Assembly (NCBI GenBank): GCA_017510525.1
Contig: JAFWNC010000018.1
Coordinates: 4,408 to 68,407, forward strand
Source: Clostridia bacterium
GTDB taxonomy: Bacteria; Bacillota; Clostridia; TANB77; CAG-508
DNA length: 64,000 nt
Direction: 5' to 3'
This document shows positions 1 through 64,000 of this stretch, piece after piece. The position numbers and the translations under genes are program-made. The notes below the pieces were generated by a model that saw only the letters and a program-made list of their open reading frames with translations, did no database searches and was not told the origin of the DNA. Positions within the stretch are counted from its first letter, which is position 1. Every line of letters starts with the position of its first letter.

Positions 1-607
1 AAATAGCATCAAACTCTTTTTTTAATCCATAAATTGTAATATCAGTTCCTAAAGCAGTATTATTCTTAAACTTAACACCATTTTTCTTTAATAAATCTAC
101 AATATTACTAACTAATCTCTTATCTAATCTAAAATCAGGAATTCCATACCAAAGAACTCCTCCAAACTCTTTATCTTTTTCAAAAACAGTTACATCAAAT
201 CCATTTTTTATTAGTTCAAAAGCACATTCCAAACCAGCAGGTCCAGAACCAATAATAGCAACCTTTTTACCGTTCTTTTCTTTACATTCGAACTCCGGCT
301 TAATACCATTCTCCTCAGCCCATTCATTAACAAATCTCTCTAATTTACCAATCTGAGTAGGAATTTGTTTAATTCCACGAACACAAGATCCTTCGCACTG
401 ATCCTCTTGAGGGCAAACAATGCTACAAATATGAGAAAAAATGTTATTATTAATTAAAATTCTATAAGCCTCTTCAAAATTTCCTTTTTTAACCTCACCA
501 ATAAACTCAGGAATATTAGTATTCATAGGACAACCCTTAGAACAAGGTTTACCCTTACACCCCAAACACCAATTAGCCTTCTCCATAATCTCTTCAATCT
601 TTTCCAT
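1..607 (-). CDS. GltD/SudA-like NAD(P)H oxidoreductase (glutamate synthase small-subunit family), N-terminal part; gene continues past the window start
   Basis: Reverse-complement translation from ATG at 605-607 gives MEKIEEIMEKANWCLGCKGKPCSKGCP...KKVAIIGSGPAGLECAF. It has an N-terminal 4Fe-4S Cys motif followed by a GxGxxG Rossmann motif. No stop occurs before position 1. Confidence 0.6.
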   Translation of the reverse strand, partial: MEKIEEIMEKANWCLGCKGKPCSKGCPMNTNIPEFIGEVKKGNFEEAYRILINNNIFSHICSIVCPQEDQCEGSCVRGIKQIPTQIGKLERFVNEWAEENGIKPEFECKEKNGKKVAIIGSGPAGLECAFELIKNGFDVTVFEKDKEFGGVLWYGIPDFRLDKRLVSNIVDLLKKNGVKFKNNTALGTDITIYGLKKEFDAI

Positions 608-654
608 ATATACTTCCCTCTCCATATTACTGATATTTTAACTTTTAATAGTAA

Positions 655-754
655 TTGAAATATAGAATTTTGAATTTTAGCAAGGTGTTTTTCGACATTG
701 TCGAAAAAAGCGGAGCGTCCGCAGTCTAAACTGAAAAATTACTATATTTCAATT
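655..754. repeat. Family D structured element, copy D1. Long covarying AT-rich outer stem enclosing the core GCAAGGTGTTTTT-hairpin-AAAAAGCGGAGCGTCCGCAG.
   Basis: Five copies in the window (655, 23738, 26851, 29438, 32683) share the core; outer and inner stems show compensatory changes. D1 sits 48 bp upstream of the gltD-like start and just downstream of the deacetylase stop. Confidence 0.6.
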
Positions 755-770
755 ATATAATATTATATTA

Positions 771-1748
771 TTACTTCATAATATCATAATAGCTCTTAAA
801 CACATACCCCTGATCCTTATAATGCTTAATAATTCTAGGAAGAAGCTCTGCCGTAACCTCCTTATCACCAGCATCATGCATTAAAATAACCAAACTTGTC
901 CTACTACCAGCAGTCTCCATCAAGTAATTCCATTGATCATCACCAGTATTTTTTCCCTCAGCATCACCAGTTAAACAATTCCAATTTGTAAAAGTAATAC
1001 CATTTTGCATAAGAAAGCCCTTAGCCTCCTCCTTAATAGCGGCATAAGGTCCACCAGCAGACCCACCAGGATATCTAAACAAATGAGAATTATAATTAGA
1101 AACACCAATAGCATTCCTTACAGAATTAGTACATTGATTGTATTCATCTAAAATGGCCTGTATAGAAGAATAAATAGAACTATAATCATGACTATAACCA
1201 TGATTAGCAATAAAATGTCCCTCATCATATGCTCTTTTAGTAATCTCTGGATTCAAATCAACCCTTGAACCCAAAACAAAAAAAGTAGCCTTAACATCAT
1301 TTTCTTTTAAAATATCCAAAATCCTAGGTGTAATATTTGTTGAAGGTCCATCATCAAAAGTTAAAAAAATCTGTTTTTCATCAGAAGAATATACACCAAC
1401 GACCTTTTTTTCTATCTCTTCATTATACTTAGGAAGCTCAGAATCTAAAGCCTTTTGAAAATCATGAGTTGGAAAACTCTCTTTTTGAGCCAAAGGCTCT
1501 TCCACTTTCTTCTCTTCCTTTTTTTCATTTTTATCATTATTATTTGAACTATTATTAGCTTTACCAGTAGTTTTAGTAACACCCTCTTGAGCAGTATCAA
1601 CATTTTTATTAATTCTTCCGTAAGATAAAATTACTGTAGCAAAGACTATTGCCACACTAATTAAACCAATAACCAGACAAAAAATAATAGTTCCAATATT
1701 ACTTTTATTACTTTTAACTTCAGTAATATACCCCGGCTCAATCTTCAT
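771..1748 (-). CDS. Polysaccharide deacetylase (NodB homology domain) with N-terminal membrane anchor and Asn/Lys-rich linker
   Basis: ORF track 771..1787. FLTFDDGP...HGYSH...LMHD motifs are typical of NodB/PdaA-type deacetylases. Start moved to MKIEPGY (ATG 1746-1748), which is preceded by AGGGAGAAAGAA. Confidence 0.7.
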   Translation of the reverse strand: MKIEPGYITEVKSNKSNIGTIIFCLVIGLISVAIVFATVILSYGRINKNVDTAQEGVTKTTGKANNSSNNNDKNEKKEEKKVEEPLAQKESFPTHDFQKALDSELPKYNEEIEKKVVGVYSSDEKQIFLTFDDGPSTNITPRILDILKENDVKATFFVLGSRVDLNPEITKRAYDEGHFIANHGYSHDYSSIYSSIQAILDEYNQCTNSVRNAIGVSNYNSHLFRYPGGSAGGPYAAIKEEAKGFLMQNGITFTNWNCLTGDAEGKNTGDDQWNYLMETAGSRTSLVILMHDAGDKEVTAELLPRIIKHYKDQGYVFKSYYDIMK

Positions 1749-1788
1749 TTCTTTCTCCCTTTTTTTTCTATATATAAAACGCCTCATA

Positions 1789-1864
1789 CATCCGTAGCGG
1801 AGAACTAAAGTTCTCCATGTAGGGGCGACTATCAGTCGCCCGCTCTCCTTGACCTACCCTATAC
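1789..1864. repeat. Composite GC-rich hairpin repeat (module A CGTAGCGGAGAACTAAAGTTCTCCAT + module B GTAGGGGCGACtatcaGTCGCCC + tail GCTCTCCTTGACCTACCCTATAC)
   Basis: Direct sequence match to about 15 other intergenic loci in this window; GC-rich inverted repeats in an AT-rich background. Confidence 0.7.
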
Positions 1865-1872
1865 AAAACAAC

Positions 1873-2349
1873 CTATAACTCAATCTCAATCTTTCTCTCG
1901 GTTGAAATATATTGTCTATAACTAACCCCACAAGTATCAAACATCATCTTAGAAGCCTTAACCCCATCAGTATCAGCATATTTATCATCTTTATAAATAA
2001 TCTCTTTAATTCCAGATTGAATAATCGCCTTTGCACACTCATTACAAGGAAATAAACCAACATAAATCTTCGTTCCCTCTAAATTTCCTCTATAATTTAA
2101 AATAGCATTAAGTTCCCCATGACAAACATAAGCATACTTTGTATCTAAAAAATTACCTTCTCTATCCCACTTCATAATATCATCATGAAGCCCACGAGGC
2201 GCACCATTATAACCCATAGACAAAATTCTGTTATCTTTACTAACAATACAAGCACCAACTTGAGTATTAGGATCTTTGCTCCTCTTAGCTGATAAAAGCG
2301 CAACTCCCATAAAATATTCATCCCATGAAATATAATCTTCTCTCTTCAT
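1873..2349 (-). CDS. comEB: dCMP deaminase (ComEB family, cytidine/deoxycytidylate deaminase zinc-binding)
   Basis: HGELNAI...PCNECAKAI zinc-binding motifs. Start set at MKREDYISWDEYFMG (ATG 2347-2349), which has GGAGGTGG 4 nt upstream; the longer ORF-track N-terminus is an upstream extension. Confidence 0.8.
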   Translation of the reverse strand: MKREDYISWDEYFMGVALLSAKRSKDPNTQVGACIVSKDNRILSMGYNGAPRGLHDDIMKWDREGNFLDTKYAYVCHGELNAILNYRGNLEGTKIYVGLFPCNECAKAIIQSGIKEIIYKDDKYADTDGVKASKMMFDTCGVSYRQYISTERKIEIEL

Positions 2350-2439
2350 ATTCCACCTCCTAAACATATACCTACATTTTATCACAACTAACACTAAAGT
2401 CAACAACAATTTTAGGTGTTCAAAGGGGACGGAGAAAAG

Positions 2440-2466
2440 CAAAAAGGGGACGCGCACCCCTTTCAC
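2440..2466 (-). terminator. GC hairpin AAAGGGGACGCGCACCCCTTTC immediately after the spoIIP stop; likely intrinsic terminator
   Basis: Inverted repeat read directly; lies between the convergent-looking ends of spoIIP and the comEB leader. Confidence 0.45.
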
Positions 2467-3572
2467 TTCATAACCTCATCAATAACCTCAGCCAAATACT
2501 TCATACTATTCAAAGCCTCGTCCAAAGTATTTCCAGTAGCACCAACCTCAATAATACAAGACCCTCTAGCCACACTCTGGTTATACCTATATTTTGTAAG
2601 CATAATAGGTTTAAAAAGTCCAGGATACATCTCATTACCCTTCTCCTGGATTTTTATAGCAAGCTTTAAATTCTCATTCCAATTTGGATGATATAAACCA
2701 CCCTCACTACTCCCCATAACAAACATAAGTTGAGCGCAATATTCATCACCAATCTTAACCTTTGGTCCATAAGAACTATCACCCAAAGCATCTCTATGTA
2801 AATCAATAACAAGTTCTGCAGGTGTTGAATTTACAACACCCTGAATAGTTTCCAAAGAACGTGTATATGACCCAGAATAATCAGGATAATCATGATAAGT
2901 CACATCATGAACAACATTATATCCCTTACCAATAAGTAATTCTGTAAGTTCAGTTCCAACCCTAGCAACACTATAATCTAAATCAGTTGTTCTATAATTA
3001 CCAGTTTGTACATAATTAAAACTTTCTGAAGGAGTATAACTCTCACAAGTATGAGTATGGAAAATAACAATATCACTCTTATTATTAAAATAAATATCTG
3101 GAACTAACATATCCTCAGTCAGCTCAAAACTAGTACCATTTCTAATTAGAACACTCCCATATGAATCCGTAAAAGTATCACTCTTATTATTCTCACTAAC
3201 AACCTCAGTTGTAACATTTCTAATGTCTTTTACAACTTCAGCACTTTCCTCTAAACTATCGTCAACCTCATATTCCATATATTCATCAAATATAAAAGAA
3301 TCAACAAAACTAAGTTCTTTGTTAATCACATTTAAATCACTATTATTGTTCTGCTTTTTCTCTCCACTAGTAATACCAATATTTTCATCTATGCACTCTA
3401 TAAAAGTCTTATTATTTAGCGTGTTAAATTTCTTTTTAATACTATTCTCAAATTTAATATTTTTTACTAATTTATACCCTCTAAAAACACTAAAAACAAC
3501 AAGGCAAAAAATAAAAGATTTAAACATAAACTTAACCAAATCATTAAGCCTAATAACCCTAAAATTAATCAT
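2463..3572 (-). CDS. spoIIP: Stage II sporulation protein P (SpoIIP cell-wall hydrolase family) with N-terminal TM segment
   Basis: C-terminal two thirds (HTHTCESY...IDLHRDA...MYPGLFKP...ARGSCIIEVGATGNTLDEA) match the SpoIIP / N-acetylmuramoyl-L-alanine amidase family. AGGAG lies 10 nt upstream of ATG 3570-3572. Confidence 0.75.
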   Translation of the reverse strand: MINFRVIRLNDLVKFMFKSFIFCLVVFSVFRGYKLVKNIKFENSIKKKFNTLNNKTFIECIDENIGITSGEKKQNNNSDLNVINKELSFVDSFIFDEYMEYEVDDSLEESAEVVKDIRNVTTEVVSENNKSDTFTDSYGSVLIRNGTSFELTEDMLVPDIYFNNKSDIVIFHTHTCESYTPSESFNYVQTGNYRTTDLDYSVARVGTELTELLIGKGYNVVHDVTYHDYPDYSGSYTRSLETIQGVVNSTPAELVIDLHRDALGDSSYGPKVKIGDEYCAQLMFVMGSSEGGLYHPNWNENLKLAIKIQEKGNEMYPGLFKPIMLTKYRYNQSVARGSCIIEVGATGNTLDEALNSMKYLAEVIDEVMK

Positions 3573-3626
3573 ATAAATAAAACTCCTACTTTAAATAGTA
3601 TTCAATTTTATTTATATTATGATAAC

Positions 3627-3690
3627 GAAAAATGGTAACGTGAACTTTTGGGGACGCACACCGAAAGTTCACATTACCATTTTTCTTATT
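3627..3690 (-). terminator. Long hairpin AATGGTAACGTGAACTTTT...GAAAGTTCACATTACCATT followed by a T-run, downstream of the MBL hydrolase stop
   Basis: 19-bp arms with T-runs on both sides; contains the GGGGACG motif also seen in other terminator hairpins. Confidence 0.6.
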
Positions 3691-4306
3691 CATACAAATA
3701 TCTTTCATCTTTAATCGCAGTTGGAGCTCCATGTCCAGGATAAATAATAACATCATCAGGTAAAGTCAAAACCTTATTCTTTATAGAATCAATAATTTTT
3801 TCTTCACTACCAGTTGGTAAATCAGTTCTACCACGAGTTCTATAAAAAATAGTATCACCTGAAAATAAAAGCTTATTTTCCTCATTATATAAACATAAAC
3901 ACCCCTCAGTATGTCCAGGAGTTGAAATTACTTTAAACTCTAAATTTCCAACATGAATAACATCTCCATCATCAACCCTAGAATCAGCATCAAATCCTAA
4001 ATCTTCAAACCTTATCAAACTAATTTCGTCATTTTTAAGGCCATCATAATCAGCTCTACTTATAAGAACTTTTCCTCCAAATTTTTCCCTAATCTCAGGA
4101 ACAGCCCCAATATGATCGAAATGGCAATGTGTTAAAAATATATATTTTACACTAACACCCAATAAATTAATCATATCAATAACTTTTTCCGCTTCGCTTC
4201 CCGGATCAATAATCATAGCTTCTTTACTCTCATCATCAGCAATAATATAACAATTAGTAACCAACATACTTTTAGGTATTCTTAACTTTAACTTTTTTAA
4301 AATCAT
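3686..4306 (-). CDS. MBL-fold metallo-hydrolase (hydroxyacylglutathione hydrolase-like)
   Basis: HCHFDH metal-binding motif plus a downstream His/Asp pattern. Start set at MILKKLKL (ATG 4304-4306) with AAAGGGAG upstream. Confidence 0.75.
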   Translation of the reverse strand: MILKKLKLRIPKSMLVTNCYIIADDESKEAMIIDPGSEAEKVIDMINLLGVSVKYIFLTHCHFDHIGAVPEIREKFGGKVLISRADYDGLKNDEISLIRFEDLGFDADSRVDDGDVIHVGNLEFKVISTPGHTEGCLCLYNEENKLLFSGDTIFYRTRGRTDLPTGSEEKIIDSIKNKVLTLPDDVIIYPGHGAPTAIKDERYLYE

Positions 4307-4356
4307 TTGTACTCCCTTTCTTACTACAATAATTTGTAATCCAAGCAATTGTTCTT

Positions 4357-4392
4357 CTATTCGTAGCGGAGATACTCAAAGTTCTCCATAAA
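4357..4392. repeat. Module A hairpin repeat (TTCGTAGCGGAGATACTCAAAGTTCTCCATA)
   Basis: Same family as 1789..1864; stem variant with flanks conserved. Confidence 0.6.
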
Positions 4393-4404
4393 AATATCTA
4401 CTTC

Positions 4405-6598
4405 TTATCTTTTTCTCTTAACTTCATAAACACTAGGAACTCTTCTTAACATATTCATAACCTTATTTAAATCATCCAAATTAACAAGCTCAATATTAAC
4501 ATCAACAATAGCAATTCTCTCTTTTGTTGTTTTAGTATTAAAACCTAAAATATTATATTTAGCTCCAGTAATCTCTTTAATAATATCAGCTAACAATCCA
4601 GTTCTATCATTAGCATAAACCTGAATTCCAACACCAAAATTAGTATTAATAGCATTTTCCCAATGAACATCAATCATTCTGCTTTCTTCTGTAAGTAAAT
4701 CTTTTACATTAACACAATCAGCCCTATGAACTGAAACGCCTCTACCTTTTGTAATATAACCAATAATATTATCACCAGGAAGTGGATTACAACACTTAGA
4801 TAATTTTACTAAACAATTATCAATTCCTTCAACAACAACACCATTTTGAGATGGTTTATGATGAACCTTCTTTTTAGCCAATTCCTGAATTTTAGCGTCA
4901 ATATCTTCCTCATTATGTTCTTTTCTATACTCTTCTAAAAGTCTAGCAACAATCTTACTAGGAGAAATAGCACCAAACCCAACACTTGAATACATATCAT
5001 CTAAAGAATTATACTTATATCTTTCAAGAGCAGAATTAACCCATTCTTGTTTAAATAAATCAGAATGTTTCATTCCTATCTTCTTTATTTCTCTTTCGAC
5101 TGCATCTTTACCTTTTTCAATGTTCTCTTCTCTCTCAGCCTTTTTAAACCACTTCTGAATTCTATTTCTAGCAACAGAACTTTTAACAAATTTAAGCCAA
5201 TCACGGCTAGGTCCATTAGAAGTATCAGAAGTAATAATTTCAACAATATCACCATTTCTTAATCTAGTAACAATCGGAACCATTCTCGTATTTATCTTAA
5301 CTCCAACCATTCTATTTCCAACTTCTTCGTGAATTGCATAAGCCATATCAATTCCAGTACTTCCTCTTGGAAGAACCTTTATATCACCCTTTGGAGTAAA
5401 AACATAAACTTCATCTTCAAACAACTCTTTTTTCAAATTATCAATAAATTCACTTGGACTCTCAGTATCTTTCTGCCACTCCAAAGTTTCTCTAAGCCAT
5501 GAAAGCTTATCCTCTTCAACAACAACAGCCTTTTTTGTTCCCTTATAACTAGCCTCTTTATAAGCCCAATGCGCAGCAATACCATATTCAGCAATTTTAT
5601 GCATATCATATGTACGGATTTGAACTTCAAAAGGAGTAGTTTTATGACCAATTAAAGTTGTATGTATTGATTGATACATATTCTTTTTAGGCATAGCAAT
5701 ATAATCTTTGAATCTTCCAGGCATAGGATTATATTTATCATGAACAATACCCAAAACAGCATAACAATCTCTAACAGAATGAACTAAAATTCTAAGAGCA
5801 AATAAATCATAAATCTCATCTAAAGTTTTATTATCCCTTTTCATCTTTCTATAAATACTATATAAATGTTTTGCCCTACCAGTAACTTCAGCATCAATCT
5901 TAGCTTTCTTAAGCTCTACTCTTATTTCATCCATTACATTTTCAATAAAAGTAAGTCTTTCTTCTCTTTTTTGATCCAACCCTTTAACAATTTCATGATA
6001 TTCCTCAGGATATAGATATTTAAAAGCCAAATCCTCTAGCTCCCACTTCAAAGAATAAATACCAAGTCTATTAGCAAGAGGAGCATATAAATCCATTGTT
6101 TCTTTAGCATTTGCAATTTGTCTTTCTCTAGATAAAAACTTTAAAGTTCTCATATTATGAAGTCTATCTGCAAGTTTAATAAGAATAACCCTAATATCTT
6201 TACCCATAGCAAGAAACATTTTTCTATAATTTTCAATCTGTTGTTCTTCAACAGAAGTATATAACATTTGTCCGAAGTTTTGTAACACCATCAACTAAAA
6301 CAGCAACATCTTCTCCAAATTCTCTAACCAAATCATTTCTAGTAGCATCAGTGTCTTCAACAACGTCATGTAAAAGAGCAGCACAAATAGTCTCAGCATC
6401 TAAACCAAGACCAGACAAAATATAAGCAACATTTAGAGGATGAATAATATATGGCTCACCTGATTTTCTACACTGATCACCATGTTTTTCTACAGCATAA
6501 TCATAAGCCTTACGAATCATTTTAGTATCAATTCGTCTGTTCTTCTCTTTAGCTGTTTTTATAACATCCTCAATTGTAATATTTTCATCAACAACCAT
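4405..6598 (-). CDS. relA: Bifunctional (p)ppGpp synthetase/hydrolase RelA/SpoT (HD + synthetase + TGS + ACT), interrupted by a +1 frameshift at 6272-6274 (extra C before a conserved Gly codon)
   Basis: Two ORFs, 6248..6598 (HD domain N-terminus) and 4405..6294 (remainder). Zero frame reads VTKL-RTNVIYFC-stop; removing the C in CTT C GGA CAA gives VTKLGQMLYTSVEEQQIENYRKMF, which is the conserved RelA sequence. GGAGGAG RBS before ATG 6598. Confidence 0.85.
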
Positions 6599-6608
6599 AT
6601 TCTCCTCC

Positions 6609-8300
6609 CTACATTATTGAACCCATTATATCCTTAATATTAATCTGCACATAATCTCCGCCATTATATGAATTAATCTCTAAATTTCCAGCAATATCAA
6701 CCTTATCACCAATCAAATAATCCTTTGATAACTCACCCATATTAAAGCCAATAGCATTAATAAAAGTATTACCATCTCTTAAACGAAGTTTAAGATGTTT
6801 TCCATCTGTAAGAGCTCTTATAGAATCAATCTTTAAATTCTTATAAACAAAAACTGGAGGTTTATTAGCTTCTCCAAATGGTTCTAACAAGCTTAATTGC
6901 TTAACATTTTCTACCTTAATATCACTTAAACCAATCTGTTTATCAATATTTAAAACAGGAATGATCTTATCAATTTCTTTTGAATCAACATGTTCTTCAA
7001 ATTTTTTCCTGAACTCGTCAATATTTTCTTCTTTCATTGTAAGGCCAATAGCCATTTCATGGCCACCAAACTTATCTAAATATTCACTCAATTCAGAAAG
7101 AGCCTCATGTAAATCAATTCCTGGAATACTTCTACCAGAACCTTTACCAATTCCATTCTCTAAACAAAGCAAAATAGAAGGTTTAAAATATAAATCTGTA
7201 ATTTTAGAAGAAACTATTCCAATAACTCCATGATGCCATTTTTCATTAGAAAGAATAATAGATTTCTTGTTTTTAACATCACTATTTTCAATCATTTCAA
7301 TAGCTTCATTGTAAATATTTTTTTCAACTTCTTGTCTTTCTTTATTATATTTATTCAAATTTTCAGTTATTCTATTAGCCTCAACAATATTGTCAGTCAA
7401 AAATAACTCTACAGCTTCTTTTTCAAATCCCATTCTTCCACAAGCATTAATTCTAGGAGCCATTCCAAAAGAAACTGTACTTGAATTAATCTCTTTATAC
7501 CCAGAAGCTTTCAGTAAAGAAAACATACCAGGATTTTTAGTTACATTAAGAAGCTTCAATCCTAATTTTGCAATTACTCTATTTTCGCCAGTTAAAGGAA
7601 CAATATCAGAAATCGTTCCAACACAAACAATATCTAAATACTTTAAAATTTCATTTTCATCAATATTACGTCTTTGAGCCAGCCCTTGAGAAACCTTAAA
7701 AACAACACCAACACCAGCTAAATTTTTATTAGGATAAACATTATCTTTTCTTTTTGCATCAACAACTGCAACAGCATTTGGTAATTTTTCCATTGGCTCA
7801 TGATGATCAGTAACAATAACTTCTAATCCTAAAGAATTAGCATAATCAATCTCATCAATAGATGCAATTCCGCAATCAACAGTAATAATTAATGAATAAC
7901 CTTGCTCTTTTATTTTGTCAATAGCATCTTTGTTTAAACCATATCCCTCACTTAACCTATTAGGAATATAATAATCAGCAATCAACCCACAATCTTTTAA
8001 AAACTTTTTCAAAACAGTAATACTAGTAATTCCATCAACATCATAATCACCATAAATAATTACTTTTTCTTGATTATCAATTGCCTTTTCTATCCTATCA
8101 ACAGCTTCTTTCATATCAGGCAATAAAAAAGGATCGTGAAAATCATTTCTTGTAGGATTCAAGAACATTTCAATTTCACTATCATCTTCTATTCCTCTAT
8201 TCAACATTACTGTAGCAAGTAATTCAGAAATATTAAATTTTTCAGAAATCTCTTTAACTTTTGTAATACTTACTTTATTAAAATTCCATTTTTTATGCAT
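6609..8300 (-). CDS. recJ: Single-stranded-DNA-specific exonuclease RecJ (DHH/DHHA1)
   Basis: DHH motifs (YGDYDVDGITS, DHH); 565-aa product. Start set at MHKKWNF (ATG 8298-8300) with AGGAGAGG upstream. Confidence 0.85.
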   Translation of the reverse strand: MHKKWNFNKVSITKVKEISEKFNISELLATVMLNRGIEDDSEIEMFLNPTRNDFHDPFLLPDMKEAVDRIEKAIDNQEKVIIYGDYDVDGITSITVLKKFLKDCGLIADYYIPNRLSEGYGLNKDAIDKIKEQGYSLIITVDCGIASIDEIDYANSLGLEVIVTDHHEPMEKLPNAVAVVDAKRKDNVYPNKNLAGVGVVFKVSQGLAQRRNIDENEILKYLDIVCVGTISDIVPLTGENRVIAKLGLKLLNVTKNPGMFSLLKASGYKEINSSTVSFGMAPRINACGRMGFEKEAVELFLTDNIVEANRITENLNKYNKERQEVEKNIYNEAIEMIENSDVKNKKSIILSNEKWHHGVIGIVSSKITDLYFKPSILLCLENGIGKGSGRSIPGIDLHEALSELSEYLDKFGGHEMAIGLTMKEENIDEFRKKFEEHVDSKEIDKIIPVLNIDKQIGLSDIKVENVKQLSLLEPFGEANKPPVFVYKNLKIDSIRALTDGKHLKLRLRDGNTFINAIGFNMGELSKDYLIGDKVDIAGNLEINSYNGGDYVQINIKDIMGSIM

Positions 8301-8415
8301 TATTCCTCTCCTAAATTTCAACAATTTGAATCATTATATACTATCCAGAAAAAAAATTAAATAGATTTTCGCTATTTTTCTAAAAAATTCTTCATATTTT
8401 TCAAATAAATAAAAA

Positions 8416-8442
8416 AAGGACGACCAATGGTCGCCCCTACAA
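8416..8442. repeat. Module B hairpin (GGACGACCAATGGTCGCCCCTAC), reverse-loop orientation, downstream of pilin-like paralog 1
   Basis: Near-palindromic GC hairpin; the homologous copy downstream of paralog 2 is at 15063-15085. Confidence 0.6.
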
Positions 8443-8457
8443 GAATCATATTAAATT

Positions 8458-9972
8458 TTAAAACTTACTAGGATCAACTTCAATTGTTCCATAATAACCA
8501 GAATTTTCAACCAAAGTAGCAACCGCCTCATTTTCAACATAAACAGTTTCTATATCTCCAAAAGCACCATTTCCTATAGTTATAACACTTGATGGGATAT
8601 TTATTGATGTTAAGCTTTCACAACTAGAAAATGCTAATTCGCCTATACTTGTAACACTTGATGGAATATTTATTGATGTTAGGCAAAAACAACCAGAAAA
8701 TGCACAACTATCAATAGTAGTGACACTTGATGGAATACTAATTGATGTTAAACTAATACAGTCCTGAAATGCATTAGTGCCTATACTTGTAACACTTAAT
8801 GGGATATTTATTGATGTTAAATGATGACAACTAATAAATGCACTGTCACCAATACTTGTTACACCTGAAGGAATTGAAATTGATTTTAAATCAGCACATC
8901 CACTAAAATCATTATTTCCTATACTTAATAAAGAATTTGGTAATGTTACATATTCAACTCTATGAATACTGTCAAAAAATCTATTTAAATTTGTAATACT
9001 ACTTTGTGATGCAAAAATAACATTTGTTCTTGGTAGTGATTTAAGATCTTGGTTTGTTTCATAATCACTTGCTACAAGAGTTGTAACACTAGCTGGAATT
9101 ATTAACGATGATTCATCAGAACTTGTTGCTCCATTTTTTTGAGTATACGCAGATCCTGCAGATAAATTTGGAACATATTCAAAATCACCATATCCATATA
9201 TACTCCATGGAGCCCATCTACTCATTTCTAATTCTGAGTCATAAGGTATACTAGGATATTTCAATCCTGTAACACTATAAGTTTCATTATTATGTTCAAC
9301 CTGATAAGGAACAACCAATTTTCTTAATTTTGTAGCAACTTCTTGAGCTTCTTGTGCTGATTGAATTGTAGTTCTTCCTGGCTCTAAAATATTATCAAAA
9401 TTTAAACCTGTAGCTGTAGCTGTTTTATTTGTATCATCATATGTATATGTAAATAAACTTTCACAAGCTTCCATTTCCTCTTGCGTTGCTAAATTTCCAT
9501 ATTGACTCTCAATCATAGCTGATGATGAACCGCCCCCTGATGATCCTCCACCTGATTGATTTGAACTTTCTGATGACTTTGTTCTTCCTAAAATACTTCC
9601 ATCATCAGCAATTTGGAAATCATATCCTTTATATGTAATTATATAATTTTCTGTGTCAAAAGTTGCATCTGGATCTAATTCTATATTTAGCTTAATTTGT
9701 CCATAATCTTCATCAAACAAATAATCTCTAAAGCTTCCAACATAATCACTTGCTTTATAATCTATTTGAACTGCAGAAATAGCTAATCTTAATTCCTCCT
9801 CTATCTCTGATTCCTTAGAAGTCTCTTTTGCCTCATTGCTTCTCTTTAAAATACCATTATCACCAACTACCATTGCAATAGTTACACCTGCTAAAATCAA
9901 TAAAACAATAATTGTTATAACAAGTGCAATTAAGGTAATACCCTTTTTACCTTTGAAATTCAATAATCTCAT
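8458..9972 (-). CDS. Surface protein with prepilin-like N-terminal hydrophobic segment, Ser/Gly-rich linker and C-terminal BspA-type leucine-rich repeats (paralog 1)
   Basis: N-terminus MRLLNFKGKKGITLIALVITIIVLLILAGVTIAMVVGDNGIL resembles a class III (pilin-like) signal peptide lacking Glu+5. C-terminal tandem repeats of about 23 aa (SINIPSSVTSIG.xAF) match the BspA-type LRR. Strong GGAGGAG RBS. Confidence 0.6.
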   Translation of the reverse strand: MRLLNFKGKKGITLIALVITIIVLLILAGVTIAMVVGDNGILKRSNEAKETSKESEIEEELRLAISAVQIDYKASDYVGSFRDYLFDEDYGQIKLNIELDPDATFDTENYIITYKGYDFQIADDGSILGRTKSSESSNQSGGGSSGGGSSSAMIESQYGNLATQEEMEACESLFTYTYDDTNKTATATGLNFDNILEPGRTTIQSAQEAQEVATKLRKLVVPYQVEHNNETYSVTGLKYPSIPYDSELEMSRWAPWSIYGYGDFEYVPNLSAGSAYTQKNGATSSDESSLIIPASVTTLVASDYETNQDLKSLPRTNVIFASQSSITNLNRFFDSIHRVEYVTLPNSLLSIGNNDFSGCADLKSISIPSGVTSIGDSAFISCHHLTSINIPLSVTSIGTNAFQDCISLTSISIPSSVTTIDSCAFSGCFCLTSINIPSSVTSIGELAFSSCESLTSINIPSSVITIGNGAFGDIETVYVENEAVATLVENSGYYGTIEVDPSKF

Positions 9973-10059
9973 TAGTTTTCTCCTCCTTTTATCTTTTGTT
10001 TCATTATAAAACTATTATAATTTTATCTATAAAAAAATAAAAAATCAATACCTAAAATC

Positions 10060-11163
10060 CTATTTTTCATATATTTTCTTAATACTTAAACACATATCCT
10101 TAATATCATACCCTCTGCTTGCAATTTCTTTATAAACGTTCTCTCTATCAATAATATTATGACTTTCATTACATATTTTTTGAGCAATATTATAAGCACC
10201 ATCATTTATATCAATTGGAAAATAAGATGTTATCTTAACTTCATCAGGTAATGTATCTGAACCAAAAACTATTACCCCATTTGTTTGAGCTTCAACTATA
10301 GCTATTCCAAACCCCTCAGAAATGCTAGGAATAATCAAACAATCCATACAATTCAATAACTCATTAACATTTTCTCTAAAACCTAAGAACAAAACGTTAT
10401 CAGAAATTCCTAATCTATCAACCTTTTTCTCAATCGAACTTCTTAACTCTCCATCACCAATCAACAATAAAACACTATTTTCATCTACTTTCTGGGTCTC
10501 ATAAAAAATATCTATTAATAAATCATGATTTTTAACAATATCAAATCTTCCAACATGTCCATAAACAGTTTTACCATCAAGATTTAATTCTCTCCTAAAT
10601 CTTTCTCTAACTTCTTTATTAAACTTAAATTTATCAATATCTATACCATCTTTTATTATTTTAATTTTTCCCTTATCAATAAATTTTTTCGTAAATAAAG
10701 ACTCTCTTGAGACCAAAGAACAAGCTAAATGTTCTTGAGTAACTTTTAAATAAATAGGACTCAAAACTGTTTTAATAAATCTTTTAAAATCACTTTGTTT
10801 AGGAACACTATGAGAATGAACAATAATCTTTTTTGCCCCTGTAATTTTACTTATTAAAGCAACTTGAAAAGAAAACAGAAAAACAGAAGAATTAATATGA
10901 ACAACATCAAACTTATTCTCTTTTAAAAACTTATAGAGTCTGCTTAAATACTTAATTTTACCACTCAAGCTTTTTCTGCTAATTCCTAAACTATGTACAA
11001 CTCCACCTAATCTAACTATTTCTTTTTCAGAATCTTTAAAAGGAATATCATTTGGAGTTAAAAAATGGAATTCAAATCCCTTATCAAATTTTTTAAAGAT
11101 TTCAAATTCCATTTTTTCAATTCCGCCAAACTCTTCTCCCATGCTAACAAACAATATTTTCAT
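10060..11163 (-). CDS. Glycosyltransferase family 4 (GT1 fold)
   Basis: Start at MKILFVSMGEEFGGIE (ATG 11161-11163) with GAGAAGG RBS. C-terminal GT1 motif region (GxxGxG...EGFGIAIVEA). 4-nt overlap with the upstream gene. Confidence 0.7.
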   Translation of the reverse strand: MKILFVSMGEEFGGIEKMEFEIFKKFDKGFEFHFLTPNDIPFKDSEKEIVRLGGVVHSLGISRKSLSGKIKYLSRLYKFLKENKFDVVHINSSVFLFSFQVALISKITGAKKIIVHSHSVPKQSDFKRFIKTVLSPIYLKVTQEHLACSLVSRESLFTKKFIDKGKIKIIKDGIDIDKFKFNKEVRERFRRELNLDGKTVYGHVGRFDIVKNHDLLIDIFYETQKVDENSVLLLIGDGELRSSIEKKVDRLGISDNVLFLGFRENVNELLNCMDCLIIPSISEGFGIAIVEAQTNGVIVFGSDTLPDEVKITSYFPIDINDGAYNIAQKICNESHNIIDRENVYKEIASRGYDIKDMCLSIKKIYEK

Positions 11164-11900
11164 AAACTCAACCTTCTCTTTATAGCATAATAAATATAAC
11201 ATAAATAACAATACAAACGTTTAAAAATTCCTAAATCTTCTCTTTTGAAAATATTCCAAGTTCTTTTTAGAGCTTTAAATTTATTAGATGAAAGAGAATT
11301 CTCTCCAACTCTATATATAGCAATAGTATCAGTTATTCCATAAGCAGTAATTCCAGGTTTTAAAACTTGCCACCAAGTTGCCATATCTTGTCCTCTTCTA
11401 ATATTAGGCATATAAATATCTTCTTTTTTCAAATGTTCCATATTAAGCATAACAGTTGATGTAAAAATCGTATGATTTTTTAGTAATTGATTATAATTAA
11501 CAGAACTTGGAACACGAGCCTTTTTGGTTTTTCCATTTTTTAAATATGCATAACCACCATAAACAAAAGTATAATCATTTTCCTCCATTAATTTAACTTC
11601 TCTTTCAACCTTATCTTCAACCCAATAATCATCAGAATCAATATAACAAATATACTCACCAGAAGAATTATCAACACCAATATTTCTAGCAACAGCAGCA
11701 CCAACATTTTCTTCTAGTTTAATAATTTTAATTCTATTATCCTTTAACCCCTCAATAATTTGAACAGTATTATCAGTACTTAAATCATCAACAACAACTA
11801 TTTCAAGATTTTTATATGTCTGATTAATAACACTATTTAAACACTCTTCAATATGTTTATGACTATTATGAACAGGAATAACTACACTAACTTTTTTCAT
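11160..11900 (-). CDS. Glycosyltransferase family 2
   Basis: MKKVSVVIPVHNSHKHIEECLNSVINQTY...VVDDLSTDNT...YIDSDDYW matches the GT2 DxD / QxxRW-type architecture. Confidence 0.75.
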   Translation of the reverse strand: MKKVSVVIPVHNSHKHIEECLNSVINQTYKNLEIVVVDDLSTDNTVQIIEGLKDNRIKIIKLEENVGAAVARNIGVDNSSGEYICYIDSDDYWVEDKVEREVKLMEENDYTFVYGGYAYLKNGKTKKARVPSSVNYNQLLKNHTIFTSTVMLNMEHLKKEDIYMPNIRRGQDMATWWQVLKPGITAYGITDTIAIYRVGENSLSSNKFKALKRTWNIFKREDLGIFKRLYCYLCYIYYAIKRRLSL

Positions 11901-12664
11901 ATATTAACATCTTTCTTTATATAATCTTTTGAACCCTTAACCATTAATTTAAAAGCATTAAAAAACTTTATCTCTTTCAAAACCTCTTTATGTCTTAACA
12001 AATATTGCAATATTAAAACAATTCTAAATCTTCTACTAATACCAGCAAAAACAGCACCTTTATCATAAAAGAATTTCTCATTATAACCATTAAACCATGT
12101 AGAATTTGTTTGATAAACAATTCCAATATTTTTAGTACTTGAATATATTTTTAATCCTTTTTTTAGGCAATCAACTAAAAAAATAGTATCCTCTCCACTT
12201 TGATATTTAGCTCCGGCCCCAAAAAGAGTATTAAATCTAATATTCCCAACACTTTCACGTCTAAAAGCAATTCTAGAACTAGTATATCTTAAAACATTAT
12301 AAAAATGCAACCTTTTATTCTTCTTATTAAACTTTATTTCTCTATTAGGACTATCAATATTAAAAGTAATAATATCAGCATCCTTATTCTTATCAAACTC
12401 TTCTAAAATAAGTCTTTCGTAATCTTTGTTATAAACAACATCATCATCACATAAAACAATAATATCGCCTTTAACATTATCTAGTCCTTTATTTCTGCTA
12501 TTAGACAATCCACGTTCATCACAAGAATAAATCCTAAAATTTTTATATTGTGTAAAATCATTTTTATCACATTGATTAATAACAACACAATCACTTGTAA
12601 TATTCATCTTATCTAAATTATCTAATCTTAAATTCATAACTGATAATAAAACTTCTAACTTCAT
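11897..12664 (-). CDS. Glycosyltransferase, GT-A fold (family 2-like)
   Basis: DxD-containing core (VLCDDDVVY). Translationally coupled (4-nt overlaps) to the neighbours on both sides. Confidence 0.55.
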   Translation of the reverse strand: MKLEVLLSVMNLRLDNLDKMNITSDCVVINQCDKNDFTQYKNFRIYSCDERGLSNSRNKGLDNVKGDIIVLCDDDVVYNKDYERLILEEFDKNKDADIITFNIDSPNREIKFNKKNKRLHFYNVLRYTSSRIAFRRESVGNIRFNTLFGAGAKYQSGEDTIFLVDCLKKGLKIYSSTKNIGIVYQTNSTWFNGYNEKFFYDKGAVFAGISRRFRIVLILQYLLRHKEVLKEIKFFNAFKLMVKGSKDYIKKDVNI

Positions 12665-14934
12665 TTATTTCCCTTTTCATTTACATATTTAGTATAATAC
12701 GTTTTAAACGATTCAATCTCTTTCTCAGAACTATCTATTCCAGCACCATTTTCTAAATTTTTCATATTTTCATCATATTCTTCTTTTAAAAGACTTTCAA
12801 ATTCATCTAAAAACTCTTTAAACCTATCTTTTTTAGAATTATCATCTGGCAACTTAGAAATATACTCCTCTAAATTATTAATACTTTCTACAATAACAGA
12901 AGTTCTACCCATTATATAGTTTAAATACAGCTTCTTATTAAACTCTATTTTTTTCATTCTATCTAAACCGAAACTTAAATACTCATCTAACTCATCCTCA
13001 GAAAGCTCATCAATATCTTCAAATATTTTAGTGAAATACAAATAATACATTTCTGTTTGCATATCATAAGGTTCATTTTTCATAAACCTTTGCAAATTAT
13101 CTAAACATTCCTTTGTATCTCCATCATTTTTATATTGATTAATCATTTCATTATAACAATACTTGCTTTTATAAGAGGTTATTCTTCTCTTATCACTAAC
13201 ATCAGACACGCAATATTCAGAAATACAATTTCTAACATAAAAGCTAAAAACGAATACCAAAAATACTACTAAAAAATAATCAATAAATTTAGGCAATTTG
13301 ATTTCTTCTTTATCATCAAAAATAAGAATAGCAAAATAAGTATAAACAATAACTTGAATAACCATAAAAGACATACTAAAATCAAAAACAAAACACTCAA
13401 GTACCATAAAAAATAAACCAATTATTATTAATAATTTATCTTTCATGCTATCTTTATTACCTAAAAACTGTTTCACTAATTTTACAATTAATGAAATTAA
13501 TACTATACAAAAAGCTATAACCCCAACAATTCCATAACTTATTAATAATTCAAAGAAATAACTATGAGACTCTTTTAAATCAGCACTATATTCCTGAACT
13601 GTAGAAGACAACACATGCCAAGTATTTCCACCATGTCCAATTATAGGACTTTGTTTTGCCATCTTAATACAATCACTATAAATATAACCTCTCTCCTTAA
13701 GGCTCTTTTCTTTTAAAGAATACTCGTAAAACATTTTACCAATTTTATTTGGAATATATTTAAAATTAATAATATATTCATCATCATTTATGTAGCACTT
13801 TCTAAGATTTATCTTACCATGGAAATCATTTAGAATTCTCAAATTAATATAACTAAAATCTTCATTAGGCGTAAATTTAATTTCAACCTTGCCATTTACA
13901 TCTCCAAACTTAGTTGAAGATATTTTACTCTCCTTAAAATATTTATTACCTTCAATTATCTGAAGCTCAAAAGCAGAATTTTTAAGCACTTTAGCAACAT
14001 CTCTTGTTTCAACATCAAGCTCTAGTTTATATTCCTCACCTTCTTTAAAATTATATTTCAATCTAGTCCAGTAACTTTGTTCTGTAATCTCAAATGGCTC
14101 AGAAACCCTTAAAGAAAATGCTAAATATGAACCAATAATTACAATCAAAACTAATCCAACCCCACCAAATATTTTCCAATATTTCTTAATATATTTTCTT
14201 CCAGAAACTAAAAAATATATTCCTAAAATAAGTAACAATAGAGCAATAATAGTTCTGGCTATTGTTATCCAAATTATATAAAAGATAAATAAAGAATATA
14301 AAACACAAATCCCCTTAACAACCTTATATTTATTATTTTTAATAACATTAATTGCTAAAAACAAACAAAAAGACATATAAATAGCAACAGCATTAGCATA
14401 GCCAAAAGTACCAGAAAATAAAGAAGATTGCTCATATCCAAGATTTAACCATGAAGTAAACTTATCTAAATAATTTCCATTAATCATGTCTAAACCTAAA
14501 ACAACTGGAATTAAAGAACTAAAAAGTGTAACATAAACAATAAAATTCACTTTTTTATTTGAATCTATTGAATTTCTAGCCAAAATATAAACAGAATAAA
14601 TAAAGAAATATTTAATTATAAAATCAATAGTATCAGAATAAGAACAATAAGTTCTAAAAATTAAAGGTAAAAACATTGTAGCCATAAAAACTAAAACAAA
14701 ACCATCAACCTTATTTTTAATAAAAATTCTCTCACCTTTGTTTCTTATCTTTTTTACACTTAAAAACAGAATAATAAAAAACATCAAAACACAAATAGGT
14801 AAAACCCTTAATTCCTTTGAGTTATCACCTATTATAAAATTAAAAACAATAATAACAATACTAAGTAAAATTAAACCAAAGTATTTTAAAAAATTTCTTA
14901 TACAAAACTTAAAAAAATCTATAACCTTTTCCAT
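12661..14934 (-). CDS. Multi-pass membrane protein with O-antigen ligase (Wzy_C / WaaL / PglL-like) domain plus large extracytoplasmic insertion and C-terminal soluble domain
   Basis: More than 10 predicted TM helices. The signature HSYFFELLISYGIVGVIAF (H..Y...L.E.G..G) is characteristic of the Wzy_C family, which includes O-antigen ligases and pilin O-oligosaccharyltransferases. Confidence 0.6.
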   Translation of the reverse strand: MEKVIDFFKFCIRNFLKYFGLILLSIVIIVFNFIIGDNSKELRVLPICVLMFFIILFLSVKKIRNKGERIFIKNKVDGFVLVFMATMFLPLIFRTYCSYSDTIDFIIKYFFIYSVYILARNSIDSNKKVNFIVYVTLFSSLIPVVLGLDMINGNYLDKFTSWLNLGYEQSSLFSGTFGYANAVAIYMSFCLFLAINVIKNNKYKVVKGICVLYSLFIFYIIWITIARTIIALLLLILGIYFLVSGRKYIKKYWKIFGGVGLVLIVIIGSYLAFSLRVSEPFEITEQSYWTRLKYNFKEGEEYKLELDVETRDVAKVLKNSAFELQIIEGNKYFKESKISSTKFGDVNGKVEIKFTPNEDFSYINLRILNDFHGKINLRKCYINDDEYIINFKYIPNKIGKMFYEYSLKEKSLKERGYIYSDCIKMAKQSPIIGHGGNTWHVLSSTVQEYSADLKESHSYFFELLISYGIVGVIAFCIVLISLIVKLVKQFLGNKDSMKDKLLIIIGLFFMVLECFVFDFSMSFMVIQVIVYTYFAILIFDDKEEIKLPKFIDYFLVVFLVFVFSFYVRNCISEYCVSDVSDKRRITSYKSKYCYNEMINQYKNDGDTKECLDNLQRFMKNEPYDMQTEMYYLYFTKIFEDIDELSEDELDEYLSFGLDRMKKIEFNKKLYLNYIMGRTSVIVESINNLEEYISKLPDDNSKKDRFKEFLDEFESLLKEEYDENMKNLENGAGIDSSEKEIESFKTYYTKYVNEKGNK

Positions 14935-15007
14935 ATAAACAACTTCCCTTTTTTATATATTAATAATTTATACATAAAAAAACAAAAAATCAATATCTTT
15001 CTATAAA

Positions 15008-15087
15008 AAAACGTAGTGGTCGTTGTTCCCGAAGACCCATGTTCTCCAACGACATACAAAAAGGGCGACCAATGGCCGTCCCTACAC
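15008..15087. repeat. Degenerate module A plus module B hairpin (GGGCGACCAATGGCCGTCCCTAC), downstream of pilin-like paralog 2
   Basis: Homologous to 8416..8442 and its flank; the paralog 1 and 2 3' flanks are alignable. Confidence 0.55.
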
Positions 15088-15102
15088 AAATCATATTAAA
15101 CT

Positions 15103-16797
15103 TTAAAACCTACTAGCATCAACAACAATCGTTCCATTATAACCAGAATTTTCAACCAAAGTCTTAACCGCCTCAGTTTCAACATAAATAGTCGCATATA
15201 CACAATCAAATGCTTTTTCACCTATACTAATTACACTTGATGGTATATTAACCGAAGTCAAATTGCTACAATTTTCAAAAGCACTTTTACCTATAGTAGT
15301 TACACTTGATGGTATATTAATTGAAGTTAATCCATTACAATAATCAAATGCATATTCCCCAATACTAGTTACACTTGATGGTATATTAATTGAAGTTAAA
15401 CTATAACAACCTAAAAAAGTACTATCTCCGATACTAGTTACACCTGATGGTATATTAATTGAAGTTAAACTCAAGCACTCATAAAATGCACCATTTCCAA
15501 TGCTAGTTACAGTTGATGGAATATTTACTGATGTTATACTCTTGCACCAACAAAAAGCACCATTTTCAATTGATGTAGCACCGGAAGGTATATTAATAGA
15601 AAGTAAATCTATACATGAGGAAACATCTACATCTAATATAGAATCTGGTAATACTACATTTTCAACTCTATATACATTATTCAAAAATCTATTTAAATTA
15701 GTTATACTACTTCCAGATGAAAAAATAACATTAGTTCTTGGTAACGAATATCCCAATTCATTTGAATCATCGCTAGGAATAAGAGTTGTTACACTTGCTG
15801 GAATTATTAATGATGATTCATCAGAAGTTGTTGCTCCATTTTCACTAGTATAATAAGAACCTGCAGATAAATTTGGAACGCATCCGCTTGAAAAATCACA
15901 AGATCCTCCACTACTCCAAGGTGCCCATCCACTAGCACCATCGGCATAATCAGTCGACGTAGTCGGAGCATTTGGATACTTCAATCCAGTAACACTATAC
16001 ATTTCTCCATTATGCTCAACCTCATAAGGAACAACTAATGTTCTTAATGTTTCTGCTATTTGGGCAGCATCTTCAGCCGATTGTATATCTGTTCCATGCT
16101 CTGCATATGTTGGAACAATATTGGCAAAATTTAATCCTGTTGCTGTAGCTGTTTTATTTGTATCATCAAAAGTATATGTAAATAAACCTTCACAGGCTTC
16201 CACTTCCTCTTCAGTAACTAATCCGCCATATTGTTCCTCAATCATAGCTGAACTAGAACTTTCACCTGAACTTCCAGCCACGCTCCAATCTAATTTTCCA
16301 CTTGTTCCTATTACTGCACTTGTTAATTCTTTATTTGATGTATCTTTTACACTTACCTCATATACAGTTTCACTCTCGACAGTTTTTGTATCTGCTGTTA
16401 CTGTATATTCTCCTGCTTTATTTGCCCTTCCTGCATTAATCTGAACACATACATATTCTGCTGCATTATTATAAGTTGTTGCTACAACTGTATTATCAGC
16501 CACTTGGGCAACACCATTTTCCTTCATAGCCTTAATTTCACCGTTGCTACTTGAATCAGAAGTTCTAAAATTAATTGTCTGATATTCTATAACCCAATCT
16601 GCAACTTTTAAATCAATTTCTTCCTGTATCTTTGCAATATTCGTAGTCTCTTTCGCTTCATTGCTTCGACTCAAAATTCCATTATCACCAACTACCATTG
16701 CAATAGTTACACCTGCTAAAATCAATAAAACAATAATTGTTATAACAAGTGCAATCAATGTAATACCCTTTTTACCTTTGAAATTCAATAATTTCAT
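15103..16797 (-). CDS. Surface protein with prepilin-like N-terminus and BspA-type leucine-rich repeats (paralog 2)
   Basis: First about 40 aa nearly identical to paralogs 1 and 3. About 8 LRR units (SINIPSGVTSIG...). Conserved C-terminal 30 aa (VENSGYNGTIVVDASRF). The upstream 95 bp, including the RBS, are identical to those of paralog 1. Confidence 0.6.
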   Translation of the reverse strand: MKLLNFKGKKGITLIALVITIIVLLILAGVTIAMVVGDNGILSRSNEAKETTNIAKIQEEIDLKVADWVIEYQTINFRTSDSSSNGEIKAMKENGVAQVADNTVVATTYNNAAEYVCVQINAGRANKAGEYTVTADTKTVESETVYEVSVKDTSNKELTSAVIGTSGKLDWSVAGSSGESSSSAMIEEQYGGLVTEEEVEACEGLFTYTFDDTNKTATATGLNFANIVPTYAEHGTDIQSAEDAAQIAETLRTLVVPYEVEHNGEMYSVTGLKYPNAPTTSTDYADGASGWAPWSSGGSCDFSSGCVPNLSAGSYYTSENGATTSDESSLIIPASVTTLIPSDDSNELGYSLPRTNVIFSSGSSITNLNRFLNNVYRVENVVLPDSILDVDVSSCIDLLSINIPSGATSIENGAFCWCKSITSVNIPSTVTSIGNGAFYECLSLTSINIPSGVTSIGDSTFLGCYSLTSINIPSSVTSIGEYAFDYCNGLTSINIPSSVTTIGKSAFENCSNLTSVNIPSSVISIGEKAFDCVYATIYVETEAVKTLVENSGYNGTIVVDASRF

Positions 16798-16884
16798 TAG
16801 TTTTCTCCTCCTTTTATCTTTTGTTTCATTATAAAACTATTATAATTTTATCTATAAAAAAATAAAAAATCAATACCTTTCTAT

Positions 16885-16925
16885 AAAAAAACATCCCTCG
16901 AAAATCCGAAGGATGTTTTTTGTTT
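16885..16925 (-). terminator. Hairpin CATCCCTCGaaaatCGAAGGATG flanked by A/T runs, after the stop of the 114-aa gene
   Basis: Inverted repeat with T-run, read directly. Confidence 0.55.
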
Positions 16926-16927
16926 TT

Positions 16928-17272
16928 TTAAGAAATTATTACATTTCCGTTTTCAATAGAAAGACTTACATTTCCCATATTAAGATCTCTTTTAAATCTC
17001 TCTACCATTTTCTCAGAAATCCGTTTCTTGCCGTAGTATTCAAGAATCTGTTCCCTGATATCAAAAGTAATTTTTCTACCATTTTCATCAGAAACAGTCA
17101 ATTTTACCTGAGCTGGCAAGCCATCAATATGGTACTGATCATTAGAATAAAATGTTTTTGCACCATTTTCATCATGATTTCCACCATACCGAACCTCTGT
17201 CTTTGACTTAACATAAGTTATTTTGTCAATGAAAATTTTTGCCATAGAAACCCCTCCTAATAGGCAATACAC
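16928..17272 (-). CDS. Hypothetical 114-aa protein; paralog of 50081..50398
   Basis: AGGAGGGG RBS 8 nt upstream and a terminator downstream. Shares a conserved 5' leader and protein blocks (IDKITYVK, DENG, ILEYYGKK) with 50081..50398. Contains two in-frame CGG Arg codons (17189-17191, 17021-17023). Confidence 0.5.
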   Translation of the reverse strand: MYCLLGGVSMAKIFIDKITYVKSKTEVRYGGNHDENGAKTFYSNDQYHIDGLPAQVKLTVSDENGRKITFDIREQILEYYGKKRISEKMVERFKRDLNMGNVSLSIENGNVIIS

Positions 17273-17327
17273 ATATACAACGTTTACTAGCTATTAGTAT
17301 AGAATAATATTAATCATTTGTCAACTT

Positions 17328-19373
17328 TTAATCTAAACATTCTTCAAACTGAGAATTATAAAGTTCAGCATAAAATCCATTTTGTTCTAATAATTCTTCA
17401 TGATTTCCCTGTTCAATAATATTTCCTTCCTTCATAACCAAAATCAAGTCAGCATTTTTTATTGTTGAAAGTCTATGTGCAATTATAAATGAAGTCTTTC
17501 CTTCAGTTAACTTATCCATAGCCTTTTGAACTAATTCCTCAGTTCTAGTATCAACATTTGAAGTTGCCTCATCCAAAATCAAAAATGGACTATTTTCAAT
17601 CATTCCTCTAGCAATAGTTAGTAGCTGTCTTTGTCCAGCAGAAACACTATCATTTTCAGAAATCTCAGCATCATATCCATGAGGCAAAGTCTTTATAAAA
17701 TGATGTAACCCAACTTCTTTACAAACTTCTTCAACTTCATCATCAGTTACGCCTTCTCTATTATAAATAATGTTTTCCTTAACAGAACCTTCAAAAAGCC
17801 AAGTATCTTGAAGAACCATAGTAAATAAATCATGAATATTTTCTCTAGTTAATTCTTTAGTAGAAACACCATCAATTCTAATATCACCTGAATTAATATC
17901 ATAAAACTTCATTAAAAGATTAACCATTGTAGTTTTTCCAGCGCCAGTAGGTCCAACAATTGCAACCTTTTGACCAGGCTTTGCTTCAGCTGTAAAGTTC
18001 TTAATAGTAGGCTTATCATTATTATCATATTGGAAAACAACATTATCAAATTCAATATGTCCTTTAACACTATTCTTATCTAAAGCCTTTTTAATATCTG
18101 CTTGTGAACCCATTTCTTCCTCATCAGCAAATTCAAACACCCTCTCAGACGCAGCAGCTGTAGATTGAAGTGCAGTCATTGCCTGAGCAATTTGTGAAAG
18201 TGGATTTGTAAATAATCTAACATAAGTCATAAAAGCAACAATTACTCCAAAAGTAATTACATCATTCATTGTTAATAAAGCACCAACAATACAAACAGCA
18301 ACATAACCAAAATTACCAATAAACATCATAAGAGGCATCATAATACCAGATAAAAATTGACTCTTTTCGTTACTTACTCTAACCTTTTCATTTAGTTCAT
18401 CAAACTTTATATCAGCCTCTTTTTTACCATTATAAGCCTTAACAACATTAAGTCCAGAATAAACCTCCTCAATATGTCCATTTAACTTACCAAGTTCACG
18501 TTGTCTATCTGTAAAATATTTTTGAGACTTCCCTAATATTGCTCCCATCCCAACAAATCCTATAATACTAGTACCTATAGCTGTTAAAGCCATTATCCAA
18601 TTAGTATAAAACATCATAATAATAGAACCTAAAAACAAAGTAATATTTGTAACTAAAGTTCCTAAAGATTGGTTCATGTTTTGAGCAATAGTATCAACAT
18701 CATTTGTAACCCTTGATAAAATATCTCCAAATTGATGTTTATCAAAATATCTTAAAGGAAGACTATTTATCTTGACCGAAATCCTACTACGCAAACCTTG
18801 AGCAAACCTATTTGAAACAGTAGCCATAGCAATAGATTGAATAAAACTAAAAATACTACTCATAATATACAAACAAGCTAATAATAAAGCAATCTTCTTA
18901 ATTATATCAATATTCATTTTTGGTTTTATTATTTTTTGTGCACTTTCTGGCATTTCGTCAATTTTTTTATAGAAATCGCTCTTATTATCCATTCCATTCA
19001 TGATTTCAGCAATTTTATATTGATCTTCTATTGAAACCCTGGTTCCATCAACCTCAATTGAATCAGTATTTCCCATACTAATATTAGTCATGGTTTTTTC
19101 CATTAATTCTTGCATATTATCCTGATTTACAACTAATCCTTTTTGAATCTCATCAGTTAAATCAGCCAATTTATTAGGTGCTAAAATAGATAAAACAGCA
19201 CTAAAAACAGCTAGTATAACAGCAAAAATAACAATTTTTCTATATTTACCTAATTCAATAAATAATCTAGAAACTGCTCCCTTAAAATCCTTAGCTTTCT
19301 CTCCAGCACCTCTTCCCATACCGTGAGGTCCACCGGGCCCTCTTCTAGGAGCTTCAGTATTTTTATCACTCAT
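17328..19373 (-). CDS. ABC transporter ATP-binding/permease (type I exporter half, LmrC/YheI-like)
   Basis: Six-TM domain followed by Walker A GPTGAGKTT, signature LSAGQRQ and Walker B ILDEATS. Start set at MSDKNTE (ATG 19371-19373) with AAAGGAAAA upstream. Confidence 0.85.
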   Translation of the reverse strand: MSDKNTEAPRRGPGGPHGMGRGAGEKAKDFKGAVSRLFIELGKYRKIVIFAVILAVFSAVLSILAPNKLADLTDEIQKGLVVNQDNMQELMEKTMTNISMGNTDSIEVDGTRVSIEDQYKIAEIMNGMDNKSDFYKKIDEMPESAQKIIKPKMNIDIIKKIALLLACLYIMSSIFSFIQSIAMATVSNRFAQGLRSRISVKINSLPLRYFDKHQFGDILSRVTNDVDTIAQNMNQSLGTLVTNITLFLGSIIMMFYTNWIMALTAIGTSIIGFVGMGAILGKSQKYFTDRQRELGKLNGHIEEVYSGLNVVKAYNGKKEADIKFDELNEKVRVSNEKSQFLSGIMMPLMMFIGNFGYVAVCIVGALLTMNDVITFGVIVAFMTYVRLFTNPLSQIAQAMTALQSTAAASERVFEFADEEEMGSQADIKKALDKNSVKGHIEFDNVVFQYDNNDKPTIKNFTAEAKPGQKVAIVGPTGAGKTTMVNLLMKFYDINSGDIRIDGVSTKELTRENIHDLFTMVLQDTWLFEGSVKENIIYNREGVTDDEVEEVCKEVGLHHFIKTLPHGYDAEISENDSVSAGQRQLLTIARGMIENSPFLILDEATSNVDTRTEELVQKAMDKLTEGKTSFIIAHRLSTIKNADLILVMKEGNIIEQGNHEELLEQNGFYAELYNSQFEECLD

Positions 19374-19425
19374 ATTAAACATTTTCCTTTCTTCATCAAT
19401 AACATCTATAACGCACTACCATATA

Positions 19426-19556
19426 CATTCGTAGCGGAGCACTAAAGTGCTCCATGTAAGGGCGGGTTTCCATGCCCTCCCATCTCTTGTGTCTGCATCT
19501 ACACTCGTAGGGGCGACCATTGGTCGTCCGCTCTCCAACGCCTTACCCTACACAAA
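19426..19556. repeat. Composite repeat: module A (CGTAGCGGAGCACTAAAGTGCTCCAT), module C (GTAAGGGCGGGTTTCCATGCCCTCCC), module B (GTAGGGGCGACCATTGGTCGTCC) and tail
   Basis: All three hairpin modules sit in one locus between the two ABC transporter genes. Confidence 0.7.
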
Positions 19557-19558
19557 TT

Positions 19559-21322
19559 CTACTCTTTTGCCAATTCCTCTTCCGATAACTGTGAAAGTGC
19601 AATCTGCCTATAAACCTCACAACTCTTCAATAAATCCTTATGCTTACCAATACCAGCAACCTTACCCTCATCTAAAACGATGATCTGATCACTATTCATA
19701 ATAGTACCAATTCTCTGCCCAACAATTAAAGAAGTAGCATTCTTCGTATACCTCTTAAGCTCATGTCTTAAAACACTATCAGTCTTATAATCCAAAGCCG
19801 AAAAACTGTCATCAAAAATATAAATCTCAGGATCTCTAGCAACAGCCCTAGCAATAGCCAACCTCTGTTTCTGACCACCAGAAACATTAGTACCACCAGA
19901 AGCCATATGAGCCTCATACTCGCCATCCATCTTTTCAACAAACTCAGTAGCTTGGGCAACCCTAACAGCCTCTTTTACCTTATCAATTTCTATTTTACCT
20001 TTACCATTATCACCATAAGAAACATTTGAAGAAACAGTTCCATTAAACATAACCGCTTTCTGAGGAACATAACCAATCTTATTATGTAAAAACTCCTCAT
20101 CATATTCCTTAACATTAACACCATCAACCAAGACTTCGCCATCAGTAGCATCATAGAACCTTGGAACAAGATTAATCAAAGTAGATTTTCCACTACCAGT
20201 AGACCCAATAAAAGCCACAGTCTCGCCTTGGTTAGCTTTAAAAGAAATATTTTTCAATAAATATTCATCACTATCAGGATACTTAAAAGAAACATTTCTA
20301 AACTCAACCGTACCTCTCTCATTAGTAACATCTTCTTTAATCTTTCCATTTTTTATTGTAATTTCAGTATCTAAAACCTCATTGATACGCTTAGCAGAAA
20401 CCTCAACACGAGGATACATCATAAAAATAAATGCAAGCATTAAGAAAGACATTATAACCTGAATAGAATACTGACTAAATACAATCATATTACCAAAAAT
20501 CTCTAACTTATCAGTCATAATAGCATCTCTAATTAAAAACGCACCTATAAAATAAACACCAAGAGAAACCCCATGCATAACCAAATACATTACAGGTTGA
20601 AATATAGAAAACATCTTTTGATTAAATAATTGTTGGTTTGTTAATTTCTCATTAACCTTCTCAAACTTATTTTCTTGATATTTCTCAGCATTAAAAGCCC
20701 TGACAACCCTAATACCAGTTAAATTCTCACGAGTAACCCCATTCATTTTATCAATTAACTTTTGAACAATCTTAAATTTAGGAACAACAATAGCAGTAAT
20801 AGTTATAATAACACTCAATAAAATCACAACGCCCAAACCAGTAACAGCACTCCATTGCCATCCTTTATTTAAAATCTTAGTTATAGCCCAAATAGCCGTA
20901 ACAGGCGCTTTAATCATAAGCTGAAGTCCCATCGCAACAAACATCTGAATTTGAGTAATATCATTAGTAGTTCTAGTAATTAAACTACTAGTAGAAAACT
21001 CCTTAATTTCGTTCATTGAAAGTTCTTCAACCTTGTTAAATAATCTTTTTCTAATTCTCATTGATAAAGTTGCTGACATTTTTGCAGTAAAAAAACCTGT
21101 AACAACAGCAGCAACAACACTACCAAATGCACAAGCAAGCATATAAGCCCCATTTTTCAAAATGTCAATCATTTCACTACCATCACTTTGAACTAAAACA
21201 GTAATTTCAGACATATAATCAGGCATTTTAAGCTCAAGCCATACTTGAACAAGCACTAATCCAAAAACAACTAAAGCAAAAAGCCAACTTTTTTTATCAA
21301 CATTTTTTAACAATTTAAGCAT
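19559..21322 (-). CDS. ABC transporter ATP-binding/permease (type I exporter half, LmrD/YheH-like)
   Basis: TM domain plus Walker A GSTGSGKST, signature SGGQKQR and Walker B IFDDSFS. Pairs with 17328..19373 as a heterodimeric exporter. Confidence 0.85.
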   Translation of the reverse strand: MLKLLKNVDKKSWLFALVVFGLVLVQVWLELKMPDYMSEITVLVQSDGSEMIDILKNGAYMLACAFGSVVAAVVTGFFTAKMSATLSMRIRKRLFNKVEELSMNEIKEFSTSSLITRTTNDITQIQMFVAMGLQLMIKAPVTAIWAITKILNKGWQWSAVTGLGVVILLSVIITITAIVVPKFKIVQKLIDKMNGVTRENLTGIRVVRAFNAEKYQENKFEKVNEKLTNQQLFNQKMFSIFQPVMYLVMHGVSLGVYFIGAFLIRDAIMTDKLEIFGNMIVFSQYSIQVIMSFLMLAFIFMMYPRVEVSAKRINEVLDTEITIKNGKIKEDVTNERGTVEFRNVSFKYPDSDEYLLKNISFKANQGETVAFIGSTGSGKSTLINLVPRFYDATDGEVLVDGVNVKEYDEEFLHNKIGYVPQKAVMFNGTVSSNVSYGDNGKGKIEIDKVKEAVRVAQATEFVEKMDGEYEAHMASGGTNVSGGQKQRLAIARAVARDPEIYIFDDSFSALDYKTDSVLRHELKRYTKNATSLIVGQRIGTIMNSDQIIVLDEGKVAGIGKHKDLLKSCEVYRQIALSQLSEEELAKE

Positions 21323-21391
21323 AAATAAACTCCTTATTTCTATTCTCTAAAATCGTACCTTATATTATATTAATCAACCACCAATTTGTCA

Positions 21392-21426
21392 AATAAAAAA
21401 AAAGAGGTGAATTTTTTCACCTCTTC
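21392..21426 (-). terminator. Hairpin GAGGTGAAttttttCACCTC with A-run/T-run, downstream of rny
   Basis: Read directly. Confidence 0.55.
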
Positions 21427-21430
21427 TCAA

Positions 21431-21465
21431 AACATCGTAGTGGAGATACTCAAGGTTCTCCATAA
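21431..21465. repeat. Module A hairpin variant (CATCGTAGTGGAGATACTCAAGGTTCTCCAT)
   Basis: Same family; near-identical to the 4357 copy. Confidence 0.55.
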
Positions 21466-21468
21466 AAA

Positions 21469-23013
21469 CTACCTTGCATACTTAATAGCTCTAGTCTCTC
21501 TAATAACATTAACCTTAATTTGTCCAGGATATTCCATCTCAGACTCAATCTTCTGAGCAACATCCCTAGCCATAACAACCATTTCACTATCTGAAACCTG
21601 TTCAGGCTTAACAATAAGTCTAATCTCTCTACCAGCTTGAATTGCAAAAGACTTGTCAACACCCTCAAAAGAATCAGCAATCTCTTCTAATTGAGTTAAT
21701 CTCTTGATATAAGTCTCTAAAGTCTCTCTTCTAGCACCAGGTCTAGATGCAGAAATTGCATCAGCAGCTTGTACTAAAACAGCTTCCAAAGACTTAGGTT
21801 CAACATCACCATGATGAGCTTCAACAGCATTGATAACAATATCATTTTCTTTATATTTCTTTAAAATATCAACACCAATCTCAACATGAGTACCTTCCAT
21901 ATCATGGTCAAGAGCTTTACCAATATCATGTAATAAACCAGCTCTTCTAGCAATCTTAGGATTGATTCCAAGTTCCTCAGCCATAATTCTAGCTAAATTA
22001 GAAACCTCAATAGAGTGATTTAAAACATTTTGTCCATAACTAGTTCTATATTTTAGTTTACCAATTAATCTAACAATATCATCTGGAAGACCATTAACAC
22101 CAGTCTCAAGAACAGCTCTTTCACCCTCTTCTTTAATAATAGCCTCAATCTCTTCTTTGGCCTTCTCAACCATTTCCTCGATTTTAGCAGGATGAATTCT
22201 ACCATCTTCTAATAGTTTCTCTAAAGCAATTCTAGCAACCTCTCTTCTTAAAGGATCAAAACCAGAAATAATTACAGCCTCTGGAGTATCATCAATAATT
22301 AAATCAATTCCAGTAAGAGTTTCAAGAGTTTTAATATTTCTACCCTCTCTACCTATAATTCTTCCTTTCATTTCATCATTTGGAAGAGAAACAACTGAAA
22401 CCGTTGTCTCTGAAGTATGATCAGCAGCACACTTCTGAATTGCATAAGAAATAATTTCTTTAGCATTTTTACTAGACTCTTCTTTAGCCTTAGCCTCTAA
22501 ATCTCTAATTAAATTTGCCTTCTCAGTAGTAATTTGTTTTTCTAAGCTATCCAATAATTGTTTTTTAGCTTCCTCAACAGTTAAACCAGATACACGTTGC
22601 AATTCTTCTTGTTCTTTTAGCTTCATATCCTCTAATTCTTGTCTAACTTCATCATTTTCTTGAATTTTTTTATCCAAATCCTTTTCTCTTCTTTCAACAG
22701 AATCGATTCTTTTCTCAAGATTTTCCTCTTTTTGCATCATTCTCTTTTCTTGAATTTGGATTTCACTTCTTCTCTCTTTAATCTCTTGATCTAATTCATT
22801 TCTAAGTTGCATCATTTCTTCTCTAGCCTTAAAAATTTCTTCCCTTTTAGTATTTTCAGCTTCTATCTTAACATTTTCAAGTAATCTTTTTGCTTCATTC
22901 TCAGCGCTTTGAATTTTTGACTCAGCGATTTTCTTTCTAATAGCAACACCAACAGGTATGAAAATAGCTGCCGAGATTAAAAGAGTAATTACAACTATAA
23001 GTACTTCACTCAT
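21469..23013 (-). CDS. rny: Ribonuclease Y (N-terminal TM, coiled-coil, KH and HD domains)
   Basis: 514 aa. KH ([12 protein letters not shown]) and HD (HSIEV...LLHDIGK) motifs; C-terminus [14 protein letters not shown] is typical of RNase Y. Confidence 0.9.
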
Positions 23014-23149
23014 AACTAATCTACCTCTTTTCTATTCAATTTTCAATGTTCATCAAATATATCTAAATTTTATATTCAACATTACACATCTATTTTATAT
23101 GTAATCTAAAAAAAAGTCAACCCCTCAACATATATCTTTTTATTATTGA

Positions 23150-23292
23150 ATTGTAGGGGCGGAGCTTGTCCCCGCCCATTTTTATATCTTTTTTTCACAT
23201 CAAAAAAATAATATTTGTAGGGGCGACCATTAGTCGCCCATCTCCTTGACCTACCACATATATTCGTAGCGGAGAACTAAAGTTCTCCATAA
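23150..23292. repeat. Composite repeat: C-like hairpin (GGGGCGGAGCTTGTCCCCGCCC), module B (GTAGGGGCGACCATTAGTCGCCC), tail (ATCTCCTTGACCTACC) and module A (TTCGTAGCGGAGAACTAAAGTTCTCCAT)
   Basis: Lies between the rny start and the rnpB 3' end. Confidence 0.7.
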
Positions 23293-23334
23293 AAAAACAC
23301 CCAGAAAAGATTTCCCTTTTCCAGGTGATATTAA

Positions 23335-23688
23335 AATAAGTAAGTCTATAAGCCGGGTTCTGTCTTAAATAGCCATTTATCTAGGATATATATTACTATA
23401 TACCTCAAGCCACTCAAAAACATTCAAAGAAGTGACGAGCAGTCATACTCCCCTTTGTGTTTAAGGTGTTGCTCCAGGTGGGGTTTACACGAACAAGGAA
23501 TGTCACCATTCCTCCGGTGAGCTCTTACCTCACCTTTTCACCCTTACCAAAACGGCGGTTATTTTCTGTTGCACTTTCCTTAAGGTCACCCTCACTGGAC
23601 GTTATCCAGCACCATTGCTCTATGGAGCCCGGACTTTCCTCCCGCGAACCCTTTCGGAATTCGCCAGCGACTATTCGGCTTACTCTAA
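23335..23688 (-). ncRNA. rnpB: RNase P RNA, bacterial type A architecture
   Basis: The minus strand contains GGAGGAAAGUCCGGGCUCCAUAGAGCA, AGUGCAACAGAAAAUAACCGCCG, GGUAAGGGUGAAAAGGUGAGGUAAGAGCUCACC, GUAAACCCCACCUGGAGCAA and ACAGAACCCGGCUUA, in the order and spacing of E. coli M1 RNA. P1 pairs AGAGUAAGCC with GACUUACUU. Ends are within about 5 nt. Confidence 0.85.
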
Positions 23689-23737
23689 TATCTATTTTAA
23701 GAGCATTTTTCAAATTTGTCAAGCAAATACATATTCT

Positions 23738-23844
23738 AATCCAATATATACCAACTTTTTAGTGTGTCAAGGTGTTTTTCGACGTAGTCGAAAAATAGCA
23801 GAGCGTCCGCAGACTAAACTAAAAAGTTGGTATATATCGGATTG
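23738..23844. repeat. Family D structured element, copy D2. Outer stem AATCCAATATATACCAACTTTTTAGT / ACTAAAAAGTTGGTATATATCGGATTG covaries relative to the other copies.
   Basis: Core CAAGGTGTTTTTCGACGTAGTCGAAAAATAGCAGAGCGTCCGCAG. Located 50 nt upstream of the rnpB 5' end. Confidence 0.6.
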
Positions 23845-23909
23845 ATTTTTTCTCTTCTTAAATCAATACAAAAGAGGCTTGAAAAATTTTCAAGCCCCGC
23901 CACTACTTA

Positions 23910-24173
23910 CTATTTTCTTGACTCAATAATCAACTTAATTCCAGTCCTATCCTCGCCCTCAACTTGAACCTCTGCGAAAGCTGGAATACAAATTAAATCA
24001 ACACCAGATGGTGCAACAAAACCTCTCGCTATTGCAACCGCTTTAATTGCCTGATTTAATGCTCCTGCTCCAATTGCCTGCATTTCTGCCTTTGTAGTTT
24101 CCTTTACCAATCCAGCTATAGCACCAGCCACTGAATTTGGATTTGATTTTGATGAAATTTTTAAAACTTCCAT
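23910..24173 (-). CDS. spoVS: Stage V sporulation protein S
   Basis: 86-aa product MEVLKISSKSNPNSVAGAIAGLV...IKAVAIARGF; high identity to the SpoVS family. Confidence 0.9.
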   Translation of the reverse strand: MEVLKISSKSNPNSVAGAIAGLVKETTKAEMQAIGAGALNQAIKAVAIARGFVAPSGVDLICIPAFAEVQVEGEDRTGIKLIIESRK

Positions 24174-24305
24174 TTCTTGCCTCCTAAATTTTTATTTTTT
24201 GTTTTCAACATTACCTTTTATATAATATTTTCAGAATAATGTCTAGTAGTTTTTGGTAATTTATGGAAGTTTCGTTCGTCTATAAAATACAATATTCGAC
24301 AGTAT

Positions 24306-25070
24306 TTATAAGTTTACTCTTTCAATCTTTTCCATCTTACAATTTTCATCATTTATTTCAAATATACAACCATTAATACAAGCTGGACCTTCTGCATATT
24401 TATATCTTTCAGGTATACTTGTAATAAACCTTTTTAAAGAAACCTCAATATCCATTCCAATAACAGAATTAACTGGACCAGTCATACCAATATCAGTAAT
24501 ATAGCCAGTTCCCTTATCTAAAATCTTTTCATCAGCAGTCTGAACATGAGTATGAGTTCCATAAATACAAGTAACCCTACCATCTAAATATCTAGCCATT
24601 GCAATCTTCTCAGCAGTAGCCTCAGCATGAAAATCAACAATAATAATATCAGCCTCAACCTTTTTTAAAATTCTATCAATACACTCAAAAGGATTATTAG
24701 AAAGAACACTCATAAAAGTCCTTCCAATAAGACTTATAACACAAATCTTTTTACCATTTTTCTTAAAAATACTATAACCCTTTCCAGGAACCTTTTCACC
24801 CAAATTAGCAGGCCTTAAAAGAGTATCTTCATCAATAAAACCAAAAATATCCTTTTTGCCCCATGTATGATCACCCATAGTAATAACATCAGCACCACTA
24901 GCCAAAATATCTTTATATTGCTTATCAGTAATACCAAAACCATCACCAGCATTCTCACCATTAACAATAACAAAATCTATTACTTTATCTTTAATAATTT
25001 TAGGCAAATCACTAGAAAGTCTCTTAACACCAGTCTTACCAATAACATCACCAATAGCTAAAACCTTCAT
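24306..25070 (-). CDS. ymdB: YmdB-family metallophosphoesterase (2',3'-cyclic-nucleotide 2'-phosphodiesterase, TIGR00282)
   Basis: MKVLAIGDVIGKTG...GENAGDGFGIT...TMGDHTW...DFHAEAT...THTHVQTAD motifs. AAAGGAGA RBS before ATG 25068-25070. Linked to rny and spoVS as in Bacillus. Confidence 0.85.
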   Translation of the reverse strand: MKVLAIGDVIGKTGVKRLSSDLPKIIKDKVIDFVIVNGENAGDGFGITDKQYKDILASGADVITMGDHTWGKKDIFGFIDEDTLLRPANLGEKVPGKGYSIFKKNGKKICVISLIGRTFMSVLSNNPFECIDRILKKVEADIIIVDFHAEATAEKIAMARYLDGRVTCIYGTHTHVQTADEKILDKGTGYITDIGMTGPVNSVIGMDIEVSLKRFITSIPERYKYAEGPACINGCIFEINDENCKMEKIERVNL

Positions 25071-25147
25071 ATTTCCTGTCTCCTTTAATTTCACAATATA
25101 TTAATATTATAATAACAACTCACCAAAAAATCAACCATAATTTTCAC

Positions 25148-25200
25148 AAACAAAAAGAACCCTTACCAAATGTTATAATCTTGAAAACATTTGATAAGGC
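25148..25200 (-). terminator. Hairpin CCTTACCAAATGTT...AACATTTGATAAGG followed by a T-rich run on the minus strand, downstream of pilin-like paralog 3
   Basis: Read directly. Confidence 0.55.
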
Positions 25201-25239
25201 TCCCTATTTGTTATTATGTCATTCATCCCCACTCCTATA

Positions 25240-25300
25240 GACATGGAAACCCGCCCTTACAGGCCGTAGCGGAGCACTACAGTGCTCCCTTCTCCTTGCC
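25240..25300. repeat. Half module C (CATGGAAACCCGCCC), module A (CGTAGCGGAGCACTACAGTGCTCC) and CTCCTTG tail
   Basis: Same family. Confidence 0.6.
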
Positions 25301-25305
25301 TAACT

Positions 25306-26625
25306 TTATTGTAACTCGTATACTCCATCTTCATCCGTACCAGCTAGACTAACTCCAGATTTTAAGCAAACTAGCGGACGGAACCCATATTTACTGGATT
25401 TAAAGGTGCCAACTGCCACAGTACCTCCAAAATGTGCACTTATCAAGCTGCTCGTAAAAACATTAGAATTTGAAGCAAGCCACATAGCATCCGAGACTCT
25501 TTCAGAGTTATCTATAAAATATAAATTATCATCTTCTGTACTAAACCCTGAAACACGTGCCTCAAAAGAACCTGAACCTCTTGATGTAAAATATCCGTAA
25601 CTATTGTTTTCATTATAATTCATTTTTACTTCTGTATCAAAATTTGTATCGTTTGCATGTTTTGCATTATATGAGGCTGAAAATTGCTCTAGTGTTGGTC
25701 CTCCTACTACATAGTTGATTTTATTAGTATATGTACTAGGTATATAATCTGTTGTCCATTTACTTGTCCATGCTGTTGTATCTAACATATATGCTACAGC
25801 TTTTATATGATTATATCCTTTTTGAGTATCACTTAAATCCGTTCTATTTGCCCATTTGTTATAATTTGAACTTAATAACGAATTTCCTGATATATCTATT
25901 GCCCCATTATAATCTGCTAATAAATCATTATTCCAATACGCTTTATAACTTCCATCAGCTGTTAGACTGTGTTTCGTCGTTCTGCCTTCCACTTTTGGTT
26001 CACTTTGTGGACACATACTGTTTGGTATATAATCTGCTGCAATCAAATACACATTACTTTCATCGTTTAAAAATATTCTAAAATCATTTGTAGTATCACT
26101 ATCTCCGTTTATATCTACACCTATATCTACGTAATCTCCATAATTATCTGTTGTTATTGTTACTGTCGATGAAGGTGATGGAGATGGTGATACATCTGGA
26201 GTCGTTGTTTCTCCTCCTGTAACTTCACTATTTCCATCATTCCATAATATATGTCCATTAGGTTCAATCATTCCTGAAGTTCTTATTCCGTCTTTTTCTG
26301 CTGTTATTGTCATTTTTTCTGAATCTGCCTCTATTTCTATTCCGTTTATCGTTTTTCCGTCTATTTGTGTCGCTACATACTCTCCTGCACTTCCTGTTAC
26401 CTCTCCGCTATCCTTAGTATGATATTCTGCCACTAAATCAGCTGCCTCTAAATCAACCTCTTCCTGAATCTTCTTAATATTTGTCGTATCCTTTGCCTCT
26501 CTTGACCTTGATAAAATACCATTATCGCCAACAACCATTGCAATAGTGACACCAGCAAGTATCAATAAAACAATAATTGTGATAACAAGAGCTATTAAAG
26601 TAATACCCTTTTGTTTTTTCAACAT
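25306..26625 (-). CDS. Pilin-like N-terminus surface protein, paralog 3 (no LRR; Pro/Ser/Thr linker and divergent C-terminal domain)
   Basis: N-terminal 50 aa (KGITLIALVITIIVLLILAGVTIAMVVGDNGILSRSREAKDTTNIKKIQEE) nearly identical to 8458..9972 and 15103..16797. Linker PSPSPSSTVTITT. Confidence 0.5.
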   Translation of the reverse strand: MLKKQKGITLIALVITIIVLLILAGVTIAMVVGDNGILSRSREAKDTTNIKKIQEEVDLEAADLVAEYHTKDSGEVTGSAGEYVATQIDGKTINGIEIEADSEKMTITAEKDGIRTSGMIEPNGHILWNDGNSEVTGGETTTPDVSPSPSPSSTVTITTDNYGDYVDIGVDINGDSDTTNDFRIFLNDESNVYLIAADYIPNSMCPQSEPKVEGRTTKHSLTADGSYKAYWNNDLLADYNGAIDISGNSLLSSNYNKWANRTDLSDTQKGYNHIKAVAYMLDTTAWTSKWTTDYIPSTYTNKINYVVGGPTLEQFSASYNAKHANDTNFDTEVKMNYNENNSYGYFTSRGSGSFEARVSGFSTEDDNLYFIDNSERVSDAMWLASNSNVFTSSLISAHFGGTVAVGTFKSSKYGFRPLVCLKSGVSLAGTDEDGVYELQ

Positions 26626-26684
26626 CTTTTAATCCTCCTTTAATTTTATATTTATATTATTTTTTATAATATAACCAAATCCTA

Positions 26685-26800
26685 CCCAGCTTTGCGGGTC
26701 TCGGGAAGCTACTAGCTTCCCCTACATCTTTTGCAATATGTATTCGTAGCGGAGCTACTTAAGTGCTCCATACCTCCAACGGCATACCCTATACAATAAA
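26685..26800. repeat. Composite repeat: hairpin GGGAAGCTACTAGCTTCCC flanked by CCTACCC/CCCCTAC, module A (TTCGTAGCGGAGCTACTTAAGTGCTCCAT) and tail (CCTCCAACGGCATACCCTATAC)
   Basis: Same family; first element of the 835-bp intergenic region upstream of paralog 3. Confidence 0.6.
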
Positions 26801-26850
26801 TTCTCATATTTGAAATTATATATTATTTTTCTTACATGCCCCATATTGTA

Positions 26851-26960
26851 AAATTGAAATATAGAATTTTGAAGCGTGGCAAGGTGTTTTTACCACCGCA
26901 GGTGGTGAAAATAGCAGAGCGTCCGCAGCCTAAGCTGAGAAATTGCTATATTTCAATTTG
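26851..26960. repeat. Family D structured element, copy D3. Inner hairpin ACCACCGCAGGTGGT replaces the CGACATTGTCG of D1.
   Basis: Core GCAAGGTGTTTTT...AAAATAGCAGAGCGTCCGCAG. Outer arms AAATTGAAATATAGAATTTTGAAGCGTGGC / GCCTAAGCTGAGAAATTGCTATATTTCAATTTG. Confidence 0.6.
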
Positions 26961-27097
26961 TAATAAAACAAATATAGAAAAATAATATATAATTTTAAAT
27001 CAACCTACACGCCAAAAAAGCCCATGGCTTTTTACTACTACACAGCATAAAAAACCATAGACTCTCCCTTTATGTTAAATAATTTTTTTTAATTATC

Positions 27098-27120
27098 CCG
27101 ATATATATATATATATATAT
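27098..27120. repeat. (TA)11 dinucleotide microsatellite
   Basis: gATATATATATATATATATATAcg read directly, in the long intergenic region upstream of pilin-like paralog 3. Confidence 0.8.
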
Positions 27121-27247
27121 ACGCTCTCAAGGCTTTCAAGCTTTTCATCTTTTAAAAATTCTCCTCTTTTGTTTCTCTCACACATAAATTTTACACATAA
27201 TAAAAACAAAAGTCAATACAAATAAAACTTTTTTGTCAATGTATAGA

Positions 27248-27392
27248 CTTGAGGAACGTCCGGGTCTGCTGAAAAAGTGCCTTTTCTGTTTATGGGGAAC
27301 TCTAGTTCTCCGCTACAACTAGCATTAATTCGTAGCGGACAACTAAAGTTGTCCATAAAATTATTGCCTTTTCAGCGGTCCCGGAAGTCCAT
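27248..27392. repeat. Nested inverted-repeat composite: outer arms GGAACGTCCGGGTCTGCTGAAAAAG / CTTTTCAGCGGTCCCGGAAGTCC enclose two module A copies in inverted orientation
   Basis: GGGGAACTCTAGTTCTCCGCTACAA (reverse) and TTCGTAGCGGACAACTAAAGTTGTCCAT (forward). Predicted stem-loop/cruciform of about 140 nt. Confidence 0.6.
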
Positions 27393-27461
27393 TAAAAGTC
27401 TAACTCCTTTGGTCGAGAGGGATGGTTCCTTTTGGCAGATTTCATCCCTTAATCATCATTC

Positions 27462-28331
27462 TCATTTTCTCTCTTCCAATGCTTTCACTATGTCCTTAGA
27501 ACATGTAAGTATCGGTGCACCTTCTTTAATTAATTTATTAGTTCCAATTGATGTATAACTTGTTAAATTTCCAGGAACAACAAAAACATCTCTTCCTTGT
27601 TCTAAAGCCAAATCTGCAGTAATTAAACTTCCACTTCTAGCTCCAGCTTCAACAACAATAGTAATATCAGATAATCCACTTATAATTCTATTTCTCATAG
27701 GAAAAAAAGTTTTATCTGGCCTTACGCCTGGACAATACTCAGAAACAACCAAACCACCATTTTTTATTATATTATTATAAATCCCCTCATTTTCATAAGG
27801 ATAAACAAAATCAATTCCAGAACCCAAAACAGCAATAGTCTTACAATTAGTTTTAATAGCACCTAAATGAGAATAAGTATCAATTCCCCTAGCCATACCA
27901 CTTACAATAACAACATCCTTTTTAGATATATTATACGCTAATCTATATGAAACATCTTTCCCATACTCAGAACAATTTCTACATCCTACAATTGAAACAA
28001 TTTTATCACTATTTAACAAATCAATATTCCCTCTAGTATATAAAACAACAGGAAAGCCATAAATATTTTTGAGCCTTTCAGGATATCTCTTATCCAAAAA
28101 ACAAATAACCTCAATGCCCTTCTCTTTAATAACCTTAAGAATCTCATCAACAGATAACCTTTTACCCTTATCCAATACTTCATTTCTAATACACTCCGGA
28201 AAACCTTTTAAATCCTTCTCATTCGAAAAATAAATCCTATCTGGACCACCAAACCTCTCCAGTAAAAACATCTTATCACTAGGCGTTAAACGCAAAAAAG
28301 AGAGCCAAACCCAGAACCTTAAATCACACAT
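27462..28331 (-). CDS. dprA: DNA-processing protein DprA (Smf)
   Basis: Rossmann-like DprA core (IVSGMARGIDTYSHLGAI...AVLGSGIDFVYP...GGLVVSEY...RNRIISGLS...VVEAGARSGSLITA). GGAGG RBS before ATG 28329-28331. Confidence 0.85.
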   Translation of the reverse strand: MCDLRFWVWLSFLRLTPSDKMFLLERFGGPDRIYFSNEKDLKGFPECIRNEVLDKGKRLSVDEILKVIKEKGIEVICFLDKRYPERLKNIYGFPVVLYTRGNIDLLNSDKIVSIVGCRNCSEYGKDVSYRLAYNISKKDVVIVSGMARGIDTYSHLGAIKTNCKTIAVLGSGIDFVYPYENEGIYNNIIKNGGLVVSEYCPGVRPDKTFFPMRNRIISGLSDITIVVEAGARSGSLITADLALEQGRDVFVVPGNLTSYTSIGTNKLIKEGAPILTCSKDIVKALEERK

Positions 28332-28569
28332 AATTTAAACCTCCAAATAATAGCCCCCATATTTTATTTTTAAAAAATAAATACTAAACAAAAATTATAT
28401 ATTAATTTTCTGAAATCCCCGCGCAGCGACCAAACGAGATTCGTCAGAATCGAGTGCTACCTCCGCAGCCCTATCAGATAAAATACTTAAATTTTCAATT
28501 TATTGAAAATTTGTAGAATAAGGGCTGTGACAGCAAGGGGTAAAGATAATTCATATATAATTTTTAATA

Positions 28570-29412
28570 CTATAATTTATTTTTTGCCGCCTTAACCACA
28601 TTATTCATAAGCATAGCAATCGTCATAGGCCCAACCCCACCTGGAACAGGTGAAATAAAAGACGCCTTTTTACTTACATTTTCAAAATCAACATCGCCCT
28701 TAATTTTACCATCTTCAGTTCTATTAATACCTACATCCACAACTACAACACCATCTTTAACCATATCAGCCTTCAAGAATTCAGTTTTACCAATAGCCGA
28801 AACAATAATATCAGCCTGCTTTGTAATTTCTGAAATATTCTTAGTTCTCGAATGACAAACAGTTACAGTAGCATTTTTATTTAATAAACACTGTACCATA
28901 GGTTTACCTACAATATTACTTCTACCTAAAACAACAGCATTTTTACCTTCTAATTCAACATTATACTCTTCTAAAAGCTTAATAACGCCAAGAGGAGTAC
29001 AAGAAATAAAAGAATCTTGTCCAATACTTAATTTACCTACATTTACTGGATTAAACCCATCAACATCTTTCATTGGATCAATCTTTTGAAAAGCCTCATT
29101 AATATCCAAATTGTCAGGAATTGGACTTTGAAGCAATATTCCATGAATATCTTTTTTATTATTTAAAGAATCAATTAAATCAAGTAATTTCTCTTGAGTA
29201 ATATTATCATCTAATAAATATTCTTCAAAATCTATTCCACAATCCTCACAAGCCTTACTCTTATTTCTTACATAAATCTTAGAAGCAGGATTATCTCCAA
29301 CCATTATAACAGCAAGCTTTGGAAGAATTCCTTGTTTTTTTAGTTCTTCAACTTCTACTTTCAAGCCTTCTCTAATCTTTTTTGCAGTTTGTTTTCCATC
29401 TAAAATCTCCAT
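28570..29412 (-). CDS. folD: Bifunctional methylenetetrahydrofolate dehydrogenase/methenyl-THF cyclohydrolase
   Basis: 280 aa. Motifs YVRNKSKACEDCGI...GILLQSPIP...GFNPVNVGKL...PCTPLG...VVLGRSNIVGKPM...PGGVGPMT. Confidence 0.9.
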   Translation of the reverse strand: MEILDGKQTAKKIREGLKVEVEELKKQGILPKLAVIMVGDNPASKIYVRNKSKACEDCGIDFEEYLLDDNITQEKLLDLIDSLNNKKDIHGILLQSPIPDNLDINEAFQKIDPMKDVDGFNPVNVGKLSIGQDSFISCTPLGVIKLLEEYNVELEGKNAVVLGRSNIVGKPMVQCLLNKNATVTVCHSRTKNISEITKQADIIVSAIGKTEFLKADMVKDGVVVVDVGINRTEDGKIKGDVDFENVSKKASFISPVPGGVGPMTIAMLMNNVVKAAKNKL

Positions 29413-29437
29413 ATAACATTCTCCTTCGTTTAATTAT

Positions 29438-29550
29438 AAATATGAAATAAGATTTTTGAGACGTAACGAGGTGTTTCTCAATTTTCGTAAGAAAATTGTG
29501 GAATAGCAGAGCGTCCGAAGTTTAAGTCAAAAAAAACTTATTTCATATTT
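29438..29550. repeat. Family D structured element, copy D4; most divergent copy (longer inner hairpin CTCAATTTTCGTAAGAAAATTGTGG)
   Basis: Core CGAGGTGTTT...AATAGCAGAGCGTCCGAAG. Outer arms AAATATGAAATAAGATTTTTGAGACG / TTTAAGTCAAAAAAAACTTATTTCATATTT. Lies 26 bp upstream of the folD start, just after the uppP stop. Confidence 0.55.
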
Positions 29551-29553
29551 ATT

Positions 29554-30381
29554 TTACCTAAAAATACAAAGTCCTAGGATAAATAATCCAAGAATAACCC
29601 TATAAATTGCAAAAACTTTAAAACTACCCTTTTTTAGATAATTCATCAAAAACTTAACAACAAACAATCCAACAACAAAACTAGCAATAACCCCAATCCA
29701 AAAAGAAGCTGAAGTCAAAGCAAATTCTTTTATATCAACTAAAACAGCAGCCGCTACAATAGGTGTAGAAAGTAAAAATGAAAACTTAGCAGCACTCTCT
29801 CTATCAATCTTATACCCTCTAGCAACAGTCATAGTAATACCAGAACGAGAAACTCCTGGAAAAGCTGCAGCTATTGCCTGAGAAATACCAATTACCATAG
29901 CCTGTTTAAATGAAATCTTTTCATATTTAATCTTATTTTTTAACCTTTTATCAACAACAGCCAAAACAATACCCATAACAATTAAAGCAATAGCAATTAA
30001 AATCATTTCTAATTTGAAATTATCACCAATTATCTTATCAGAAATTTTATCTAAAACTAAAGCTAAAACACCAGCAGGAATAGTTGCAATTACTAAATAC
30101 CAAAACATTCTTCCATCAACAGAATCCTGTTTTTTTACAAGCTTATTAAAACCAGCTTTAATAAGCTTTATCCAATCTTTTAAAAAGAATAACCCAATAG
30201 CAAGCAAAGTTCCAAAATGAAGAGCAACATCAAAAGCCCCATCAAAATCAGCTCTAAAACTACAACTATCAGTCCATCCAAAAATCCAAGGAATAACATT
30301 TAAATGAGCAGAACTAGAAACAGGTAAAAGCTCTGTTAAACCTTGAACAATTCCTAAAATCAAAGCTTGATATATTAACAT
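29554..30381 (-). CDS. uppP: Undecaprenyl-diphosphatase
   Basis: 275 aa, 8 TM helices; GLTELLPVSSSAHL and PGVSRSGITM motifs. Confidence 0.9.
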   Translation of the reverse strand: MLIYQALILGIVQGLTELLPVSSSAHLNVIPWIFGWTDSCSFRADFDGAFDVALHFGTLLAIGLFFLKDWIKLIKAGFNKLVKKQDSVDGRMFWYLVIATIPAGVLALVLDKISDKIIGDNFKLEMILIAIALIVMGIVLAVVDKRLKNKIKYEKISFKQAMVIGISQAIAAAFPGVSRSGITMTVARGYKIDRESAAKFSFLLSTPIVAAAVLVDIKEFALTSASFWIGVIASFVVGLFVVKFLMNYLKKGSFKVFAIYRVILGLFILGLCIFR

Positions 30382-30420
30382 TTTTATTTCTCTCTTTCTA
30401 ATCTATAATTCATAATAATT

Positions 30421-31296
30421 CTACATCTCTTTTAATATATGTCCAATTGTCTCCTTAATAAACTCCGCAGAAGTAATAGGCGCAACCTTACCAGGAAGTG
30501 ATAAAGCCCAAATAAGCTTCAACCCTCTTCTTTTAGCAGAATTTCTATCAACACCACCAGGATTAGAAGACAAATCAATAATTGTACAATCTTTTTTTAC
30601 ATACCCCAATCTCTCATCATCTAAAATTGTGAAAGGAATAGTATTAATAATAATATCAAATTTTCCAAGTTCTTGATTAACTTCACTTAAATGAATTGGT
30701 TTATAACCATAAGCCTTAATCCAAGCAATATCAGAATCCTTTCTAGCCTCGCAAGTAACATTAGCTCCAATACCGTCAAGCATCTTAGCTAGAACCTTTC
30801 CAACTCTTCCAAATCCCATAATTAAAATATTGCTACCATGAAGAGTTCTCTGAGTTTCTTCCATTAAAATTTGAATAGTACCCTCAGCAGTTGAAATAGT
30901 ATTTAAAACAACTAATTCTTCTCTTTTTAATAGATCAATATATTTAACTTTGGCCTCATCCAATTTTCTTGAAATATCATCAGTAATTTTACCAGCTAAG
31001 AAAACCTTTTCTCTATTTTTCATAGCTGAAACTAATTCATCAATCGTAATTCTATTCTCAGAAAAAGGAGTACTAACATTAACCCTATCACTAGTCATAG
31101 GAACAGGTCCAAGAATAATATCTCCTCTATCAATCAATTCATCAATAGAAGAACACCTATGTAAATTCTCACTCTCTCCAAGTCCTTCAGCATTTTCCAA
31201 ACCATAATAATAAACTAAAAAATCATCTTTAACTAATAATTCTATTAGCTTAACAATCCTCAAATCTCCACCAATTACAGATATCTTTCTATACAT
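30421..31296 (-). CDS. dpaA: Dipicolinate synthase subunit A-like (DpaA / SpoVFA family; NAD(P)-binding)
   Basis: MYRKISVIGGDLR...ILIMGFGRVGKVLAKML...DIIINTIPF architecture matches the SpoVFA family. No dpaB (flavoprotein subunit) adjacent. Confidence 0.65.
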   Translation of the reverse strand: MYRKISVIGGDLRIVKLIELLVKDDFLVYYYGLENAEGLGESENLHRCSSIDELIDRGDIILGPVPMTSDRVNVSTPFSENRITIDELVSAMKNREKVFLAGKITDDISRKLDEAKVKYIDLLKREELVVLNTISTAEGTIQILMEETQRTLHGSNILIMGFGRVGKVLAKMLDGIGANVTCEARKDSDIAWIKAYGYKPIHLSEVNQELGKFDIIINTIPFTILDDERLGYVKKDCTIIDLSSNPGGVDRNSAKRRGLKLIWALSLPGKVAPITSAEFIKETIGHILKEM

Positions 31297-31313
31297 ACTC
31301 TTTTCAATCCTTT

Positions 31314-32588
31314 CTAATATTGGTTTAATTCGACATCCTTTTCTTTCTCTTCTTGATTTTTCAATCTTTTCTCTTCTTCTTGTTTGAAAATATCATCAAC
31401 TTTTTTATTTGCCCTATTTTTTATTTCATTAACATTTAAATCTTCTATTAAAGTATATGTTTCTTCTAAATATTTTTGAACCTCTTCATCTTCTTTTTTT
31501 ATTTTTTTAACATCTTTAGGCTCCATCTTAACAGAAACAGTTAAATAACTACGAATATTTTTAAATACTTCATCTTTAGAAATGATATCTAAATAAACAT
31601 CATCTAACTCAATAGCTTTATTTGCAAAATTAATAGCCTTATCTTTTTCACTTTTAATAGCATATATCTTAGCTAATTGATAATATGCCTTAGCCTCAAG
31701 TTCTTCAGACATTAAACATTCTTTAAAATATCTTTCAGCAGAATCAATATCTTTCTGAATCAAAGCAATTTGACCTAAATTATAATGAGCAGAATACATT
31801 TTATGATTAATTTCAGCAGCCTTCTCATAGCACTCTTTCGCACTTGGAAAATCATTCAACCTAGTATAAACAATTCCAAGACTATAATATAACTCAAAAT
31901 CCAATGGTCTATATTTAAGAGCATCTGTATAAACATTAACAGCCTCTTTAAATCTCTCTTGCTTACAAAGTAAATCACCAAGTAAATTAGAAGCTTCATA
32001 AAAATCAGGCTTATTTCTTAGCAAATTGTTAAGCATAGTAATAGCTTCATTAGGCTTATCAAGCTCTTGAAGAAGTTCAGCAATTCTATAATAAGAATTA
32101 TAATCTTGCTTATTTAAATCAACAGCCATAACATATTCATCAATAGCCTTTCTTCTTCCACCCTCTTTTTCATAAATCTTAGCAAGCAATAAATGTCCAT
32201 AATACGAATCATATCTATCAACTAAATTAAGAAGAATTTTCTTAGCGCCTTTATTATTTCCAATAAACATCAAAACTCTTGCTAAAGCAATAGAAACAGC
32301 CTCAGAAAGATTATATCCAGTTATTTCAATTAAAATAACAACTAAAGGAATAGCTACAGAAAAGAAATACATAAGAAATTTAATCATTCCATTAGAAAAA
32401 TCTTTAAAAATAATCTCTCCAAAATTAAGAGCAATACCTACTCCCTGTAATATTATAAGAAAAACATAGTTACTATCATTTTTCTTAATAAGCTTAGCAA
32501 AAATCAATATAAACAAAGAAAATGCCAATAAATTAAAAATCATCTTCTCAATCAACATAATCCCCAAAATCTCCTCTAAATTAAACAT
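31314..32588 (-). CDS. Membrane-anchored tetratricopeptide-repeat protein
   Basis: Several N-terminal TM helices, then 8 or more TPR-like 34-aa units (AxxYYxLGxIYxxxxxxxxAIxxYxKAL). Confidence 0.6.
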   Translation of the reverse strand: MFNLEEILGIMLIEKMIFNLLAFSLFILIFAKLIKKNDSNYVFLIILQGVGIALNFGEIIFKDFSNGMIKFLMYFFSVAIPLVVILIEITGYNLSEAVSIALARVLMFIGNNKGAKKILLNLVDRYDSYYGHLLLAKIYEKEGGRRKAIDEYVMAVDLNKQDYNSYYRIAELLQELDKPNEAITMLNNLLRNKPDFYEASNLLGDLLCKQERFKEAVNVYTDALKYRPLDFELYYSLGIVYTRLNDFPSAKECYEKAAEINHKMYSAHYNLGQIALIQKDIDSAERYFKECLMSEELEAKAYYQLAKIYAIKSEKDKAINFANKAIELDDVYLDIISKDEVFKNIRSYLTVSVKMEPKDVKKIKKEDEEVQKYLEETYTLIEDLNVNEIKNRANKKVDDIFKQEEEKRLKNQEEKEKDVELNQY

Positions 32589-32682
32589 CCTTTTTTATCT
32601 ACATTTGAGATTATATCACATCAAAAATTTAAGCACAAGGTTTTATTAAATAAAATAATTGATTATTTTAAAAAAATAAAAA

Positions 32683-32788
32683 GGATTTGAAATATAGAAT
32701 TTTGAAGCGTGGCAAGGTGTTTTTCGACATAGTCGAAAAATAGCGGAGCGTCCGCAGCCAAAGCTGAAAAATTACTATATTCAAATCC
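32683..32788. repeat. Family D structured element, copy D5 (near-identical to D1 and D3 in its 5' arm and core)
   Basis: GGATTTGAAATATAGAATTTTGAAGCGTGGCAAGGTGTTTTTCGACATAGTCGAAAAATAGCGGAGCGTCCGCAGCCAAAGCTGAAAAATTACTATATTCAAATCC. Confidence 0.6.
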
Positions 32789-32843
32789 TACGCAAAAAAG
32801 AAAAAACGAGGAAAACTCCCCGTTTTTCTGATTTTTGTTGCGA

Positions 32844-33479
32844 CTACCATCCCCACCGAAGAACCTTAATTCTTCGATTAAGGTTGCCGACTTGCTCCTC
32901 ATCCTCATGATTGTCAAGGAAGACATCAATGTCATTCCCGTCAATCAAACCTCCGGTGTCCTCTGCTCTCCAGACAACGCCCTCGATTAAATCAACTCCT
33001 TCAATCATAAGTAAAGATCCTTCAGGAAAAACATCCGTTGCACAAGTACGATATGGTATAGCTTTCAGCCCTGAAGCTGTTCCCCAATCACCATTCTCGG
33101 GATCGATCTCAAACTCCCCATTACAATATGGGCAGTACCCGGTGACGATCCCTTCGTCGTACCAAAGCACAGGATAAAATTTCCCCTGAAACCAAGCACC
33201 ATCTTCCACCTCTTCCTCGGTTATTATCTCCTCAGTTGTAGTTTCAGTTGGCTCTTCGGTTGTAATCTCAGAAGTCTCCTCGATAGTAGGCTCTTCAATT
33301 ATCGATTGAACCACTGTAGGCTCTTCGATAATCAATTCTTCACTATCATCTGCTTTAGCCTGTATAAAAAAAACTCCTATACAAACTGCTAAAACAGCTG
33401 CCGTGACTAATACAATAGCCTTTCTCCGGGAAATTCTGAGTACTGCGTGATGATGTCTTCTCCTAAACCGAATTTTCAT
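32844..33479 (-). CDS. 3D-domain (MltA-like / YabE C-terminal domain) cell-wall-associated protein with signal anchor and acidic Glu/Thr-rich linker
   Basis: C-terminal GYCPYCNG...TASGL...RTCATD...DTGGLIDGNDIDVF is the 3D (Asp-Asp-Asp) domain. Contains an in-frame CGG Arg codon at 32856-32858 read in zero frame (KVLRWGW-stop). Confidence 0.7.
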   Translation of the reverse strand: MKIRFRRRHHHAVLRISRRKAIVLVTAAVLAVCIGVFFIQAKADDSEELIIEEPTVVQSIIEEPTIEETSEITTEEPTETTTEEIITEEEVEDGAWFQGKFYPVLWYDEGIVTGYCPYCNGEFEIDPENGDWGTASGLKAIPYRTCATDVFPEGSLLMIEGVDLIEGVVWRAEDTGGLIDGNDIDVFLDNHEDEEQVGNLNRRIKVLRWGW

Positions 33480-33591
33480 ACATGAAAACCCCTTTCTAAA
33501 TATAATATAAGTAAACGTACCTAAACAAATTATACCACATTATGTAGATTAAGGCAAATATTTACGCAATATTTGGGGACATCCATAAATT

Positions 33592-33677
33592 TATTTGGGC
33601 GGGCATGGAAACCCGCCCATCTCCTTGCATTACCCAATACATTCGTAGCGGAATTACAAAAGTGCTCCATCCTTGAC
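33592..33677. repeat. Composite repeat: perfect module C hairpin (GGGCGGGCATGGAAACCCGCCC), tail (ATCTCCTTGCATTACCCAATAC) and degenerate module A
   Basis: Lies in the divergent region between the 3D-domain gene (minus) and rqcH (plus). Confidence 0.65.
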
Positions 33678-33725
33678 TTTCCAAAAATAAAATTGTAATA
33701 TATATATATATATAAGGAGGATATT

Positions 33726-35399
33726 ATGGCATTTGATGGTATTGTTACAAAAGCAATTGTTACTGAACTTGAAAATAATTTAATCGGCGCAAAAGTCAAT
33801 AAAGTACTTGAACCAAATAAAAACGAAATAATTTTAAATTTATATAATAATAGATTAAACTACGCATTAGACATAAACATTCATCCTGAAAACTATAAAA
33901 TCAGTCTAACAACTTACTCAAAACCCAATCCACTAAATGCATTAAATTTCTGTATGCTTCTTAGAAAATATTTAATAGGATTTAAAATAAAGTCTATAAA
34001 AAGCTATGATTTAGAAAGATGTATTGAAATAGAATTTGAAGGTAACAATGAACTAAAAGATAGTGTTACTTATAAGTTAATTATAGAACTTATGGGAAGA
34101 CGCAGTAATATAGTTTTCTTAAATCAAAAAAATCAAATTATAGATTCAATAAAACATATTATAACAAAAACTCGTGAAGTTCTACCTGCTAGAGAATATG
34201 TATTCCCAGAAATAACAAAAACATCTTTCTTAGAACTAAAGAATTTTGATGAATTTTATGAACTAATTTCAGCTACTTCATATACAAGTATCTCTTCTAA
34301 TATCACTGAAACATTTATAGGATTTAGCAAACCATTTATTCAAAACATATTATACAACCTTGATATTTCAGATAATACAAAAGATATTAATGACTTAAAA
34401 GAACTATATGATTACATAGTTCGTATCTTCTCTAATTTTGGAACAAATAATATTTACTGTAAACAATTAAAAAACGACGACTTTACAATAGACTTCTCTG
34501 ACTTTGAATCTGATAAAATGATTAACTTTTATATAGATGACTTTTATCATAAAAAAGAAATAAATGATAACTTTAATAACAAAAAAGCTGAGTTATCAAA
34601 ACTAATTTTAGGAAGTCTAAAAAAATGCTCTAAAAAATTAGAAAATATCAATAGGAAACTAAAAGACTGCGAAAACATGGATAAATACAGAATATACGGC
34701 GAACTTCTAACTGCTAATCTATACAAATTAGACGGAAACTCTAACAAAGTTGTATTGGAAAACTATTATGATAATAACAAATTAATTGAAATACCTTTAG
34801 ATAGCTCTATTCCATATAATAAAAATGCTGAAAAATATTTCAAAAAATACAACAAACTAAAAAACACTCTCTCAATCGTATCAAAACAAAAAGAAGAAAC
34901 AGAACTAGAGCTTAGATACATTGAAAGTATTGTATATTCAATTACAACAGCAAAAACACTAAAAGACATTTCTGAAATACATGACGAATTTGTAGAAAAC
35001 GTAGAAATAAAAAAATTCTCAAACAAACCAACAAAGAAAAACAAAGAAAGCGATGACTTTAGAAATAAAATACAAAAATTTAATATAAATAATTTTGATG
35101 TTTATATTGGAAAAAACAATAAACAAAATGATTACTTAACACTACATTTTGCAAGCAAAGAAGACATCTGGTTCCATGTTCAAGACGCTCACGGCTCACA
35201 CGTTATTCTAAAAACAAATGGAAAAACTCCAGATGAAGACACTTTATATAAATGCGCCTTACTAGCAAAACAAAACAGCAAAGCAACACTAAGTAAAAAC
35301 GTATCAGTAGACTACACCTACATAAAATACGTAAAAAAACACCCTAATAAAAAACTAGGAATGGTACATTATACAGATTATCAAACAATAATCATCTAA
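33726..35399 (+). CDS. rqcH: Ribosome quality control protein RqcH (NFACT-N / FbpA / DUF814 family)
   Basis: 557 aa. NFACT-N domain at the N-terminus (MAFDGIVTKAIVTELENNLIGAKVNKV...EIILNLY), a coiled-coil middle, and C-terminal NFACT-R (DVYIGKNNKQNDYLT...DIWFHVQDAHGSHVIL). RBS AAGGAGG before the ATG. Confidence 0.85.
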   Translation: MAFDGIVTKAIVTELENNLIGAKVNKVLEPNKNEIILNLYNNRLNYALDINIHPENYKISLTTYSKPNPLNALNFCMLLRKYLIGFKIKSIKSYDLERCIEIEFEGNNELKDSVTYKLIIELMGRRSNIVFLNQKNQIIDSIKHIITKTREVLPAREYVFPEITKTSFLELKNFDEFYELISATSYTSISSNITETFIGFSKPFIQNILYNLDISDNTKDINDLKELYDYIVRIFSNFGTNNIYCKQLKNDDFTIDFSDFESDKMINFYIDDFYHKKEINDNFNNKKAELSKLILGSLKKCSKKLENINRKLKDCENMDKYRIYGELLTANLYKLDGNSNKVVLENYYDNNKLIEIPLDSSIPYNKNAEKYFKKYNKLKNTLSIVSKQKEETELELRYIESIVYSITTAKTLKDISEIHDEFVENVEIKKFSNKPTKKNKESDDFRNKIQKFNINNFDVYIGKNNKQNDYLTLHFASKEDIWFHVQDAHGSHVILKTNGKTPDEDTLYKCALLAKQNSKATLSKNVSVDYTYIKYVKKHPNKKLGMVHYTDYQTIII

Positions 35400-35461
35400 A
35401 AACAAAAAAGAACACTTACCAGAGGTATGTTAAGACATTTGGTAAGTGTCTTCTTTAGCTT

Positions 35462-36653
35462 TTATTTTATCAATTCTAATGTATCTTTTGCTATCATCAT
35501 TTCTTCATCTGTAGGGATTACATATACTTTTATCTTTGAATTTGGACTAGATATTAATATTTCTTCTCCACGTATTTTGTTTTTCTCTTCATCAATCTCT
35601 AATCCCATAAATTTCAAGTTATCACAAATTTTCTTTCTTGAATGGAATTGGTTTTCACCAACACCAGCTGTAAATGTAATTACATCAATTCCCTGTAAAG
35701 TAACAGCATAACTAGCTATGAATTGTGCAACTCTATATGCATATACATCTAATGCTAAGCTTGCTCTTTCATTTCCTTCTGCAGATGCCCCCTCAATATC
35801 TCTAAAATCAGCTGAAACGCCAGAAATTCCGAAAACTCCAGATTGTTTGTTTAATAATTTCTCAACTTCTTCAGTATTTAAATTTGCTTGATTCATTATA
35901 TAAGTTACAACAGAAGGATCTAAATCACCACTTCTAGCACACATTGGAATTCCACCAAGTGGAGTAAGTCCCATACTTGTATCTAAACTCTTTCCATCTT
36001 TCATGGCACATAAACTTGCACCGCTGACCTAAATGACAATTTACTATTTTTAAATCTGTTCTTCCCTCTAAAGCAGCAACTCTGTTTGCAATATATTTAT
36101 GTGATGTACCATGTGCTCCATATTTACGAACTCCATATTTTTCATACATCTCATAAGGAACTGGATATGTAAAAGTCTTAGCTGGCATTGTTTGATGAAA
36201 AGCAGTATCAAAAACAACCGCCATTTTTGCATTAGGCATTTCCTTTTGACAAGCTCTAATTCCAAGTATTGCTGCAGGATTATGAAGAGGTGCTAATTTA
36301 CTACAATCTTCAATTTTTTCAATTACATCCTCAGTAACTAAAACAGATTTATCAAAATATTCACCACCATGAACAATTCTATGACCAACAGCCTCAATTT
36401 CATCTAAGCTCTTTATAGTATTATATTTTGGACTTAATAACTGATCAACAATAATTTTTAAAGCCTCTTCATGGTTACTAACCTTTTCCTCAATAACAAC
36501 CTTCTCACCATTAACCTTATGAGTTAAGAAAGAATTCTCACCAATCCTTTCATAATTTCCTTTTGCCATAACCTCTTCTTTTTCCATATCAATCAATTGA
36601 TACTTCAAAGAAGAACTCCCGCAATTAACAACCAAAATTTTCATTTTTTCCAT
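35462..36653 (-). pseudogene. ackA: Acetate kinase, second tandem copy, interrupted by a +1 frameshift at 36021-36023 (extra C: CAG C GGT)
   Basis: ORFs 35934..36653 (N-terminal 239 aa) and 35462..36004 (C-terminal 180 aa). The intact paralog has CAG GGT GCT (HLGQGAS) at the same place; here CAG CGG TGC gives HLGQRCKFMCHER-stop. Whether this is a true pseudogene or a recoded gene depends on the nature of the recurrent C insertions. Confidence 0.75.
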
Positions 36654-36669
36654 CCTTTCATTTTATATA

Positions 36670-37863
36670 TTATTTATTTATAATTTCATTTGTTTCCTTT
36701 GCAATAATCAATTCCTCCTCAGTAGGAACAATCCAAAGCTTAACCCTAGAATCATCCTTAGACAACTCATATTCCATATTAGTAACCTTATTCTTCTCCT
36801 CATCAAGTTCAACACCCATGAAATTCAAATAAGAACAAATCATTTTTCTCTCATCAGGACCTTTTTCACCAACACCACCAGTGAAAGTAATAACATCAAC
36901 ACCATTCATAGTAACAGCATATTTTCCAATATATTGAGCAATTAAATAACAATAAACCTTCATTGCTAAATCAGCTCTCTCATTACCATTTGGAATCTCT
37001 CTTAAAATATCTCTATTATCATTTGAAATTCCAGAAATGCCATGTAATCCAGACTTTTTATTTAAAATCCTATCCATTTCCCTAGGAGTTAAATTTTCCT
37101 GTTCCATTATATATGTAACAACAGATGGATCCAAATCACCACTTCTTGAACCCATTGGAATTCCACCTAAAGGAGTTAACCCCATACTAGTATCAACACT
37201 TATACCATTTTGAATTGCACAAATACTAGCACCCTGACCTAAATGACAGCTTATTATTTTTAAATCTTTTATATCTTTATTTAAAATTTCAGCAATTCTA
37301 TGTGATACATATTTATGAGAAGTACCATGAGCACCATACTTACGAACACCATATTTTTCATAATATTCATATGGAATAGGATAAATATAATGCTCCTTTG
37401 GGATAGTTTGATGAAAAGCAGTATCAAAAACAGCAACATTAGGAACATCAGGTAATATTTTTTGAATTGCTCTTATTCCCTGTAAATGTGCTGGATTATG
37501 TAATGGAGCGTATCTAATTGCATCTTCTATTCCTTTAATAACATCCTCATCAATTATAGTCGCCTGCTTAAATCTCTCACCACCATGAACAACTCTATGT
37601 CCAACAGCTTCAATTTCATTAAAGCTTTTTATAGCTGGATAATCAGAATTAACGAGTTCTTCCATTACTATTTTTAGAGCTTCTTCATGAGAATAAACAT
37701 TTCTTTCTTTTTTATACTTTTCTCCATTAATTTTATGAGTAATTATTGAATTATACTGACCAATTCTTTCAATATTTCCTTTTGCAAGTACTTTCTCATT
37801 TTCCATATCAATTAAGCAATATTTCAAAGATGAACTTCCACAATTTACAACTAATACCTTCAT
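36670..37863 (-). CDS. ackA: Acetate kinase
   Basis: 397 aa. MKVLVVNCGSSSLKY N-terminus; conserved His, Arg and Glu residues throughout. Confidence 0.9.
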   Translation of the reverse strand: MKVLVVNCGSSSLKYCLIDMENEKVLAKGNIERIGQYNSIITHKINGEKYKKERNVYSHEEALKIVMEELVNSDYPAIKSFNEIEAVGHRVVHGGERFKQATIIDEDVIKGIEDAIRYAPLHNPAHLQGIRAIQKILPDVPNVAVFDTAFHQTIPKEHYIYPIPYEYYEKYGVRKYGAHGTSHKYVSHRIAEILNKDIKDLKIISCHLGQGASICAIQNGISVDTSMGLTPLGGIPMGSRSGDLDPSVVTYIMEQENLTPREMDRILNKKSGLHGISGISNDNRDILREIPNGNERADLAMKVYCYLIAQYIGKYAVTMNGVDVITFTGGVGEKGPDERKMICSYLNFMGVELDEEKNKVTNMEYELSKDDSRVKLWIVPTEEELIIAKETNEIINK

Positions 37864-37904
37864 ATACTTCTCCTTTTTTATATTATTTTAAATACTGTAT
37901 CTTT

Positions 37905-38897
37905 TTATTGAGCTTGAACTGCTGTAATTGCTACAACTCCAACTATATCATCACTTGTACATCCTCTAGATAAATCATTAACAGGTTTAGCAATTCCCTG
38001 GCAAATTGGTCCATAAGCTTCAGCTTTAGCTAATCTTTGAACAAGCTTGTATCCAATATTTCCAGCCTGTAAATCAGGGAAAACCAATGTGTTACACATA
38101 CCTGCAACATCACTATTTGGGGCTTTACTTTTTGCAACTTCTGGAACAATTGCAGCATCAAGCTGTAATTCTCCATCTACTTTTAACTCTGGATATCTTT
38201 CCTTAACAATTTTTGTTGCATTAGCAACTTTGTCAACCTCTTCAGCCTTTGCACTACCATAAGTCGAATAAGAAAGCATTCCAATCTTAGCTTGTTTTTC
38301 AGTTAAAAGTTCAAAACTTTCAGCCGAAGACTTTGCAATTTCAGCTAAACTCTCTGTATCAGGATTTTGATTTAATCCACAATCAGCAAAAACAAATACA
38401 CCATTTTCACCATATTCACACTCTGGAACAACCATTAAGAAAAATGCAGATACAAGCTTAGTTCCAGGAGCAGTTTTTAAAATCTGAAGAGCAGGTCTTA
38501 AAGTATCTGAAGTAGAATGAGCAGCACCAGACACCAAACCATCAGCATCATCATTTTTAACCATCATCATTCCGAAAAAAACAGGATCTAACATTTTTTC
38601 TTTAGCTTCCTCTTCTGTCATTCCTTTAGCTTTTCTAAGTTCATAAAATTTATTAACATATTCATCATATTTTTCAGACTTTTTAGGATCAACTATTTTT
38701 GCACTAGAAATATCAATTTCATTTTCTATTGCAATCATCTTAACAATATTTTCATCACCGACTAAAATAATATTAGCAAATTTTTCTTTTCCAATACTTT
38801 CCGCAGCTTTCAAAACACGAATATCAGTAGCCTCAGGAAGTACTATTGTTTTAATATTTTGCTTGGCTCTTATCTTTAAATTATCAATAAAACTCAT
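37905..38897 (-). CDS. pta: Phosphate acetyltransferase
   Basis: Start at MSFIDNLKIRAKQNIKTIVLPEATD (ATG 38895-38897) with GGAGGGG upstream. About 330 aa of the Pta/PtaB family. pta-ackA operon. Confidence 0.9.
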   Translation of the reverse strand: MSFIDNLKIRAKQNIKTIVLPEATDIRVLKAAESIGKEKFANIILVGDENIVKMIAIENEIDISSAKIVDPKKSEKYDEYVNKFYELRKAKGMTEEEAKEKMLDPVFFGMMMVKNDDADGLVSGAAHSTSDTLRPALQILKTAPGTKLVSAFFLMVVPECEYGENGVFVFADCGLNQNPDTESLAEIAKSSAESFELLTEKQAKIGMLSYSTYGSAKAEEVDKVANATKIVKERYPELKVDGELQLDAAIVPEVAKSKAPNSDVAGMCNTLVFPDLQAGNIGYKLVQRLAKAEAYGPICQGIAKPVNDLSRGCTSDDIVGVVAITAVQAQ

Positions 38898-39021
38898 TTT
38901 CCCCCTCCTTTTTCTAAAATACAAATTGATTATATAAAATTGTTTTTTTAAAGTCAAGAATTAATTAAAACTATAATTTATGATATAATAGGTAAAAATT
39001 AATTGTAGGAAGGAAAACAAA

Positions 39022-39895
39022 ATGCACCTAACATATAGTATAATAAAAGAAGACACATCAATTAGACAAATACTTAAACAACATTTTTCTATGTCTGAAC
39101 GCTATATATTAAAACTCAAAAAGAATAACTGTATATATTTAAACAAAATACAGTCTGGAATAAATACCGAAATACATGAAAATGATAAGCTTGAGATTAT
39201 TGATGAAATCCCTGAAGACAATTCAAATATTATCCCATCTTCAAATATTAAACTAAATATAATATTTGAAGATGAATATATGATTATAGTAAATAAACCT
39301 TCAGGAATCCCTGTACACCCATCAATGGCTCGTTATACAGACTCTCTTTCAAATGGAGTTAGATTGTATTTTGACAATATAGGTTTAAATAAAAAAATTA
39401 GGCCTGTAAACCGCCTAGATAAAGATACATCTGGATTAGTTGTATTTGCAAAAAATGAATACATTCAAGAAAGTCTAATTAAACAAATGAAATCAAACAC
39501 ATTTAAGAAAAAATATATTGCATTCTTAGAAGGAAAACTTGAAAAAAAATCAGGAACAATTGATGCACCAATTTCAAGAAAGGAAGGAAGTATAATAGAA
39601 AGATGTATTGATAGTAATGGAGATTCTTCAATCTCAAACTATAAAGTTATTGAAGAACTCGATAATTATTCAATAGTAGAATTTGAACTTCAAACCGGAA
39701 GAACACATCAAATAAGGGTTCATTCAAAACACATCGGCCATCCAATATTACGGAGATACTCTCTATGGTCATTCTTCTAAATTAATTAAAAGACAAGCAT
39801 TACATGCATACCAGATATCTTTTATTCATCCAATAAGTAAAAAAAATATAACCATAAAAATTGAATTACCCGAAGATATGGAAAGTTTAAAATGA
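39022..39895 (+). CDS. RluA-family pseudouridine synthase (RluD/YlyB-like, S4 + catalytic domain), with a +1 frameshift at 39751-39753 (extra C: TTA C GGA GAT)
   Basis: Zero frame reads HIGHPILRRYSLWSFF-stop. Removing the C gives GHPILGDTLYGHSSKLIKRQALHAYQISFIHPISKK...stop at 39893-39895, which is the conserved RluA C-terminal motif. Catalytic motif HRLDKDTSGLVVFAK is present. Confidence 0.8.
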
Positions 39896-39957
39896 GGTGT
39901 GCAATGGGGACGGAGAAATATGTGCATATTTCTCCGTCCCCATTGCACACCTCATTT
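39888..39957. terminator. 70-bp perfect palindrome (32-bp arms AAAATGAGGTGTGCAATGGGGACGGAGAAATA, loop TGTGCA) between the convergent rluA-family gene and the 82-aa gene; bidirectional terminator candidate
   Basis: Arms are exact reverse complements. Overlaps both stop codons. Contains the GGGGACGGAGAAA motif also present at 2424-2440. Confidence 0.6.
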
Positions 39958-40205
39958 TAAAGATACTTATACTCAAAATTAGACATATGTTCAAATAAAT
40001 CTCTAACATATTTTAAAGTTACAATCTCATTTTTTTGATGAGGGCATTTTTCTTTTTCAGTTATAAGCTCTTTTTTATAACAATTTTTCTTCATTTTATA
40101 TATTAAATATCTTAAATCCATATAATCAAAATAAATTTGAAAACCATCATCTAAATCTTTCCAAAATTGTTCAAAAGAATAATTCTCCATATACACTCCT
40201 CTCAT
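39957..40205 (-). CDS. Hypothetical 82-aa protein
   Basis: ORF only (MRGVYMENYSFEQFWKDL...); no recognised family. Confidence 0.35.
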   Translation of the reverse strand: MRGVYMENYSFEQFWKDLDDGFQIYFDYMDLRYLIYKMKKNCYKKELITEKEKCPHQKNEIVTLKYVRDLFEHMSNFEYKYL

Positions 40206-40286
40206 ATAACAATAACACCATTATAGGAGCAATAATTAGTTGTCCATCTTTGAAGAAATTGCCCTAGAAGTATTGCTCCGCTGGTC

Positions 40287-42441
<2,155 letters not shown>

Positions 42442-42445
42442 ATAT

Positions 42446-43057
42446 TTAATCCTTAAAAAAATCTTTCCCTGCTCTAAAATAATCAATTCCAGAAAAAACT
42501 GTTGCAATAACAGAAATAAGTAAAAGAACAGACCCAGTAGCATTAATCACCAAAGGAAATCCAGATAAATCTCCATTTACAAACTCAAAAAAACTATGTA
42601 CATCAACAAAAACAATTGCTAAAGCAGTCATTTGAGTAAAAGTTTTAAGTTTTCCCCAAAAAGAAGCAGCAATAACTTTACCTCCTTTTTCAACAGCAAC
42701 TAATCTAAAACCTGATACTAAGAATTCTCTAGCTAAAACTATAATTGGAATCCATCCTGGAATTTTATCAAACTCTACTAATAGAATCATTGCAGTTAAA
42801 ACTAAAATCTTATCTGCCAAAGGATCTAGAAATTTTCCAAAAGTAGTAACCTCATTTCTCTTTCTTGCAATATATCCATCTAACTTATCTGTAAGAGATG
42901 CTATAATAAAAATTATATCCATAATAATAAATGAAATACACACCCCATATACATCTCCACAAATTGGTAAAAATTGAACAATTACTAAAAGTGGAACTAA
43001 AATCATTCTAAAAATTGTTAGTTTATTAGCTAAATTCATTTTCAAAAAACCTTTCAT
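42446..43057 (-). CDS. pgsA: CDP-diacylglycerol--glycerol-3-phosphate 3-phosphatidyltransferase
   Basis: CDP-alcohol phosphatidyltransferase motif DKLDGYIARKRNEVTTFGKFLDPLADK. The alternative start at ATG 43037-43039 is also plausible. Confidence 0.8.
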   Translation of the reverse strand: MKGFLKMNLANKLTIFRMILVPLLVIVQFLPICGDVYGVCISFIIMDIIFIIASLTDKLDGYIARKRNEVTTFGKFLDPLADKILVLTAMILLVEFDKIPGWIPIIVLAREFLVSGFRLVAVEKGGKVIAASFWGKLKTFTQMTALAIVFVDVHSFFEFVNGDLSGFPLVINATGSVLLLISVIATVFSGIDYFRAGKDFFKD

Positions 43058-43059
43058 CT

Positions 43060-43350
43060 CTATCTCCTATTAATTTCAATAATATCCATAACATCAGCAA
43101 TATAATCGCCAATAACAGGAATATTAAGTCTAACAATATATTGTAAAATATATATAACTAAAGCAGTTACAAAATAAAAACCTATTCCAATACCGACGCC
43201 TTTAGAAACACCTGCTATCAGATTTCTAAAAAGCATTTTTCTTTTGTTATCTAGTAACTCAACTATATCATAAAGATTATTTTTTTCAATACTATTATTT
43301 AATTTATCTATAGATTTATTTAGAAATTTAACATTTTTAAAAAATCCCAA
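43060..43350 (-). CDS. Small membrane protein (96 aa, one TM helix), hypothetical
   Basis: ORF with hydrophobic core GVGIGIGFYFVTALVIYILQYIV; 3 nt separate its stop from the pgsA start. Confidence 0.4.
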   Translation of the reverse strand: MGFFKNVKFLNKSIDKLNNSIEKNNLYDIVELLDNKRKMLFRNLIAGVSKGVGIGIGFYFVTALVIYILQYIVRLNIPVIGDYIADVMDIIEINRR

Positions 43351-43391
43351 AAACTATCACCTCAAAAATAGTTTCTGAGATTTTCTAAATT

Positions 43392-46187
43392 TTATTCAGA
43401 TTCATTTTTTGATTGACTAGAATCGATTATAGTATCAATTAATTCTCTAAAATCCGTACTATCATCATCTTTTTTCTTTGTTGATTTTACACTATTATCA
43501 GTATTTTTTCTAACTTCTTCCAAAGTATCAATTAATGATTGTAACTCTTTTAAGTCATTTCCAATCAATTCCCAATTATTTGCTCTAGAAGAATCTTTCA
43601 AATTATTATTAGCTTTAATTATCGCTTCAATCAATTCATCTTCACTATCTGTATTAATAAATCCTAAATCATAAGCCGAATCAGAAATTAACTTCAAAAT
43701 TGCCTCTTCTAAATTATTTCCAATAGCAACCTTATCACCAGTAGCAACAATTACTTTTTTAAGAGCTGGAACAGCTGAATCTTCATTAATCATTGTCTGA
43801 TAAAAAGGTTCAACATATAAAACAGTATTTTCTAATGGAATAATAAAAGTATTATAATCTACTTTTGTTCCAGGAGTATTAATTTTACTTAATTCTTCTG
43901 AAATGTCTTTATCTTGTTCTATTTGAATTTGTAATTGTTTTATACCAGGCAAGTTAGAATCTTGAGACATTTTATAAATAGTTAATTTATTTCCATTATC
44001 ATATCTACCTACTAAATAAGAATTTAAACTTTGTTTATTAAGTTTATTATATGAAGTTACTAAACCTAATTCTTCTCCTTTACTATCAACTGTTTTAAGC
44101 ATAGTATAAGTTGAATTAACTCTATTATCCTCTTCGTCAGATTTTCTAGAAACAGTCCATGCATCTCCTACTCTATATAACATTTCTGCATTAACATCAT
44201 GATATCTCTCTAAAACTTGAGCTTGTATATCAAATAAATATTCAGGATACACAATATTTTTCTGAATATCCTTAGGAATAGTAGCATCTTTATCCATAAA
44301 TAAATCAGGATAAATATTTCTATACATCATAGCAATAGGATCAGTTCTATCAATTATATAAAAACTAACTGTACCATCATAAGCATCAACTAGAACTTTA
44401 ACTGAATTTCTAATATAATTAATCTCTTTATAATTTCCCTCAATCTTAATCTTAGATTTTTGAGAATAAGGATATGAATTAGAAATTGTATAAGCATCTA
44501 AAACCCATACAAGCTTACCGCTATCTGTAACAACTAAATAAGGATGTTCATCATAAACAAAATAAGGCATCAAAGCTTTTGCTCTTTCACGAATATTTCT
44601 ATTCATTATAATTTTACTATTATCCGTAACTGAGAAAGACGTTACAAGCTTGTGATCACCATTATGAATAGCTAAAACTAATCTATCTAAAAGTCCTGCA
44701 TTTATACCTGCTTTTCCTTTATATTCATATTCTTCATATGATTTACTAGAAATAGGATAATCAAATTCCTTCTTATCTTTTGCTCCAGTAACAACAGTTT
44801 CATTAGTAGCCATTCCAAAATAGATTCTAGGCTCCGTTATTCCAAGAACATTATCATCATATTCAGATTGAATATATTCAACATTCCCTTTATCATCTAC
44901 ATTAGAAATATCAGAAACAACAACTCCATATCCATGTGTATATTGATAAGTTTTACTAGAATAAGTTCCATTTACTCCACTAGCTAATTCTCTAGGCGTA
45001 ATATATACCGGTTTTTTCTCTCCATCAATATTATATAATCCGATATTAGATGTACCATAAGTATAATAAACTTCACTATCTTTAGATTCAGCAAGAGAAT
45101 CTAAATTTGCCTCTTCTGTAATAATGCTAGCATTTTTCAACACATTCAAATTTATGCTATCTAAACTCAAATTATTAACAGAATTAACATCTACTTCATC
45201 AACCTTAATATTATAAGCCTGTCTAGTATATTCAATATTATAATTCAAATATTTTCTCTGTTTATCTAATTCATTTCTTTCTGCATAAAAATATTGAAAA
45301 CCAGTCATAACAATAAACAAAACTACTAAATAAATAGGAACAATCAACATAGAATTAACTATTTTCTTAACCTTAAACTGTTTAACATATTTAATAACTC
45401 TAATAACAGAAATTAAAATTGCTAAAGCAAAAAGCCTATAACCCCATAATTTAATTTTAACATCTGTAAGTCCTGCTCCAATAATTTCAGTTTTTGTATC
45501 ATCATTTAAGTTAATCATATTACCATTTTCAATTTCAACAGAAGATAATATAACAATTCCAGCAACTAAAAGAGCAATAACAATAACTTTCCCTATCACT
45601 TGTTTAATAAAACTATTATTTATCAATGTTTCTCTATCAACACCATCAAAATACTTATTAAGTGTAACAATATAATATACAACACTATATAAAGTCAAAA
45701 TAACAGTATAAATAATTCCAAAAATAATTAGTGATTTTATAAAAGGTAATTTAAATAAATAGAATGAAATATCAAACTTAAAAATTGGATCATTTATTCC
45801 AAATTTAGCTGAATTCATAAACATTAAAAACTTTTCTGTTAAAAATACTTGAGCCAATAAACTAACAATTAAACTAGCAATGAAAGAAATAGACTTATTA
45901 GGAAGTTTCGGCATTTCTTTTTGTTCTTTTACGAAAAAAGCTTCTAATCCACTTTTTAATTTTAAATTTGAAAAATATATTATAATATATGAAATTGCAA
46001 AAGCTAGAACTGTTACGGCAAGTTTATTTGCAACATTTGTATAAAAAATACTAACATATTGCTCTCCAATCTCTTTTATTTCAAGATATTCACCTCTAGC
46101 CATTACAAAGGAAATAAAAAGATAAATAATTAGAAAGAATACAACTACTAATTTACGAGTAATAAAACCCTTTTTACTTTTTTCCAT
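43392..46187 (-). CDS. UPF0182-family large membrane protein
   Basis: 931 aa; N-terminal block of about 7 TM helices, then a large extracytoplasmic domain and an acidic C-terminus. Architecture typical of UPF0182. Confidence 0.65.
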   Translation of the reverse strand: MEKSKKGFITRKLVVVFFLIIYLFISFVMARGEYLEIKEIGEQYVSIFYTNVANKLAVTVLAFAISYIIIYFSNLKLKSGLEAFFVKEQKEMPKLPNKSISFIASLIVSLLAQVFLTEKFLMFMNSAKFGINDPIFKFDISFYLFKLPFIKSLIIFGIIYTVILTLYSVVYYIVTLNKYFDGVDRETLINNSFIKQVIGKVIVIALLVAGIVILSSVEIENGNMINLNDDTKTEIIGAGLTDVKIKLWGYRLFALAILISVIRVIKYVKQFKVKKIVNSMLIVPIYLVVLFIVMTGFQYFYAERNELDKQRKYLNYNIEYTRQAYNIKVDEVDVNSVNNLSLDSINLNVLKNASIITEEANLDSLAESKDSEVYYTYGTSNIGLYNIDGEKKPVYITPRELASGVNGTYSSKTYQYTHGYGVVVSDISNVDDKGNVEYIQSEYDDNVLGITEPRIYFGMATNETVVTGAKDKKEFDYPISSKSYEEYEYKGKAGINAGLLDRLVLAIHNGDHKLVTSFSVTDNSKIIMNRNIRERAKALMPYFVYDEHPYLVVTDSGKLVWVLDAYTISNSYPYSQKSKIKIEGNYKEINYIRNSVKVLVDAYDGTVSFYIIDRTDPIAMMYRNIYPDLFMDKDATIPKDIQKNIVYPEYLFDIQAQVLERYHDVNAEMLYRVGDAWTVSRKSDEEDNRVNSTYTMLKTVDSKGEELGLVTSYNKLNKQSLNSYLVGRYDNGNKLTIYKMSQDSNLPGIKQLQIQIEQDKDISEELSKINTPGTKVDYNTFIIPLENTVLYVEPFYQTMINEDSAVPALKKVIVATGDKVAIGNNLEEAILKLISDSAYDLGFINTDSEDELIEAIIKANNNLKDSSRANNWELIGNDLKELQSLIDTLEEVRKNTDNSVKSTKKKDDDSTDFRELIDTIIDSSQSKNESE

Positions 46188-46224
46188 ATACCCTCCATCT
46201 TATATATAATACAATCTACGATTC

Positions 46225-47131
46225 CTAAATAATTGCATTTAAAAAATCATCACTATTAAAAACTTCCATATCATCAATCTGTTCACCAACACCAATAAAT
46301 TTAACTGGAATCTGGTTTTCTTCTACAATACCGATACAAGCCCCACCTTTTGCCGTTCCATCAAGCTTTGTTAAAACTAATCCAGTTATATCAGTAACTT
46401 CTTTAAAAGCCTTAACCTGTAAAATAGCATTTTGACCTGTGGTTCCATCTAGAACCAATAGTACTTCTCTGCTAGAATCAGGTAATTCTTTATTTATAAC
46501 TCTTTGAATCTTAGCAAGCTCGTCCATTAAATATTTTTTATTATGAAGTCTACCTGCTGTATCACAAATTAGAACGTCTGCATTCTTCTCTTTAGTAACC
46601 CTTATAGCATCAAAAACAACAGAAGCAGGATCACTTCCTTCATCAGCCTTAACCAAATCACATCCGAGCACGGTTAGCCCATATCTCAATCTGCTCAACC
46701 GCAGCTGCTCTAAAAGTATCAGCTGCAGCAATAACAACTTTTTTTCCATCTTTTTTTAATCTATTAGCAATCTTTCCAATAGAAGTAGTTTTACCAACAC
46801 CATTAACACCTACAACTAAGATAACAGAAGGTGTTGTATCAAGTTTTAGTTCCTTATTAGGAACATCAAGCATTTTTCTCATTTCTTCTTTTAATGCATT
46901 TTTTACATCTTCTTCACTTTCAATTTTCTCTCTTTTTATTCTAGTTCTAAGTCCATCAATAATCTTTACAGAAGTTTCTACACCTAAATCAGACATAATC
47001 AATACTTCTTCAAGTTCTTCAAGTAAATCTTCATCAACCTTTCTAAAAGCACTAAAAACATTATTTATTTTATCTCCAAGAGATTCCTTTGTTTTACCAA
47101 GTCCACTCTTTAATTTATCAAAAAATCCCAT
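46225..47131 (-). CDS. ftsY: Signal recognition particle receptor FtsY, with a +1 frameshift at 46664-46666 (extra C: GCT C GGA TGT)
   Basis: ORFs 46658..47131 (N-terminal, with GVNGVGKTT Walker A and DTFRAAA) and 46225..46749 (C-terminal, with DTAGR and TKLDGTAKGG). Zero frame reads WANRARM-stop. Removing the C gives WANRAGCDLVKADEGSDPASVVFDAI, collinear with FtsY. Confidence 0.85.
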
Positions 47132-47194
47132 AAATCCTCCTATAAAATACGACTATATCAATTATATCATTTAATAAAGATTTTTCAAGACATT

Positions 47195-47232
47195 GGCAAA
47201 AAAAACATGCAAATAAAATTTGCATGTTTTTT
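47195..47232 (-). terminator. Hairpin AAAAAACATGCAAATaaaATTTGCATGTTTTTT downstream of the DUF975 gene
   Basis: Perfect 13-bp stem with flanking A/T runs. Confidence 0.6.
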
Positions 47233-47251
47233 ATATAAAATACTTATTTTA

Positions 47252-47821
47252 TTATTCTTTGATTGAATTGTAGAAATTAGCAACTGTAGCACTCATATAA
47301 GGAACTACATAAATATAAGCTAAACCAAAAGTAATACCACATAATAAGAACCATGGTATAAAAGATAAATGTAAAATGAATAATTCCATTTTATGACCTT
47401 TCATAATTTCACAACTCTTTGCAATACACTCGCTAGCTGTCATATCTGGATTATCAGCTAAAATATATGTTCCCATTGAATAAGAATATGCTTTTATGAT
47501 ACCAGGAATAATGAATAATAAAGTCCATAAGAAAGTATATACACCTGTTAAAATTCCTAATATAATTGCACTTACTGCATTGTTAAATCCAGAAAAAGCA
47601 TCTTTGATTTCTACATCTTCTTCTCTAGTAATTTTTAAGTACATAATACATAATGATAAAGAAAAACAAAATGTTAATAATGATCCAGCAATAGATCCAA
47701 CAACAGGTATTAAGTTTAATACTCCAACAACAACACCTATTATTAAAGAAACAACGAACATTAGACCAATTTTGCCAGATATTTGTTTTTTAGCGTTCAT
47801 TTTCATTTCTACTCTTGACAT
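47252..47821 (-). CDS. DUF975-family integral membrane protein
   Basis: Start at MSRVEMK (ATG 47819-47821) with AGGGGGAG upstream; four TM helices. Confidence 0.55.
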   Translation of the reverse strand: MSRVEMKMNAKKQISGKIGLMFVVSLIIGVVVGVLNLIPVVGSIAGSLLTFCFSLSLCIMYLKITREEDVEIKDAFSGFNNAVSAIILGILTGVYTFLWTLLFIIPGIIKAYSYSMGTYILADNPDMTASECIAKSCEIMKGHKMELFILHLSFIPWFLLCGITFGLAYIYVVPYMSATVANFYNSIKE

Positions 47822-47902
47822 AATAAAAACTCCCCCTTTTTTTATTTTTACATACATATATTATCCTATTTTTGTCGAAATTTGTCAATATTTTTCCAAA
47901 AA

Positions 47903-49022
47903 TTAATCAGAAACATCAAAATCCAAAGTAATTTGTATTTTATAATCCGGATATTCTTTAGAAACTTTTTCATATATTTCATTATATGTTTCTTTCTTAT
48001 TTTTGTCATCAAAATCGATAATTATATCAAAATGAATTACCTTTTCATCTTTATTAAAATAAAAACCATGTATTTGTAAAATACTTTTATGAGAATACAC
48101 TATTCTATTTATATTTTCCCTGATTTTTACTATCTCTTCATCATTTGTATTCATTGAATAAATTCCAACAGCTGATAAAATAACACCGTGTTCATCATAA
48201 ACTTTATGCATTATTTTTCTTGTTAATTCATCAATTTTATAAGCAGTCATTTCATCAGATATTTCAATATGAATAGAACCAATGAAATTATCTGGTCCAT
48301 AATTATTTAGAGTTAGATCATAAGCTCCATAAACCTCTTCAAAACCACAAACTGTCTTTTTAATTTTAGAAGCTAATTCAGAATCAATACGTTCGCCCAA
48401 TATTTGGCTCAAAGTACTCTTTAACATATTTAAACCAGATCTAATAATAATAACAGAAATAATTGCAGCTAAATAAGCCTCTAAACTAATTTCAAAAATA
48501 ATGAACATAACAGCAGCAATCAAAGTAGAAGTCGAAATAATAGAATCCATTAAAGCATCAGTTCCAGAATCAATTAATGACTCAGAATTCACTTTTTTAC
48601 CAACATTTTTAACATAAAGTCCTAGAACTATCTTTACAACAATAGCAACAGAAATTATAACTATAGAAGCTTTATTATAATCAGGAACTTCTGGAGAAAT
48701 AATCTTTTTAATTGATTCAATTAAAGAAGTAGCACCAGCATATAAAATAATAATAGAAATAAGCATAGCACTCAAATATTCAACTCTACCATGTCCATAA
48801 GGGTGTTTCTTATCTGGAGATTTTCCAGCAAGTTTAATGCCGAACAATAGTAATAATTGAAGAAAGTGCATCACTTAAATTATTTACAGCATCTAAAACA
48901 ATAGCAATCGAATTAGAAACTAATCCAACAACAACTTTAAACGCAGATAAAAACAAATTAGCTATTATCCCAATAATACTAGTTCTAACAATCACATGTG
49001 CTCTATTAATACCTCTTTCCAT
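47903..49022 (-). CDS. Cation diffusion facilitator (CDF) family transporter, with a +1 frameshift at 48840-48842 (extra C: GTT C GGC ATT)
   Basis: ORFs 48834..49022 (N-terminal 62 aa with TM1-2) and 47903..48874. Zero frame reads SSIITIVRH-stop. Removing the C gives ITIVGIKLAGKSPDKKHPYGHGRVEYL, the conserved CDF TM3 region. Confidence 0.8.
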
Positions 49023-49031
49023 AAACCCTCC

Positions 49032-49871
49032 TTAATTCAAATATTCTTTAATACTGTTAATCAGCCTCTCACAATCACTAACACCCAAATCATACATCTC
49101 CTGAAGCTTATTAACATCCTTCTCTATCCTCTTCAAAGGAACCAACCTAGATGGCCTAATAACAAAAATCTCTTTTTTATTTTCCATATCAATAATCTTC
49201 TCAACCGTTTTGTTATAATTCAAATATCTATTATTAATCGTCTCAACCAAATTAGGATATTTTCCATATTTAAGCTTTGCCATCCAATCCTTAGGCTTAG
49301 ACTTCCTATATTCAATTGGCCTAGTTAAAACAACAATAATCTTATCAAACCCCATACGTTTACACTCATCAATAGGAATACTATCAGAAATTCCACCATC
49401 TAAATATTTTTTCCCATCAATCTCAACAATTTGTGAAACAAAAGGCATAGCAGAAGTAGCCCTACAAACTTCCATCTGTTCAAAAACATCATAAAGCTTT
49501 ATATACTCTGGCTTTCCAGTTTCAACATTAGTAACAGTAGCATAAAAATCAACACCAGATTTCTTATAAGTCTCATTATCAAAAACATCTAATTTCTTAG
49601 GAACTTCCTCAAAAGAGAACTCCTTATTAATGATATTTCCCGTTTTTATTAAAGAACTAAAACCCATATATCTTTTATCACCAGCAAATTTTCTATTATA
49701 TCTAATAGCCCTACCACGCTGTTTAGATAAAAAATTAACGCCAAAAAGAACACCAGCAGAAACACCAATAATACCGTCTACCTTAATATTATTATCTAAA
49801 AAAACATCTAGAACGCCAGAAGTATACATTCCCCTCATAGCGCCACCTTCTAAAACCAAACCAACCTTCAT
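49032..49871 (-). CDS. Patatin-like phospholipase
   Basis: GGAMRGMYTSGV oxyanion motif, GVSAG nucleophile elbow and DGG catalytic Asp motif. Confidence 0.8.
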   Translation of the reverse strand: MKVGLVLEGGAMRGMYTSGVLDVFLDNNIKVDGIIGVSAGVLFGVNFLSKQRGRAIRYNRKFAGDKRYMGFSSLIKTGNIINKEFSFEEVPKKLDVFDNETYKKSGVDFYATVTNVETGKPEYIKLYDVFEQMEVCRATSAMPFVSQIVEIDGKKYLDGGISDSIPIDECKRMGFDKIIVVLTRPIEYRKSKPKDWMAKLKYGKYPNLVETINNRYLNYNKTVEKIIDMENKKEIFVIRPSRLVPLKRIEKDVNKLQEMYDLGVSDCERLINSIKEYLN

Positions 49872-49937
49872 AACAAAACCACCTTTTTAAGAATTATACA
49901 AAAACAAAAATAAAAAAACAAGTATAAAAATAAAAAA

Positions 49938-50008
49938 AAGGAGCACTTTAAGTATCTCCGCTACAATATTTTACATTTTTCGTAGCGGAGAACTAGAGTT
50001 CTCCATAA
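49938..50008. repeat. Inverted pair of module A hairpins (GGAGCACTTTAAGTATCTCCGCTACA reverse + TTCGTAGCGGAGAACTAGAGTTCTCCAT forward)
   Basis: Same arrangement as 27294-27356. Confidence 0.6.
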
Positions 50009-50080
50009 AGCTCTTACTTTCCTACTATACAAACAAAAAGAGAAGCAAAACTGCTTCCCTTTTTTAGAACACTACATCTC

Positions 50081-50398
50081 TCAAAACAAGATCTCTAACT
50101 CTTCGTTATAACGAAACCTTATTTTTCCAGATTTGGCCTCTTCCTTAAACTTAGAGACCATGTCATCTGTGACAAACGGCTTATTATAATATTCTCTAAT
50201 GTAATCTTTAACATCAATAGAATACTGTAAACCATTTTCGTCCCAGAAGGTTGCCATAACCATGGAAACACCTATCTTCCCATGATTTTTCTTAGGCCGA
50301 GAATTCTTAGCTGAATCGTCTTTCACTAGATATATATCAATGAAAAACAATTTCTTTTCATCCTGAGCCACATTGCTTGTTCTCTCATTATCTGCCAT
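50081..50398 (-). CDS. Hypothetical 105-aa protein; paralog of 16928..17272
   Basis: AGGAGGGG RBS. The 5' leader (ACGTTGT...ATATGTATATGCC..TTAGGAGGGGATTTCTATGGC) is alignable with that of 16928..17272. In-frame CGG Arg at 50297-50299, at the aligned position of the paralog's CGG. Confidence 0.5.
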   Translation of the reverse strand: MADNERTSNVAQDEKKLFFIDIYLVKDDSAKNSRPKKNHGKIGVSMVMATFWDENGLQYSIDVKDYIREYYNKPFVTDDMVSKFKEEAKSGKIRFRYNEELEILF

Positions 50399-50509
50399 AG
50401 AAATCCCCTCCTAACTGGCATATACATATAAAAACAACGTACGTAAAAGATATTATACTATTTTTTCCTTTTATTGTCAACATAAATCTATCTATTCATC
50501 ATTCTACCG

Positions 50510-52033
50510 CTACCTTGTTTGCATTCCTCCACCTGGCATTCCTCCATTCATTTCACCAGAAAGATTAGAAGTAACAATACTTGTTAAAGTCTGTGAACTT
50601 GATTCGCTACCATTTACAAACAAACTATATGTTTCTCCTTGCTTTAAATCAGAACTAGAAATAACAATAGCACCATAAGCCTTTGTAGCTTCAGTAGAAG
50701 CAATTTCATTTCCATTGCTGTCTTTTAAAACAAGCTTATCTCCAGATTTTCCAGTAACACCAAAGCAAATACTATATTGACTAGAACTATTTGAAGGATT
50801 TTGCCACATGCCATTAGCACCATAAGCAATCAATGTTCCACCAGTAATATTAAAGCTTTGATCATAATCTAATGCACCATTTCCACCATTTACAGAACCA
50901 GCTACAACAACGTAACCACCTGTCATTTCAATAGAACCATTAGAATCCAAACCATCTCCTTGTGAACTTACATATATTTTTCCACCAGTAATCATTAGCT
51001 TTCTATCTGAATTTGCAGAATTAGAATAATCATTTTCTCCCGGTCTACCATTAATAGCAGATGAATCATTTCCACCAGAAATATTTATACCATCATCTTT
51101 AGCCTCAATAGTAATATCACCACCATTTATCTCAATATAAGTAGCTTCGATTCCCTCATAAGAGTCTTTAATATTAATAGTTCCACTGTTTATTTTTATA
51201 AAAGTTGCCGCTTCTATTCCGTCTGAACCAGCATTAATAGTTATTTCCGAATCTTCAACAATTACATATCCCAAAGTCTTATCTGTATCATTTGTTGATT
51301 TAATACCATCTCCATCTGAATTAACAGTTATTTTAGCATCTTTTATACTAACAAAATCTTTACCTCTAATTCCATCATCAGCAGAACTAACCTCAATATT
51401 AGTGCCTTCAATAACTAAAGAATCCTTACTAACAATTGCATCTTCGTAATTTCCATTAACTTTTAACGTGCCTGAACCATTTATATATAAATCAGCTTTT
51501 GAAAAAATTGTACCATCTGGTTCATCATCTTCAGTAAATTCACTATACTCTGAACCATCTGTAAATACATTTTCAGATCCATCAACCAAGTTTATAATAA
51601 CAGTTTCAGCTTTTATTATATTTAATGGAGATGTAGTTTTACAAGTAATATCAACACCATCTAACACCAAAATAACCTCTTCACCTTTAGCCTCAACCTC
51701 AATTTTCCCATCGCTTAATGTACCAGTAAAATAATAAACTCCTCCAGAAGAAATCTTTACAGTTGAACCATTAATTGAAACACCTGAACCAGAAGATGTC
51801 ATTTTACTTAAATCAATTTTAGAATCAAAATCAGTATATGAAGTTTCTCCTGTTGTTTGAACGCTTACATTTTTACTCTCTTCAATTATTTCAGCCTCTT
51901 CAGTACTACTAGCTTCCTCAGAATTTGATTTATTCTTATCAATTACACCAATCTTAATAATCAGTCCTAAAGCAACAGCCAAAATTATTATTATTAAAAT
52001 TGGAATTACAATCTTCTTATCTTCACTCTCCAT
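50510..52033 (-). CDS. Membrane-anchored surface protein with tandem beta-helix-like repeats (Cthe_2159/DUF4353-like carbohydrate-binding or adhesin-like domain)
   Basis: N-terminal TM helix, then many GDGI(K/E)S...I...N.G units (for example GSDGIEAATFIKINSGTINIKDSYEGIEATYIEINGGDITIEAKDDGINISGG). Start overlaps the upstream DUF4956 stop by 1 nt. Confidence 0.5.
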   Translation of the reverse strand: MESEDKKIVIPILIIIILAVALGLIIKIGVIDKNKSNSEEASSTEEAEIIEESKNVSVQTTGETSYTDFDSKIDLSKMTSSGSGVSINGSTVKISSGGVYYFTGTLSDGKIEVEAKGEEVILVLDGVDITCKTTSPLNIIKAETVIINLVDGSENVFTDGSEYSEFTEDDEPDGTIFSKADLYINGSGTLKVNGNYEDAIVSKDSLVIEGTNIEVSSADDGIRGKDFVSIKDAKITVNSDGDGIKSTNDTDKTLGYVIVEDSEITINAGSDGIEAATFIKINSGTINIKDSYEGIEATYIEINGGDITIEAKDDGINISGGNDSSAINGRPGENDYSNSANSDRKLMITGGKIYVSSQGDGLDSNGSIEMTGGYVVVAGSVNGGNGALDYDQSFNITGGTLIAYGANGMWQNPSNSSSQYSICFGVTGKSGDKLVLKDSNGNEIASTEATKAYGAIVISSSDLKQGETYSLFVNGSESSSQTLTSIVTSNLSGEMNGGMPGGGMQTR

Positions 52034-52708
52034 TATAATTCCTCCTCACTCTCCTCAGGTCTCTCAATCATAACCAACATATTTCCATTTCTAACACGAA
52101 TATCATCCAAAAACTTCTTTTCTTTTACGCCTTTCTTTAAATTAATAAAATATGATAATTCATAAGTACTCCCCATATTAGTTGTTTTAGACTTTCTTAA
52201 ATCACATTTATCTGTATATTTTCTAAACAAATCATTAAACACTTCTTCATAATCTAAATTCTCAGGAATAACAATTTTTAATTTTCTTTGTTCTGTAGAA
52301 GTTAATTTATTAAACACTTGACTATATAAAATCATTAAAAGTGCAACAACAATTGTAATAACAGCTGAATAAACAACATAACCCATACCAAGAGCTAATC
52401 CAACAACCATAGCCCAGAAAACACTTATAATCTCTTTTGAATTACCAGGCATACTTCTAAATCTAATTAAACTAAACGCTCCAGCAACAGCTAAAGATGT
52501 CCCTAAATTTCCATTTACCAATAATATTACAACCTGAACTAAAACTGGTAAAATAGCAACTGTAAGAAGAAAATTTTGAGTTGCTCTAGTTGTTACTTTA
52601 TGTGTAAAACTAATAATGATTCCTAAAACAATTCCGAACTATCATAGTCTCTATACAATTTTGCATACTAATTGTGGCTTCCGCCGTACTAAAAATACTC
52701 TCTAACAT
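52033..52708 (-). CDS. DUF4956-family membrane protein, with a +1 frameshift at 52634-52636 (extra C: GTT C GGA ATT)
   Basis: ATG at 52706-52708 with AAGAGGGG RBS. Zero frame reads MLESIFSTAEATISMQNCIETMIVRNCFRNHY-stop. Removing the C gives ...MIVGIVLGIIISFTHKVTTRATQNFLLTVAILPVLVQVVILLVNGNLG, continuous with ORF 52033..52521. Confidence 0.65.
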
Positions 52709-52781
52709 AATATATCCCCTCTTTCATTAAACTCTATACACAATATAAATTACAAATATTAAACAAAAATTAAATAAAAAA

Positions 52782-52864
52782 AATTTGTAGGGGCGACCAT
52801 TAGTCGTCCGTTTTTCTTCGACCTACCCCATACATTCGTAGCTTAGCACATTATTCTCCATATC
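52782..52864. repeat. Composite repeat: module B (TTTGTAGGGGCGACCATTAGTCGTCCG), tail (TTTCTTCGACCTACCCCATAC) and degenerate module A
   Basis: Same family; lies between the VTC gene stop and the DUF4956 start. Confidence 0.6.
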
Positions 52865-53577
52865 TAAACTACACATTCTTCACAAGTATTAGCTTTCAAA
52901 ATCAGCTGTGTATAAGCCTCACCATATTTTGAAAAACCACAAGGCATAATTCCAAGTTTATTAATCATTTTAACAAACCAAAGAGGAATTGAACCTAAAG
53001 TCTTAATCTCCATAATATACTTATCTTTCTCTAAAATATTTGTACCATAATTCAAAGTATCCAATTTCAAATCATAATCTCTAGCAATTACATTACTATC
53101 AAAAGTAACTCTAAAATCTCTATCATTTGGATCATAATAAGCTTCCCTTAAATAAGATAAATACATAGTTGGACGTAGATCATATCTTTCGAAATAATAA
53201 TCAAGTTCCTTTTTTATCTGTTTATTACTGCTTTCTAAAGAATCCTTATCTTTAATATATAACTCCAAATCAGAAAGCTTCATCTCAATTCTTCTTTTAC
53301 TAACAACACTATCGCATTTTCTCTTAATCTCTAAAAACACGCTACTATCTTTATTAGGCTTATTATAACTTCTTAATCTAATCTTCTCTTTAAAGAATGG
53401 CTTTGTTATAGAATGACTAATTAATTCATATAATCTAGAATCATAATAAACATTACAAATTGTACTAACGCCATGCTCATCCTCAATCATTCTCTCTGTC
53501 ATTAACCCTTTCAAAGCTTCAAATTGATTCTTGGTCAAAATATACTTTTTTTCAACTCTTCTAAAGATATCAGCCAT
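52864..53577 (-). CDS. VTC-domain protein (polyphosphate polymerase / CYTH-like domain family)
   Basis: MADIFRRVEKKYILTKNQ...EIKRK fits the VTC domain family. Commonly encoded next to DUF4956 genes. Confidence 0.6.
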   Translation of the reverse strand: MADIFRRVEKKYILTKNQFEALKGLMTERMIEDEHGVSTICNVYYDSRLYELISHSITKPFFKEKIRLRSYNKPNKDSSVFLEIKRKCDSVVSKRRIEMKLSDLELYIKDKDSLESSNKQIKKELDYYFERYDLRPTMYLSYLREAYYDPNDRDFRVTFDSNVIARDYDLKLDTLNYGTNILEKDKYIMEIKTLGSIPLWFVKMINKLGIMPCGFSKYGEAYTQLILKANTCEECVV

Positions 53578-53650
53578 TTTTTTCTCACTCCTTTAACTCT
53601 CATCTTAAACTTAATATAAACCCAAAAGATTAAACAAAAGTTAAATACAA

Positions 53651-53688
53651 AAAAGAAGTGTAAAATTAATTACACTTCTTTTTTTGTA
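53651..53688 (-). terminator. Hairpin AAGAAGTGTAAAATTAATTACACTTCTT followed by a T-run, just 3' of tRNA-Thr
   Basis: Read directly. Confidence 0.55.
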
Positions 53689-53764
53689 TGGAGCCATTAG
53701 GCGGAATCGAACCGCCGACCTACAGGTTACGAATCTGTTGCTCTACCAACTGAGCTATAATGGC
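53689..53764 (-). tRNA. tRNA-Thr (anticodon CGU)
   Basis: Minus strand GCCATTATAGCTCAGTTGGTAGAGCAACAGATTCGTAACCTGTAGGTCGGCGGTTCGATTCCGCCTAATGGCTCCA. 7-bp acceptor stem, D-arm GCTC/GAGC, anticodon loop TTCGTAA, T-arm GGCGG-TTCGATT-CCGCC, encoded CCA. Confidence 0.85.
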
Positions 53765-53815
53765 AAATACTTTGAAATTATAACATGTAAAACAATAAAT
53801 TACAATATAGATTTG

Positions 53816-53848
53816 TAGGGGCGAAGTTCCATCTTCGCCCTACATTGT
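53816..53848. repeat. Perfect GC palindrome GTAGGGGCGAAGTTCCATCTTCGCCCTAC (module B/C variant)
   Basis: Same family; 5' of the tRNA. Confidence 0.6.
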
Positions 53849-53884
53849 ACTTTGCAATATTTTTTACCAATCTGTCCGCTACTC

Positions 53885-55078
53885 TTATTCTTTTACAACC
53901 TTTCCATAATTTCCTCCACCACCAGAAGAAATAGCCATTTCACCTTTTCTAGCAGAATCAATTACAGAAGCAACCTTACTTCCAACTACAGCTTCAATAT
54001 CATCATAAGATAACTTATGTAAAATAGTCATCTCTGTACCAAAAGTATCTAATAATTTATCAATAGTCTTCCCACCAACTCCAGGAACAAATTGAAGAGG
54101 CACTTGATAAATATATTCTGGTCTAGATTTTGGACTTTTGCTAACCTCTTTATCTCTAATTAGTTTAATTCTATCATACACACCAAAAGTAACCTTTTTA
54201 CTTCCACAATTTGGACAAATCTCAACAGGTTGAACTGTCTCTATTACTTGATTACAATCATCACAAAATGTTCTATGATATTTTCCAAGTTTAGGATCTA
54301 AACCATAATTACAAATTATTTTTCTTCCGTCTTCACCTTTTAACGCTTTTACTATTTCCTTAAAACTTATATCTTCAACAAGCATTTTATTATACTCTCT
54401 AGCAATCTTTGGAAGAGAATGTGCATCTGAATTAGTAACAAAGTTTTTTCCCTCTAATTCAGAAATCATATCTGCTAAATATGTATCAGAACTTAATCCA
54501 AGCTCTATAGCAAAAACTTTATCATATTTTTCTTTAAAAATGTCTTTAATTCTATCAGTACAATTTCCATAATAACTCTTAAATGGAGTAAAAGCATGTG
54601 CAGGTATTAGTATTCCATTGTATTTTTCAACAATATCAATAAGTTCATATCCAGATAAATCAGATCTTTGAGTACTTAATGTAATATTTTTTATATGATG
54701 ACTCATTTCATCTGAAAATCCCTTTATATCTTTTAAATGAGGAAAGAAACATACATTATGAGCTGCTCCACTTTTTCCATTTCTACCTACTTCTGAAGTC
54801 TCAACCTCACTTCCAAGTAAAATACAAACTTTATCTTTATAAATAATTCCACCATCTTCTATTTCATAAGCATCACCAGTTTTTAGAAATTTTTCAATAT
54901 CTTCAATAACATAAGGTGACGCACAATCAATAACTCCTGCAACATTTATACCTTTTCTTTCAAAACATTCTTTAGCAATATTAGCAAAATTCAAAGACCT
55001 TGCAGCAGTAATCTTTATAGGCTTTCCACTCTCACTTCTTCCTATGTGAATATGTAAATCAGCAAAAATTTCGTACAT
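53885..55078 (-). CDS. PHP-domain protein with C-terminal zinc ribbon and HhH region; endonuclease Q-like (TIGR00375 family)
   Basis: N-terminal HIHIGRS PHP metal motif, CPNCGSKK zinc ribbon and C-terminal GVGGKTIDKLL helix-hairpin-helix; about 400 aa as in the EndoQ family. Confidence 0.55.
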   Translation of the reverse strand: MYEIFADLHIHIGRSESGKPIKITAARSLNFANIAKECFERKGINVAGVIDCASPYVIEDIEKFLKTGDAYEIEDGGIIYKDKVCILLGSEVETSEVGRNGKSGAAHNVCFFPHLKDIKGFSDEMSHHIKNITLSTQRSDLSGYELIDIVEKYNGILIPAHAFTPFKSYYGNCTDRIKDIFKEKYDKVFAIELGLSSDTYLADMISELEGKNFVTNSDAHSLPKIAREYNKMLVEDISFKEIVKALKGEDGRKIICNYGLDPKLGKYHRTFCDDCNQVIETVQPVEICPNCGSKKVTFGVYDRIKLIRDKEVSKSPKSRPEYIYQVPLQFVPGVGGKTIDKLLDTFGTEMTILHKLSYDDIEAVVGSKVASVIDSARKGEMAISSGGGGNYGKVVKE

Positions 55079-55136
55079 CCTTTTTTCTCCTTTTTATTTA
55101 ACAAAATTTAAGGGCTTTGTTTTAAAAGCCCAAATT

Positions 55137-55919
55137 TTAATCTATATCATCTTCAGTAAAACCTGGTAACAAAGGAGCCTTCTCTAATAGCTTCAACTTA
55201 GCTCTAGCCTTCTTCAATTCCTCAAATAAATCTCCACCATTTCTAAGCTCTGCCTCTTTTTCAGCAAAACATTTTTCATTTCTCTCAAAAGTGTTATACA
55301 ATTCCCTTACAGCACCAGGAATATCATCCCTCTTAACGCAATTCATATCTTTTTGAAATCTAGTAAGTAATCCTAGTTGAAGAACCTCAATATCTTCCAT
55401 AATATCAACAAATTCTTCAAATTTTTCTAAATATTGATTATCAACCTTATATAAATTCTTGTTTTTTAATAAATCTAATGCTTCTTCAACTGAATAAGCT
55501 AATCTATCAGAACGATGTAATAACATAGCGCCAAACTGATCAATTAATTCCAGCAAATCGCTTTCTTTTTCTCTTTTCTCTAACTTATACTCTCTACAAT
55601 GACCTATACAAATATTACAAAACCTATTATTAAATCCCAAAGATTTTAAATAATTTCTGTACTCTCCATCCATATTTTTAATTTTATTAATTTCTTCAGG
55701 AGATTCAACTTTTAAACAATCATATAATAAAGCAGCAGTAACAACATAATTCTCATCAACATCTATTTTCATTATATCAATAAACTCTCTAAGAATTTCA
55801 GTTTTCATTATTACTGGAACATTAAAATATATTTTGTTCTTTTTCTTCAAAAAGCTCATTATATCAATCTTTTTTATAAAATCTTTTTCATTTAAAATAT
55901 ATTCAGCAAAAGTTGACAT
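55137..55919 (-). CDS. Hypothetical protein (possible HD-like domain)
   Basis: Start at MSTFAEY (ATG 55917-55919) with GGAGGAAAA upstream; no confident family assignment. Confidence 0.4.
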   Translation of the reverse strand: MSTFAEYILNEKDFIKKIDIMSFLKKKNKIYFNVPVIMKTEILREFIDIMKIDVDENYVVTAALLYDCLKVESPEEINKIKNMDGEYRNYLKSLGFNNRFCNICIGHCREYKLEKREKESDLLELIDQFGAMLLHRSDRLAYSVEEALDLLKNKNLYKVDNQYLEKFEEFVDIMEDIEVLQLGLLTRFQKDMNCVKRDDIPGAVRELYNTFERNEKCFAEKEAELRNGGDLFEELKKARAKLKLLEKAPLLPGFTEDDID

Positions 55920-55997
55920 TTTTTCCTCCATAAAAATCATTTTTACCATTATATTTTATTTCAATCTCTTTTTCAATAAATGTAATAGAAATGTAAT

Positions 55998-56034
55998 AAA
56001 AAAAGATACCTCTTTTTGAGGTATCTTTTTTATT
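55998..56034 (-). terminator. Hairpin AAAAGATACCTCtttttGAGGTATCTTTT
   Basis: Perfect 12-bp stem with T-run, downstream of 56041..56454. Confidence 0.6.
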
Positions 56035-56040
56035 TTATAA

Positions 56041-56454
56041 TTATAAATTATAATCTTTTACTTTTTTATATGTATAAATTGCAGATACTGATGTAGCTAT
56101 CATTAAAAATACAATTACTGAATTAGATCCTAAACCAGCATATGGAATATTGCTATTAGATGTGTTTTTATTAGTATTATTAACTCCACCTAAATTTGAA
56201 TTAGTATTTATATTAGTGTTTGCATTAGAATTTAAATTTGAATTTGTATTTGAATTCGTATTAGCATTTGAATTTGTATTTGAATTTGTATTTTCATTAT
56301 TTGAATTCAAATTAGCACTTCCACTATTACTATTACTACTAACTGTTGATATTGTAGAAATTGTTTCAGCACCAAAAACTCTTGTTGCAACAGAAACAAT
56401 TAAAAGAATCATAAACAATAATGTAATTATTTTTAAACTATTAATTTTATTCAT
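56041..56454 (-). CDS. Small secreted/anchored Asn-Ser-Thr-rich low-complexity protein
   Basis: Signal peptide, (NSNT/NANT)n repeats and a C-terminal hydrophobic anchor. The plus-strand ORF 56150..56497 is its antisense artefact. Confidence 0.4.
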   Translation of the reverse strand: MNKINSLKIITLLFMILLIVSVATRVFGAETISTISTVSSNSNSGSANLNSNNENTNSNTNSNANTNSNTNSNLNSNANTNINTNSNLGGVNNTNKNTSNSNIPYAGLGSNSVIVFLMIATSVSAIYTYKKVKDYNL

Positions 56455-56604
56455 ATTTTTTCAAACTCCTTTTTTTCTTCCTAATAATCCATCATGATTA
56501 TATTATACAATATAAATTTATCCATTTCAAGACTTTTTTATCATTTTTTTGATTTTTTTATCTTTTTTTGGACACAATAGCATTAAAAGAAAGGATTTTT
56601 TCAT

Positions 56605-56889
56605 ATGTTTATTCCAAATCTGAATCTATTTAGTATAAATTTAAACGATATAAACAATTTTTTAAGTAAATTCTATTCAAAAAATATTACATCATTTTCT
56701 AATCAAAACTGTAAACTAAATTTTGAAAATCCAACTGAACTTGTTTCAATTTTATCTGCTATAATAGATAATAACGAAACATTTAAAATAACAGCATGGC
56801 TAAATTTAGATAATGAAACTTTTATTAAAGTTACAGAAAACAATCTTGATGAAATAATTAAATATCTTTATGAAAGATATCCTTATTAA
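56605..56889 (+). CDS. Hypothetical 94-aa protein
   Basis: ORF preceded by AAAGGA; weak call. Confidence 0.3.
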   Translation: MFIPNLNLFSINLNDINNFLSKFYSKNITSFSNQNCKLNFENPTELVSILSAIIDNNETFKITAWLNLDNETFIKVTENNLDEIIKYLYERYPY

Positions 56890-57426
56890 TTATTCATTTG
56901 TATTTTCTTCTTTAACTTCCTCATTTACTTCAACAGCTGTTTCTTCTTTCTTTTGCTCAGCACCACATAATGGACAAAATGTGTCAGTTACTTCTATAAC
57001 TTCATTACATCCAGAACATTTTACCTTTCCAGCTGGTAAAACTTCAACCTCTGGCTCTTTTTCAGTCTTTTCTTGTTCTTTTCCACATGCAGGACAAAAT
57101 GCAGCATCTGCAGCCATTTCACTTGAACAATTACTGCATATTCTCTTATTATTTAACTTTAAAATTTCTATTCTATTTTCTTCATTTTTCTTTAATAAAG
57201 AATCAATATATTCGATTTTTGCATTTATGAAATCACTTATTTCAGCTGTATTTCCTTTTGCTTCATAAACCTTTTGACCAATCTCATTATAAGATTTCTC
57301 AATTAATTGTTTATTATTTGAAGTATCTCTTTTTAATTTACTCTCCTTCTCAATTTTTTCAGTTGTAGCAACAATATTCTTTTTAGTATCGTTCATTTTT
57401 TTTGAAATGTCATCAAAAAATCCCAT
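56890..57426 (-). CDS. Double zinc-ribbon protein with N-terminal coiled-coil
   Basis: Two CxxC...CxxC motifs (CSNCSS...CPACG and CSGCN...CPLCG). Confidence 0.5.
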   Translation of the reverse strand: MGFFDDISKKMNDTKKNIVATTEKIEKESKLKRDTSNNKQLIEKSYNEIGQKVYEAKGNTAEISDFINAKIEYIDSLLKKNEENRIEILKLNNKRICSNCSSEMAADAAFCPACGKEQEKTEKEPEVEVLPAGKVKCSGCNEVIEVTDTFCPLCGAEQKKEETAVEVNEEVKEENTNE

Positions 57427-57446
57427 TTCCTTTTCCTCCTTTATTT

Positions 57447-58431
57447 TTATTCTTGTTTTAATTCACGTCTCATAAGCTGAACTACGCCATCTTTTGGACT
57501 TAAATTATTATATAAAACATTATAAACAGTATTAATAATTGGAACCTCAACATTAAACTTATTAGCTAATTTATATGCAACATCAATATTATCTATGCTT
57601 TCAATTGTCATTCCAACTTTTTCCCTAGTTTCTTCAATTGTATTTCCTTGGCCTATCAACATTCCAGCTTTTCTATTTCTACTATGTTCACTAGCACAAG
57701 TAACAATTAAATCTCCTAACCCCGTTAATCCATAGAATGTATCCTTTTTTCCTCCTAAAACAACTCCAATTCTAGAAATCTCAGCTAATCCTCTAGTTAT
57801 TAAAGCAGCGAAAGAATTATCACCAAGACCAAGGCCATTTAAAACACCAGCACAAAAAGCAATAATATTTTTTAAAGCACCACCTAATTCAACTCCTTTA
57901 ACATCACTAGAAGTATATATTCTCATTGTATCACTTTTAAAAATATTTGCAAGCATGTTGCATAAACTTTCATCTTCAGATGCTACAACCATAGCTGTAG
58001 GCATATCAACTGAAACCTCCTCCGCATGGCTAGGTCCAGACAAAACGCCAAATTTTGCTCCAGGCATTTCTTCAACTAAAACCTCATCCAAAGTCATTAA
58101 TGATTCAGCCTCAAAACCTTTAGAACAAATAAAAATTGGCTGATCTTTTACATATTCCTTATAACCTTTCAAAGTACTTCTAAAGAATTTTGATGGTGTA
58201 ACATGTAAAATAATTTCAGAATCCTCAATAACAGTTTTATAATCTGTATAAGCCTCTACTCCATCAGGAATATTGACATCTTTTAAGAATTTACATTTTT
58301 TATCTTCATTAATAATTCTGCATTCTTCCTCGTCAAAAGACCATATTTTAACACTATTACCATTATGAGCTAAATAAATTCCTAAAGCACATCCCCAACT
58401 TCCGACTACCTATAATTGCGATTTTACTCAT
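57447..58431 (-). CDS. gpsA: NAD(P)H-dependent glycerol-3-phosphate dehydrogenase, with a +1 frameshift at 58402-58404 (extra C: AGT C GGA AGT)
   Basis: ATG 58429-58431 with AGGAGG RBS. Zero frame reads MSKIAIIGSRKLGMCFRNLFSS-stop. Removing the C gives MSKIAIIGSGSWGCALGIYLAHNGNSVKIWSF...TLKGYKEYVK, which restores the GxGxxG Rossmann motif and joins ORF 57447..58172. Confidence 0.85.
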
Positions 58432-58443
58432 TATAATCCTCCT

Positions 58444-59058
58444 TTATTTTAAAGCATTTTCCTTTCCATTCATTATTCTATGAATATTGCTTCTATGATT
58501 GAAACAAACTAAAACAGCTAAAATAATTCCAAAAACGACATAATTACCTGGTTCATTATAGTTTTCTTTTATAAATATAGTTAAAATTGGAAACAATATT
58601 GCAGCTGCAATTGAACCAATAGCAACAATTCTTGTTAAGACCATTAACACTAAAGCAAAAACTAAACATATTAATGCAATCTGCCAATTCATTACAAATA
58701 AAACACCTAGACTAGTAGCAACACCTTTTCCACCTTTAAATCCAAAAAATATTGGGAAAGTATGTCCTGTAACAACGGCTAAAGCAGCTACCTGAATTAG
58801 ATAATCTATATGTTCAAAATCAAAAATATGTCCAATAGCCTTAGCAATATAAATAGCAACAACTCCTTTTAAAATATCGCAAACTAAAGTCAAAGCAGCA
58901 ACTCTTTTTCCAGCAGTTCTTAAAACGTTGGTGCTTCCAGCATTTTTACTTCCTTTATCTCTAACATCAAATCCCGCAAATTTTTTCGTAAAAATAACTG
59001 AAAAACTAATACTTCCAATTAAATAAGCAATAACAGCAATAACAATATAAATAGCCAT
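58444..59058 (-). CDS. plsY: Glycerol-3-phosphate acyltransferase PlsY
   Basis: 204 aa. Motifs GSGNIGATN-like (GSKNAGSTNVLR) and HTFPIFFGFKGGKGVAT. Confidence 0.9.
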   Translation of the reverse strand: MAIYIVIAVIAYLIGSISFSVIFTKKFAGFDVRDKGSKNAGSTNVLRTAGKRVAALTLVCDILKGVVAIYIAKAIGHIFDFEHIDYLIQVAALAVVTGHTFPIFFGFKGGKGVATSLGVLFVMNWQIALICLVFALVLMVLTRIVAIGSIAAAILFPILTIFIKENYNEPGNYVVFGIILAVLVCFNHRSNIHRIMNGKENALK

Positions 59059-59060
59059 AA

Positions 59061-60389
59061 CTATTCCTCCTTCTCATTTTTCTCTCGTACAATTATTCTA
59101 ACAGGCGTACCTTCTAAACCAAAATTATTTCTCAAACAATTAACAATATATCTTTGATAAGAAAAATGAAATAATTCTTTTTTATTAACAAAAATAACAA
59201 ATGTAGGTGGTTTAGTAGAAGCCTGTGTCCCATAATATATTTTAAGTCTTTTTCCCTTATCTGTAGGTGGCTGAACAACTGCGATAGCTTCATTTATTAC
59301 TTCGTTCAATACACCAGTCGAAACTCTTAAAGAATTTTGACTTGCAACATTATTTATCATTTCAAACAATTTAGTAACCCTTTGACCAGTTTTAGCTGAA
59401 ATAAAAATAACAGGAGCATAACTAGCAAAACTCAATTTATTATAAACTTCTTTTTTATATTTTTCCAAAGTTCCGTTATCCTTTTCAACTTCATCCCATT
59501 TGTTAACTGCTATAATTATACCTTTACCAGCCTCATGAGCCTCACCAATAACTTTTGAATCCTGTTCTGTAACACCTTCATTTGCATCAATCATCATAAT
59601 ACAAACATCAGCTCTTTCAATAGCAAATTTACTTCTCATAACACTGTATTTCTCAATATTTTCATATACTTTACTTTTTCTTCTAATTCCAGCAGTATCA
59701 ATAAAAACATATTTTCCAAACTCATTATCAAATTTGGAATCAACAGCATCTCTAGTAGTTCCAGCAATATCACTAACAATAACTCTGTTTTCACCTAAAA
59801 TTCTATTTATTAAAGACGATTTACCAACATTAGGTTTACCAATTACAGCAACTTTAATTGTTTCATCGTCAACTTCCTGATTTAAATTTTCAGGGAACTC
59901 TTCATAAATAGCATCTAAAACATCACCAATTCCAATAGCATTAGCAGCAGAAACAGGATGAGGTTCACCTAATCCTAAATTATAAAATTCATAAAGTTCT
60001 GCTGGTGGCTCTCCAAAATTGTCAGATTTATTACAAACTAAAACTATAGGTTTTTGAGACTTTTTAAGCATAATAGCAATCTCTTTGTCAGCAGCTGTAA
60101 CCCCTTGTTTAATATCAGTAAGGAAAATTATTACATCAGCTAAATCAATAGCAAGCTCAGCTTGAGTTCTCATCTGTGACAAAATTACATCTTCTGATTC
60201 AGGCTCAATACCACCAGTATCAATCATTGTAAAATCAACACCTCTCCAATTTCCATCAGCATAAACTCTATCACGAGTAACACCAGGAGTATCTTCAACA
60301 ATAGAAATTCTACTACCTGCTATATAATTAAAAAAAGTAGATTTACCAACATTTGGCCTTCCAACAATAGCCACAACCGGCTTAGACAT
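59061..60389 (-). CDS. der: Ribosome-associated GTPase Der (EngA), two GTPase domains plus KH-like
   Basis: GRPNVGKST and GKPNVGKSS Walker A motifs with DTAG/DTAGIR motifs; 442 aa. der-plsY-gpsA order as in Bacillus. Confidence 0.9.
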   Translation of the reverse strand: MSKPVVAIVGRPNVGKSTFFNYIAGSRISIVEDTPGVTRDRVYADGNWRGVDFTMIDTGGIEPESEDVILSQMRTQAELAIDLADVIIFLTDIKQGVTAADKEIAIMLKKSQKPIVLVCNKSDNFGEPPAELYEFYNLGLGEPHPVSAANAIGIGDVLDAIYEEFPENLNQEVDDETIKVAVIGKPNVGKSSLINRILGENRVIVSDIAGTTRDAVDSKFDNEFGKYVFIDTAGIRRKSKVYENIEKYSVMRSKFAIERADVCIMMIDANEGVTEQDSKVIGEAHEAGKGIIIAVNKWDEVEKDNGTLEKYKKEVYNKLSFASYAPVIFISAKTGQRVTKLFEMINNVASQNSLRVSTGVLNEVINEAIAVVQPPTDKGKRLKIYYGTQASTKPPTFVIFVNKKELFHFSYQRYIVNCLRNNFGLEGTPVRIIVREKNEKEE

Positions 60390-60457
60390 AATTTTCTCAC
60401 CTCTTTTCTAACAAAAATATTTTATCCTATTTACAAACAAATATCAAGTACAAAATA

Positions 60458-60502
60458 CAAAAAATATAGAGGCACCATTTTATTAGTGCCTCTATATTTT
60501 TA
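60458..60502 (-). terminator. Hairpin ATATAGAGGCACcattttattaGTGCCTCTATAT after the rpmF stop
   Basis: Read directly; T-run follows on the minus strand. Confidence 0.6.
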
Positions 60503-60685
60503 TTAATCTTCATCAACAGAAACAACTTGTTTTCCATTATAATATCCACAATTAGCGCAAACTCTGTGAGGTAACACAGGTTCATGACAATGAGGACAAG
60601 TTCCTAAATTCTTTTCTTCAATTTTCCAAGTAGATCTCTTTGTTCCAGTTCTAGCCTTAGACCATCTTCTTTTTGGTTGTGCCAT
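60503..60685 (-). CDS. rpmF: 50S ribosomal protein bL32
   Basis: MAQPKRRWSKARTGTKR...CPHCHEPVLPHRVCANCGYY; zinc-ribbon type L32. Confidence 0.85.
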   Translation of the reverse strand: MAQPKRRWSKARTGTKRSTWKIEEKNLGTCPHCHEPVLPHRVCANCGYYNGKQVVSVDED

Positions 60686-60800
60686 TTTAATTCCCTCCTC
60701 TGCTTTATAAGAATATTTATATACTTTAACATATCAAACAAAATCAAAGTCTTCAAATAGTATACTAAACTTTTCCAAACTTGTCAATAGTTTGAATGAT

Positions 60801-61406
60801 TTATTTTTTATAATTAATATCTCTTAACTCAACAATCTTAGCCATAAGCTCATTTGTTAGAATATCTACAAACTCTTTATCATGTGATTTATCTTTAAAC
60901 CCAGAATAATCAATAGGCTCACCAAAAGTATAAATAACCTTTGTAAAAGGCTTAAAACTTCCTTGAACACCAAAAGGAATAACAGGAACTCCAGCCCTCA
61001 TAGCAATGTTGACAGCACCATTTTTAGGTTTAACACCTTTCTCCAATCCATTTCTTGTTCCTTCAGGATAAATACCTAAAATCTCATTATTTTTTAATAT
61101 TTTCAAAGAACTCTTAATAGCCTCAGTATCTTTTTTCTCTCTATCAACAGGAAAAACGCCATAAATACTAGCAACAATTCTAAAAAAGAAACTATCAAAC
61201 AACTCCTTTTTAGCCATAAATCTAATCTTCCTATTACAAATAGCCAAAAGAGCAGGCGCATCCAAAGCATTTACATGATTTCCACAAATAATAGCAGCAC
61301 TATCTTGGGGAACATTTTCTAAACCAACAATCTTAGTTCTATATATAATTTTATCAGCAATAAAGAAAATAACTCTTATAAGTCCACTACCTATTTTTTT
61401 TAGCAT
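60801..61406 (-). CDS. plsC: 1-acyl-sn-glycerol-3-phosphate acyltransferase
   Basis: HxxxxD motif (CGNHVNALD) and PEGTR motif. Start set at MLKKIG (ATG 61404-61406) with GGAGGAGAGAA upstream. Confidence 0.8.
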   Translation of the reverse strand: MLKKIGSGLIRVIFFIADKIIYRTKIVGLENVPQDSAAIICGNHVNALDAPALLAICNRKIRFMAKKELFDSFFFRIVASIYGVFPVDREKKDTEAIKSSLKILKNNEILGIYPEGTRNGLEKGVKPKNGAVNIAMRAGVPVIPFGVQGSFKPFTKVIYTFGEPIDYSGFKDKSHDKEFVDILTNELMAKIVELRDINYKK

Positions 61407-62080
61407 CTTTCTCTCCTCCAAGCATCAGAATTAATAATTATTTCTTCCATTTTATTTGCAACTTCATCAATAGACATTTCACTAGAATCAATAACAACAG
61501 CATCATCTGCCTTTTTTAAAGCACCTACCTTTTTGCTCATATCATTTTTATCTCTAAAATTAATATTGTCTAAAACCTCTTCAAAAGTACATTTAATACC
61601 TTTTTCGATGTTTTCTTTATATCTTCTTTCTGCTCTAACTTCAGGAGTTGCATCTAAATAAATCTTAACATCAGCATTTGGAAATACATAGGTACCAATA
61701 TCTCTTCCCTCAAGAATAACATCTTTTCCCTCAGCAATTTTACGTTGTAAATCAACTAACTTAAGTCTAACACCAATTATTGCTGAAATCTGAGATACTA
61801 TTCCAGTAACCTCAGTACTCCTAATTAATTTTGAAACATCCTCTCCATTTAGGAAAACTCTATCTTGTCCATTTTCTTCTTTAAACTCTATTTGTAAATT
61901 ATCAATTTCATCTATTATTTGGGCTTCATCATTAATATCAATATTTTTTCTTAAGGATGCTAAAGCAACACATCTATAAGTTGCTCCTGTATCTAAATTC
62001 ATTAATTTAAGCCTATTAGCTATTATTTTTGTAATTGTACCTTTTCCGCTTCCAGCTGGTCCATCAACTGCAACAATCAT
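61400..62080 (-). CDS. cmk: Cytidylate kinase
   Basis: MIVAVDGPAGSGKGT P-loop and NMP-binding region; 226 aa. Confidence 0.9.
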   Translation of the reverse strand: MIVAVDGPAGSGKGTITKIIANRLKLMNLDTGATYRCVALASLRKNIDINDEAQIIDEIDNLQIEFKEENGQDRVFLNGEDVSKLIRSTEVTGIVSQISAIIGVRLKLVDLQRKIAEGKDVILEGRDIGTYVFPNADVKIYLDATPEVRAERRYKENIEKGIKCTFEEVLDNINFRDKNDMSKKVGALKKADDAVVIDSSEMSIDEVANKMEEIIINSDAWRRERC

Positions 62081-62091
62081 TATAATCCTCC

Positions 62092-62946
62092 TTATTCCTC
62101 AACATCAAAGTTTATATTTTTAGCAACAATATCAACATGAGCAACATACATAGCAGTCAAATTCTCAATCTCTCTAGTAATTCTTTTCTTTAGTTCAAGT
62201 AAAGTATCAACAATATTGACACCATAATTAATTGATACTTCCATATAAATAATAACCCCGCCAACATCTTCTGAAGTCTTGTCAATTCTAGCTTTTAATA
62301 TTTTGTGAACTCCCTCAACTCTTGAAGAAACATTTTTAATAATATCTTTAAATACACTATCTGAAATAGTAAAATTACCCATATAGCTAAAAGTTGGCCT
62401 TATGATAGACTTTTCTGAAATATAAGGTGCTCCGTTTTTTCCTTTAGCTTTAAAAATCTGAAGAGGATCTAACAAATAACCCGAAAAATCTTTTTTTATC
62501 TCAAAGGTTGGAACAGGAATAACATGTTTTCCCTGAGTAACCCTTATACGTCTAGCAGTTTCCATTTCTTCCTCAGTTGCAACATCATTAATATATACCC
62601 TTTCTGAAATTGGTGAAAGTCCTAAATTTTCAGCAATTTTATCAACCATACCATCAGAAGTTCCTAAAATTAATATACTTTCAGGTTTATATTTTCTTAA
62701 AGCATCTTGAATTTCTTTTCTTTTTTCTTCATTTCCAAAAAGCGCATTTCTGACAGTCTCAATTTTTGTAGGTGCTTTTTTAGCTGAAACCCCAGCAATA
62801 ACCTCATTATCTTTAATTAGTAATCCATCATCAATAATATAATTAATATTTTTAATACCTGCAACATATTGAGCTCTATAGCTTTTACCCGTCCCTGATG
62901 GGCCAATAAATGCATATGTCTTAGTTTTCAATAAAGTATATAACAT
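62092..62946 (-). CDS. Hypothetical protein: N-terminal P-loop (GPSGTGKS) domain fused to an Asp23/Gls24-like C-terminal domain
   Basis: Walker A motif; C-terminal region (GVIIYMEVSINYGVNIVDTLLELKKRI) resembles the Asp23 family. Confidence 0.4.
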   Translation of the reverse strand: MLYTLLKTKTYAFIGPSGTGKSYRAQYVAGIKNINYIIDDGLLIKDNEVIAGVSAKKAPTKIETVRNALFGNEEKRKEIQDALRKYKPESILILGTSDGMVDKIAENLGLSPISERVYINDVATEEEMETARRIRVTQGKHVIPVPTFEIKKDFSGYLLDPLQIFKAKGKNGAPYISEKSIIRPTFSYMGNFTISDSVFKDIIKNVSSRVEGVHKILKARIDKTSEDVGGVIIYMEVSINYGVNIVDTLLELKKRITREIENLTAMYVAHVDIVAKNINFDVEE

Positions 62947-62957
62947 AAAACCTCCAT

Positions 62958-64000
62958 CTACTCAATTGTTATAATAGTATCTACAACAGAATCTTGACCA
63001 GTTGTATTTGTATTATTAGTAGTGTTTGTAGTATTAGAACTATTTGAATTTACATTAACAACCGTAGTATCATTATTGTCAGCATTATTAGAATTTACAC
63101 CACTTGTATGATTATTATCTATTGTATTATCTATATTGTTTTCCACTTTATTATTTTCATTATTATTACTTTCAGTTTTCTTTTCTTCTTGGTCAATTCT
63201 TTCTTTCTTTTCTTTATCATAATATGACTTAGTATAATTTGTTTCCTTCGTTACATATCTCTCATCGACTTCATAATAATGATTTACGGCGTTCCAAGAT
63301 CCTTTTCTCTTTTGATCATTAATAATATCATAAACATAATCTTTATAATTCTTTTTGTCTGATGAATACTTATATTCTTGTCTACCAACTTCAATCTTAT
63401 CTTCTTTTTCATTATAAGAAATTGAAGCTTCATAATAGATACTTTTTCCTTGATCAGCACACTCTTTTTTTATTTGATCAATTATCTCTAAAATTTCAAA
63501 TTTATAAAAGCCATAATCCTTATCATCCCAAGTTTCAAAAAAAACATTACAATTATCATCTTGGTAATACATAGAATAATGTCCTGGTGAATATACATCT
63601 GTTAAAACCGGTATATTATTTAACTCATAAATGTCATTTTTATATAGACTTTCACTTGAAACAAATCTATTGTATATAGCAATATTCTCATAATAATCAT
63701 ACATTGAAATATTATATATGTTTTCACCATTAGTTAAATTAATTGTATTCTCAGTAAAACTAAATTTAGAGTTATCATTTTTAGTATACTCATATACAAA
63801 ATTATAAACCTTTTCCTCTAAATCCTGATAATCTATCTTATTCATATCATGTTCGAAATCATATACTTCACCTTCACTAGTATAACTACTATAGCCCCAA
63901 GCCATATTTTTATATAATTCAGAAGTTAAAATATTTTTTATTCCAGTATTATAAGTAAATAAATCTTTGAATTTTATTTTTTCACCAGTATCTAATCTAT
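62958..64000 (-). CDS. Hypothetical protein with Asn/Thr-rich C-terminus; N-terminus lies beyond the window end
   Basis: The ORF remains open in the same frame through position 64000 (MAWGY is an internal Met). Confidence 0.4.
   Translation of the reverse strand, partial: RLDTGEKIKFKDLFTYNTGIKNILTSELYKNMAWGYSSYTSEGEVYDFEHDMNKIDYQDLEEKVYNFVYEYTKNDNSKFSFTENTINLTNGENIYNISMYDYYENIAIYNRFVSSESLYKNDIYELNNIPVLTDVYSPGHYSMYYQDDNCNVFFETWDDKDYGFYKFEILEIIDQIKKECADQGKSIYYEASISYNEKEDKIEVGRQEYKYSSDKKNYKDYVYDIINDQKRKGSWNAVNHYYEVDERYVTKETNYTKSYYDKEKKERIDQEEKKTESNNNENNKVENNIDNTIDNNHTSGVNSNNADNNDTTVVNVNSNSSNTTNTTNNTNTTGQDSVVDTIITIE

Follow-up and report, generated by a model that had tools for sequence, protein, structure and literature searches.

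ERIC/IRU sequences are imperfect palindromes of ~127 bp, which occur in transcribed intergenic regions, at low to moderate copy number and in either orientation. Their sequences are unusually well conserved between species, and an orthologous site may or may not carry a copy. REPINs are mobile hairpin-forming DNA in which compensatory changes are common, and they have been proposed to fold as single-stranded DNA or in mRNA (PMC3116915). Polymerase template switching homogenises and lengthens the arms of inverted repeats and inverts the spacer between them (PMC8604942), and its dynamics in short inverted repeats (quasipalindromes) are also described in PMC7202029. Here, we compare these systems with a family of five repeats, D1 to D5, found in a 64,000-nucleotide stretch of a Clostridia bacterium contig (JAFWNC010000018.1), hereafter the window. 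The initial annotation had proposed a structured non-coding RNA or a MITE, which proved to be the right pair of options, and had preferred the RNA on account of the compensated stems. This argument does not discriminate, since compensated arms are also normal in hairpin-forming mobile DNA. We consider it probable (roughly 60%) that the five copies are non-autonomous, palindromic, hairpin-forming DNA repeats of the MITE/REPIN/ERIC-like type: what the evidence shows is DNA subject to gain, loss, inversion and deletion, not a free-standing RNA gene.

The five copies lie exactly where they had been reported. The core motif GAGCGTCCGMAG matches the plus strand of the window five times; a sixth match, with two mismatches, is unrelated to the family, while shuffled sequences give an expectation of 0.49 matches and 0/100 shuffles reach six. 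A covariance model made from the family and run on the window with filters off picked D1–D5 only, at 63–78 bits, the next match scoring 14.6 bits (E 0.73). Furthermore, every copy folds better than its own shuffles (z from −4.7 to −10). The reported strand of the cores (plus, 5/5) and their distances to the downstream genes were also found to be right; the copies are equally near the stop codon or the terminator of the upstream gene.

The limits of the whole elements, to which no strand is assigned, were taken from the sequence and RNAfold, and the cores, all on the plus strand, from the covariance model. D1 spans 651..756, with its core (P2, P3 and the GAGCGTCCG block) at 668..737 (65.2 bits), and occupies most of the 145-bp gap between a deacetylase gene, whose stop codon is at 771, and a gltD-like gene, which starts at 625. 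D2 (23737..23844, core 23755..23825, 70.4 bits) has its own arms of 23–26 bp and lies between the spoVS terminator (23898-23874, minus strand) and the rnpB promoter (23722-23694, minus strand). The inner hairpin element of D3 spans 26844..26965 (core 26867..26941, 76.6 bits), and around it an outer 25-nt inverted repeat, 96% complementary, extends over 26808..27000 (26808-26832 / 26976-27000). A repeat related to this outer one brackets another middle at 28392-28563. D4 (29436..29552), whose core is the most diverged of the five (29454..29533, 63.3 bits), occupies the interval that separates the uppP stop codon (29554) from the ribosome-binding site and start of folD (29412). D5 (32682..32789, core 32700..32770, 77.8 bits) is bordered by the 3D-domain gene terminator (32828-32801, minus strand) on one side and by the TPR gene promoter on the other. 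D1 and D4 take up tight operon spacers.

The core is asymmetric, conserved in sequence and 60–80 nt long, with long near-perfect inverted arms on both sides. It consists of a short stem (P2), a hairpin of free sequence (P3) and the invariant block ATAGCRGAGCGTCCGMAG. The consensus first quoted fails for D4, which has CGAGGTGTTTC... and CCGAAG; similarly, the 21-nt invariant core holds for GAGCGTCCG and its neighbouring bases, but not beyond, where a relative departs from the window core with GAGCATCCG. The length of P3 varies from 18 to 31 nt in steps that are not multiples of three, so no open reading frame runs through the core. A coding reading with R as third codon position (GCR GAG CGT CCG) was rejected for lack of a start codon and because the length of P3 varies out of frame. 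Double compensatory changes occur in both P2 and P3, at levels far above the shuffled and slid controls, in agreement with the compensated variation reported for the inner hairpin and the stems.

These changes, together with the conserved core, could reflect an independent structured non-coding RNA made from the plus strand, antisense to the genes, and perhaps trimmed out of its long double-stranded arms to a P2-closed form of ~65–70 nt with GAGCGUCCG exposed, a hypothesis that we regard as quite improbable. Read on the plus strand, P3 has 27 G·U pairs (20 of which are one invariant pair) against one A·C, a pattern that may weakly favour plus-strand folding, and plus-strand folds are mostly more stable than minus-strand folds. 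P4, a putative hairpin within the invariant core, points the other way: covariation was looked for in it and none was found, and on the plus strand it carries an A·C mismatch in 11/21 copies, whereas on the gene-sense strand the position is G-C or G·U in 21/21 copies, with UAUUUUU following. This 5-bp stem with its U-tract, a candidate for an intrinsic terminator or SPRITE-like feature, is flagged as terminator-like on the minus strand of D2 (23798-23810), D3 (26914-26926) and D5 (32743..32755, GCGGACGCTCCGC then TATTTTT); in D1 (710-722) and D4 (29506-29518), on the same strand, it is recognised by eye only. Since D1 and D4 sit within operons, such a terminator must be leaky.

The other signals of a plus-strand gene are also missing. 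Among promoter elements, only inconsistent −10-like hexamers occur in the arms; no conserved terminator for a plus-strand RNA was found, the flanks and distal arms are copy-specific, and the one good outward promoter match is on the minus strand, at D2 alone. The suggested check for a known RNA gave none: Rfam 15 at gathering thresholds returned only RNase P and tRNA-Thr for the whole window, without any family for the copies, and the D3 region, searched with E up to 10, produced two chance matches of 14–15 bits. Moreover, insertion at operon junctions would lay an antisense gene across essential operons. The nested stems, which had been read as typical of a functional RNA, sustain that reading only in part, with no G·U bias in the arms, no covariation in P4 and no conserved plus-strand promoter or terminator.

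Indeed, pairing in the arms is almost purely Watson-Crick, in near-perfect palindromes that are alike on both strands: over roughly 650 aligned positions, transition mismatches amount to ~9 G·U if read on the plus strand and ~11 if read on the minus strand. The arms are copy-specific past about 14–20 nt and are common only to copies of the window lineage (D1, D3, D5 and D6); between the recent copies D3 and D6, arm differences are compensated. In some copies, palindromy reaches 60–90 nt out from the core. Within one genome, unrelated arms flank nearly identical cores (loci L010, L017 and L019), which rules out slow RNA covariation as the source of the arms. We infer that arm pairing does not derive from selection on an RNA helix, and that template switching or arm-to-arm correction would account for arm perfection, arm lengthening and core inversion. 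The possibility that an arm reproduces the target flank in inverted form was discarded (not significant, p 0.1–0.7), as was landing in a pre-existing palindrome, none being present at the empty D5, D4 and gltX sites. One copy (L012) seemingly without a 3′ arm suggested a cargo, also discarded: the arm lies ~55–60 nt further, past an extra inserted hairpin, with no open reading frame.

The same architecture was found in 14 gut Clostridia MAG loci and three metagenome contigs, the carriers being roughly twelve genomes of uncultured gut Clostridia with a GC content of 25–31%; this Clostridia group comes from ruminant, mouse and human samples. The matches to the family (at least 22) are all short hairpins and none is IS-sized. 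Searches for diverged copies with nhmmer and the covariance model, on the window and ~330 kb of related loci, retrieved only exact-pattern copies and D6. BLAST against phages and plasmids and scans of viral contigs gave no match save one high-GC chance match, the literature searched by sequence gave unrelated primer matches only, and Clostridia do not appear in a 2024 review of prokaryotic MITEs. The family is an undescribed small hairpin-forming repeat of about 100 bases, so far seen only in a low-GC clade of uncultured gut Clostridia. Several contigs stop at copies, i.e., the element breaks assemblies.

Comparison of close relatives shows whole elements being gained or lost. D2–D5 are present in the same-species loci (L026 and L027), while in the 96% relative (L033, FolD 96% identical) D5 is missing from its site and an additional D3-like copy lies between folD and dprA. 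No copy was found across the syntenic uppP-folD-dprA-ymdB-spoVS block in the 90% and 87% relatives and in ten genus-level relatives; the uppP-folD junction measures 141 bp with D4 and 9–16 bp in relatives without the element. In L004, a copy takes the place of the last codons of gltX, at a site that is empty in three relatives. Operon junctions and gene 3′ ends can, in other words, take the insertion. No target-site duplication is recognisable between the filled and empty D5, D4 and L004 sites, whose flanks are AT-rich and somewhat diverged.

The core can also invert in place between the arms, or be deleted to a plain hairpin. At the pynp-cdaA locus, it is antisense in 6/6 contigs of one protein variant, flipped in place in 4/4 contigs of a 99% variant, and deleted in 6/6 contigs of a 95% variant, where the left half and an 11-bp hairpin stay. 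Such flips and losses between close lineages also count against a plus-strand RNA gene. The flanks of the two orientations are otherwise near-identical and the terminator-like feature is present in one orientation only, as could occur in an inverton-like switch whose arms are recombination sites and whose core, when flipped, toggles a signal such as the P4 and U-tract terminator. We judge this very unlikely indeed. Orientation is fixed within each lineage, so inversion looks rare and heritable, and in every assembly of the species and of its 96% relative the window copies share one orientation. Furthermore, there is no invertase gene nearby and no promoter within the core, the segment that would invert measures just ~80–110 bp, and arm sequences differ between loci, whereas one recombinase would need common ones.

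Orthologous copies at the eno-rmlD locus, upstream of the conserved eno terminator, differ by ~3%, against 17–30% at four-fold sites and roughly 35–40% (by eye from the sequences) in the adjoining spacer. They change five- to eight-fold slower than synonymous sites, and thus something would recognise the core; the low divergence points to purifying selection beyond selfish spread. The orientation of the core relative to flanking genes is 14:3 antisense, a bias that needs an oriented mechanism or selection. GC skew tracks gene orientation at every locus and thus does not tell a replication-strand bias from a transcription-strand one. Although "antisense to the flanking genes" describes the copies accurately, transcription of the reverse complement within the neighbouring mRNAs is the simpler reading.

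The slow divergence at an orthologous 3′-UTR site before a real terminator, the presence of the same strand in the mRNA under the prevailing orientation, and the P4 paired in all 21 copies on that strand are coherent with a host-maintained cis-acting RNA on the gene-sense (window minus) strand: a 3′-UTR or operon-spacer module, spread by duplication, which makes the upstream transcript more stable, determines read-through or acts as a protein-binding site. In Clostridium operons, 3′ stem-loops are described as controlling mRNA stability (PMC8219983). We find this hypothesis rather doubtful, with a low but real chance, and it overlaps with that of palindromic DNA repeats, a selected host function being the sole difference. 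However, D2 and D5, lying past an upstream terminator and before a downstream promoter, are probably poorly transcribed, the pynp-cdaA lineages with a flipped or deleted core are viable, the neighbour genes are unrelated to one another, and, on the minus strand, the basal pair of P3 that is an invariant G·U on the plus strand reads as a mismatched A·C.

If the copies are palindromic DNA repeats, as we prefer, the conserved core would be the target of a trans-acting factor, which would probably read it in the form of folded single-stranded DNA or of RNA, and for this reason the core would remain constant while the arms vary freely. Copies in the prevailing orientation would contribute the reverse complement of their core to the transcript of the upstream gene, where it would form a long 3′ hairpin with a three-way junction, together with a weak hairpin and U-tract that resemble a terminator. 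Such a 3′ hairpin would modestly alter 3′-end stability or read-through, and the repeat would not encode an RNA gene of its own. Against a mobile element stand the 1–3 exact-pattern copies in each of the other genomes, few for an active one, the origin of the copy-specific arms, which is not accounted for, the lack of a clean target-site duplication at filled/empty pairs and of an autonomous partner or transposase among the neighbouring genes of the window and the examined loci, the eno-rmlD conservation, the 14:3 bias and, weakly, the P3 G·U pairs on the plus strand. This mundane reading explains neither the purifying selection, nor the identical cores with unrelated perfect arms, nor the orientation bias, and these three points favour a core that is a module read by a dedicated factor in folded single-stranded DNA or RNA, either the site of a hairpin-dependent mobilisation system that builds or captures perfect copy-specific arms wherever it lands or a new class of structured RNA retained by the host on a mobile palindrome; we nonetheless hold it to be unlikely.

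The family adds a repeat to a poorly known group of uncultured gut Clostridia, in which it changes operon junctions and gene 3′ ends (uppP-folD, gltX). It would be a clean case of "covarying stems" produced by DNA palindrome dynamics and not by RNA selection, and suggests caution for non-coding RNA discovery in AT-rich genomes. If the core were the handle of a mobilising enzyme or of an RNA-binding factor, a new hairpin-based mechanism of mobility or regulation would follow.

Among known systems, likenesses to Ter, parS, Chi, the CodY box and ssoA were discarded, as they fit neither the sequence nor the distribution. Unlike attC sites (RYYYAAC ... GTTRRRY, in a cassette array beside intI), the copies lie among housekeeping genes without a cassette array, and P2 is GTTTAAC/GTTAAAC in one clade and GCGTGGC/GCCTAAGC and similar in the window copies. 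IS200/IS605-derived PATEs have subterminal end hairpins without terminal inverted repeats, strand-biased insertion and tnpA in the genome; the 14:3 bias and the lack of duplication agree with them, while the long inverted arms disagree. Quasipalindrome template switching fits the perfect arms, the compensated D3/D6 differences and the flipped core, but it is a mutational process and not an element family, and leaves the conserved core and the spread to new sites unexplained.

With REPINs the family shares the nature of hairpin-forming, non-coding, extragenic mobile DNA of ~70–110 nt, although the layout is reversed: REPINs have conserved arms (REPs) around a free spacer, whereas here the asymmetric centre is conserved and the arms are free. 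REPINs also reach tens to hundreds of copies beside a RAYT gene, against 1–5 copies per sampled region or genome here, with no pair of inverted conserved REP palindromes, no GTAG or CGTC tag in the family and no RAYT or transposase among the neighbour genes examined. ERIC/IRU, compared by description only, are enterobacterial (another phylum), unrelated in sequence and built on a conserved central inverted repeat, whereas the Clostridia core is an asymmetric three-way junction. MITEs (Correia/NEMIS, RUP, bcr1) have terminal inverted repeats that are conserved throughout the family and correspond to those of a parent IS, and a fixed target-site duplication, neither of which was found here, the arms being copy-specific and no match being IS-sized. 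The family nevertheless resembles them in being small, non-coding and present in several copies, with inverted ends and sites that are filled in some genomes and empty in others; its copies land near gene ends and would be co-transcribed into hairpins.

All five copies of the hairpin-forming repeat proposed in the initial annotation were recovered at the positions reported there (hairpin limits as redrawn here: D1, 651-756; D2, 23737-23844; D3, 26844-26965; D4, 29436-29552; and D5, 32682-32789). The block GAGCGTCCGMAG occurs five times in the window, on the + strand every time, where 0.49 occurrences are expected. When the 64 kb were searched, without filters, with a covariance model of 21 family members, exactly D1-D5 were matched, with scores of 63-78 bits, and the next match reached 14.6 bits. 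In the fold of every copy, a long outer stem surrounds a junction with a variable hairpin (z = -4.7 to -10). Searches of Rfam 15 assigned the element to no family at either gathering or permissive thresholds, the only matches found being RNase P (23333-23686, - strand) and a tRNA-Thr. The element family is real and undescribed.

The host is a spore-forming uncultured Clostridia MAG of roughly 30% GC, from a ruminant gut data set. Over the entire window (1-64000), the GC skew of the + strand is very strong and uniform (-0.2 to -0.47), and nearly all genes are on the - strand; as the skew never switches, the origin and the terminus are both outside the window. Two copies fill intergenic spacers, D1 that separating a deacetylase gene from the gltD-like gene and D4 that separating uppP from folD. 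D2 lies downstream of the terminator of spoVS, its upstream neighbour, and ahead of the rnpB promoter; similarly, D5 is downstream of the upstream gene's terminator and ahead of the TPR-gene promoter (read by eye).

A second repeat family, with the block TTCGTAGCGG, has eight copies in the window, all on one strand (+ strand coordinates 4360, 19428, 23263, 26743, 27329, 33642, 42383, and 49979). Its gene-sense (-) strand reads ATGGAG..CT....AG..CTCCGCTACGAAT, giving a short hairpin with GCTACGAAT after it; all six copies compared with the ORF list sit just upstream of a - strand gene. This family, which is probably the first one of the initial annotation, had no Rfam match at gathering thresholds. 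Separately, the acetate kinase gene at 35462-36653 is split into overlapping ORFs (35462-36004 and 35934-36653) and adjoins a 397-aa ORF (36670-37863). The same split is called in a same-species contig, where the equivalent neighbouring gene is an intact acetate kinase; it is thus no one-off assembly error but a frameshift or pseudogene.

Scanned once for the pattern, 185,579 species genomes returned 14 true matches to the element, all from MAGs of gut Clostridia (human, mouse, and roe deer; 25-31% GC), and eight further, high-GC chance matches. Three more matches came from JGI metagenomes, and none from the viral contigs, phages, and plasmids searched. The MAGs matched in the genome scan have only one to three exact-pattern copies each. 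Element-bearing MAGs include JAFUGK01, CAKPDR01, CAPXSA01, and that of the window (FolD, MBR3133274.1). The architecture is constant across the family: inverted arms enclose a core made of the short stem P2, the variable hairpin P3 within GGUGUUU-P3-AAAUAGC, the block RGAGCGUCCGMAG, and the return strand of P2. One member (L012) carries an extra insert of ~55 nt between the core and the 3' arm (4409-4470, - strand); the insert has a hairpin of its own and a AATGCAGTGA repeat inside it. The adjoining genes, among them eno, gltX, metG, pheS, ychF, and pynp, have housekeeping roles and are unrelated to one another. Relative to co-directional flanking genes, the core is on the opposite strand at 14 independent loci and on the same strand at three (binomial p about 0.013); replication and transcription are inseparable as causes of this bias, because GC skew tracks gene orientation at every locus.

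The stems were evaluated on a register-fixed alignment with N-padded loops. P3 is 96% paired, with double changes at 8/13 pairs, and P2 is 77% paired, with double changes at 5/7 pairs; all stems together have 87.7% of cells paired, against 75% in shuffles and 31-48% with a slid partner. Read on the + strand, P3 has 27 G·U pairs (20 of them from one invariant pair) and one A·C, while P4, the putative hairpin in the block (GCRGA/UCCGM), has 11 A·C and no G·U, and P2 has 3 G·U and 6 A·C. The strand signals from the three stems thus conflict. P4 presents no double change at any pair and 18 unpaired cells on the + strand, leaving the hairpin in the "pseudoknot-like core" of the initial annotation unsupported. 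In the arms, transition mismatches over ~650 aligned positions are only ~9 (G·U if the + strand is transcribed) and ~11 (G·U if the - strand is). Being so few and strand-balanced, they mark the arms as DNA-type palindromes. In P2, P3, and the arms, the covariation first taken as typical of a functional RNA is genuine, yet it does not discriminate in favour of RNA.

In the three copies of MAG JAFUGK01 (L010, L017, and L019), the cores are practically identical, including the otherwise free P3 sequence, and the arms are mutually unrelated, each a perfect palindrome of 25-37 bp. Identical cores framed by perfect but unrelated arms are beyond what gradual RNA covariation can yield; the arms must be made or maintained by a mechanism acting on DNA. 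Within the lineage of the window, D1, D3, D5, and D6 (an extra copy in the relative with 96% FolD identity) have arms in common, hence there the entire hairpin was copied; the difference between D3 and D6 is a compensated pair (TTGAAAT/ATTTCAA vs TTAAAAT/ATTTTAA). In several copies palindromy extends 60-90 nt out from the core, and an outer 25-nt inverted repeat encloses D3. Related to this outer repeat is a 20-nt inverted repeat (AAATTATATATTAATTTTCT) in the folD-dprA spacer (28392-28563), which flanks a unique middle richer in GC (GGGCTGCGGAGGTAGCACTCG...GCGCGGGG) and having only GGCTGCGGA in common with the element; in the 96% relative, this spacer instead has an intact D3-like copy.

We compared syntenic loci of relatives, found via FolD and SpoVS. 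D2-D5 are present in the same species. The 96% relative has D3 and D4, lacks D5, and carries D6, with the core variant GAGCATCCG, between folD and dprA; the 90% relative, the 87% relative, and ten genus-level relatives have no copy across the entire syntenic block. The uppP-folD spacer measures 141 bp with D4 and 9-16 bp without the element. Elsewhere, the L004 copy takes the place of the last codons of gltX, at a site empty in three relatives. No clean target duplication is visible in comparisons of filled and empty sites, and at the D5 site the extra DNA (about 140 nt) exceeds the hairpin length. The inserted block containing D3 also holds two copies of the TTCGTAGCGG family, a (TA)n run, and a 439-aa ORF (25306-26625) without Pfam or NCBIfam match, absent from relatives, where ymdB directly follows dprA. 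Of the two (TA)n microsatellites (27102-27121 and 33699-33714), the first varies in length between two related assemblies. Contigs L027, L028/L029, L033, and L034, from the window's species and the 96% relative, end at or near element copies; the repeats thus seem to interrupt short-read assembly.

What a purely selfish, decaying repeat chiefly fails to explain is the low divergence of the copy between eno and rmlD. At this orthologous site, compared among three species, the sequences read by eye are ~3% different in the element (P3 length change aside) and roughly 35-40% in the adjoining spacer; four-fold sites of eno differ by 17-30%. Because this copy is located in the 3' UTR of eno, ahead of a canonical terminator that is conserved, it is transcribed as the reverse complement of the core. 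It is plausible that the element acts in cis as RNA within sense-strand transcripts, or that a putative trans factor recognises the core; an independent RNA gene on the + strand is the least supported reading.

Among relatives 95-100% identical, three forms of the pynp-cdaA spacer occur: with the core antisense (L014, L025, and L056-061), with the core and proximal arms flipped (L024 and L068-071), or with the core lost by a deletion between two TG dinucleotides, of which the left half plus an 11-bp hairpin remain (L062-067). No protein-variant group mixes orientations, so the flip is a rare heritable event rather than visible fast switching.

Overall, the element is best classed as palindromic, non-autonomous mobile DNA, unusual in that its asymmetric centre is conserved while its arms are free. 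Polymerase template switching at inverted repeats is documented to homogenise and lengthen the arms and to invert the spacer (PMC8604942; PMC7202029), and compensated hairpins are known from mobile REPINs (PMC3116915).

Follow-up and report, generated by a model that had tools for sequence, protein, structure and literature searches.

Results

GTAG-tagged hairpins in the intergenic DNA

The window, the 64-kb stretch of DNA that was analysed, comes from an uncultured Clostridia genome of ~30% GC and carries GC-rich hairpins of types A, B and C together with a recurrent tail. Some copies stand alone, others form inverted pairs or BIME-like clusters:

1793..1864, +, cluster of A-type (1793-1818), B-type (1819-1841) and tail (1842-1864), filling the entire gap from a dCMP-deaminase-like gene to a deacetylase gene; the two hairpins fold independently
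4362..4389, +, A-type variant with a 2-nt insertion (GGAGATAC..GTTCTCC), relA/spoT - MBL-fold hydrolase gap
8418..8440, -, B-type, GTAG on the gene-sense strand, then TTTTTTT; by its sequence it looks like the terminator of an LRR-protein gene
15012..15058, +, GTAG and GTCGTTG/CAACGAC hairpin with long loop
15063..15085, -, B-type, then a T-run; the region 15012..15085 is a paralogous copy of the 3' region at 8418
19430..19553, +, cluster between two ABC-transporter genes: A (19430-19455), C (19456-19481, tag GTAA), B (19507-19529), tail (19530-19553)
21436..21463, +, decaying A-type, with the rny stop codon on one side and a separate conserved AT-rich terminator on the other
23153..23290, +, cluster 3' of rnpB: C-like (23153-23177), B (23217-23239), tail (23240-23261), A (23265-23290)
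25250..25290, +, C hairpin remnant, then A-type (25265-25290)
26703..26794, both strands, GTAGGGGAAGCTAGTAGCTTCCC hairpin (26703-26725, -), A-type variant (26745-26771, +), tail (26772-26794)
27244..27400, both strands, REPIN-like long hairpin (155 nt; -34.8 kcal/mol, z -6.1) with extended inverted arms around an A-type pair (27292-27317, -; 27331-27356, +) whose GTAG ends point inward
33597..33670, +, untagged C hairpin (33597-33618), tail (33619-33640), degenerate A (33644-33670); divergent promoter region
40289..40311, -, B-like (GTAGGGGCGAGCGTTGCTCGTCC), its GTAG supplying the TAG stop of ligA
42340..42436, +, pgsA-ligA gap cluster: untagged GC hairpin (42340-42357) with T/A-run flanks, tail-like stretch, A (42385-42410), C (42411-42436)
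49938..50006, both strands, inverted A-type pair (49938-49965, -, followed in gene sense by a T-run; 49981-50006, +)
52787..52861, +, B (52787-52809), tail (52810-52834), degenerate stemless A (52837-52861)
53815..53843, no strand assigned, 'double-foot' hairpin GTAGGGGCGAAGTTCCATCTTCGCCCTAC with GTAG and CTAC at its two ends; a tRNA gene lies 50 nt downstream

The three modules and the spacer described in the sequence-only reading were recovered where it had placed them, above shuffled expectation, and each of its 16 loci holds at least one module. Module A, with the pattern YGTAGCGGAG-NN-C-TNNA-G-NN-CTCC-AY, gave six matches in the window at ≤3 mismatches against none in 100 shuffles, and totals 14 copies once indel variants and degenerate copies are included. 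Modules B and C, which share the pattern GTAGGGGCG-variable stem-CGCCC(CTAC), gave six and three matches, with none expected for either. Nearly all modules have GTAG directly at the 5' foot of the hairpin, one has GTAA, and the hairpins at 33597 and 42340 are untagged. Sites combining GTAG with a perfect-stem hairpin number 19 in the window, as against 0-9 (mean ~4) across 20 Markov controls. Canonical REPs are defined by a 5' GTAG tag at the hairpin foot (PMC3733652; PMC6006769). This GTAG start had not been remarked upon in the sequence-only reading.

The spacer, TCTCCTTGACCTACCCTATAC, does recur in the window (two matches at ≤3 mismatches, four at ≤5, about eight with degenerate copies). 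It is, however, an unstructured 3' tail that can come after any hairpin type; beyond the window a related version was found only in one close relative (L133). Likewise, the A-A pair at 27292-27356 is inverted as described, but it forms only the core of the 155-nt hairpin. The elements match no Rfam family.

Stem covariation and spread across bacteria

The window holds the three stem variants that had been described, GAGAAC/GTTCTC, GAGCAC/GTGCTC and GACAAC/GTTGTC. A covariation test over all fetched loci bore out the compensatory changes: 95.5% of cells in the two variable stem pairs are paired, and none of 500 shuffles reached the observed score. In a scan with CGTAGCGGAGNNCTNNAGNNCTCC, taking one genome per species, we found at least 94 loci, which span 12 phyla or more. 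Among the matches listed there are often several per genome, often as inverted pairs, and their paired free stem positions comprise eight dinucleotide types. Of the 96 listed pattern-only matches, 82 have Watson-Crick pairs at both free positions, against six expected (p ~2e-83). Module A is, on these sequence matches, pan-bacterial.

Gain and loss between relatives

Relatives with ~87% DNA identity to the window were compared at orthologous sites. In L133 the pgsA-ligA gap is 47 nt long and the whole 42340..42436 cluster is absent; ligA of this relative ends ...AAG TAA, without a repeat. At the rnpB-rny and ABC1-ABC2 sites a second relative, L137, has neither A nor C or C-like copies, and B is common to both genomes, in decayed form and as the only module at ABC1-ABC2. 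The A copy between rny and ABC1 is decaying in both lineages, and the L137/L138 orthologue is stemless. Since divergence from these relatives, A and C copies have been acquired or lost; B copies are older. The clean insertion site has neither terminal inverted repeats nor a target-site duplication.

Segmental duplication of intergenic DNA with its neighbouring genes could in principle produce similar copies without any mobility, and the two B copies at 8418 and 15063 are indeed part of 3' regions duplicated among paralogous LRR genes. All the remaining copies have unrelated flanks, which refutes this explanation for most copies. The modules have sharply defined edges and the family is common to unrelated phyla, and as a general account we regard duplication as having almost no chance of being correct.

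RAYT genes beside the repeat

No RAYT is encoded in the 64-kb window, as searched by phmmer with E. coli TnpA_REP, a query checked against PDB 4ER8. The same query identified three ORFs in the CGTAGCGGAGNNCTNNAGNNCTCC-scan loci and two in 29 AT-rich metagenome loci. All five lie within 100 nt of the repeat, in independent loci that had been found through the repeat; one locus is a rumen contig of 25% GC. Inverted copies stand on both sides of the ORF in four of the five loci, the upstream copy at L085 starting with GTGG rather than GTAG. In the reverse test, RAYT homologues were selected by protein similarity and their flanks then inspected. Two (L130 and L141) were flanked by A-type GTAG[C/A]GGAG... 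hairpins and one (L139) by GTAGCGGCG/GTAGAGGAG arrays; at L142, B/C-type GTAGGGGCGAACAGTGTTCGCCC copies flank the gene and occur within it. RAYT genes flanked by the window's hairpin types therefore occur in other genomes, including AT-rich Clostridia.

The five ORFs are single, short HUH-Y1 genes of 150-160 aa that retain HUH, W94, Q95, H101, Y115 and N119. Their place in Pfam Y1_Tnp, and the fact that IS200/IS605 ends also combine a hairpin with a tetranucleotide (PMC8266576), could suggest that the modules are remnants or miniatures of a classical IS with a non-RAYT transposase, either IS200/IS605 TnpA-TnpB ends or MITEs with terminal inverted repeats. We consider this very unlikely. The flanked genes as a whole encode 150-166 aa, and among NCBIfam models the ORFs score highest with NF047646, REP-associated tyrosine transposase (REP_Tyr_transpos), at 64-107 bits, with the Clostridial proteins, at 67 and 64 bits, below the curated cut-off of 80; the IS200 model scores far lower, at 17-33 bits, or gives no listed hit. 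No tnpB-sized ORF adjoins in the REPtron loci examined, the modules occur singly, and the clean insertion site lacks the repeats and duplications of such elements.

Position relative to genes and strands

The convincing copies all lie in intergenic DNA, which makes up 7.5 kb (12%) of the window, with 40289-40311 overlapping the ligA stop codon. Copies occupy 17 of the 47 intergenic gaps, so that their placement at nearly every operon boundary was overstated. About 19-20 copies carry GTAG on the + strand and six carry it on the - strand. The + strand is the leading-strand template by GC skew, and this bias runs opposite to the prediction of the IS608 model, in which action is on the lagging-strand template. 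We count it against a RAYT origin, although it is confounded with transcription direction; other AT-rich loci do not show it (15 versus 11).

A reading of the hairpins as RNA elements acting in cis, either intrinsic terminators or stabilisers of 3' ends against exonucleases, maintained by selection on the transcript and spread by convergence or local duplication without a transposase, is suggested by their GC-rich stems and intergenic position in a 30%-GC genome and by the roles of this kind reported for E. coli REPs (background summarised in PMC3733652). T-runs follow in gene sense at four of the 27 window hairpins (three copies with GTAG on the sense strand and one untagged), but the other 23 have none. 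At rny-ABC1 the true terminator is a distinct AT-rich hairpin; it is conserved, and the repeat upstream of it is decaying. Some copies are found past the rnpB terminator or within a divergent promoter region. In four B copies the antisense strand has a G·T pair where the mRNA has a mismatched A·C. Given also that the same 23-nt sequence occurs in at least 12 phyla and is also found flanking RAYT genes, and that copies are present or absent among close relatives, an RNA element of this kind is improbable.

Discussion

REPs, short repeats of GTAG plus a hairpin that are moved by a domesticated IS200-like transposase, the RAYT, are well known in Proteobacteria. To our knowledge they have hardly been described in Firmicutes. 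We judge it probable, at about 85%, that the hairpins are GTAG-tagged REPs of at least two types, arranged in BIME-like clusters and spread by a RAYT encoded outside the window, because of the GTAG tag, the RAYT-flanking copies, and the gain and loss at orthologous sites. The window would then hold a REP family in the genome of an AT-rich, uncultured member of the Clostridia. The earlier description as REP/MITE-like, non-autonomous and structure-constrained holds for REP, with no RAYT in the window; MITE is the wrong class, since terminal inverted repeats and target-site duplications are absent.

By analogy with the E. coli, Stenotrophomonas and Marinomonas systems, the GTAG-bearing strand would fold into a hairpin when the DNA is single-stranded. 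RAYT/TnpA_REP, an HUH-Y1 nuclease related to the IS200 transposase, would bind the hairpin foot, loop and GTAG, cut beside the hairpin and transfer strands, so that copies leave or enter intergenic DNA. Such recognition would fix the foot, the GTAG and the loop-closing bases, and would hold the two inner stem pairs only to complementarity. The genome probably encodes its RAYT at another place, or no longer has the gene, as none is found within 64 kb, and the window elements would be non-autonomous. Inserted copies would be transcribed with neighbouring genes, and a minority may have been co-opted, with terminator-like T-runs. The covarying stems uphold the earlier proposal of selection on structure, in RNA or DNA; the constraint is best explained by protein recognition of a single-stranded DNA hairpin rather than by selection on an RNA. 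Roles in termination or 3'-end protection are likely secondary, as only four of 27 hairpins are terminator-like.

Among the closest known systems are the canonical GTAG REPs and RAYTs of Bertels group 3 / Quentin subclass 2.5, for example those of Stenotrophomonas maltophilia, Marinomonas MWYL1 and Pseudomonas. As in subclass 2.5, perfect GC-rich stems of 7-8 bp carry GTAG on their 5' side, at the foot or 1 nt away from it, loops are 3-8 nt, loop-closing and loop bases are fixed while stems accept compensatory swaps, and copies occur singly, in inverted pairs and in clusters, with inverted copies around a single short HUH-Y1 gene. The fixed loop bases and swappable stems match SELEX results on REP-Mb and REP-Sm (PMC8266576). 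As in subclasses 2.5 and 2.7 (PMC6006769), D replaces E100 of the E. coli enzyme in the RAYT-like ORFs. Subclass 2.5 has been reported mainly from Xanthomonads and Pseudomonads, whereas the host here is an AT-rich, spore-forming, uncultured member of the Clostridia; one REP sequence spans many phyla instead of being lineage-specific, and the hairpins here can be followed by a conserved unstructured 3' tail.

B-type copies such as GTAGGGGCGACCATTGGTCGCCCCTAC and 53815-53843, with GTAG/CTAC ends, resemble the 'double-foot' REPs of subclass 2.4 (Bertels group 4; PMC6006769). The L142 RAYT, which has REP copies both around the gene and inside the coding sequence, shares a feature called unique to that subclass (PMC6006769). 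Unlike subclass 2.4, the RAYT-like ORFs have D at position 100, and the A-type RAYTs have no insertion between HUH and Y.

The GTAG tag, intergenic position and mosaic clusters are shared with E. coli REP/BIMEs, and the RAYT-like ORFs are homologous to E. coli TnpA_REP (YafM, PDB 4ER8; E ~1e-10), with 22-26% identity and conservation of the catalytic residues. In E. coli the REPs are longer and have an obligatory bulge, which the window hairpins lack, and no IHF-type spacer motifs were identified here. Like the REPINs of Bertels and Rainey, the inverted A-A pairs (27292-27356, 49938-50006) can fold as one long hairpin; unlike REPINs, most window copies are singletons or head-to-tail mixtures of module types. 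The GTAG ends point inward in the A-A pairs of the window and outward in pairs from other phyla.

Structure and distribution of the repeats

The window has a GC content of ~30% and a strongly negative GC skew on the + strand (~-0.37), and the - strand carries nearly all of its genes, among them spoIIP, relA/spoT, recJ, rny, dprA, folD, ligA and pgsA. An RNase Y identical to that of the window bears the NCBI source label 'MAG: Clostridia bacterium'. The sequence-only reading had described three GC-rich hairpin modules, A, B and C, joined by a spacer; all are present at the places it named, with 6 (≤3 mismatches), 6, 3 and 2 matches, respectively, and 0 for each in shuffled sequence. After reading 16 loci and checking their coordinates we count ~27 hairpins in 64 kb, ~14 of A type and ~13 of B/C type, a copy number that applies to the 64-kb window and not to the whole genome. 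Stems are 7-8 bp and loops 3-8 nt, the modules fold independently, and the clusters reach z values of -4 to -5. Convincing copies are confined to intergenic DNA, which makes up 7.5 kb of the window, and at least one copy is present in 17 of the 47 intergenic gaps; singletons, inverted dimers and clusters resembling BIMEs (mosaic REP clusters) all occur. Stretches of 20 nt with ≥70% GC are scarce, and roughly half of them coincide with REP elements.

The module structure proposed from sequence held up, but that reading overlooked the GTAG with which the modules start. This tag is found at the foot of 24 of the 27 hairpins; a further hairpin carries GTAA in its place, and the other two have no tag. 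The window contains 19 GTAG hairpins with a perfect stem, compared with a mean of ~4 in Markov controls. The modules take the following forms, and several B copies additionally end in CTAC.

Module A: GTAG-C-GGAGAAC..GTTCTCC
Second module: GTAG-GGGCGACC..GGTCGCCC
Third module: GTAG-GGGCGGG..CCCGCCC

Canonical REPs are defined as short GC-rich palindromes that bear GT[AG]G at the 5' end (PMC3733652, PMC6006769). The features of a MITE were also sought: no terminal inverted repeats surround the modules, and the clean 31-nt A insertion between rnpB and rny shows at most an ambiguous AT as a target-site duplication. In Rfam searches only rnpB and the tRNA passed in the window; at the gathering and E ≤ 1 thresholds the repeats gave no match, either there or in 20 related loci. 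A literature search for the string GTAGCGGAG retrieved primers only, and the supplements of PMC3733652 hold no consensus matching these repeats. The REP reading accounts in one step for most of the odd GC-rich intergenic islands of this AT-rich genome, and annotators should not label such islands sRNAs, terminators or riboswitches. The repeats disrupt metagenome assemblies and serve as markers of strain-level difference.

Gain and loss of modules between relatives

Contigs of the same species (99.8-100% identity) showed no polymorphism at the REP sites. Orthologous spacers were compared with those of the related loci L133 (RNase Y 94%), L137 (RNase Y 97%, ~87% DNA identity) and L138.

Orthologous intergenic sites in the window and in its relatives
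pgsA-ligA: 140 nt with three hairpins in the window; 47 nt without a REP in L133
rnpB-rny: 31-nt A, C-like and B in the window; B kept, A and C-like absent in L137
ABC1-ABC2: tail, B, C and A in 176 nt in the window; one decayed B in 75 nt in L137
rny-ABC1: imperfect A copy in the window; orthologous copy with its stem lost in L137/L138, a separate AT-rich terminator just downstream being conserved

In the window the GTAG of a REP also provides the TAG stop codon of ligA (40308-40311); the gene ends in TTG TAG here and in AAG TAA in L133. Modules are present, absent or decayed relative to these relatives, and therefore act as separate units that can be inserted and deleted, without individual protection by selection. 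Presence/absence differences at orthologous sites, as expected of a non-autonomous mobile element, are observed at pgsA-ligA, rnpB-rny and ABC1-ABC2.

Gene order also differs: in L133, rnpB-rny follows immediately downstream of pgsA-ligA, while ~17 kb of genes stands between them in the window (23013-42445), pointing to rearrangement or insertion among close relatives.

Other repeats of the window

Several further features were recorded.

655-754, 23753-23842, 26854-26958, 29441-29550 and 32687-32787: five copies of a second, unrelated repeat family of ~100-130 nt, folding on the gene-sense (-) strand
39886-39961: palindrome with perfect 37-bp arms around a 2-nt centre, located between the convergent pseudouridine-synthase gene and a small ORF that lies downstream of ligA
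8458-9972 and 15103-16797: two paralogous genes for leucine-rich-repeat surface proteins, with 69-nt tandem repeats inside them
56191-56286: 12/18-nt periodic repeat (TTTGAATT/TTAG-type units) in an AT-rich stretch overlapping ORFs on both strands

The second family has the core CTGCGGACGCTCYGCTATTTTT-[variable hairpin]-AAAAACACCTTG and folds into multiple stems, where compensatory changes occur alongside G·U pairs; in the copy at 23753 the outer stem differs in sequence yet still pairs. It has no Rfam match, and the 8-mer TAGCGGAG is common to this family and module A. The orthologous spoVS-rnpB spacer of L137 lacks the family, which is therefore an insertion, and by coordinate arithmetic the end of one contig in a public assembly appears to fall within a copy (~26934). 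The palindrome, whose only Rfam match was a spurious miRNA, may be a bidirectional terminator, though an unusually long one. The duplicated 3' regions of the two leucine-rich-repeat genes each hold a B-type REP and a T-run.

A-type hairpins in other bacteria

When one genome per species was scanned with the pattern CGTAGCGGAGNNCTNNAGNNCTCC, at least 94 loci matched, compared with ~17 matches expected by chance for 18 fixed bases in such a collection, by our own estimate. The matches listed include Chloroflexota, Ignavibacteria, Zixibacteria, Acidobacteriota, Planctomycetota (Scalindua), Dadabacteria, Desulfobacterota, Gemmatimonadota, Verrucomicrobia, Bdellovibrionota, Pseudomonadota, a lineage of the CPR (candidate phyla radiation), Bacteroidota and Clostridia; among these matches, MAGs often carry several A-type hairpins, with frequent inverted pairs in which GTAG faces outward. 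In 28 loci the A type is accompanied by hairpins of the GTAGGGGCG type, for example GTAGGGGCGACCGGCGGTCGCCC in a Chloroflexota MAG. A metagenome scan with an AT-rich loop variant returned 29 contigs of 22-35% GC, cow-rumen contigs among them.

The search pattern left four stem positions free (N), and both free pairs are Watson-Crick in 82 of the 96 matches listed, where 6 would be expected (p ~2e-83; eight dinucleotide types). Covariation was evaluated on 44 distinct sequences chosen by GTAGCGGAG and CTCC alone. In this set pairs 10-19 and 11-18 covary (GC, AU, CG, UA), with a score that 0 of 500 shuffles reached, and positions C12, G17, T13 and A16 are conserved at ≥90%. The flanks, which the pattern did not force, carry Y 5' of GTAG and A-Y 3' of the stem.

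RAYT genes beside the hairpins

With the E. coli RAYT, TnpA_REP (identical to PDB 4ER8 chain A), as phmmer query, the six-frame translation of the 64-kb window gave 0 matches, and those of the other loci gave three in genome loci and two in metagenome loci. All five RAYT ORFs lie <100 nt from a repeat, and in four of the five inverted copies stand on both sides; the upstream copy of L085, one of these loci, begins GTGG and not GTAG. Clustering the ORFs of the 94 genome loci listed for a recurrent neighbour yielded housekeeping families only, the RAYTs surfacing only in the targeted phmmer search. The AT-rich locus L104 is a complete REPtron (a RAYT gene with flanking REPs) of 25% GC, in the order REP, 151-aa ORF and inverted REP, and L111 is the same locus again with the gene internally deleted. 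In genomes other than that of the window, inverted A-type REPs surround an HUH-Y1 gene in L030, L056, L085, L104, L111, L130, L139 and L141, and B/C-type REPs do so at L142.

The proteins of the repeat-flanked ORFs pass Pfam Y1_Tnp, and NCBIfam NF047646 (REP-associated tyrosine transposase) is the best match for all of them, far above the IS200 model. The curated NF047646 cut-off was passed by two of the four ORFs scanned, both GC-rich, and the two Clostridial ORFs fell just below it. HUH, W94, Q95, H101, Y115 and N119 are invariant, and E100 is replaced by D. Judged by these matches and motifs, the repeat-flanked protein is a RAYT and not an IS200 transposase.

More than 5000 RAYT homologues are present in public data, some named 'transposase [Clostridia bacterium]'. 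In the reverse test, with homologues picked by protein similarity, GTAG hairpins were found in the flanks of every case examined.

GTAG hairpins at RAYT homologues
L130 and L141: A-type hairpins flanking the RAYT, loci chosen by protein similarity
L139, 877-1210: six 47-nt tandem units with one REP each (GTAGAGGAGCACAGCGTGCTCC), by dnaN-recF-gyrB on a related Clostridia contig
L142, 1501-1989: RAYT gene P0094, with B/C-type REPs (GTAGGGGCGAACAGTGTTCGCCC; GTAGGGGCGAAC...) flanking and inside the coding region
L143: GTAGGGAACG-type hairpin flanking a RAYT homologue

The arrays beside gyrB in L139 consist of GTAGCGGCG and GTAGAGGAG, and the RAYT gene of this locus has gyrB on one side and a phosphoglucomutase gene on the other. 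The search for the host's own RAYT did not find it: the homologues P0032, P0072, P0005, P0094 and P0120 all belong to REPtrons of other organisms.

Recognition and possible roles

SELEX on short-stem REPs showed a requirement for GTAG, for a perfect stem and for certain loop bases, but none for the identity of the stem (PMC8266576). Because the sequence pattern of the present repeats fits these rules, the constraint behind the stem covariation is probably that a RAYT recognises the GTAG strand in its folded form. Counts of G·T versus A·C mismatches, which bear on the strand that folds, are 9 versus 21 for the A type and 6 versus 2 for the B type. Some three quarters of the window copies have GTAG on the + strand, identified by GC skew as the template of the leading strand, whereas the IS608 model leads one to expect the opposite; this bias is confounded with the direction of transcription, and the other AT-rich loci show no orientation bias relative to genes (15 versus 11).

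The form of an intrinsic terminator, in which a GC-rich hairpin runs straight into a U-run in the transcript, is seen at only 4 of the 27 hairpins; of these four with a T-run in gene sense, three bear GTAG on the sense strand and the fourth is untagged. REP positions range over 3' UTRs, gaps inside operons and promoter regions, and roles in RNA are possible but would be secondary. A ~22-nt tail (CTCCTTGACCTACCCTATAC), the spacer of the sequence-only reading, occurs after any hairpin type, and among the loci examined outside the window a related tail is present only in the close relative L133. Pairing of this spacer with GTAG into a longer stem was considered and ruled out, as the spacer is unpaired in the folds.

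Comparison with known REP-RAYT systems

REPs and RAYTs are well known, mainly from work on Proteobacteria, and REPs are usually pictured as lineage-specific and as co-diverging quickly with their RAYT. We tentatively propose, at roughly two chances in five, that the A type (YGTAGCGGAG-NN-CTNNAG-NN-CTCC-AY), the B type (GTAGGGGCG...) and the short RAYTs belong to a single REP-RAYT lineage, either ancient or widely transferred, whose DNA recognition code would have stayed nearly frozen between rumen Clostridia of 25% GC and high-GC groups such as Chloroflexota, Acidobacteriota and Planctomycetota. If true, a single frozen lineage would depart from the usual picture. The literature searched held no description of a cross-phylum A/B-type REP-RAYT family. 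Because one REP archetype is common to very distant phyla, the code of this RAYT clade (fixed foot, GTAG, loop-closing C-G, loop T..A and two freely covarying pairs) becomes directly testable.

The B copies with GTAG...CTAC correspond to the 'double foot' REP form of PMC6006769. REP copies inside the RAYT gene have been reported as a peculiarity unique to subclass 2.4 (PMC6006769), which the L142 gene, with REPs in its coding region, resembles. The surveys consulted place no Firmicutes among the GTAG families, and Clostridia only among the group 1 / subclass 2.1 RAYTs, which lack REPs. The present results add uncultured Clostridia of the gut and rumen to the range of canonical GTAG REP/RAYT systems, and the sharing of one REP archetype across phyla might be the new part.

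Follow-up and report, generated by a model that had tools for sequence, protein, structure and literature searches.

Organization of the locus

The locus lies in a 64,000-nucleotide stretch of DNA (the window) from an uncultured gut Clostridia bacterium, and every feature of the cluster is on the minus strand. Two genes for modular pilin-like adhesins, paralog B (15103..16797; 564 aa) and paralog A (8458..9972; 504 aa), flank four genes in the order Wzy_C-GT2-GT2-GT4. These encode a WaaL-fold Wzy_C membrane glycosyltransferase of 757 aa that is a candidate O-oligosaccharyltransferase (12661..14934; Wzy_C-757), a GT2 glycosyltransferase of 255 aa (11897..12664), a second, TuaG-like GT2 of 246 aa (11160..11900), and a GT4 glycosyltransferase of 367 aa (10060..11163). 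All three junctions among the four genes are 4-nt ATGA overlaps, provided that GT4 begins with the ATG at 11163, as called on the metagenome copies (the mechanical ORF extends to a TTG at 11211). A terminator-like hairpin 3′ of B (15066..15078) stands before the Wzy_C gene and is close in sequence to the intrinsic terminator-like hairpin 3′ of A (8416..8438; a 10-bp stem, then a T run), which closes the unit. A search of the gap between GT4 and A found no terminator, so A may be co-transcribed with the operon. A third pilin-like gene, paralog C (25306..26625, minus strand; 439 aa), lies away from the cluster. A small conserved ORF (16928..17245, minus strand; 105 aa from its ATG) marks the cassette edge; its homolog in the close relative L027 (65% identity) sits at the opposite side of the cassette. 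The identical locus is present on 9 independent metagenome contigs.

Domain matches were obtained for all four genes between the paralogs: Glycos_transf_1 for GT4 (Pfam, E 1.6e-24), Pfam matches for the TuaG-like GT2 (E 5.8e-39) and the other GT2 (E 5.5e-13), and Wzy_C for the 757-aa protein (37.3 bits against a gathering score of 31.7, residues 406-476). The best NCBIfam match of the TuaG-like GT2 is TuaG itself, at 247 bits and under the 400-bit cutoff. Thus, the preliminary description of this DNA was borne out in its coordinates, its gene content, its translational coupling of the four genes, and its call of a Wzy_C domain.

In the annotation of the window, priming transferase, flippase, and pilus genes are all absent, in agreement with the earlier remark that it holds no pilus assembly ATPase or secretin. 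Related clusters carry a Bac_transf priming enzyme, a Wzx flippase, and sugar-nucleotide enzymes. An orthologue of the 255-aa GT2 lies directly 3′ of the Wzy_C gene in three of these loci (L002, L016, and L027), and the TuaG-like GT2 is 59-83% identical to its orthologues in L002, L010, L016, and L027.

Paralogs A, B, and C carry a type IV pilin N-terminus

A and B align end to end with 54% identity (E 4e-176), are 87% identical over residues 1-60, and have KKGITLIALVITIIVLLILAGVTIAMVVGDNGIL in common. In both, Gly-1 of the leader is residue 11 and Ala occupies +5 (KKG, then ITLIAL...), as expected from the earlier observation that Glu+5 is missing. In B, the leader (MKLLNFKGKKG) and alpha1N segment (ITLIALVITIIVLLILAGVTIAMVVG) belong to a pilin module (residues 1-172, nt 16282-16797), which is followed by the Ser/Gly linker AGSSGESSSSAM (residues 174-185, nt 16243-16278), a conserved middle domain, and BspA-type LRRs (approximately residues 394-545, nt 15163-15618). 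A is built in the same way, with a pilin module (residues 1-130, nt 9583-9972), the Ser/Gly linker SSESSNQSGGGSSGGGSSSAM (residues 133-153, nt 9514-9576), a middle domain, and LRRs (approximately residues 332-480, nt 8533-8979). The Pfam LRR_5 matches are strong (E 6.6e-82 for A and 6e-53 for B), and the description of A and B as paralogs with a prepilin-like N-terminus, Ser/Gly linkers, and BspA-type LRRs is upheld.

C, which had been named as a third paralog, is one only within its N-terminal 70-100 residues, where it is 83% identical to B (69 aa) and 52% identical to A (101 aa). C repeats the pilin module of A and B (residues 1-135) and has a linker of Thr/Pro/Ser type (residues 137-153, nt 26167-26217), but its C-terminal part is unrelated to A and B and gave no LRR in the Pfam scan. 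C corresponds to P0199, named ‘type II secretion system protein’ by NCBI, and belongs to the same modular-pilin superfamily as A and B. Beyond A, B, and C, an N-terminal query of the window returned nothing better than E 2.5e-4, for the unrelated N-terminus of RNase Y.

The preliminary description allowed that this N-terminus might simply be a signal anchor. However, two genes of 131 and 136 aa in a complete pilus operon (L007/L008) begin with this same sequence; the operon contains PilMN, PilO-like, PilD, two minor pilins, PilB, PilT, and PilC. The structure prediction that had been proposed as a check gave a pilin-like fold for the N-terminal module. Among 80 random pilin-like metagenome loci, sampled solely by the peptide GITLIALVITIIVLLILAG, the pilin-like gene was beside PilD, PilMN, or PilB in 14. 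A profile search with N_methyl gave a divided answer: the scores of A (14.5), B (14.5), and C (21.1) bracket those of the L007/L008 operon pilins (17.9-18.6), yet are under the Pfam threshold. The TM segment, about 30 residues, is invariant across proteins with unrelated C-termini even though synonymous sites within it differ, which points to selection on the protein far beyond the needs of a plain membrane anchor. We conclude that, in this lineage, the N-terminus shared by A, B, and C is a true type IV pilin signature and not merely a signal anchor. The pilin-like family is very large (more than 4,700 matches, a lower bound), and most of its genes lie outside pilus operons. Nearly every protein of the superfamily has a Ser/Gly linker; thus, although the linkers of A and B are present as described, they are not specific evidence for glycosylation.

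Features of the Wzy_C enzyme

Wzy_C-757 has 13 predicted TM helices. Its catalytic loop (residues 396-458, nt 13561-13749) contains the invariant residues R415, E455, and H457, and position 227 is basic in 29 of the 32 aligned sequences; R415, H457, and this basic position match, as judged from the alignment, the WaaL/PglL catalytic trio listed in PMC3643930 and are its probable counterparts. Two additional domains are predicted, a CBM-like beta-sandwich insert (residues 281-387, nt 13774-14094) and, after the 13th TM helix, a C-terminal helical-repeat domain (residues 575-757, nt 12664-13212) that is predicted to be extracytoplasmic. Profile searches did not find the PglL_A and Wzy_C_2 signatures in Wzy_C-757, so the suggested PglL-like identity is not supported at the level of signatures. 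The closest solved structure is a WaaL ligase, by likeness of fold and with no detectable sequence match to any of the solved structures. Sequence and fold do not separate an O-oligosaccharyltransferase from a ligase or a polymerase for this protein.

The pilin-like gene and the Wzy_C gene are linked across loci

The association of pilin-like and Wzy_C genes recurs well beyond this locus. The gene directly upstream of the Wzy_C homolog on the same strand is pilin-like in 5 of 13 loci by a strict count, or 7 of 13 when the disrupted genes of L016 and L019 are included, compared with 9 of 236 genes elsewhere in the 13 loci (Fisher p = 2.6e-4). In the reverse direction, look-ups from pilin-like relatives of B landed beside Wzy_C genes in all three cases (two LRR-type, one non-LRR), and a Wzy_C homolog was found in none of the 80 random pilin-like loci. 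The Wzy_C proteins of the loci sharing the adjacency are just 26-50% identical. The closest pilin-like gene lies at a distance of 3-6 kb in L012 and L015, and the distant family members L004, L013, L014, and L149 have no pilin-like gene in their visible flanks. These observations support a conserved and specific link between pilin-like genes and this Wzy_C family. Because most pilin-like genes have no nearby Wzy_C gene, any such enzyme would serve a subset only.

A close relative (L027/L028; RNase Y 97% identical) keeps the GT2, GT2, and GT4 genes (75%, 83%, and 62% aa identity; 79% nt) and has a different pilin-like protein together with an unrelated 435-aa Wzy_C, which is homologous (E 8e-28) to the Wzy_C that ends the L007 pilus operon. 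This comparison supports joint replacement of the pilin-like gene and the Wzy_C gene between close relatives, with the glycosyltransferases staying. The C-terminal modules encoded next to Wzy_C vary (LRR_5, an FGE-sulfatase-like domain, PF03781, in the relative P0246, and a novel domain in P0191); all Wzy_C-adjacent proteins have the pilin module and linker in common but differ in the binding module, and their C-termini are not Ser/Thr.

A proposed pilin glycosylation system and its alternatives

We favor, with moderate confidence, the interpretation that Wzy_C-757 is an O-oligosaccharyltransferase dedicated to modular pilins and acts in the manner of TfpO, TfpM, or PglS. A and B would be modular type IV pilins, with a class-III-type leader ending in Gly, a near-invariant hydrophobic alpha1N helix (Ala for Glu at +5), and a small pilin module joined by the flexible Ser/Gly linker to an adhesin module of middle domain and BspA-type LRRs. 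A priming phosphoglycosyl transferase would start an undecaprenyl-diphosphate-linked oligosaccharide, the three cytoplasmic glycosyltransferases of the operon between A and B would extend it, and a Wzx flippase would carry it across the membrane; both the priming enzyme and the flippase, in-cluster in relatives, would here be encoded elsewhere in the genome. The WaaL-fold Wzy_C enzyme would then move the glycan en bloc to Ser/Thr of the neighboring pilin-like proteins, the most plausible site being the linker that follows the pilin module, and its CBM-like and helical-repeat ectodomains may hold the glycan and the protein acceptor. Prepilin peptidase would process the glycosylated proteins, which may be exposed on type IV pili or at their tips. 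There is precedent for a glycosylated pilin in R. albus, whose pilin GP25 is a glycoprotein (PMC3796261). The earlier proposal that the cluster glycosylates pilin-like adhesins therefore gains from the pilin N-terminus, the conserved linkage, the co-replacement, and the gene order, and is weakened by the missing PglL_A and Wzy_C_2 signatures, by the lack of a priming transferase and flippase in the window, and by the terminator-like hairpin between B and the Wzy_C gene.

Alternatively, the cluster might make a cell-surface polysaccharide or teichuronic-acid-like polymer, with Wzy_C as a Wzy-type polymerase or a WaaL/TacL-type ligase acting on a lipid or wall acceptor; pilin-like genes would then adjoin Wzy_C through a common variable surface-structure island and not as substrates. 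We regard this as possible though somewhat doubtful. The Wzy_C domain is common to polymerases and ligases, the nearest structure is that of a ligase, TuaG and TuaC are among the NCBIfam families that the GT2 and GT4 proteins match best, relatives have a classic Wzx-dependent gene set, and TacL is reported as a Gram-positive Wzy_C protein that ligates to a glycolipid (PMC5727136). The distant members whose visible flanks lack a pilin-like gene also fit, and L004 has a Wzz-type gene nearby (with a weak AAA_31 match). However, that gene is the sole chain-length regulator or LCP ligase among the annotated neighbors, those of the pilin-linked loci including neither, and the adjacency is position-specific (directly upstream, same strand) and kept while the C-terminal domain switches between LRR and FGE-like. 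Moreover, in L027 Wzy_C has changed together with the pilin-like gene while the glycosyltransferases stayed, the opposite of what is expected of a repeat-unit polymerase, and the predicted extracytoplasmic helical-repeat domain is of a type reported for protein-directed O-oligosaccharyltransferases (PMC2943079). The preliminary description took closer homology to WaaL/O-antigen polymerases together with a lipid-linked glycan pathway to speak against pilin glycosylation; relatives do have such a pathway, but lipid-linked donors serve PglL, TfpO, and PglS as well, so this argument does not discriminate.

We judge it improbable that the pilin-like proteins, instead of being substrates of the glycan pathway, act alongside it, with LRR or FGE/lectin-like modules that bind or organize the glycan made by the cluster or recognize the identical glycan on other cells; co-inheritance would in that case reflect ligand/receptor matching. 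The adjacent C-terminal modules are indeed ligand-binding folds (LRR_5 or FGE-sulfatase-like), lectin modules are common on modular pilins (PMC8179133), and Wzy_C-757 itself has a CBM-like domain, but one glycan is unlikely to match an LRR, an FGE-like domain, and the novel domain of P0191 beside the same enzyme family and conserved glycosyltransferases, and what the neighbors have in common is not the binding module. Finally, we consider it very unlikely that A and B are ordinary tethered adhesins with a Sec signal or membrane anchor alone, flanking the operon by a local duplication without functional meaning: although Glu+5 is absent, N_methyl scores are low, the window has no pilus genes, and a single duplication could give the two-sided flanking of such recent paralogs (terminator sequence included), the N-terminus is found in complete pilus operons and beside pilus genes in the random loci, is predicted to fold like a pilin, and is invariant in protein but not in synonymous sites, and the adjacency recurs in genomes with divergent Wzy_C proteins.

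Comparison with known systems

The WaaL O-antigen ligase of Cupriavidus metallidurans (PDB 7TPG/7TPJ) is 11% identical in sequence to Wzy_C-757, which has two extra domains and a 13th TM helix. A monoderm is without a lipid A-core acceptor. PglL, found in Neisseria and others, resembles Wzy_C-757 in its Wzy_C core with conserved Arg/Arg/His (PMC3643930) and in the C-terminal TPR motif reported for it and for the Gram-positive S-layer enzyme WsfB (PMC2943079), and it glycosylates Ser in flexible low-complexity regions; it differs in the signatures that Wzy_C-757 lacks. Homologs of PglL were beside pilin genes in 21 of 31 cases (PMC3643930), a precedent for the arrangement seen here. PglL is usually unlinked to its substrates, whereas the Wzy_C-757 family is tightly linked to pilin-like genes. 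WsaB/WsfB (Geobacillus, Paenibacillus), predicted S-layer O-oligosaccharyltransferases, are Gram-positive Wzy_C enzymes that cluster close to the substrate gene (PMC2943079), but they act on an S-layer protein (at Tyr, Ser, or Thr) and not on a pilin, and the likeness to Wzy_C-757 is by description only.

On the side of the candidate substrates, the modular pilins PilB (vWA module) and PilC (lectin module) of the monoderm S. sanguinis have a pilin module, a short linker, and an adhesion module (PMC8179133). A, B, and C have the same architecture of pilin module, linker, and functional module, but with Ala for Glu+5 and a sub-threshold N_methyl score, and would therefore escape InterPro-based surveys.

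TfpO/PilO (Pseudomonas), TfpM (Moraxella, Acinetobacter), and PglS (Acinetobacter; substrate ComP) are, like Wzy_C-757, Wzy_C/WaaL-like polytopic proteins. Their genes adjoin those of their pilin substrates (PMC12645811), usually downstream and in the same orientation, which is the order seen here, and their donor is a lipid-linked glycan from a Wzx-type pathway (PMC12645811, PMC3643930). Wzy_C-757 is ∼300 residues longer than these enzymes, with the CBM-like sandwich in the catalytic loop and the C-terminal helical-repeat domain, and its candidate acceptors, unlike TfpO/TfpM substrates, are large modular pilins without Glu+5 and without a C-terminal Ser/Thr. The characterized TfpO, TfpM, and PglS enzymes are all from Gram-negative Proteobacteria, whereas Wzy_C-757 is known from sequence alone; because the gene pairing recurs in related genomes, the locus, in which glycan would be transferred to the pilins, is a good candidate for a pilin-glycosylation system of this kind, the first in a Gram-positive lineage.

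A, B and C fit the definition of modular pilins

The three pilin-like genes of the window, A (8458-9972), B (15103-16797) and C (25306-26625), all lie on the minus strand. As the preliminary description had it, A and B are paralogs (54% identity over the full length, with the first 60 residues 87% identical), carry BspA-type LRRs (LRR_5, PF13306; E 6.6e-82 and 272 bits for A, E 6e-53 and 178 bits for B, cutoff 27.7) and contain Ser/Gly linkers (residues 133-153 of A and 174-185 of B). The claim that C is a third paralog holds for the first 70-100 residues, which are common, but not for the remainder, which is not shared. Each protein starts with a basic leader ending in Gly (MKLLNFKGKKG in B, MRLLNFKGKKG in A, MLKKQKG in C) followed by ITLIALVITIIVLLILAGVTIAMVVG; in A and B the leader has 11 residues and ITLIALVITIIVLLILAGVTIAMVVGDNGIL comes next. 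With some 20 hydrophobic residues after the Gly at -1, this arrangement is that of a class III signal peptide. The reported lack of Glu at +5, the fifth residue of the mature pilin, was also correct, with Ala found there in A, B and C. A pilin fold, consisting of a long N-terminal helix on a 4-stranded antiparallel sheet, was predicted.

Modular pilins are defined by an N-terminal pilin module, a linker and a functional module that is not specific to pilus biology (PMC8179133). A and B consist of a pilin module, a Ser/Gly linker and an LRR_5 module, and relatives have FGE-sulfatase, Flg_new or unassigned modules. Because their N-terminus is the pilin N-terminus of the lineage, as described below, A, B and C fit this definition (PMC8179133), with Glu5 absent. 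The C-terminal domain of C (∼280 aa, ending ...GFRPLVCLKSGVSL) had no match in Pfam or NCBIfam and is shared by many proteins with a pilin module in closely related genomes (P0189, P0190, P0197, P0202, P0203), which argues for an unassigned module of the adhesin or lectin type. Terminator-like hairpins after A (8416-8438) and B (15066-15078) are similar in sequence (GGGGCGACCATTGGTCGTCC and GGGACGGCCATTGGTCGCCC), and this similarity suggests that the A/B duplication took in the 3′ untranslated region. No terminator was found between the GT4 gene and A.

The N-terminus is that of type IV pilins in this lineage

We conclude that the N-terminus of A, B and C is the type IV pilin N-terminus for this lineage. 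A 77-residue N-terminal query matched >4,700 proteins, nearly all from metagenomes or MAGs, the few named ones being Clostridia; several family members bear the NCBI names 'type II secretion system protein' or 'prepilin-type N-terminal cleavage/methylation domain-containing protein'. One match, P0163 (131 aa), sits in a complete pilus operon (L007/L008) that encodes a PilM/N fusion, a PilO-like protein, two pilins with this N-terminus, a prepilin peptidase, two minor pilins, PilB, PilT and PilC. When 80 metagenome loci were sampled by the peptide GITLIALVITIIVLLILAG alone, the gene (usually 130-150 aa) adjoined PilD, PilMN or PilB in 14 of them. Pilus machinery genes were absent from the window by tblastn, a literature search with the N-terminal peptide string found no papers, and metagenome contigs gave no match to a DNA pattern for GVTIAMVVGDNGI designed to be specific to the lineage.

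Scores against the N_methyl profile (PF07963 / IPR012902) were 14.5 for A, 14.5 for B and 21.1 for C, compared with a Pfam gathering score of 21.2 bits. Because the pilins of the complete pilus operon were likewise below threshold (17.9-18.6), we conclude that this profile under-scores the whole lineage. Some 30 residues at the N-terminus do not change between proteins whose C-termini are unrelated, while synonymous sites vary, and this combination indicates selection on the protein, as for packing of the filament helix or recognition by the machinery, rather than a simple anchor. Recent gene conversion was rejected as the source of the conservation; although the DNA of A and B is near-identical, C and other loci vary at synonymous sites.

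Ala rather than Glu was also present at +5 in pilin-sized genes of complete Clostridia pilus operons (L007 10001-10830, L030, L045, L048, L065, L089, L100), and one minor pilin of the L007 operon has Asp at this position (KG|FTGID). For bacterial type IV pili, it is unusual that candidate major pilins lack Glu5. Several of the closest NCBI matches among those listed are marked 'partial' (P0065, P0066, P0068, P0118). This would be consistent with assemblies of metagenomes breaking at the repeated, conserved 5′ ends of the paralogs, in which case MAGs probably under-count the pilin-like gene family.

Wzy_C-757 carries two predicted extra domains

Four genes were found between B and A, as previously described: one for the Wzy_C protein of 757 aa (Wzy_C-757; 12661-14934, minus strand), followed by genes for a GT2 (255 aa), a TuaG-like GT2 (246 aa) and a GT4 (367 aa). 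Their translational coupling is evident from three ATGA overlaps. The Wzy_C signature (PF04932) scored 37.3 bits against a gathering score of 31.7, and a WaaL fold was also predicted. In the predicted structure, residues 281-387 form a beta-sandwich with likeness to CBM16, CBM22, CBM4 and CBM29, and residues 575-757 form a helical repeat whose matches to alpha-solenoid and TPR-like proteins are at the level of fold alone. Because 13 TM helices were counted with the K/R-rich loops inside, both extra domains are predicted to be extracytoplasmic.

WaaL and PglL have a conserved Arg/Arg/His set on the periplasmic face (R215/R288/H338 in E. coli WaaL, R224/R298/H349 in PglL; PMC3643930). Within the Wzy_C-757 family, R415 and H457 are invariant among 32 sequences, E455 is invariant as well, and 29 of the 32 have a basic residue at position 227 (Arg in 23, Lys in 6); the equivalence of these residues to the WaaL/PglL set was assigned by position in the topology and not by residue-level superposition. 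The suggested PglL-like character did not hold up under profile searches, as neither PglL_A (PF15864 / IPR031726) nor Wzy_C_2 (PF11846) matched Wzy_C-757 even at E <= 10, and filing the protein as PglL was ruled out by the absence of these signatures. Relatives of 736 and 812 aa matched Wzy_C_2 only below threshold (15-17 bits vs 28.5).

An exhaustive search with Wzy_C-757 returned 295 representative clusters at E <= 1e-10, and most of the 150 listed were 700-1,000 aa long. The sole identical match was a 234-aa fragment, even though identical loci exist, and a homolog search missed Wzy_C-757 itself. A PDB sequence search gave nothing meaningful (best E 0.22). With the whole model, Foldseek placed spurious giant proteins on top, and the usable matches were those to CBM and WaaL.

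Pilin-like genes adjoin Wzy_C genes in related loci

Linkage was quantified in 13 independent loci anchored on the enzyme (the window, L001, L002, L004, L010 and L012-L019). By a strict automated count, the gene directly upstream on the same strand encoded the pilin N-terminus in 5 of 13 loci, compared with 9 of 236 among all other genes of these loci (Fisher p = 2.6e-4); the upstream count rises to 7 of 13 if a frameshifted gene in L016 and an N-terminally truncated homolog in L019 are included. The window, L001, L010 and L017 have a further pilin-like gene on the downstream side. The C-terminal modules of the pilin-like neighbours vary, being LRR in some and FGE-sulfatase-like in others. Over all loci inspected, adjacency in the same orientation was observed in the window, L001, L002, L010, L016, L018 and L024-L028, and in L019 with a degenerate pilin-like gene.

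Look-ups anchored on pilin-like proteins landed beside Wzy_C genes in all three cases. As a control, none of 80 random pilin-like loci (416 kb) held any Wzy_C homolog. Distant family members (L004, L013, L014, L149) showed no pilin-like neighbour in the flanks covered, and a universal association was ruled out by one of these, P0320 (L149), which has no pilin-like gene on its short contig.

The L024-L026 loci each have a pair of Wzy_C genes along with two to four genes of the pilin-LRR type. In these and in L001 (7747-12232), two long-type Wzy_C paralogs (744 + 743 aa; 736 + 812 aa) are interleaved with two to four pilin-LRR genes, an arrangement that looks like multiple enzyme-acceptor pairs.

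In a close relative the Wzy_C enzyme changes with the pilin-like gene

A close relative, GCA_017511565.1 (L027/L028), carries a locus at the same chromosomal site, with RNase Y 97% and the ABC exporters 83-85% identical to those of the window. Its GT2, GT2 and GT4 genes are kept (75%, 83% and 62% aa identity; 79% nt). The C-terminal part of its pilin-like protein (P0191) differs, and its Wzy_C protein, of 435 aa, has no relation to the 757-aa protein detectable by BLAST or phmmer. This pattern indicates that the enzyme is exchanged in step with the pilin-like gene rather than with the glycosyltransferase genes.

The 435-aa protein is homologous (28% identity, E 8e-28) to a 458-aa Wzy_C protein whose gene, together with a ROK gene, comes after the L007 pilus operon, and thus two Wzy_C lineages associate with pilin genes. 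Members of the short lineage (435-458 aa) are encoded at L007 17936-19312, after PilC and the ROK gene, and at L027 9337-10644, directly downstream of the pilin-like gene. A conserved 105-aa ORF (65% identical) lies upstream of B in the window (16928-17245, minus strand) and downstream of GT4 in L027 (13359-13676). Because its side differs, this ORF marks a rearranged cassette boundary.

Glycan pathway genes

Clusters of relatives hold a small Bac_transf priming enzyme (L012-L016, L018, L019, L024, L026), a Wzx flippase (L001, L002, L010, L016, L018, L019), UDP-galactopyranose mutase, epimerases and UDP-glucose dehydrogenase. The presence of a priming enzyme and a flippase within these clusters points to a glycan that is built on a lipid carrier and then flipped. 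Neither a priming phosphoglycosyl transferase nor a flippase was detected within the window by tblastn. No Wzz/CpsCD or LCP ligase was present among the annotated neighbours in the window and the pilin-linked loci; a Wzz-type gene was found in L004 only, a locus without a pilin link.

Genomic setting

The window has a G+C content of ∼30%, and its genes lie almost entirely on the minus strand. They include core genes of a chromosome of the Clostridia type (recJ, relA, two ABC exporters, RNase Y, RNase P RNA, dprA, folD, uppP, ackA/pta, ligA, ftsY, der, plsY, cmk). RNase P RNA class A (23333-23686, minus strand; 278.6 bits) lies between rny and spoVS, and a plus-strand ORF at 23457-23762 is considered spurious because it overlaps this RNA. 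The sole tRNA is tRNA-Thr (CGT; 53689-53764, minus strand). Nine metagenome contigs hold identical copies of the locus, and every relative obtained from the genome collection is a MAG of an uncultured Clostridia bacterium, several being named for ruminant gut samples. A scan of genome contigs gave only relatives with identities of 47% or lower.

Three minus-strand genes each appear as a pair of overlapping ORFs. An additional copy of the acetate kinase gene (35462-36653; 239 and 180 aa), directly downstream of the intact ackA (36670-37863), is either a tandem duplicate turned pseudogene or an assembly frameshift. For ftsY (46225-47131; 157 and 174 aa), sequence error is likelier than biology, because the frameshift falls in an essential gene. 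The relA/spoT split (4405-6598; a 116-aa HD-domain ORF and a 629-aa ORF overlapping by ∼45 nt) may be real, because independent metagenome contigs show it too (L020 20200-21695). A 137-aa protein (56041-56454, minus strand) has a signal-like segment at its N-terminus and a hydrophobic anchor at its C-terminus, together with a long low-complexity run of Asn, Ser and Thr (NSNTNSNANTNSN...).

Discussion

The most economical model is that Wzy_C-757 acts as a dedicated O-oligosaccharyltransferase (O-OTase) for the adjacent modular pilins, in the manner of TfpO, TfpM or PglS. We give this model about an even chance, because transfer to protein, polymerisation and ligation to a lipid or wall acceptor would look alike in these data. 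The enzyme would modify the neighbouring pilins probably in the linker, with candidate acceptor Ser residues within SSESSNQSGGGSSGGGSSS or AGSSGESSSS of A and B.

A surface-polysaccharide locus, with pilin-like neighbours linked for other reasons, is the main alternative, and polymerase activity of Wzy_C-757 is compatible with the gene-context data. However, position-specific adjacency and co-replacement weaken this reading, which we consider the less likely one: a Wzy repeat-unit polymerase would be expected to co-vary with the glycosyltransferase set, whereas L027 keeps its glycosyltransferases and replaces Wzy_C, and annotated pilin-linked neighbours include no chain-length regulator or LCP ligase. 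Pairing of the pilin-like proteins with the glycan as receptor and ligand is improbable, as it fits poorly with the variety of binding modules. The view that the N-terminus is no more than a signal anchor and the duplication has no meaning is very unlikely given residues that are invariant despite synonymous divergence and pilus-operon pilins with the same N-terminus.

Extending the O-OTase model, we propose tentatively, with a confidence somewhat short of even, that these loci represent the first pilin-dedicated O-OTase system of monoderms. It would comprise two lineages: distinct long Wzy_C enzymes, with a CBM-like domain inserted in the loop and a helical-repeat domain outside the cytoplasm, and short ones at the ends of pilus operons. 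Each enzyme would be matched to an acceptor of its own, the two being exchanged together as one cassette, and the acceptors would form a very large, previously unrecognised superfamily of Glu5-less modular pilins that serves as a general scaffold for LRR, lectin-like and other adhesin modules in uncultured gut and rumen Clostridia.

GP25, a type IV pilin of the rumen Firmicute Ruminococcus albus, has been described as a glycoprotein (PMC3796261), and an enzyme for pilin glycosylation in monoderms was named in no paper found in the literature searched. The locus thus offers a concrete candidate enzyme-acceptor pair for this modification. If active, Wzy_C-757 would be a new O-OTase scaffold for glycoengineering, with built-in glycan- and protein-binding ectodomains. 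The pilin-like proteins point to modular pilins without Glu5 as a very large family of gut and rumen Clostridia, under-detected by domain databases, and this bears on pilus assembly without the Glu5 salt bridge and on adhesion of uncultured Clostridia.

The O-OTases known to act on pilins are all from Gram-negative Proteobacteria (PMC12645811), and the Gram-positive Wzy_C-type O-OTases that we found described are predicted S-layer enzymes (PMC2943079). For TfpO, TfpM and PglS the enzyme gene adjoins the gene of its pilin substrate, and the same order is seen here (PMC12645811, PMC3643930). In contrast, TfpO and TfpM substrates have a C-terminal Ser/Thr acceptor, whereas A and B end in Phe and other adjacent pilin-like proteins in D, L, R, M or F, which rules out an acceptor of that kind. 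In PglL, PglL_A and Wzy_C_2 flank Wzy_C; Wzy_C-757 lacks both of these defining signatures and therefore falls outside the PglL family. PglL and WsfB, an S-layer enzyme of Gram-positives, have each been noted to carry a TPR motif at the C-terminus (PMC2943079). The present case differs from every characterised O-OTase in its monoderm Clostridia host, in the two extra ectodomains predicted for the enzyme, and in having large Glu5-less modular pilins as candidate acceptors.
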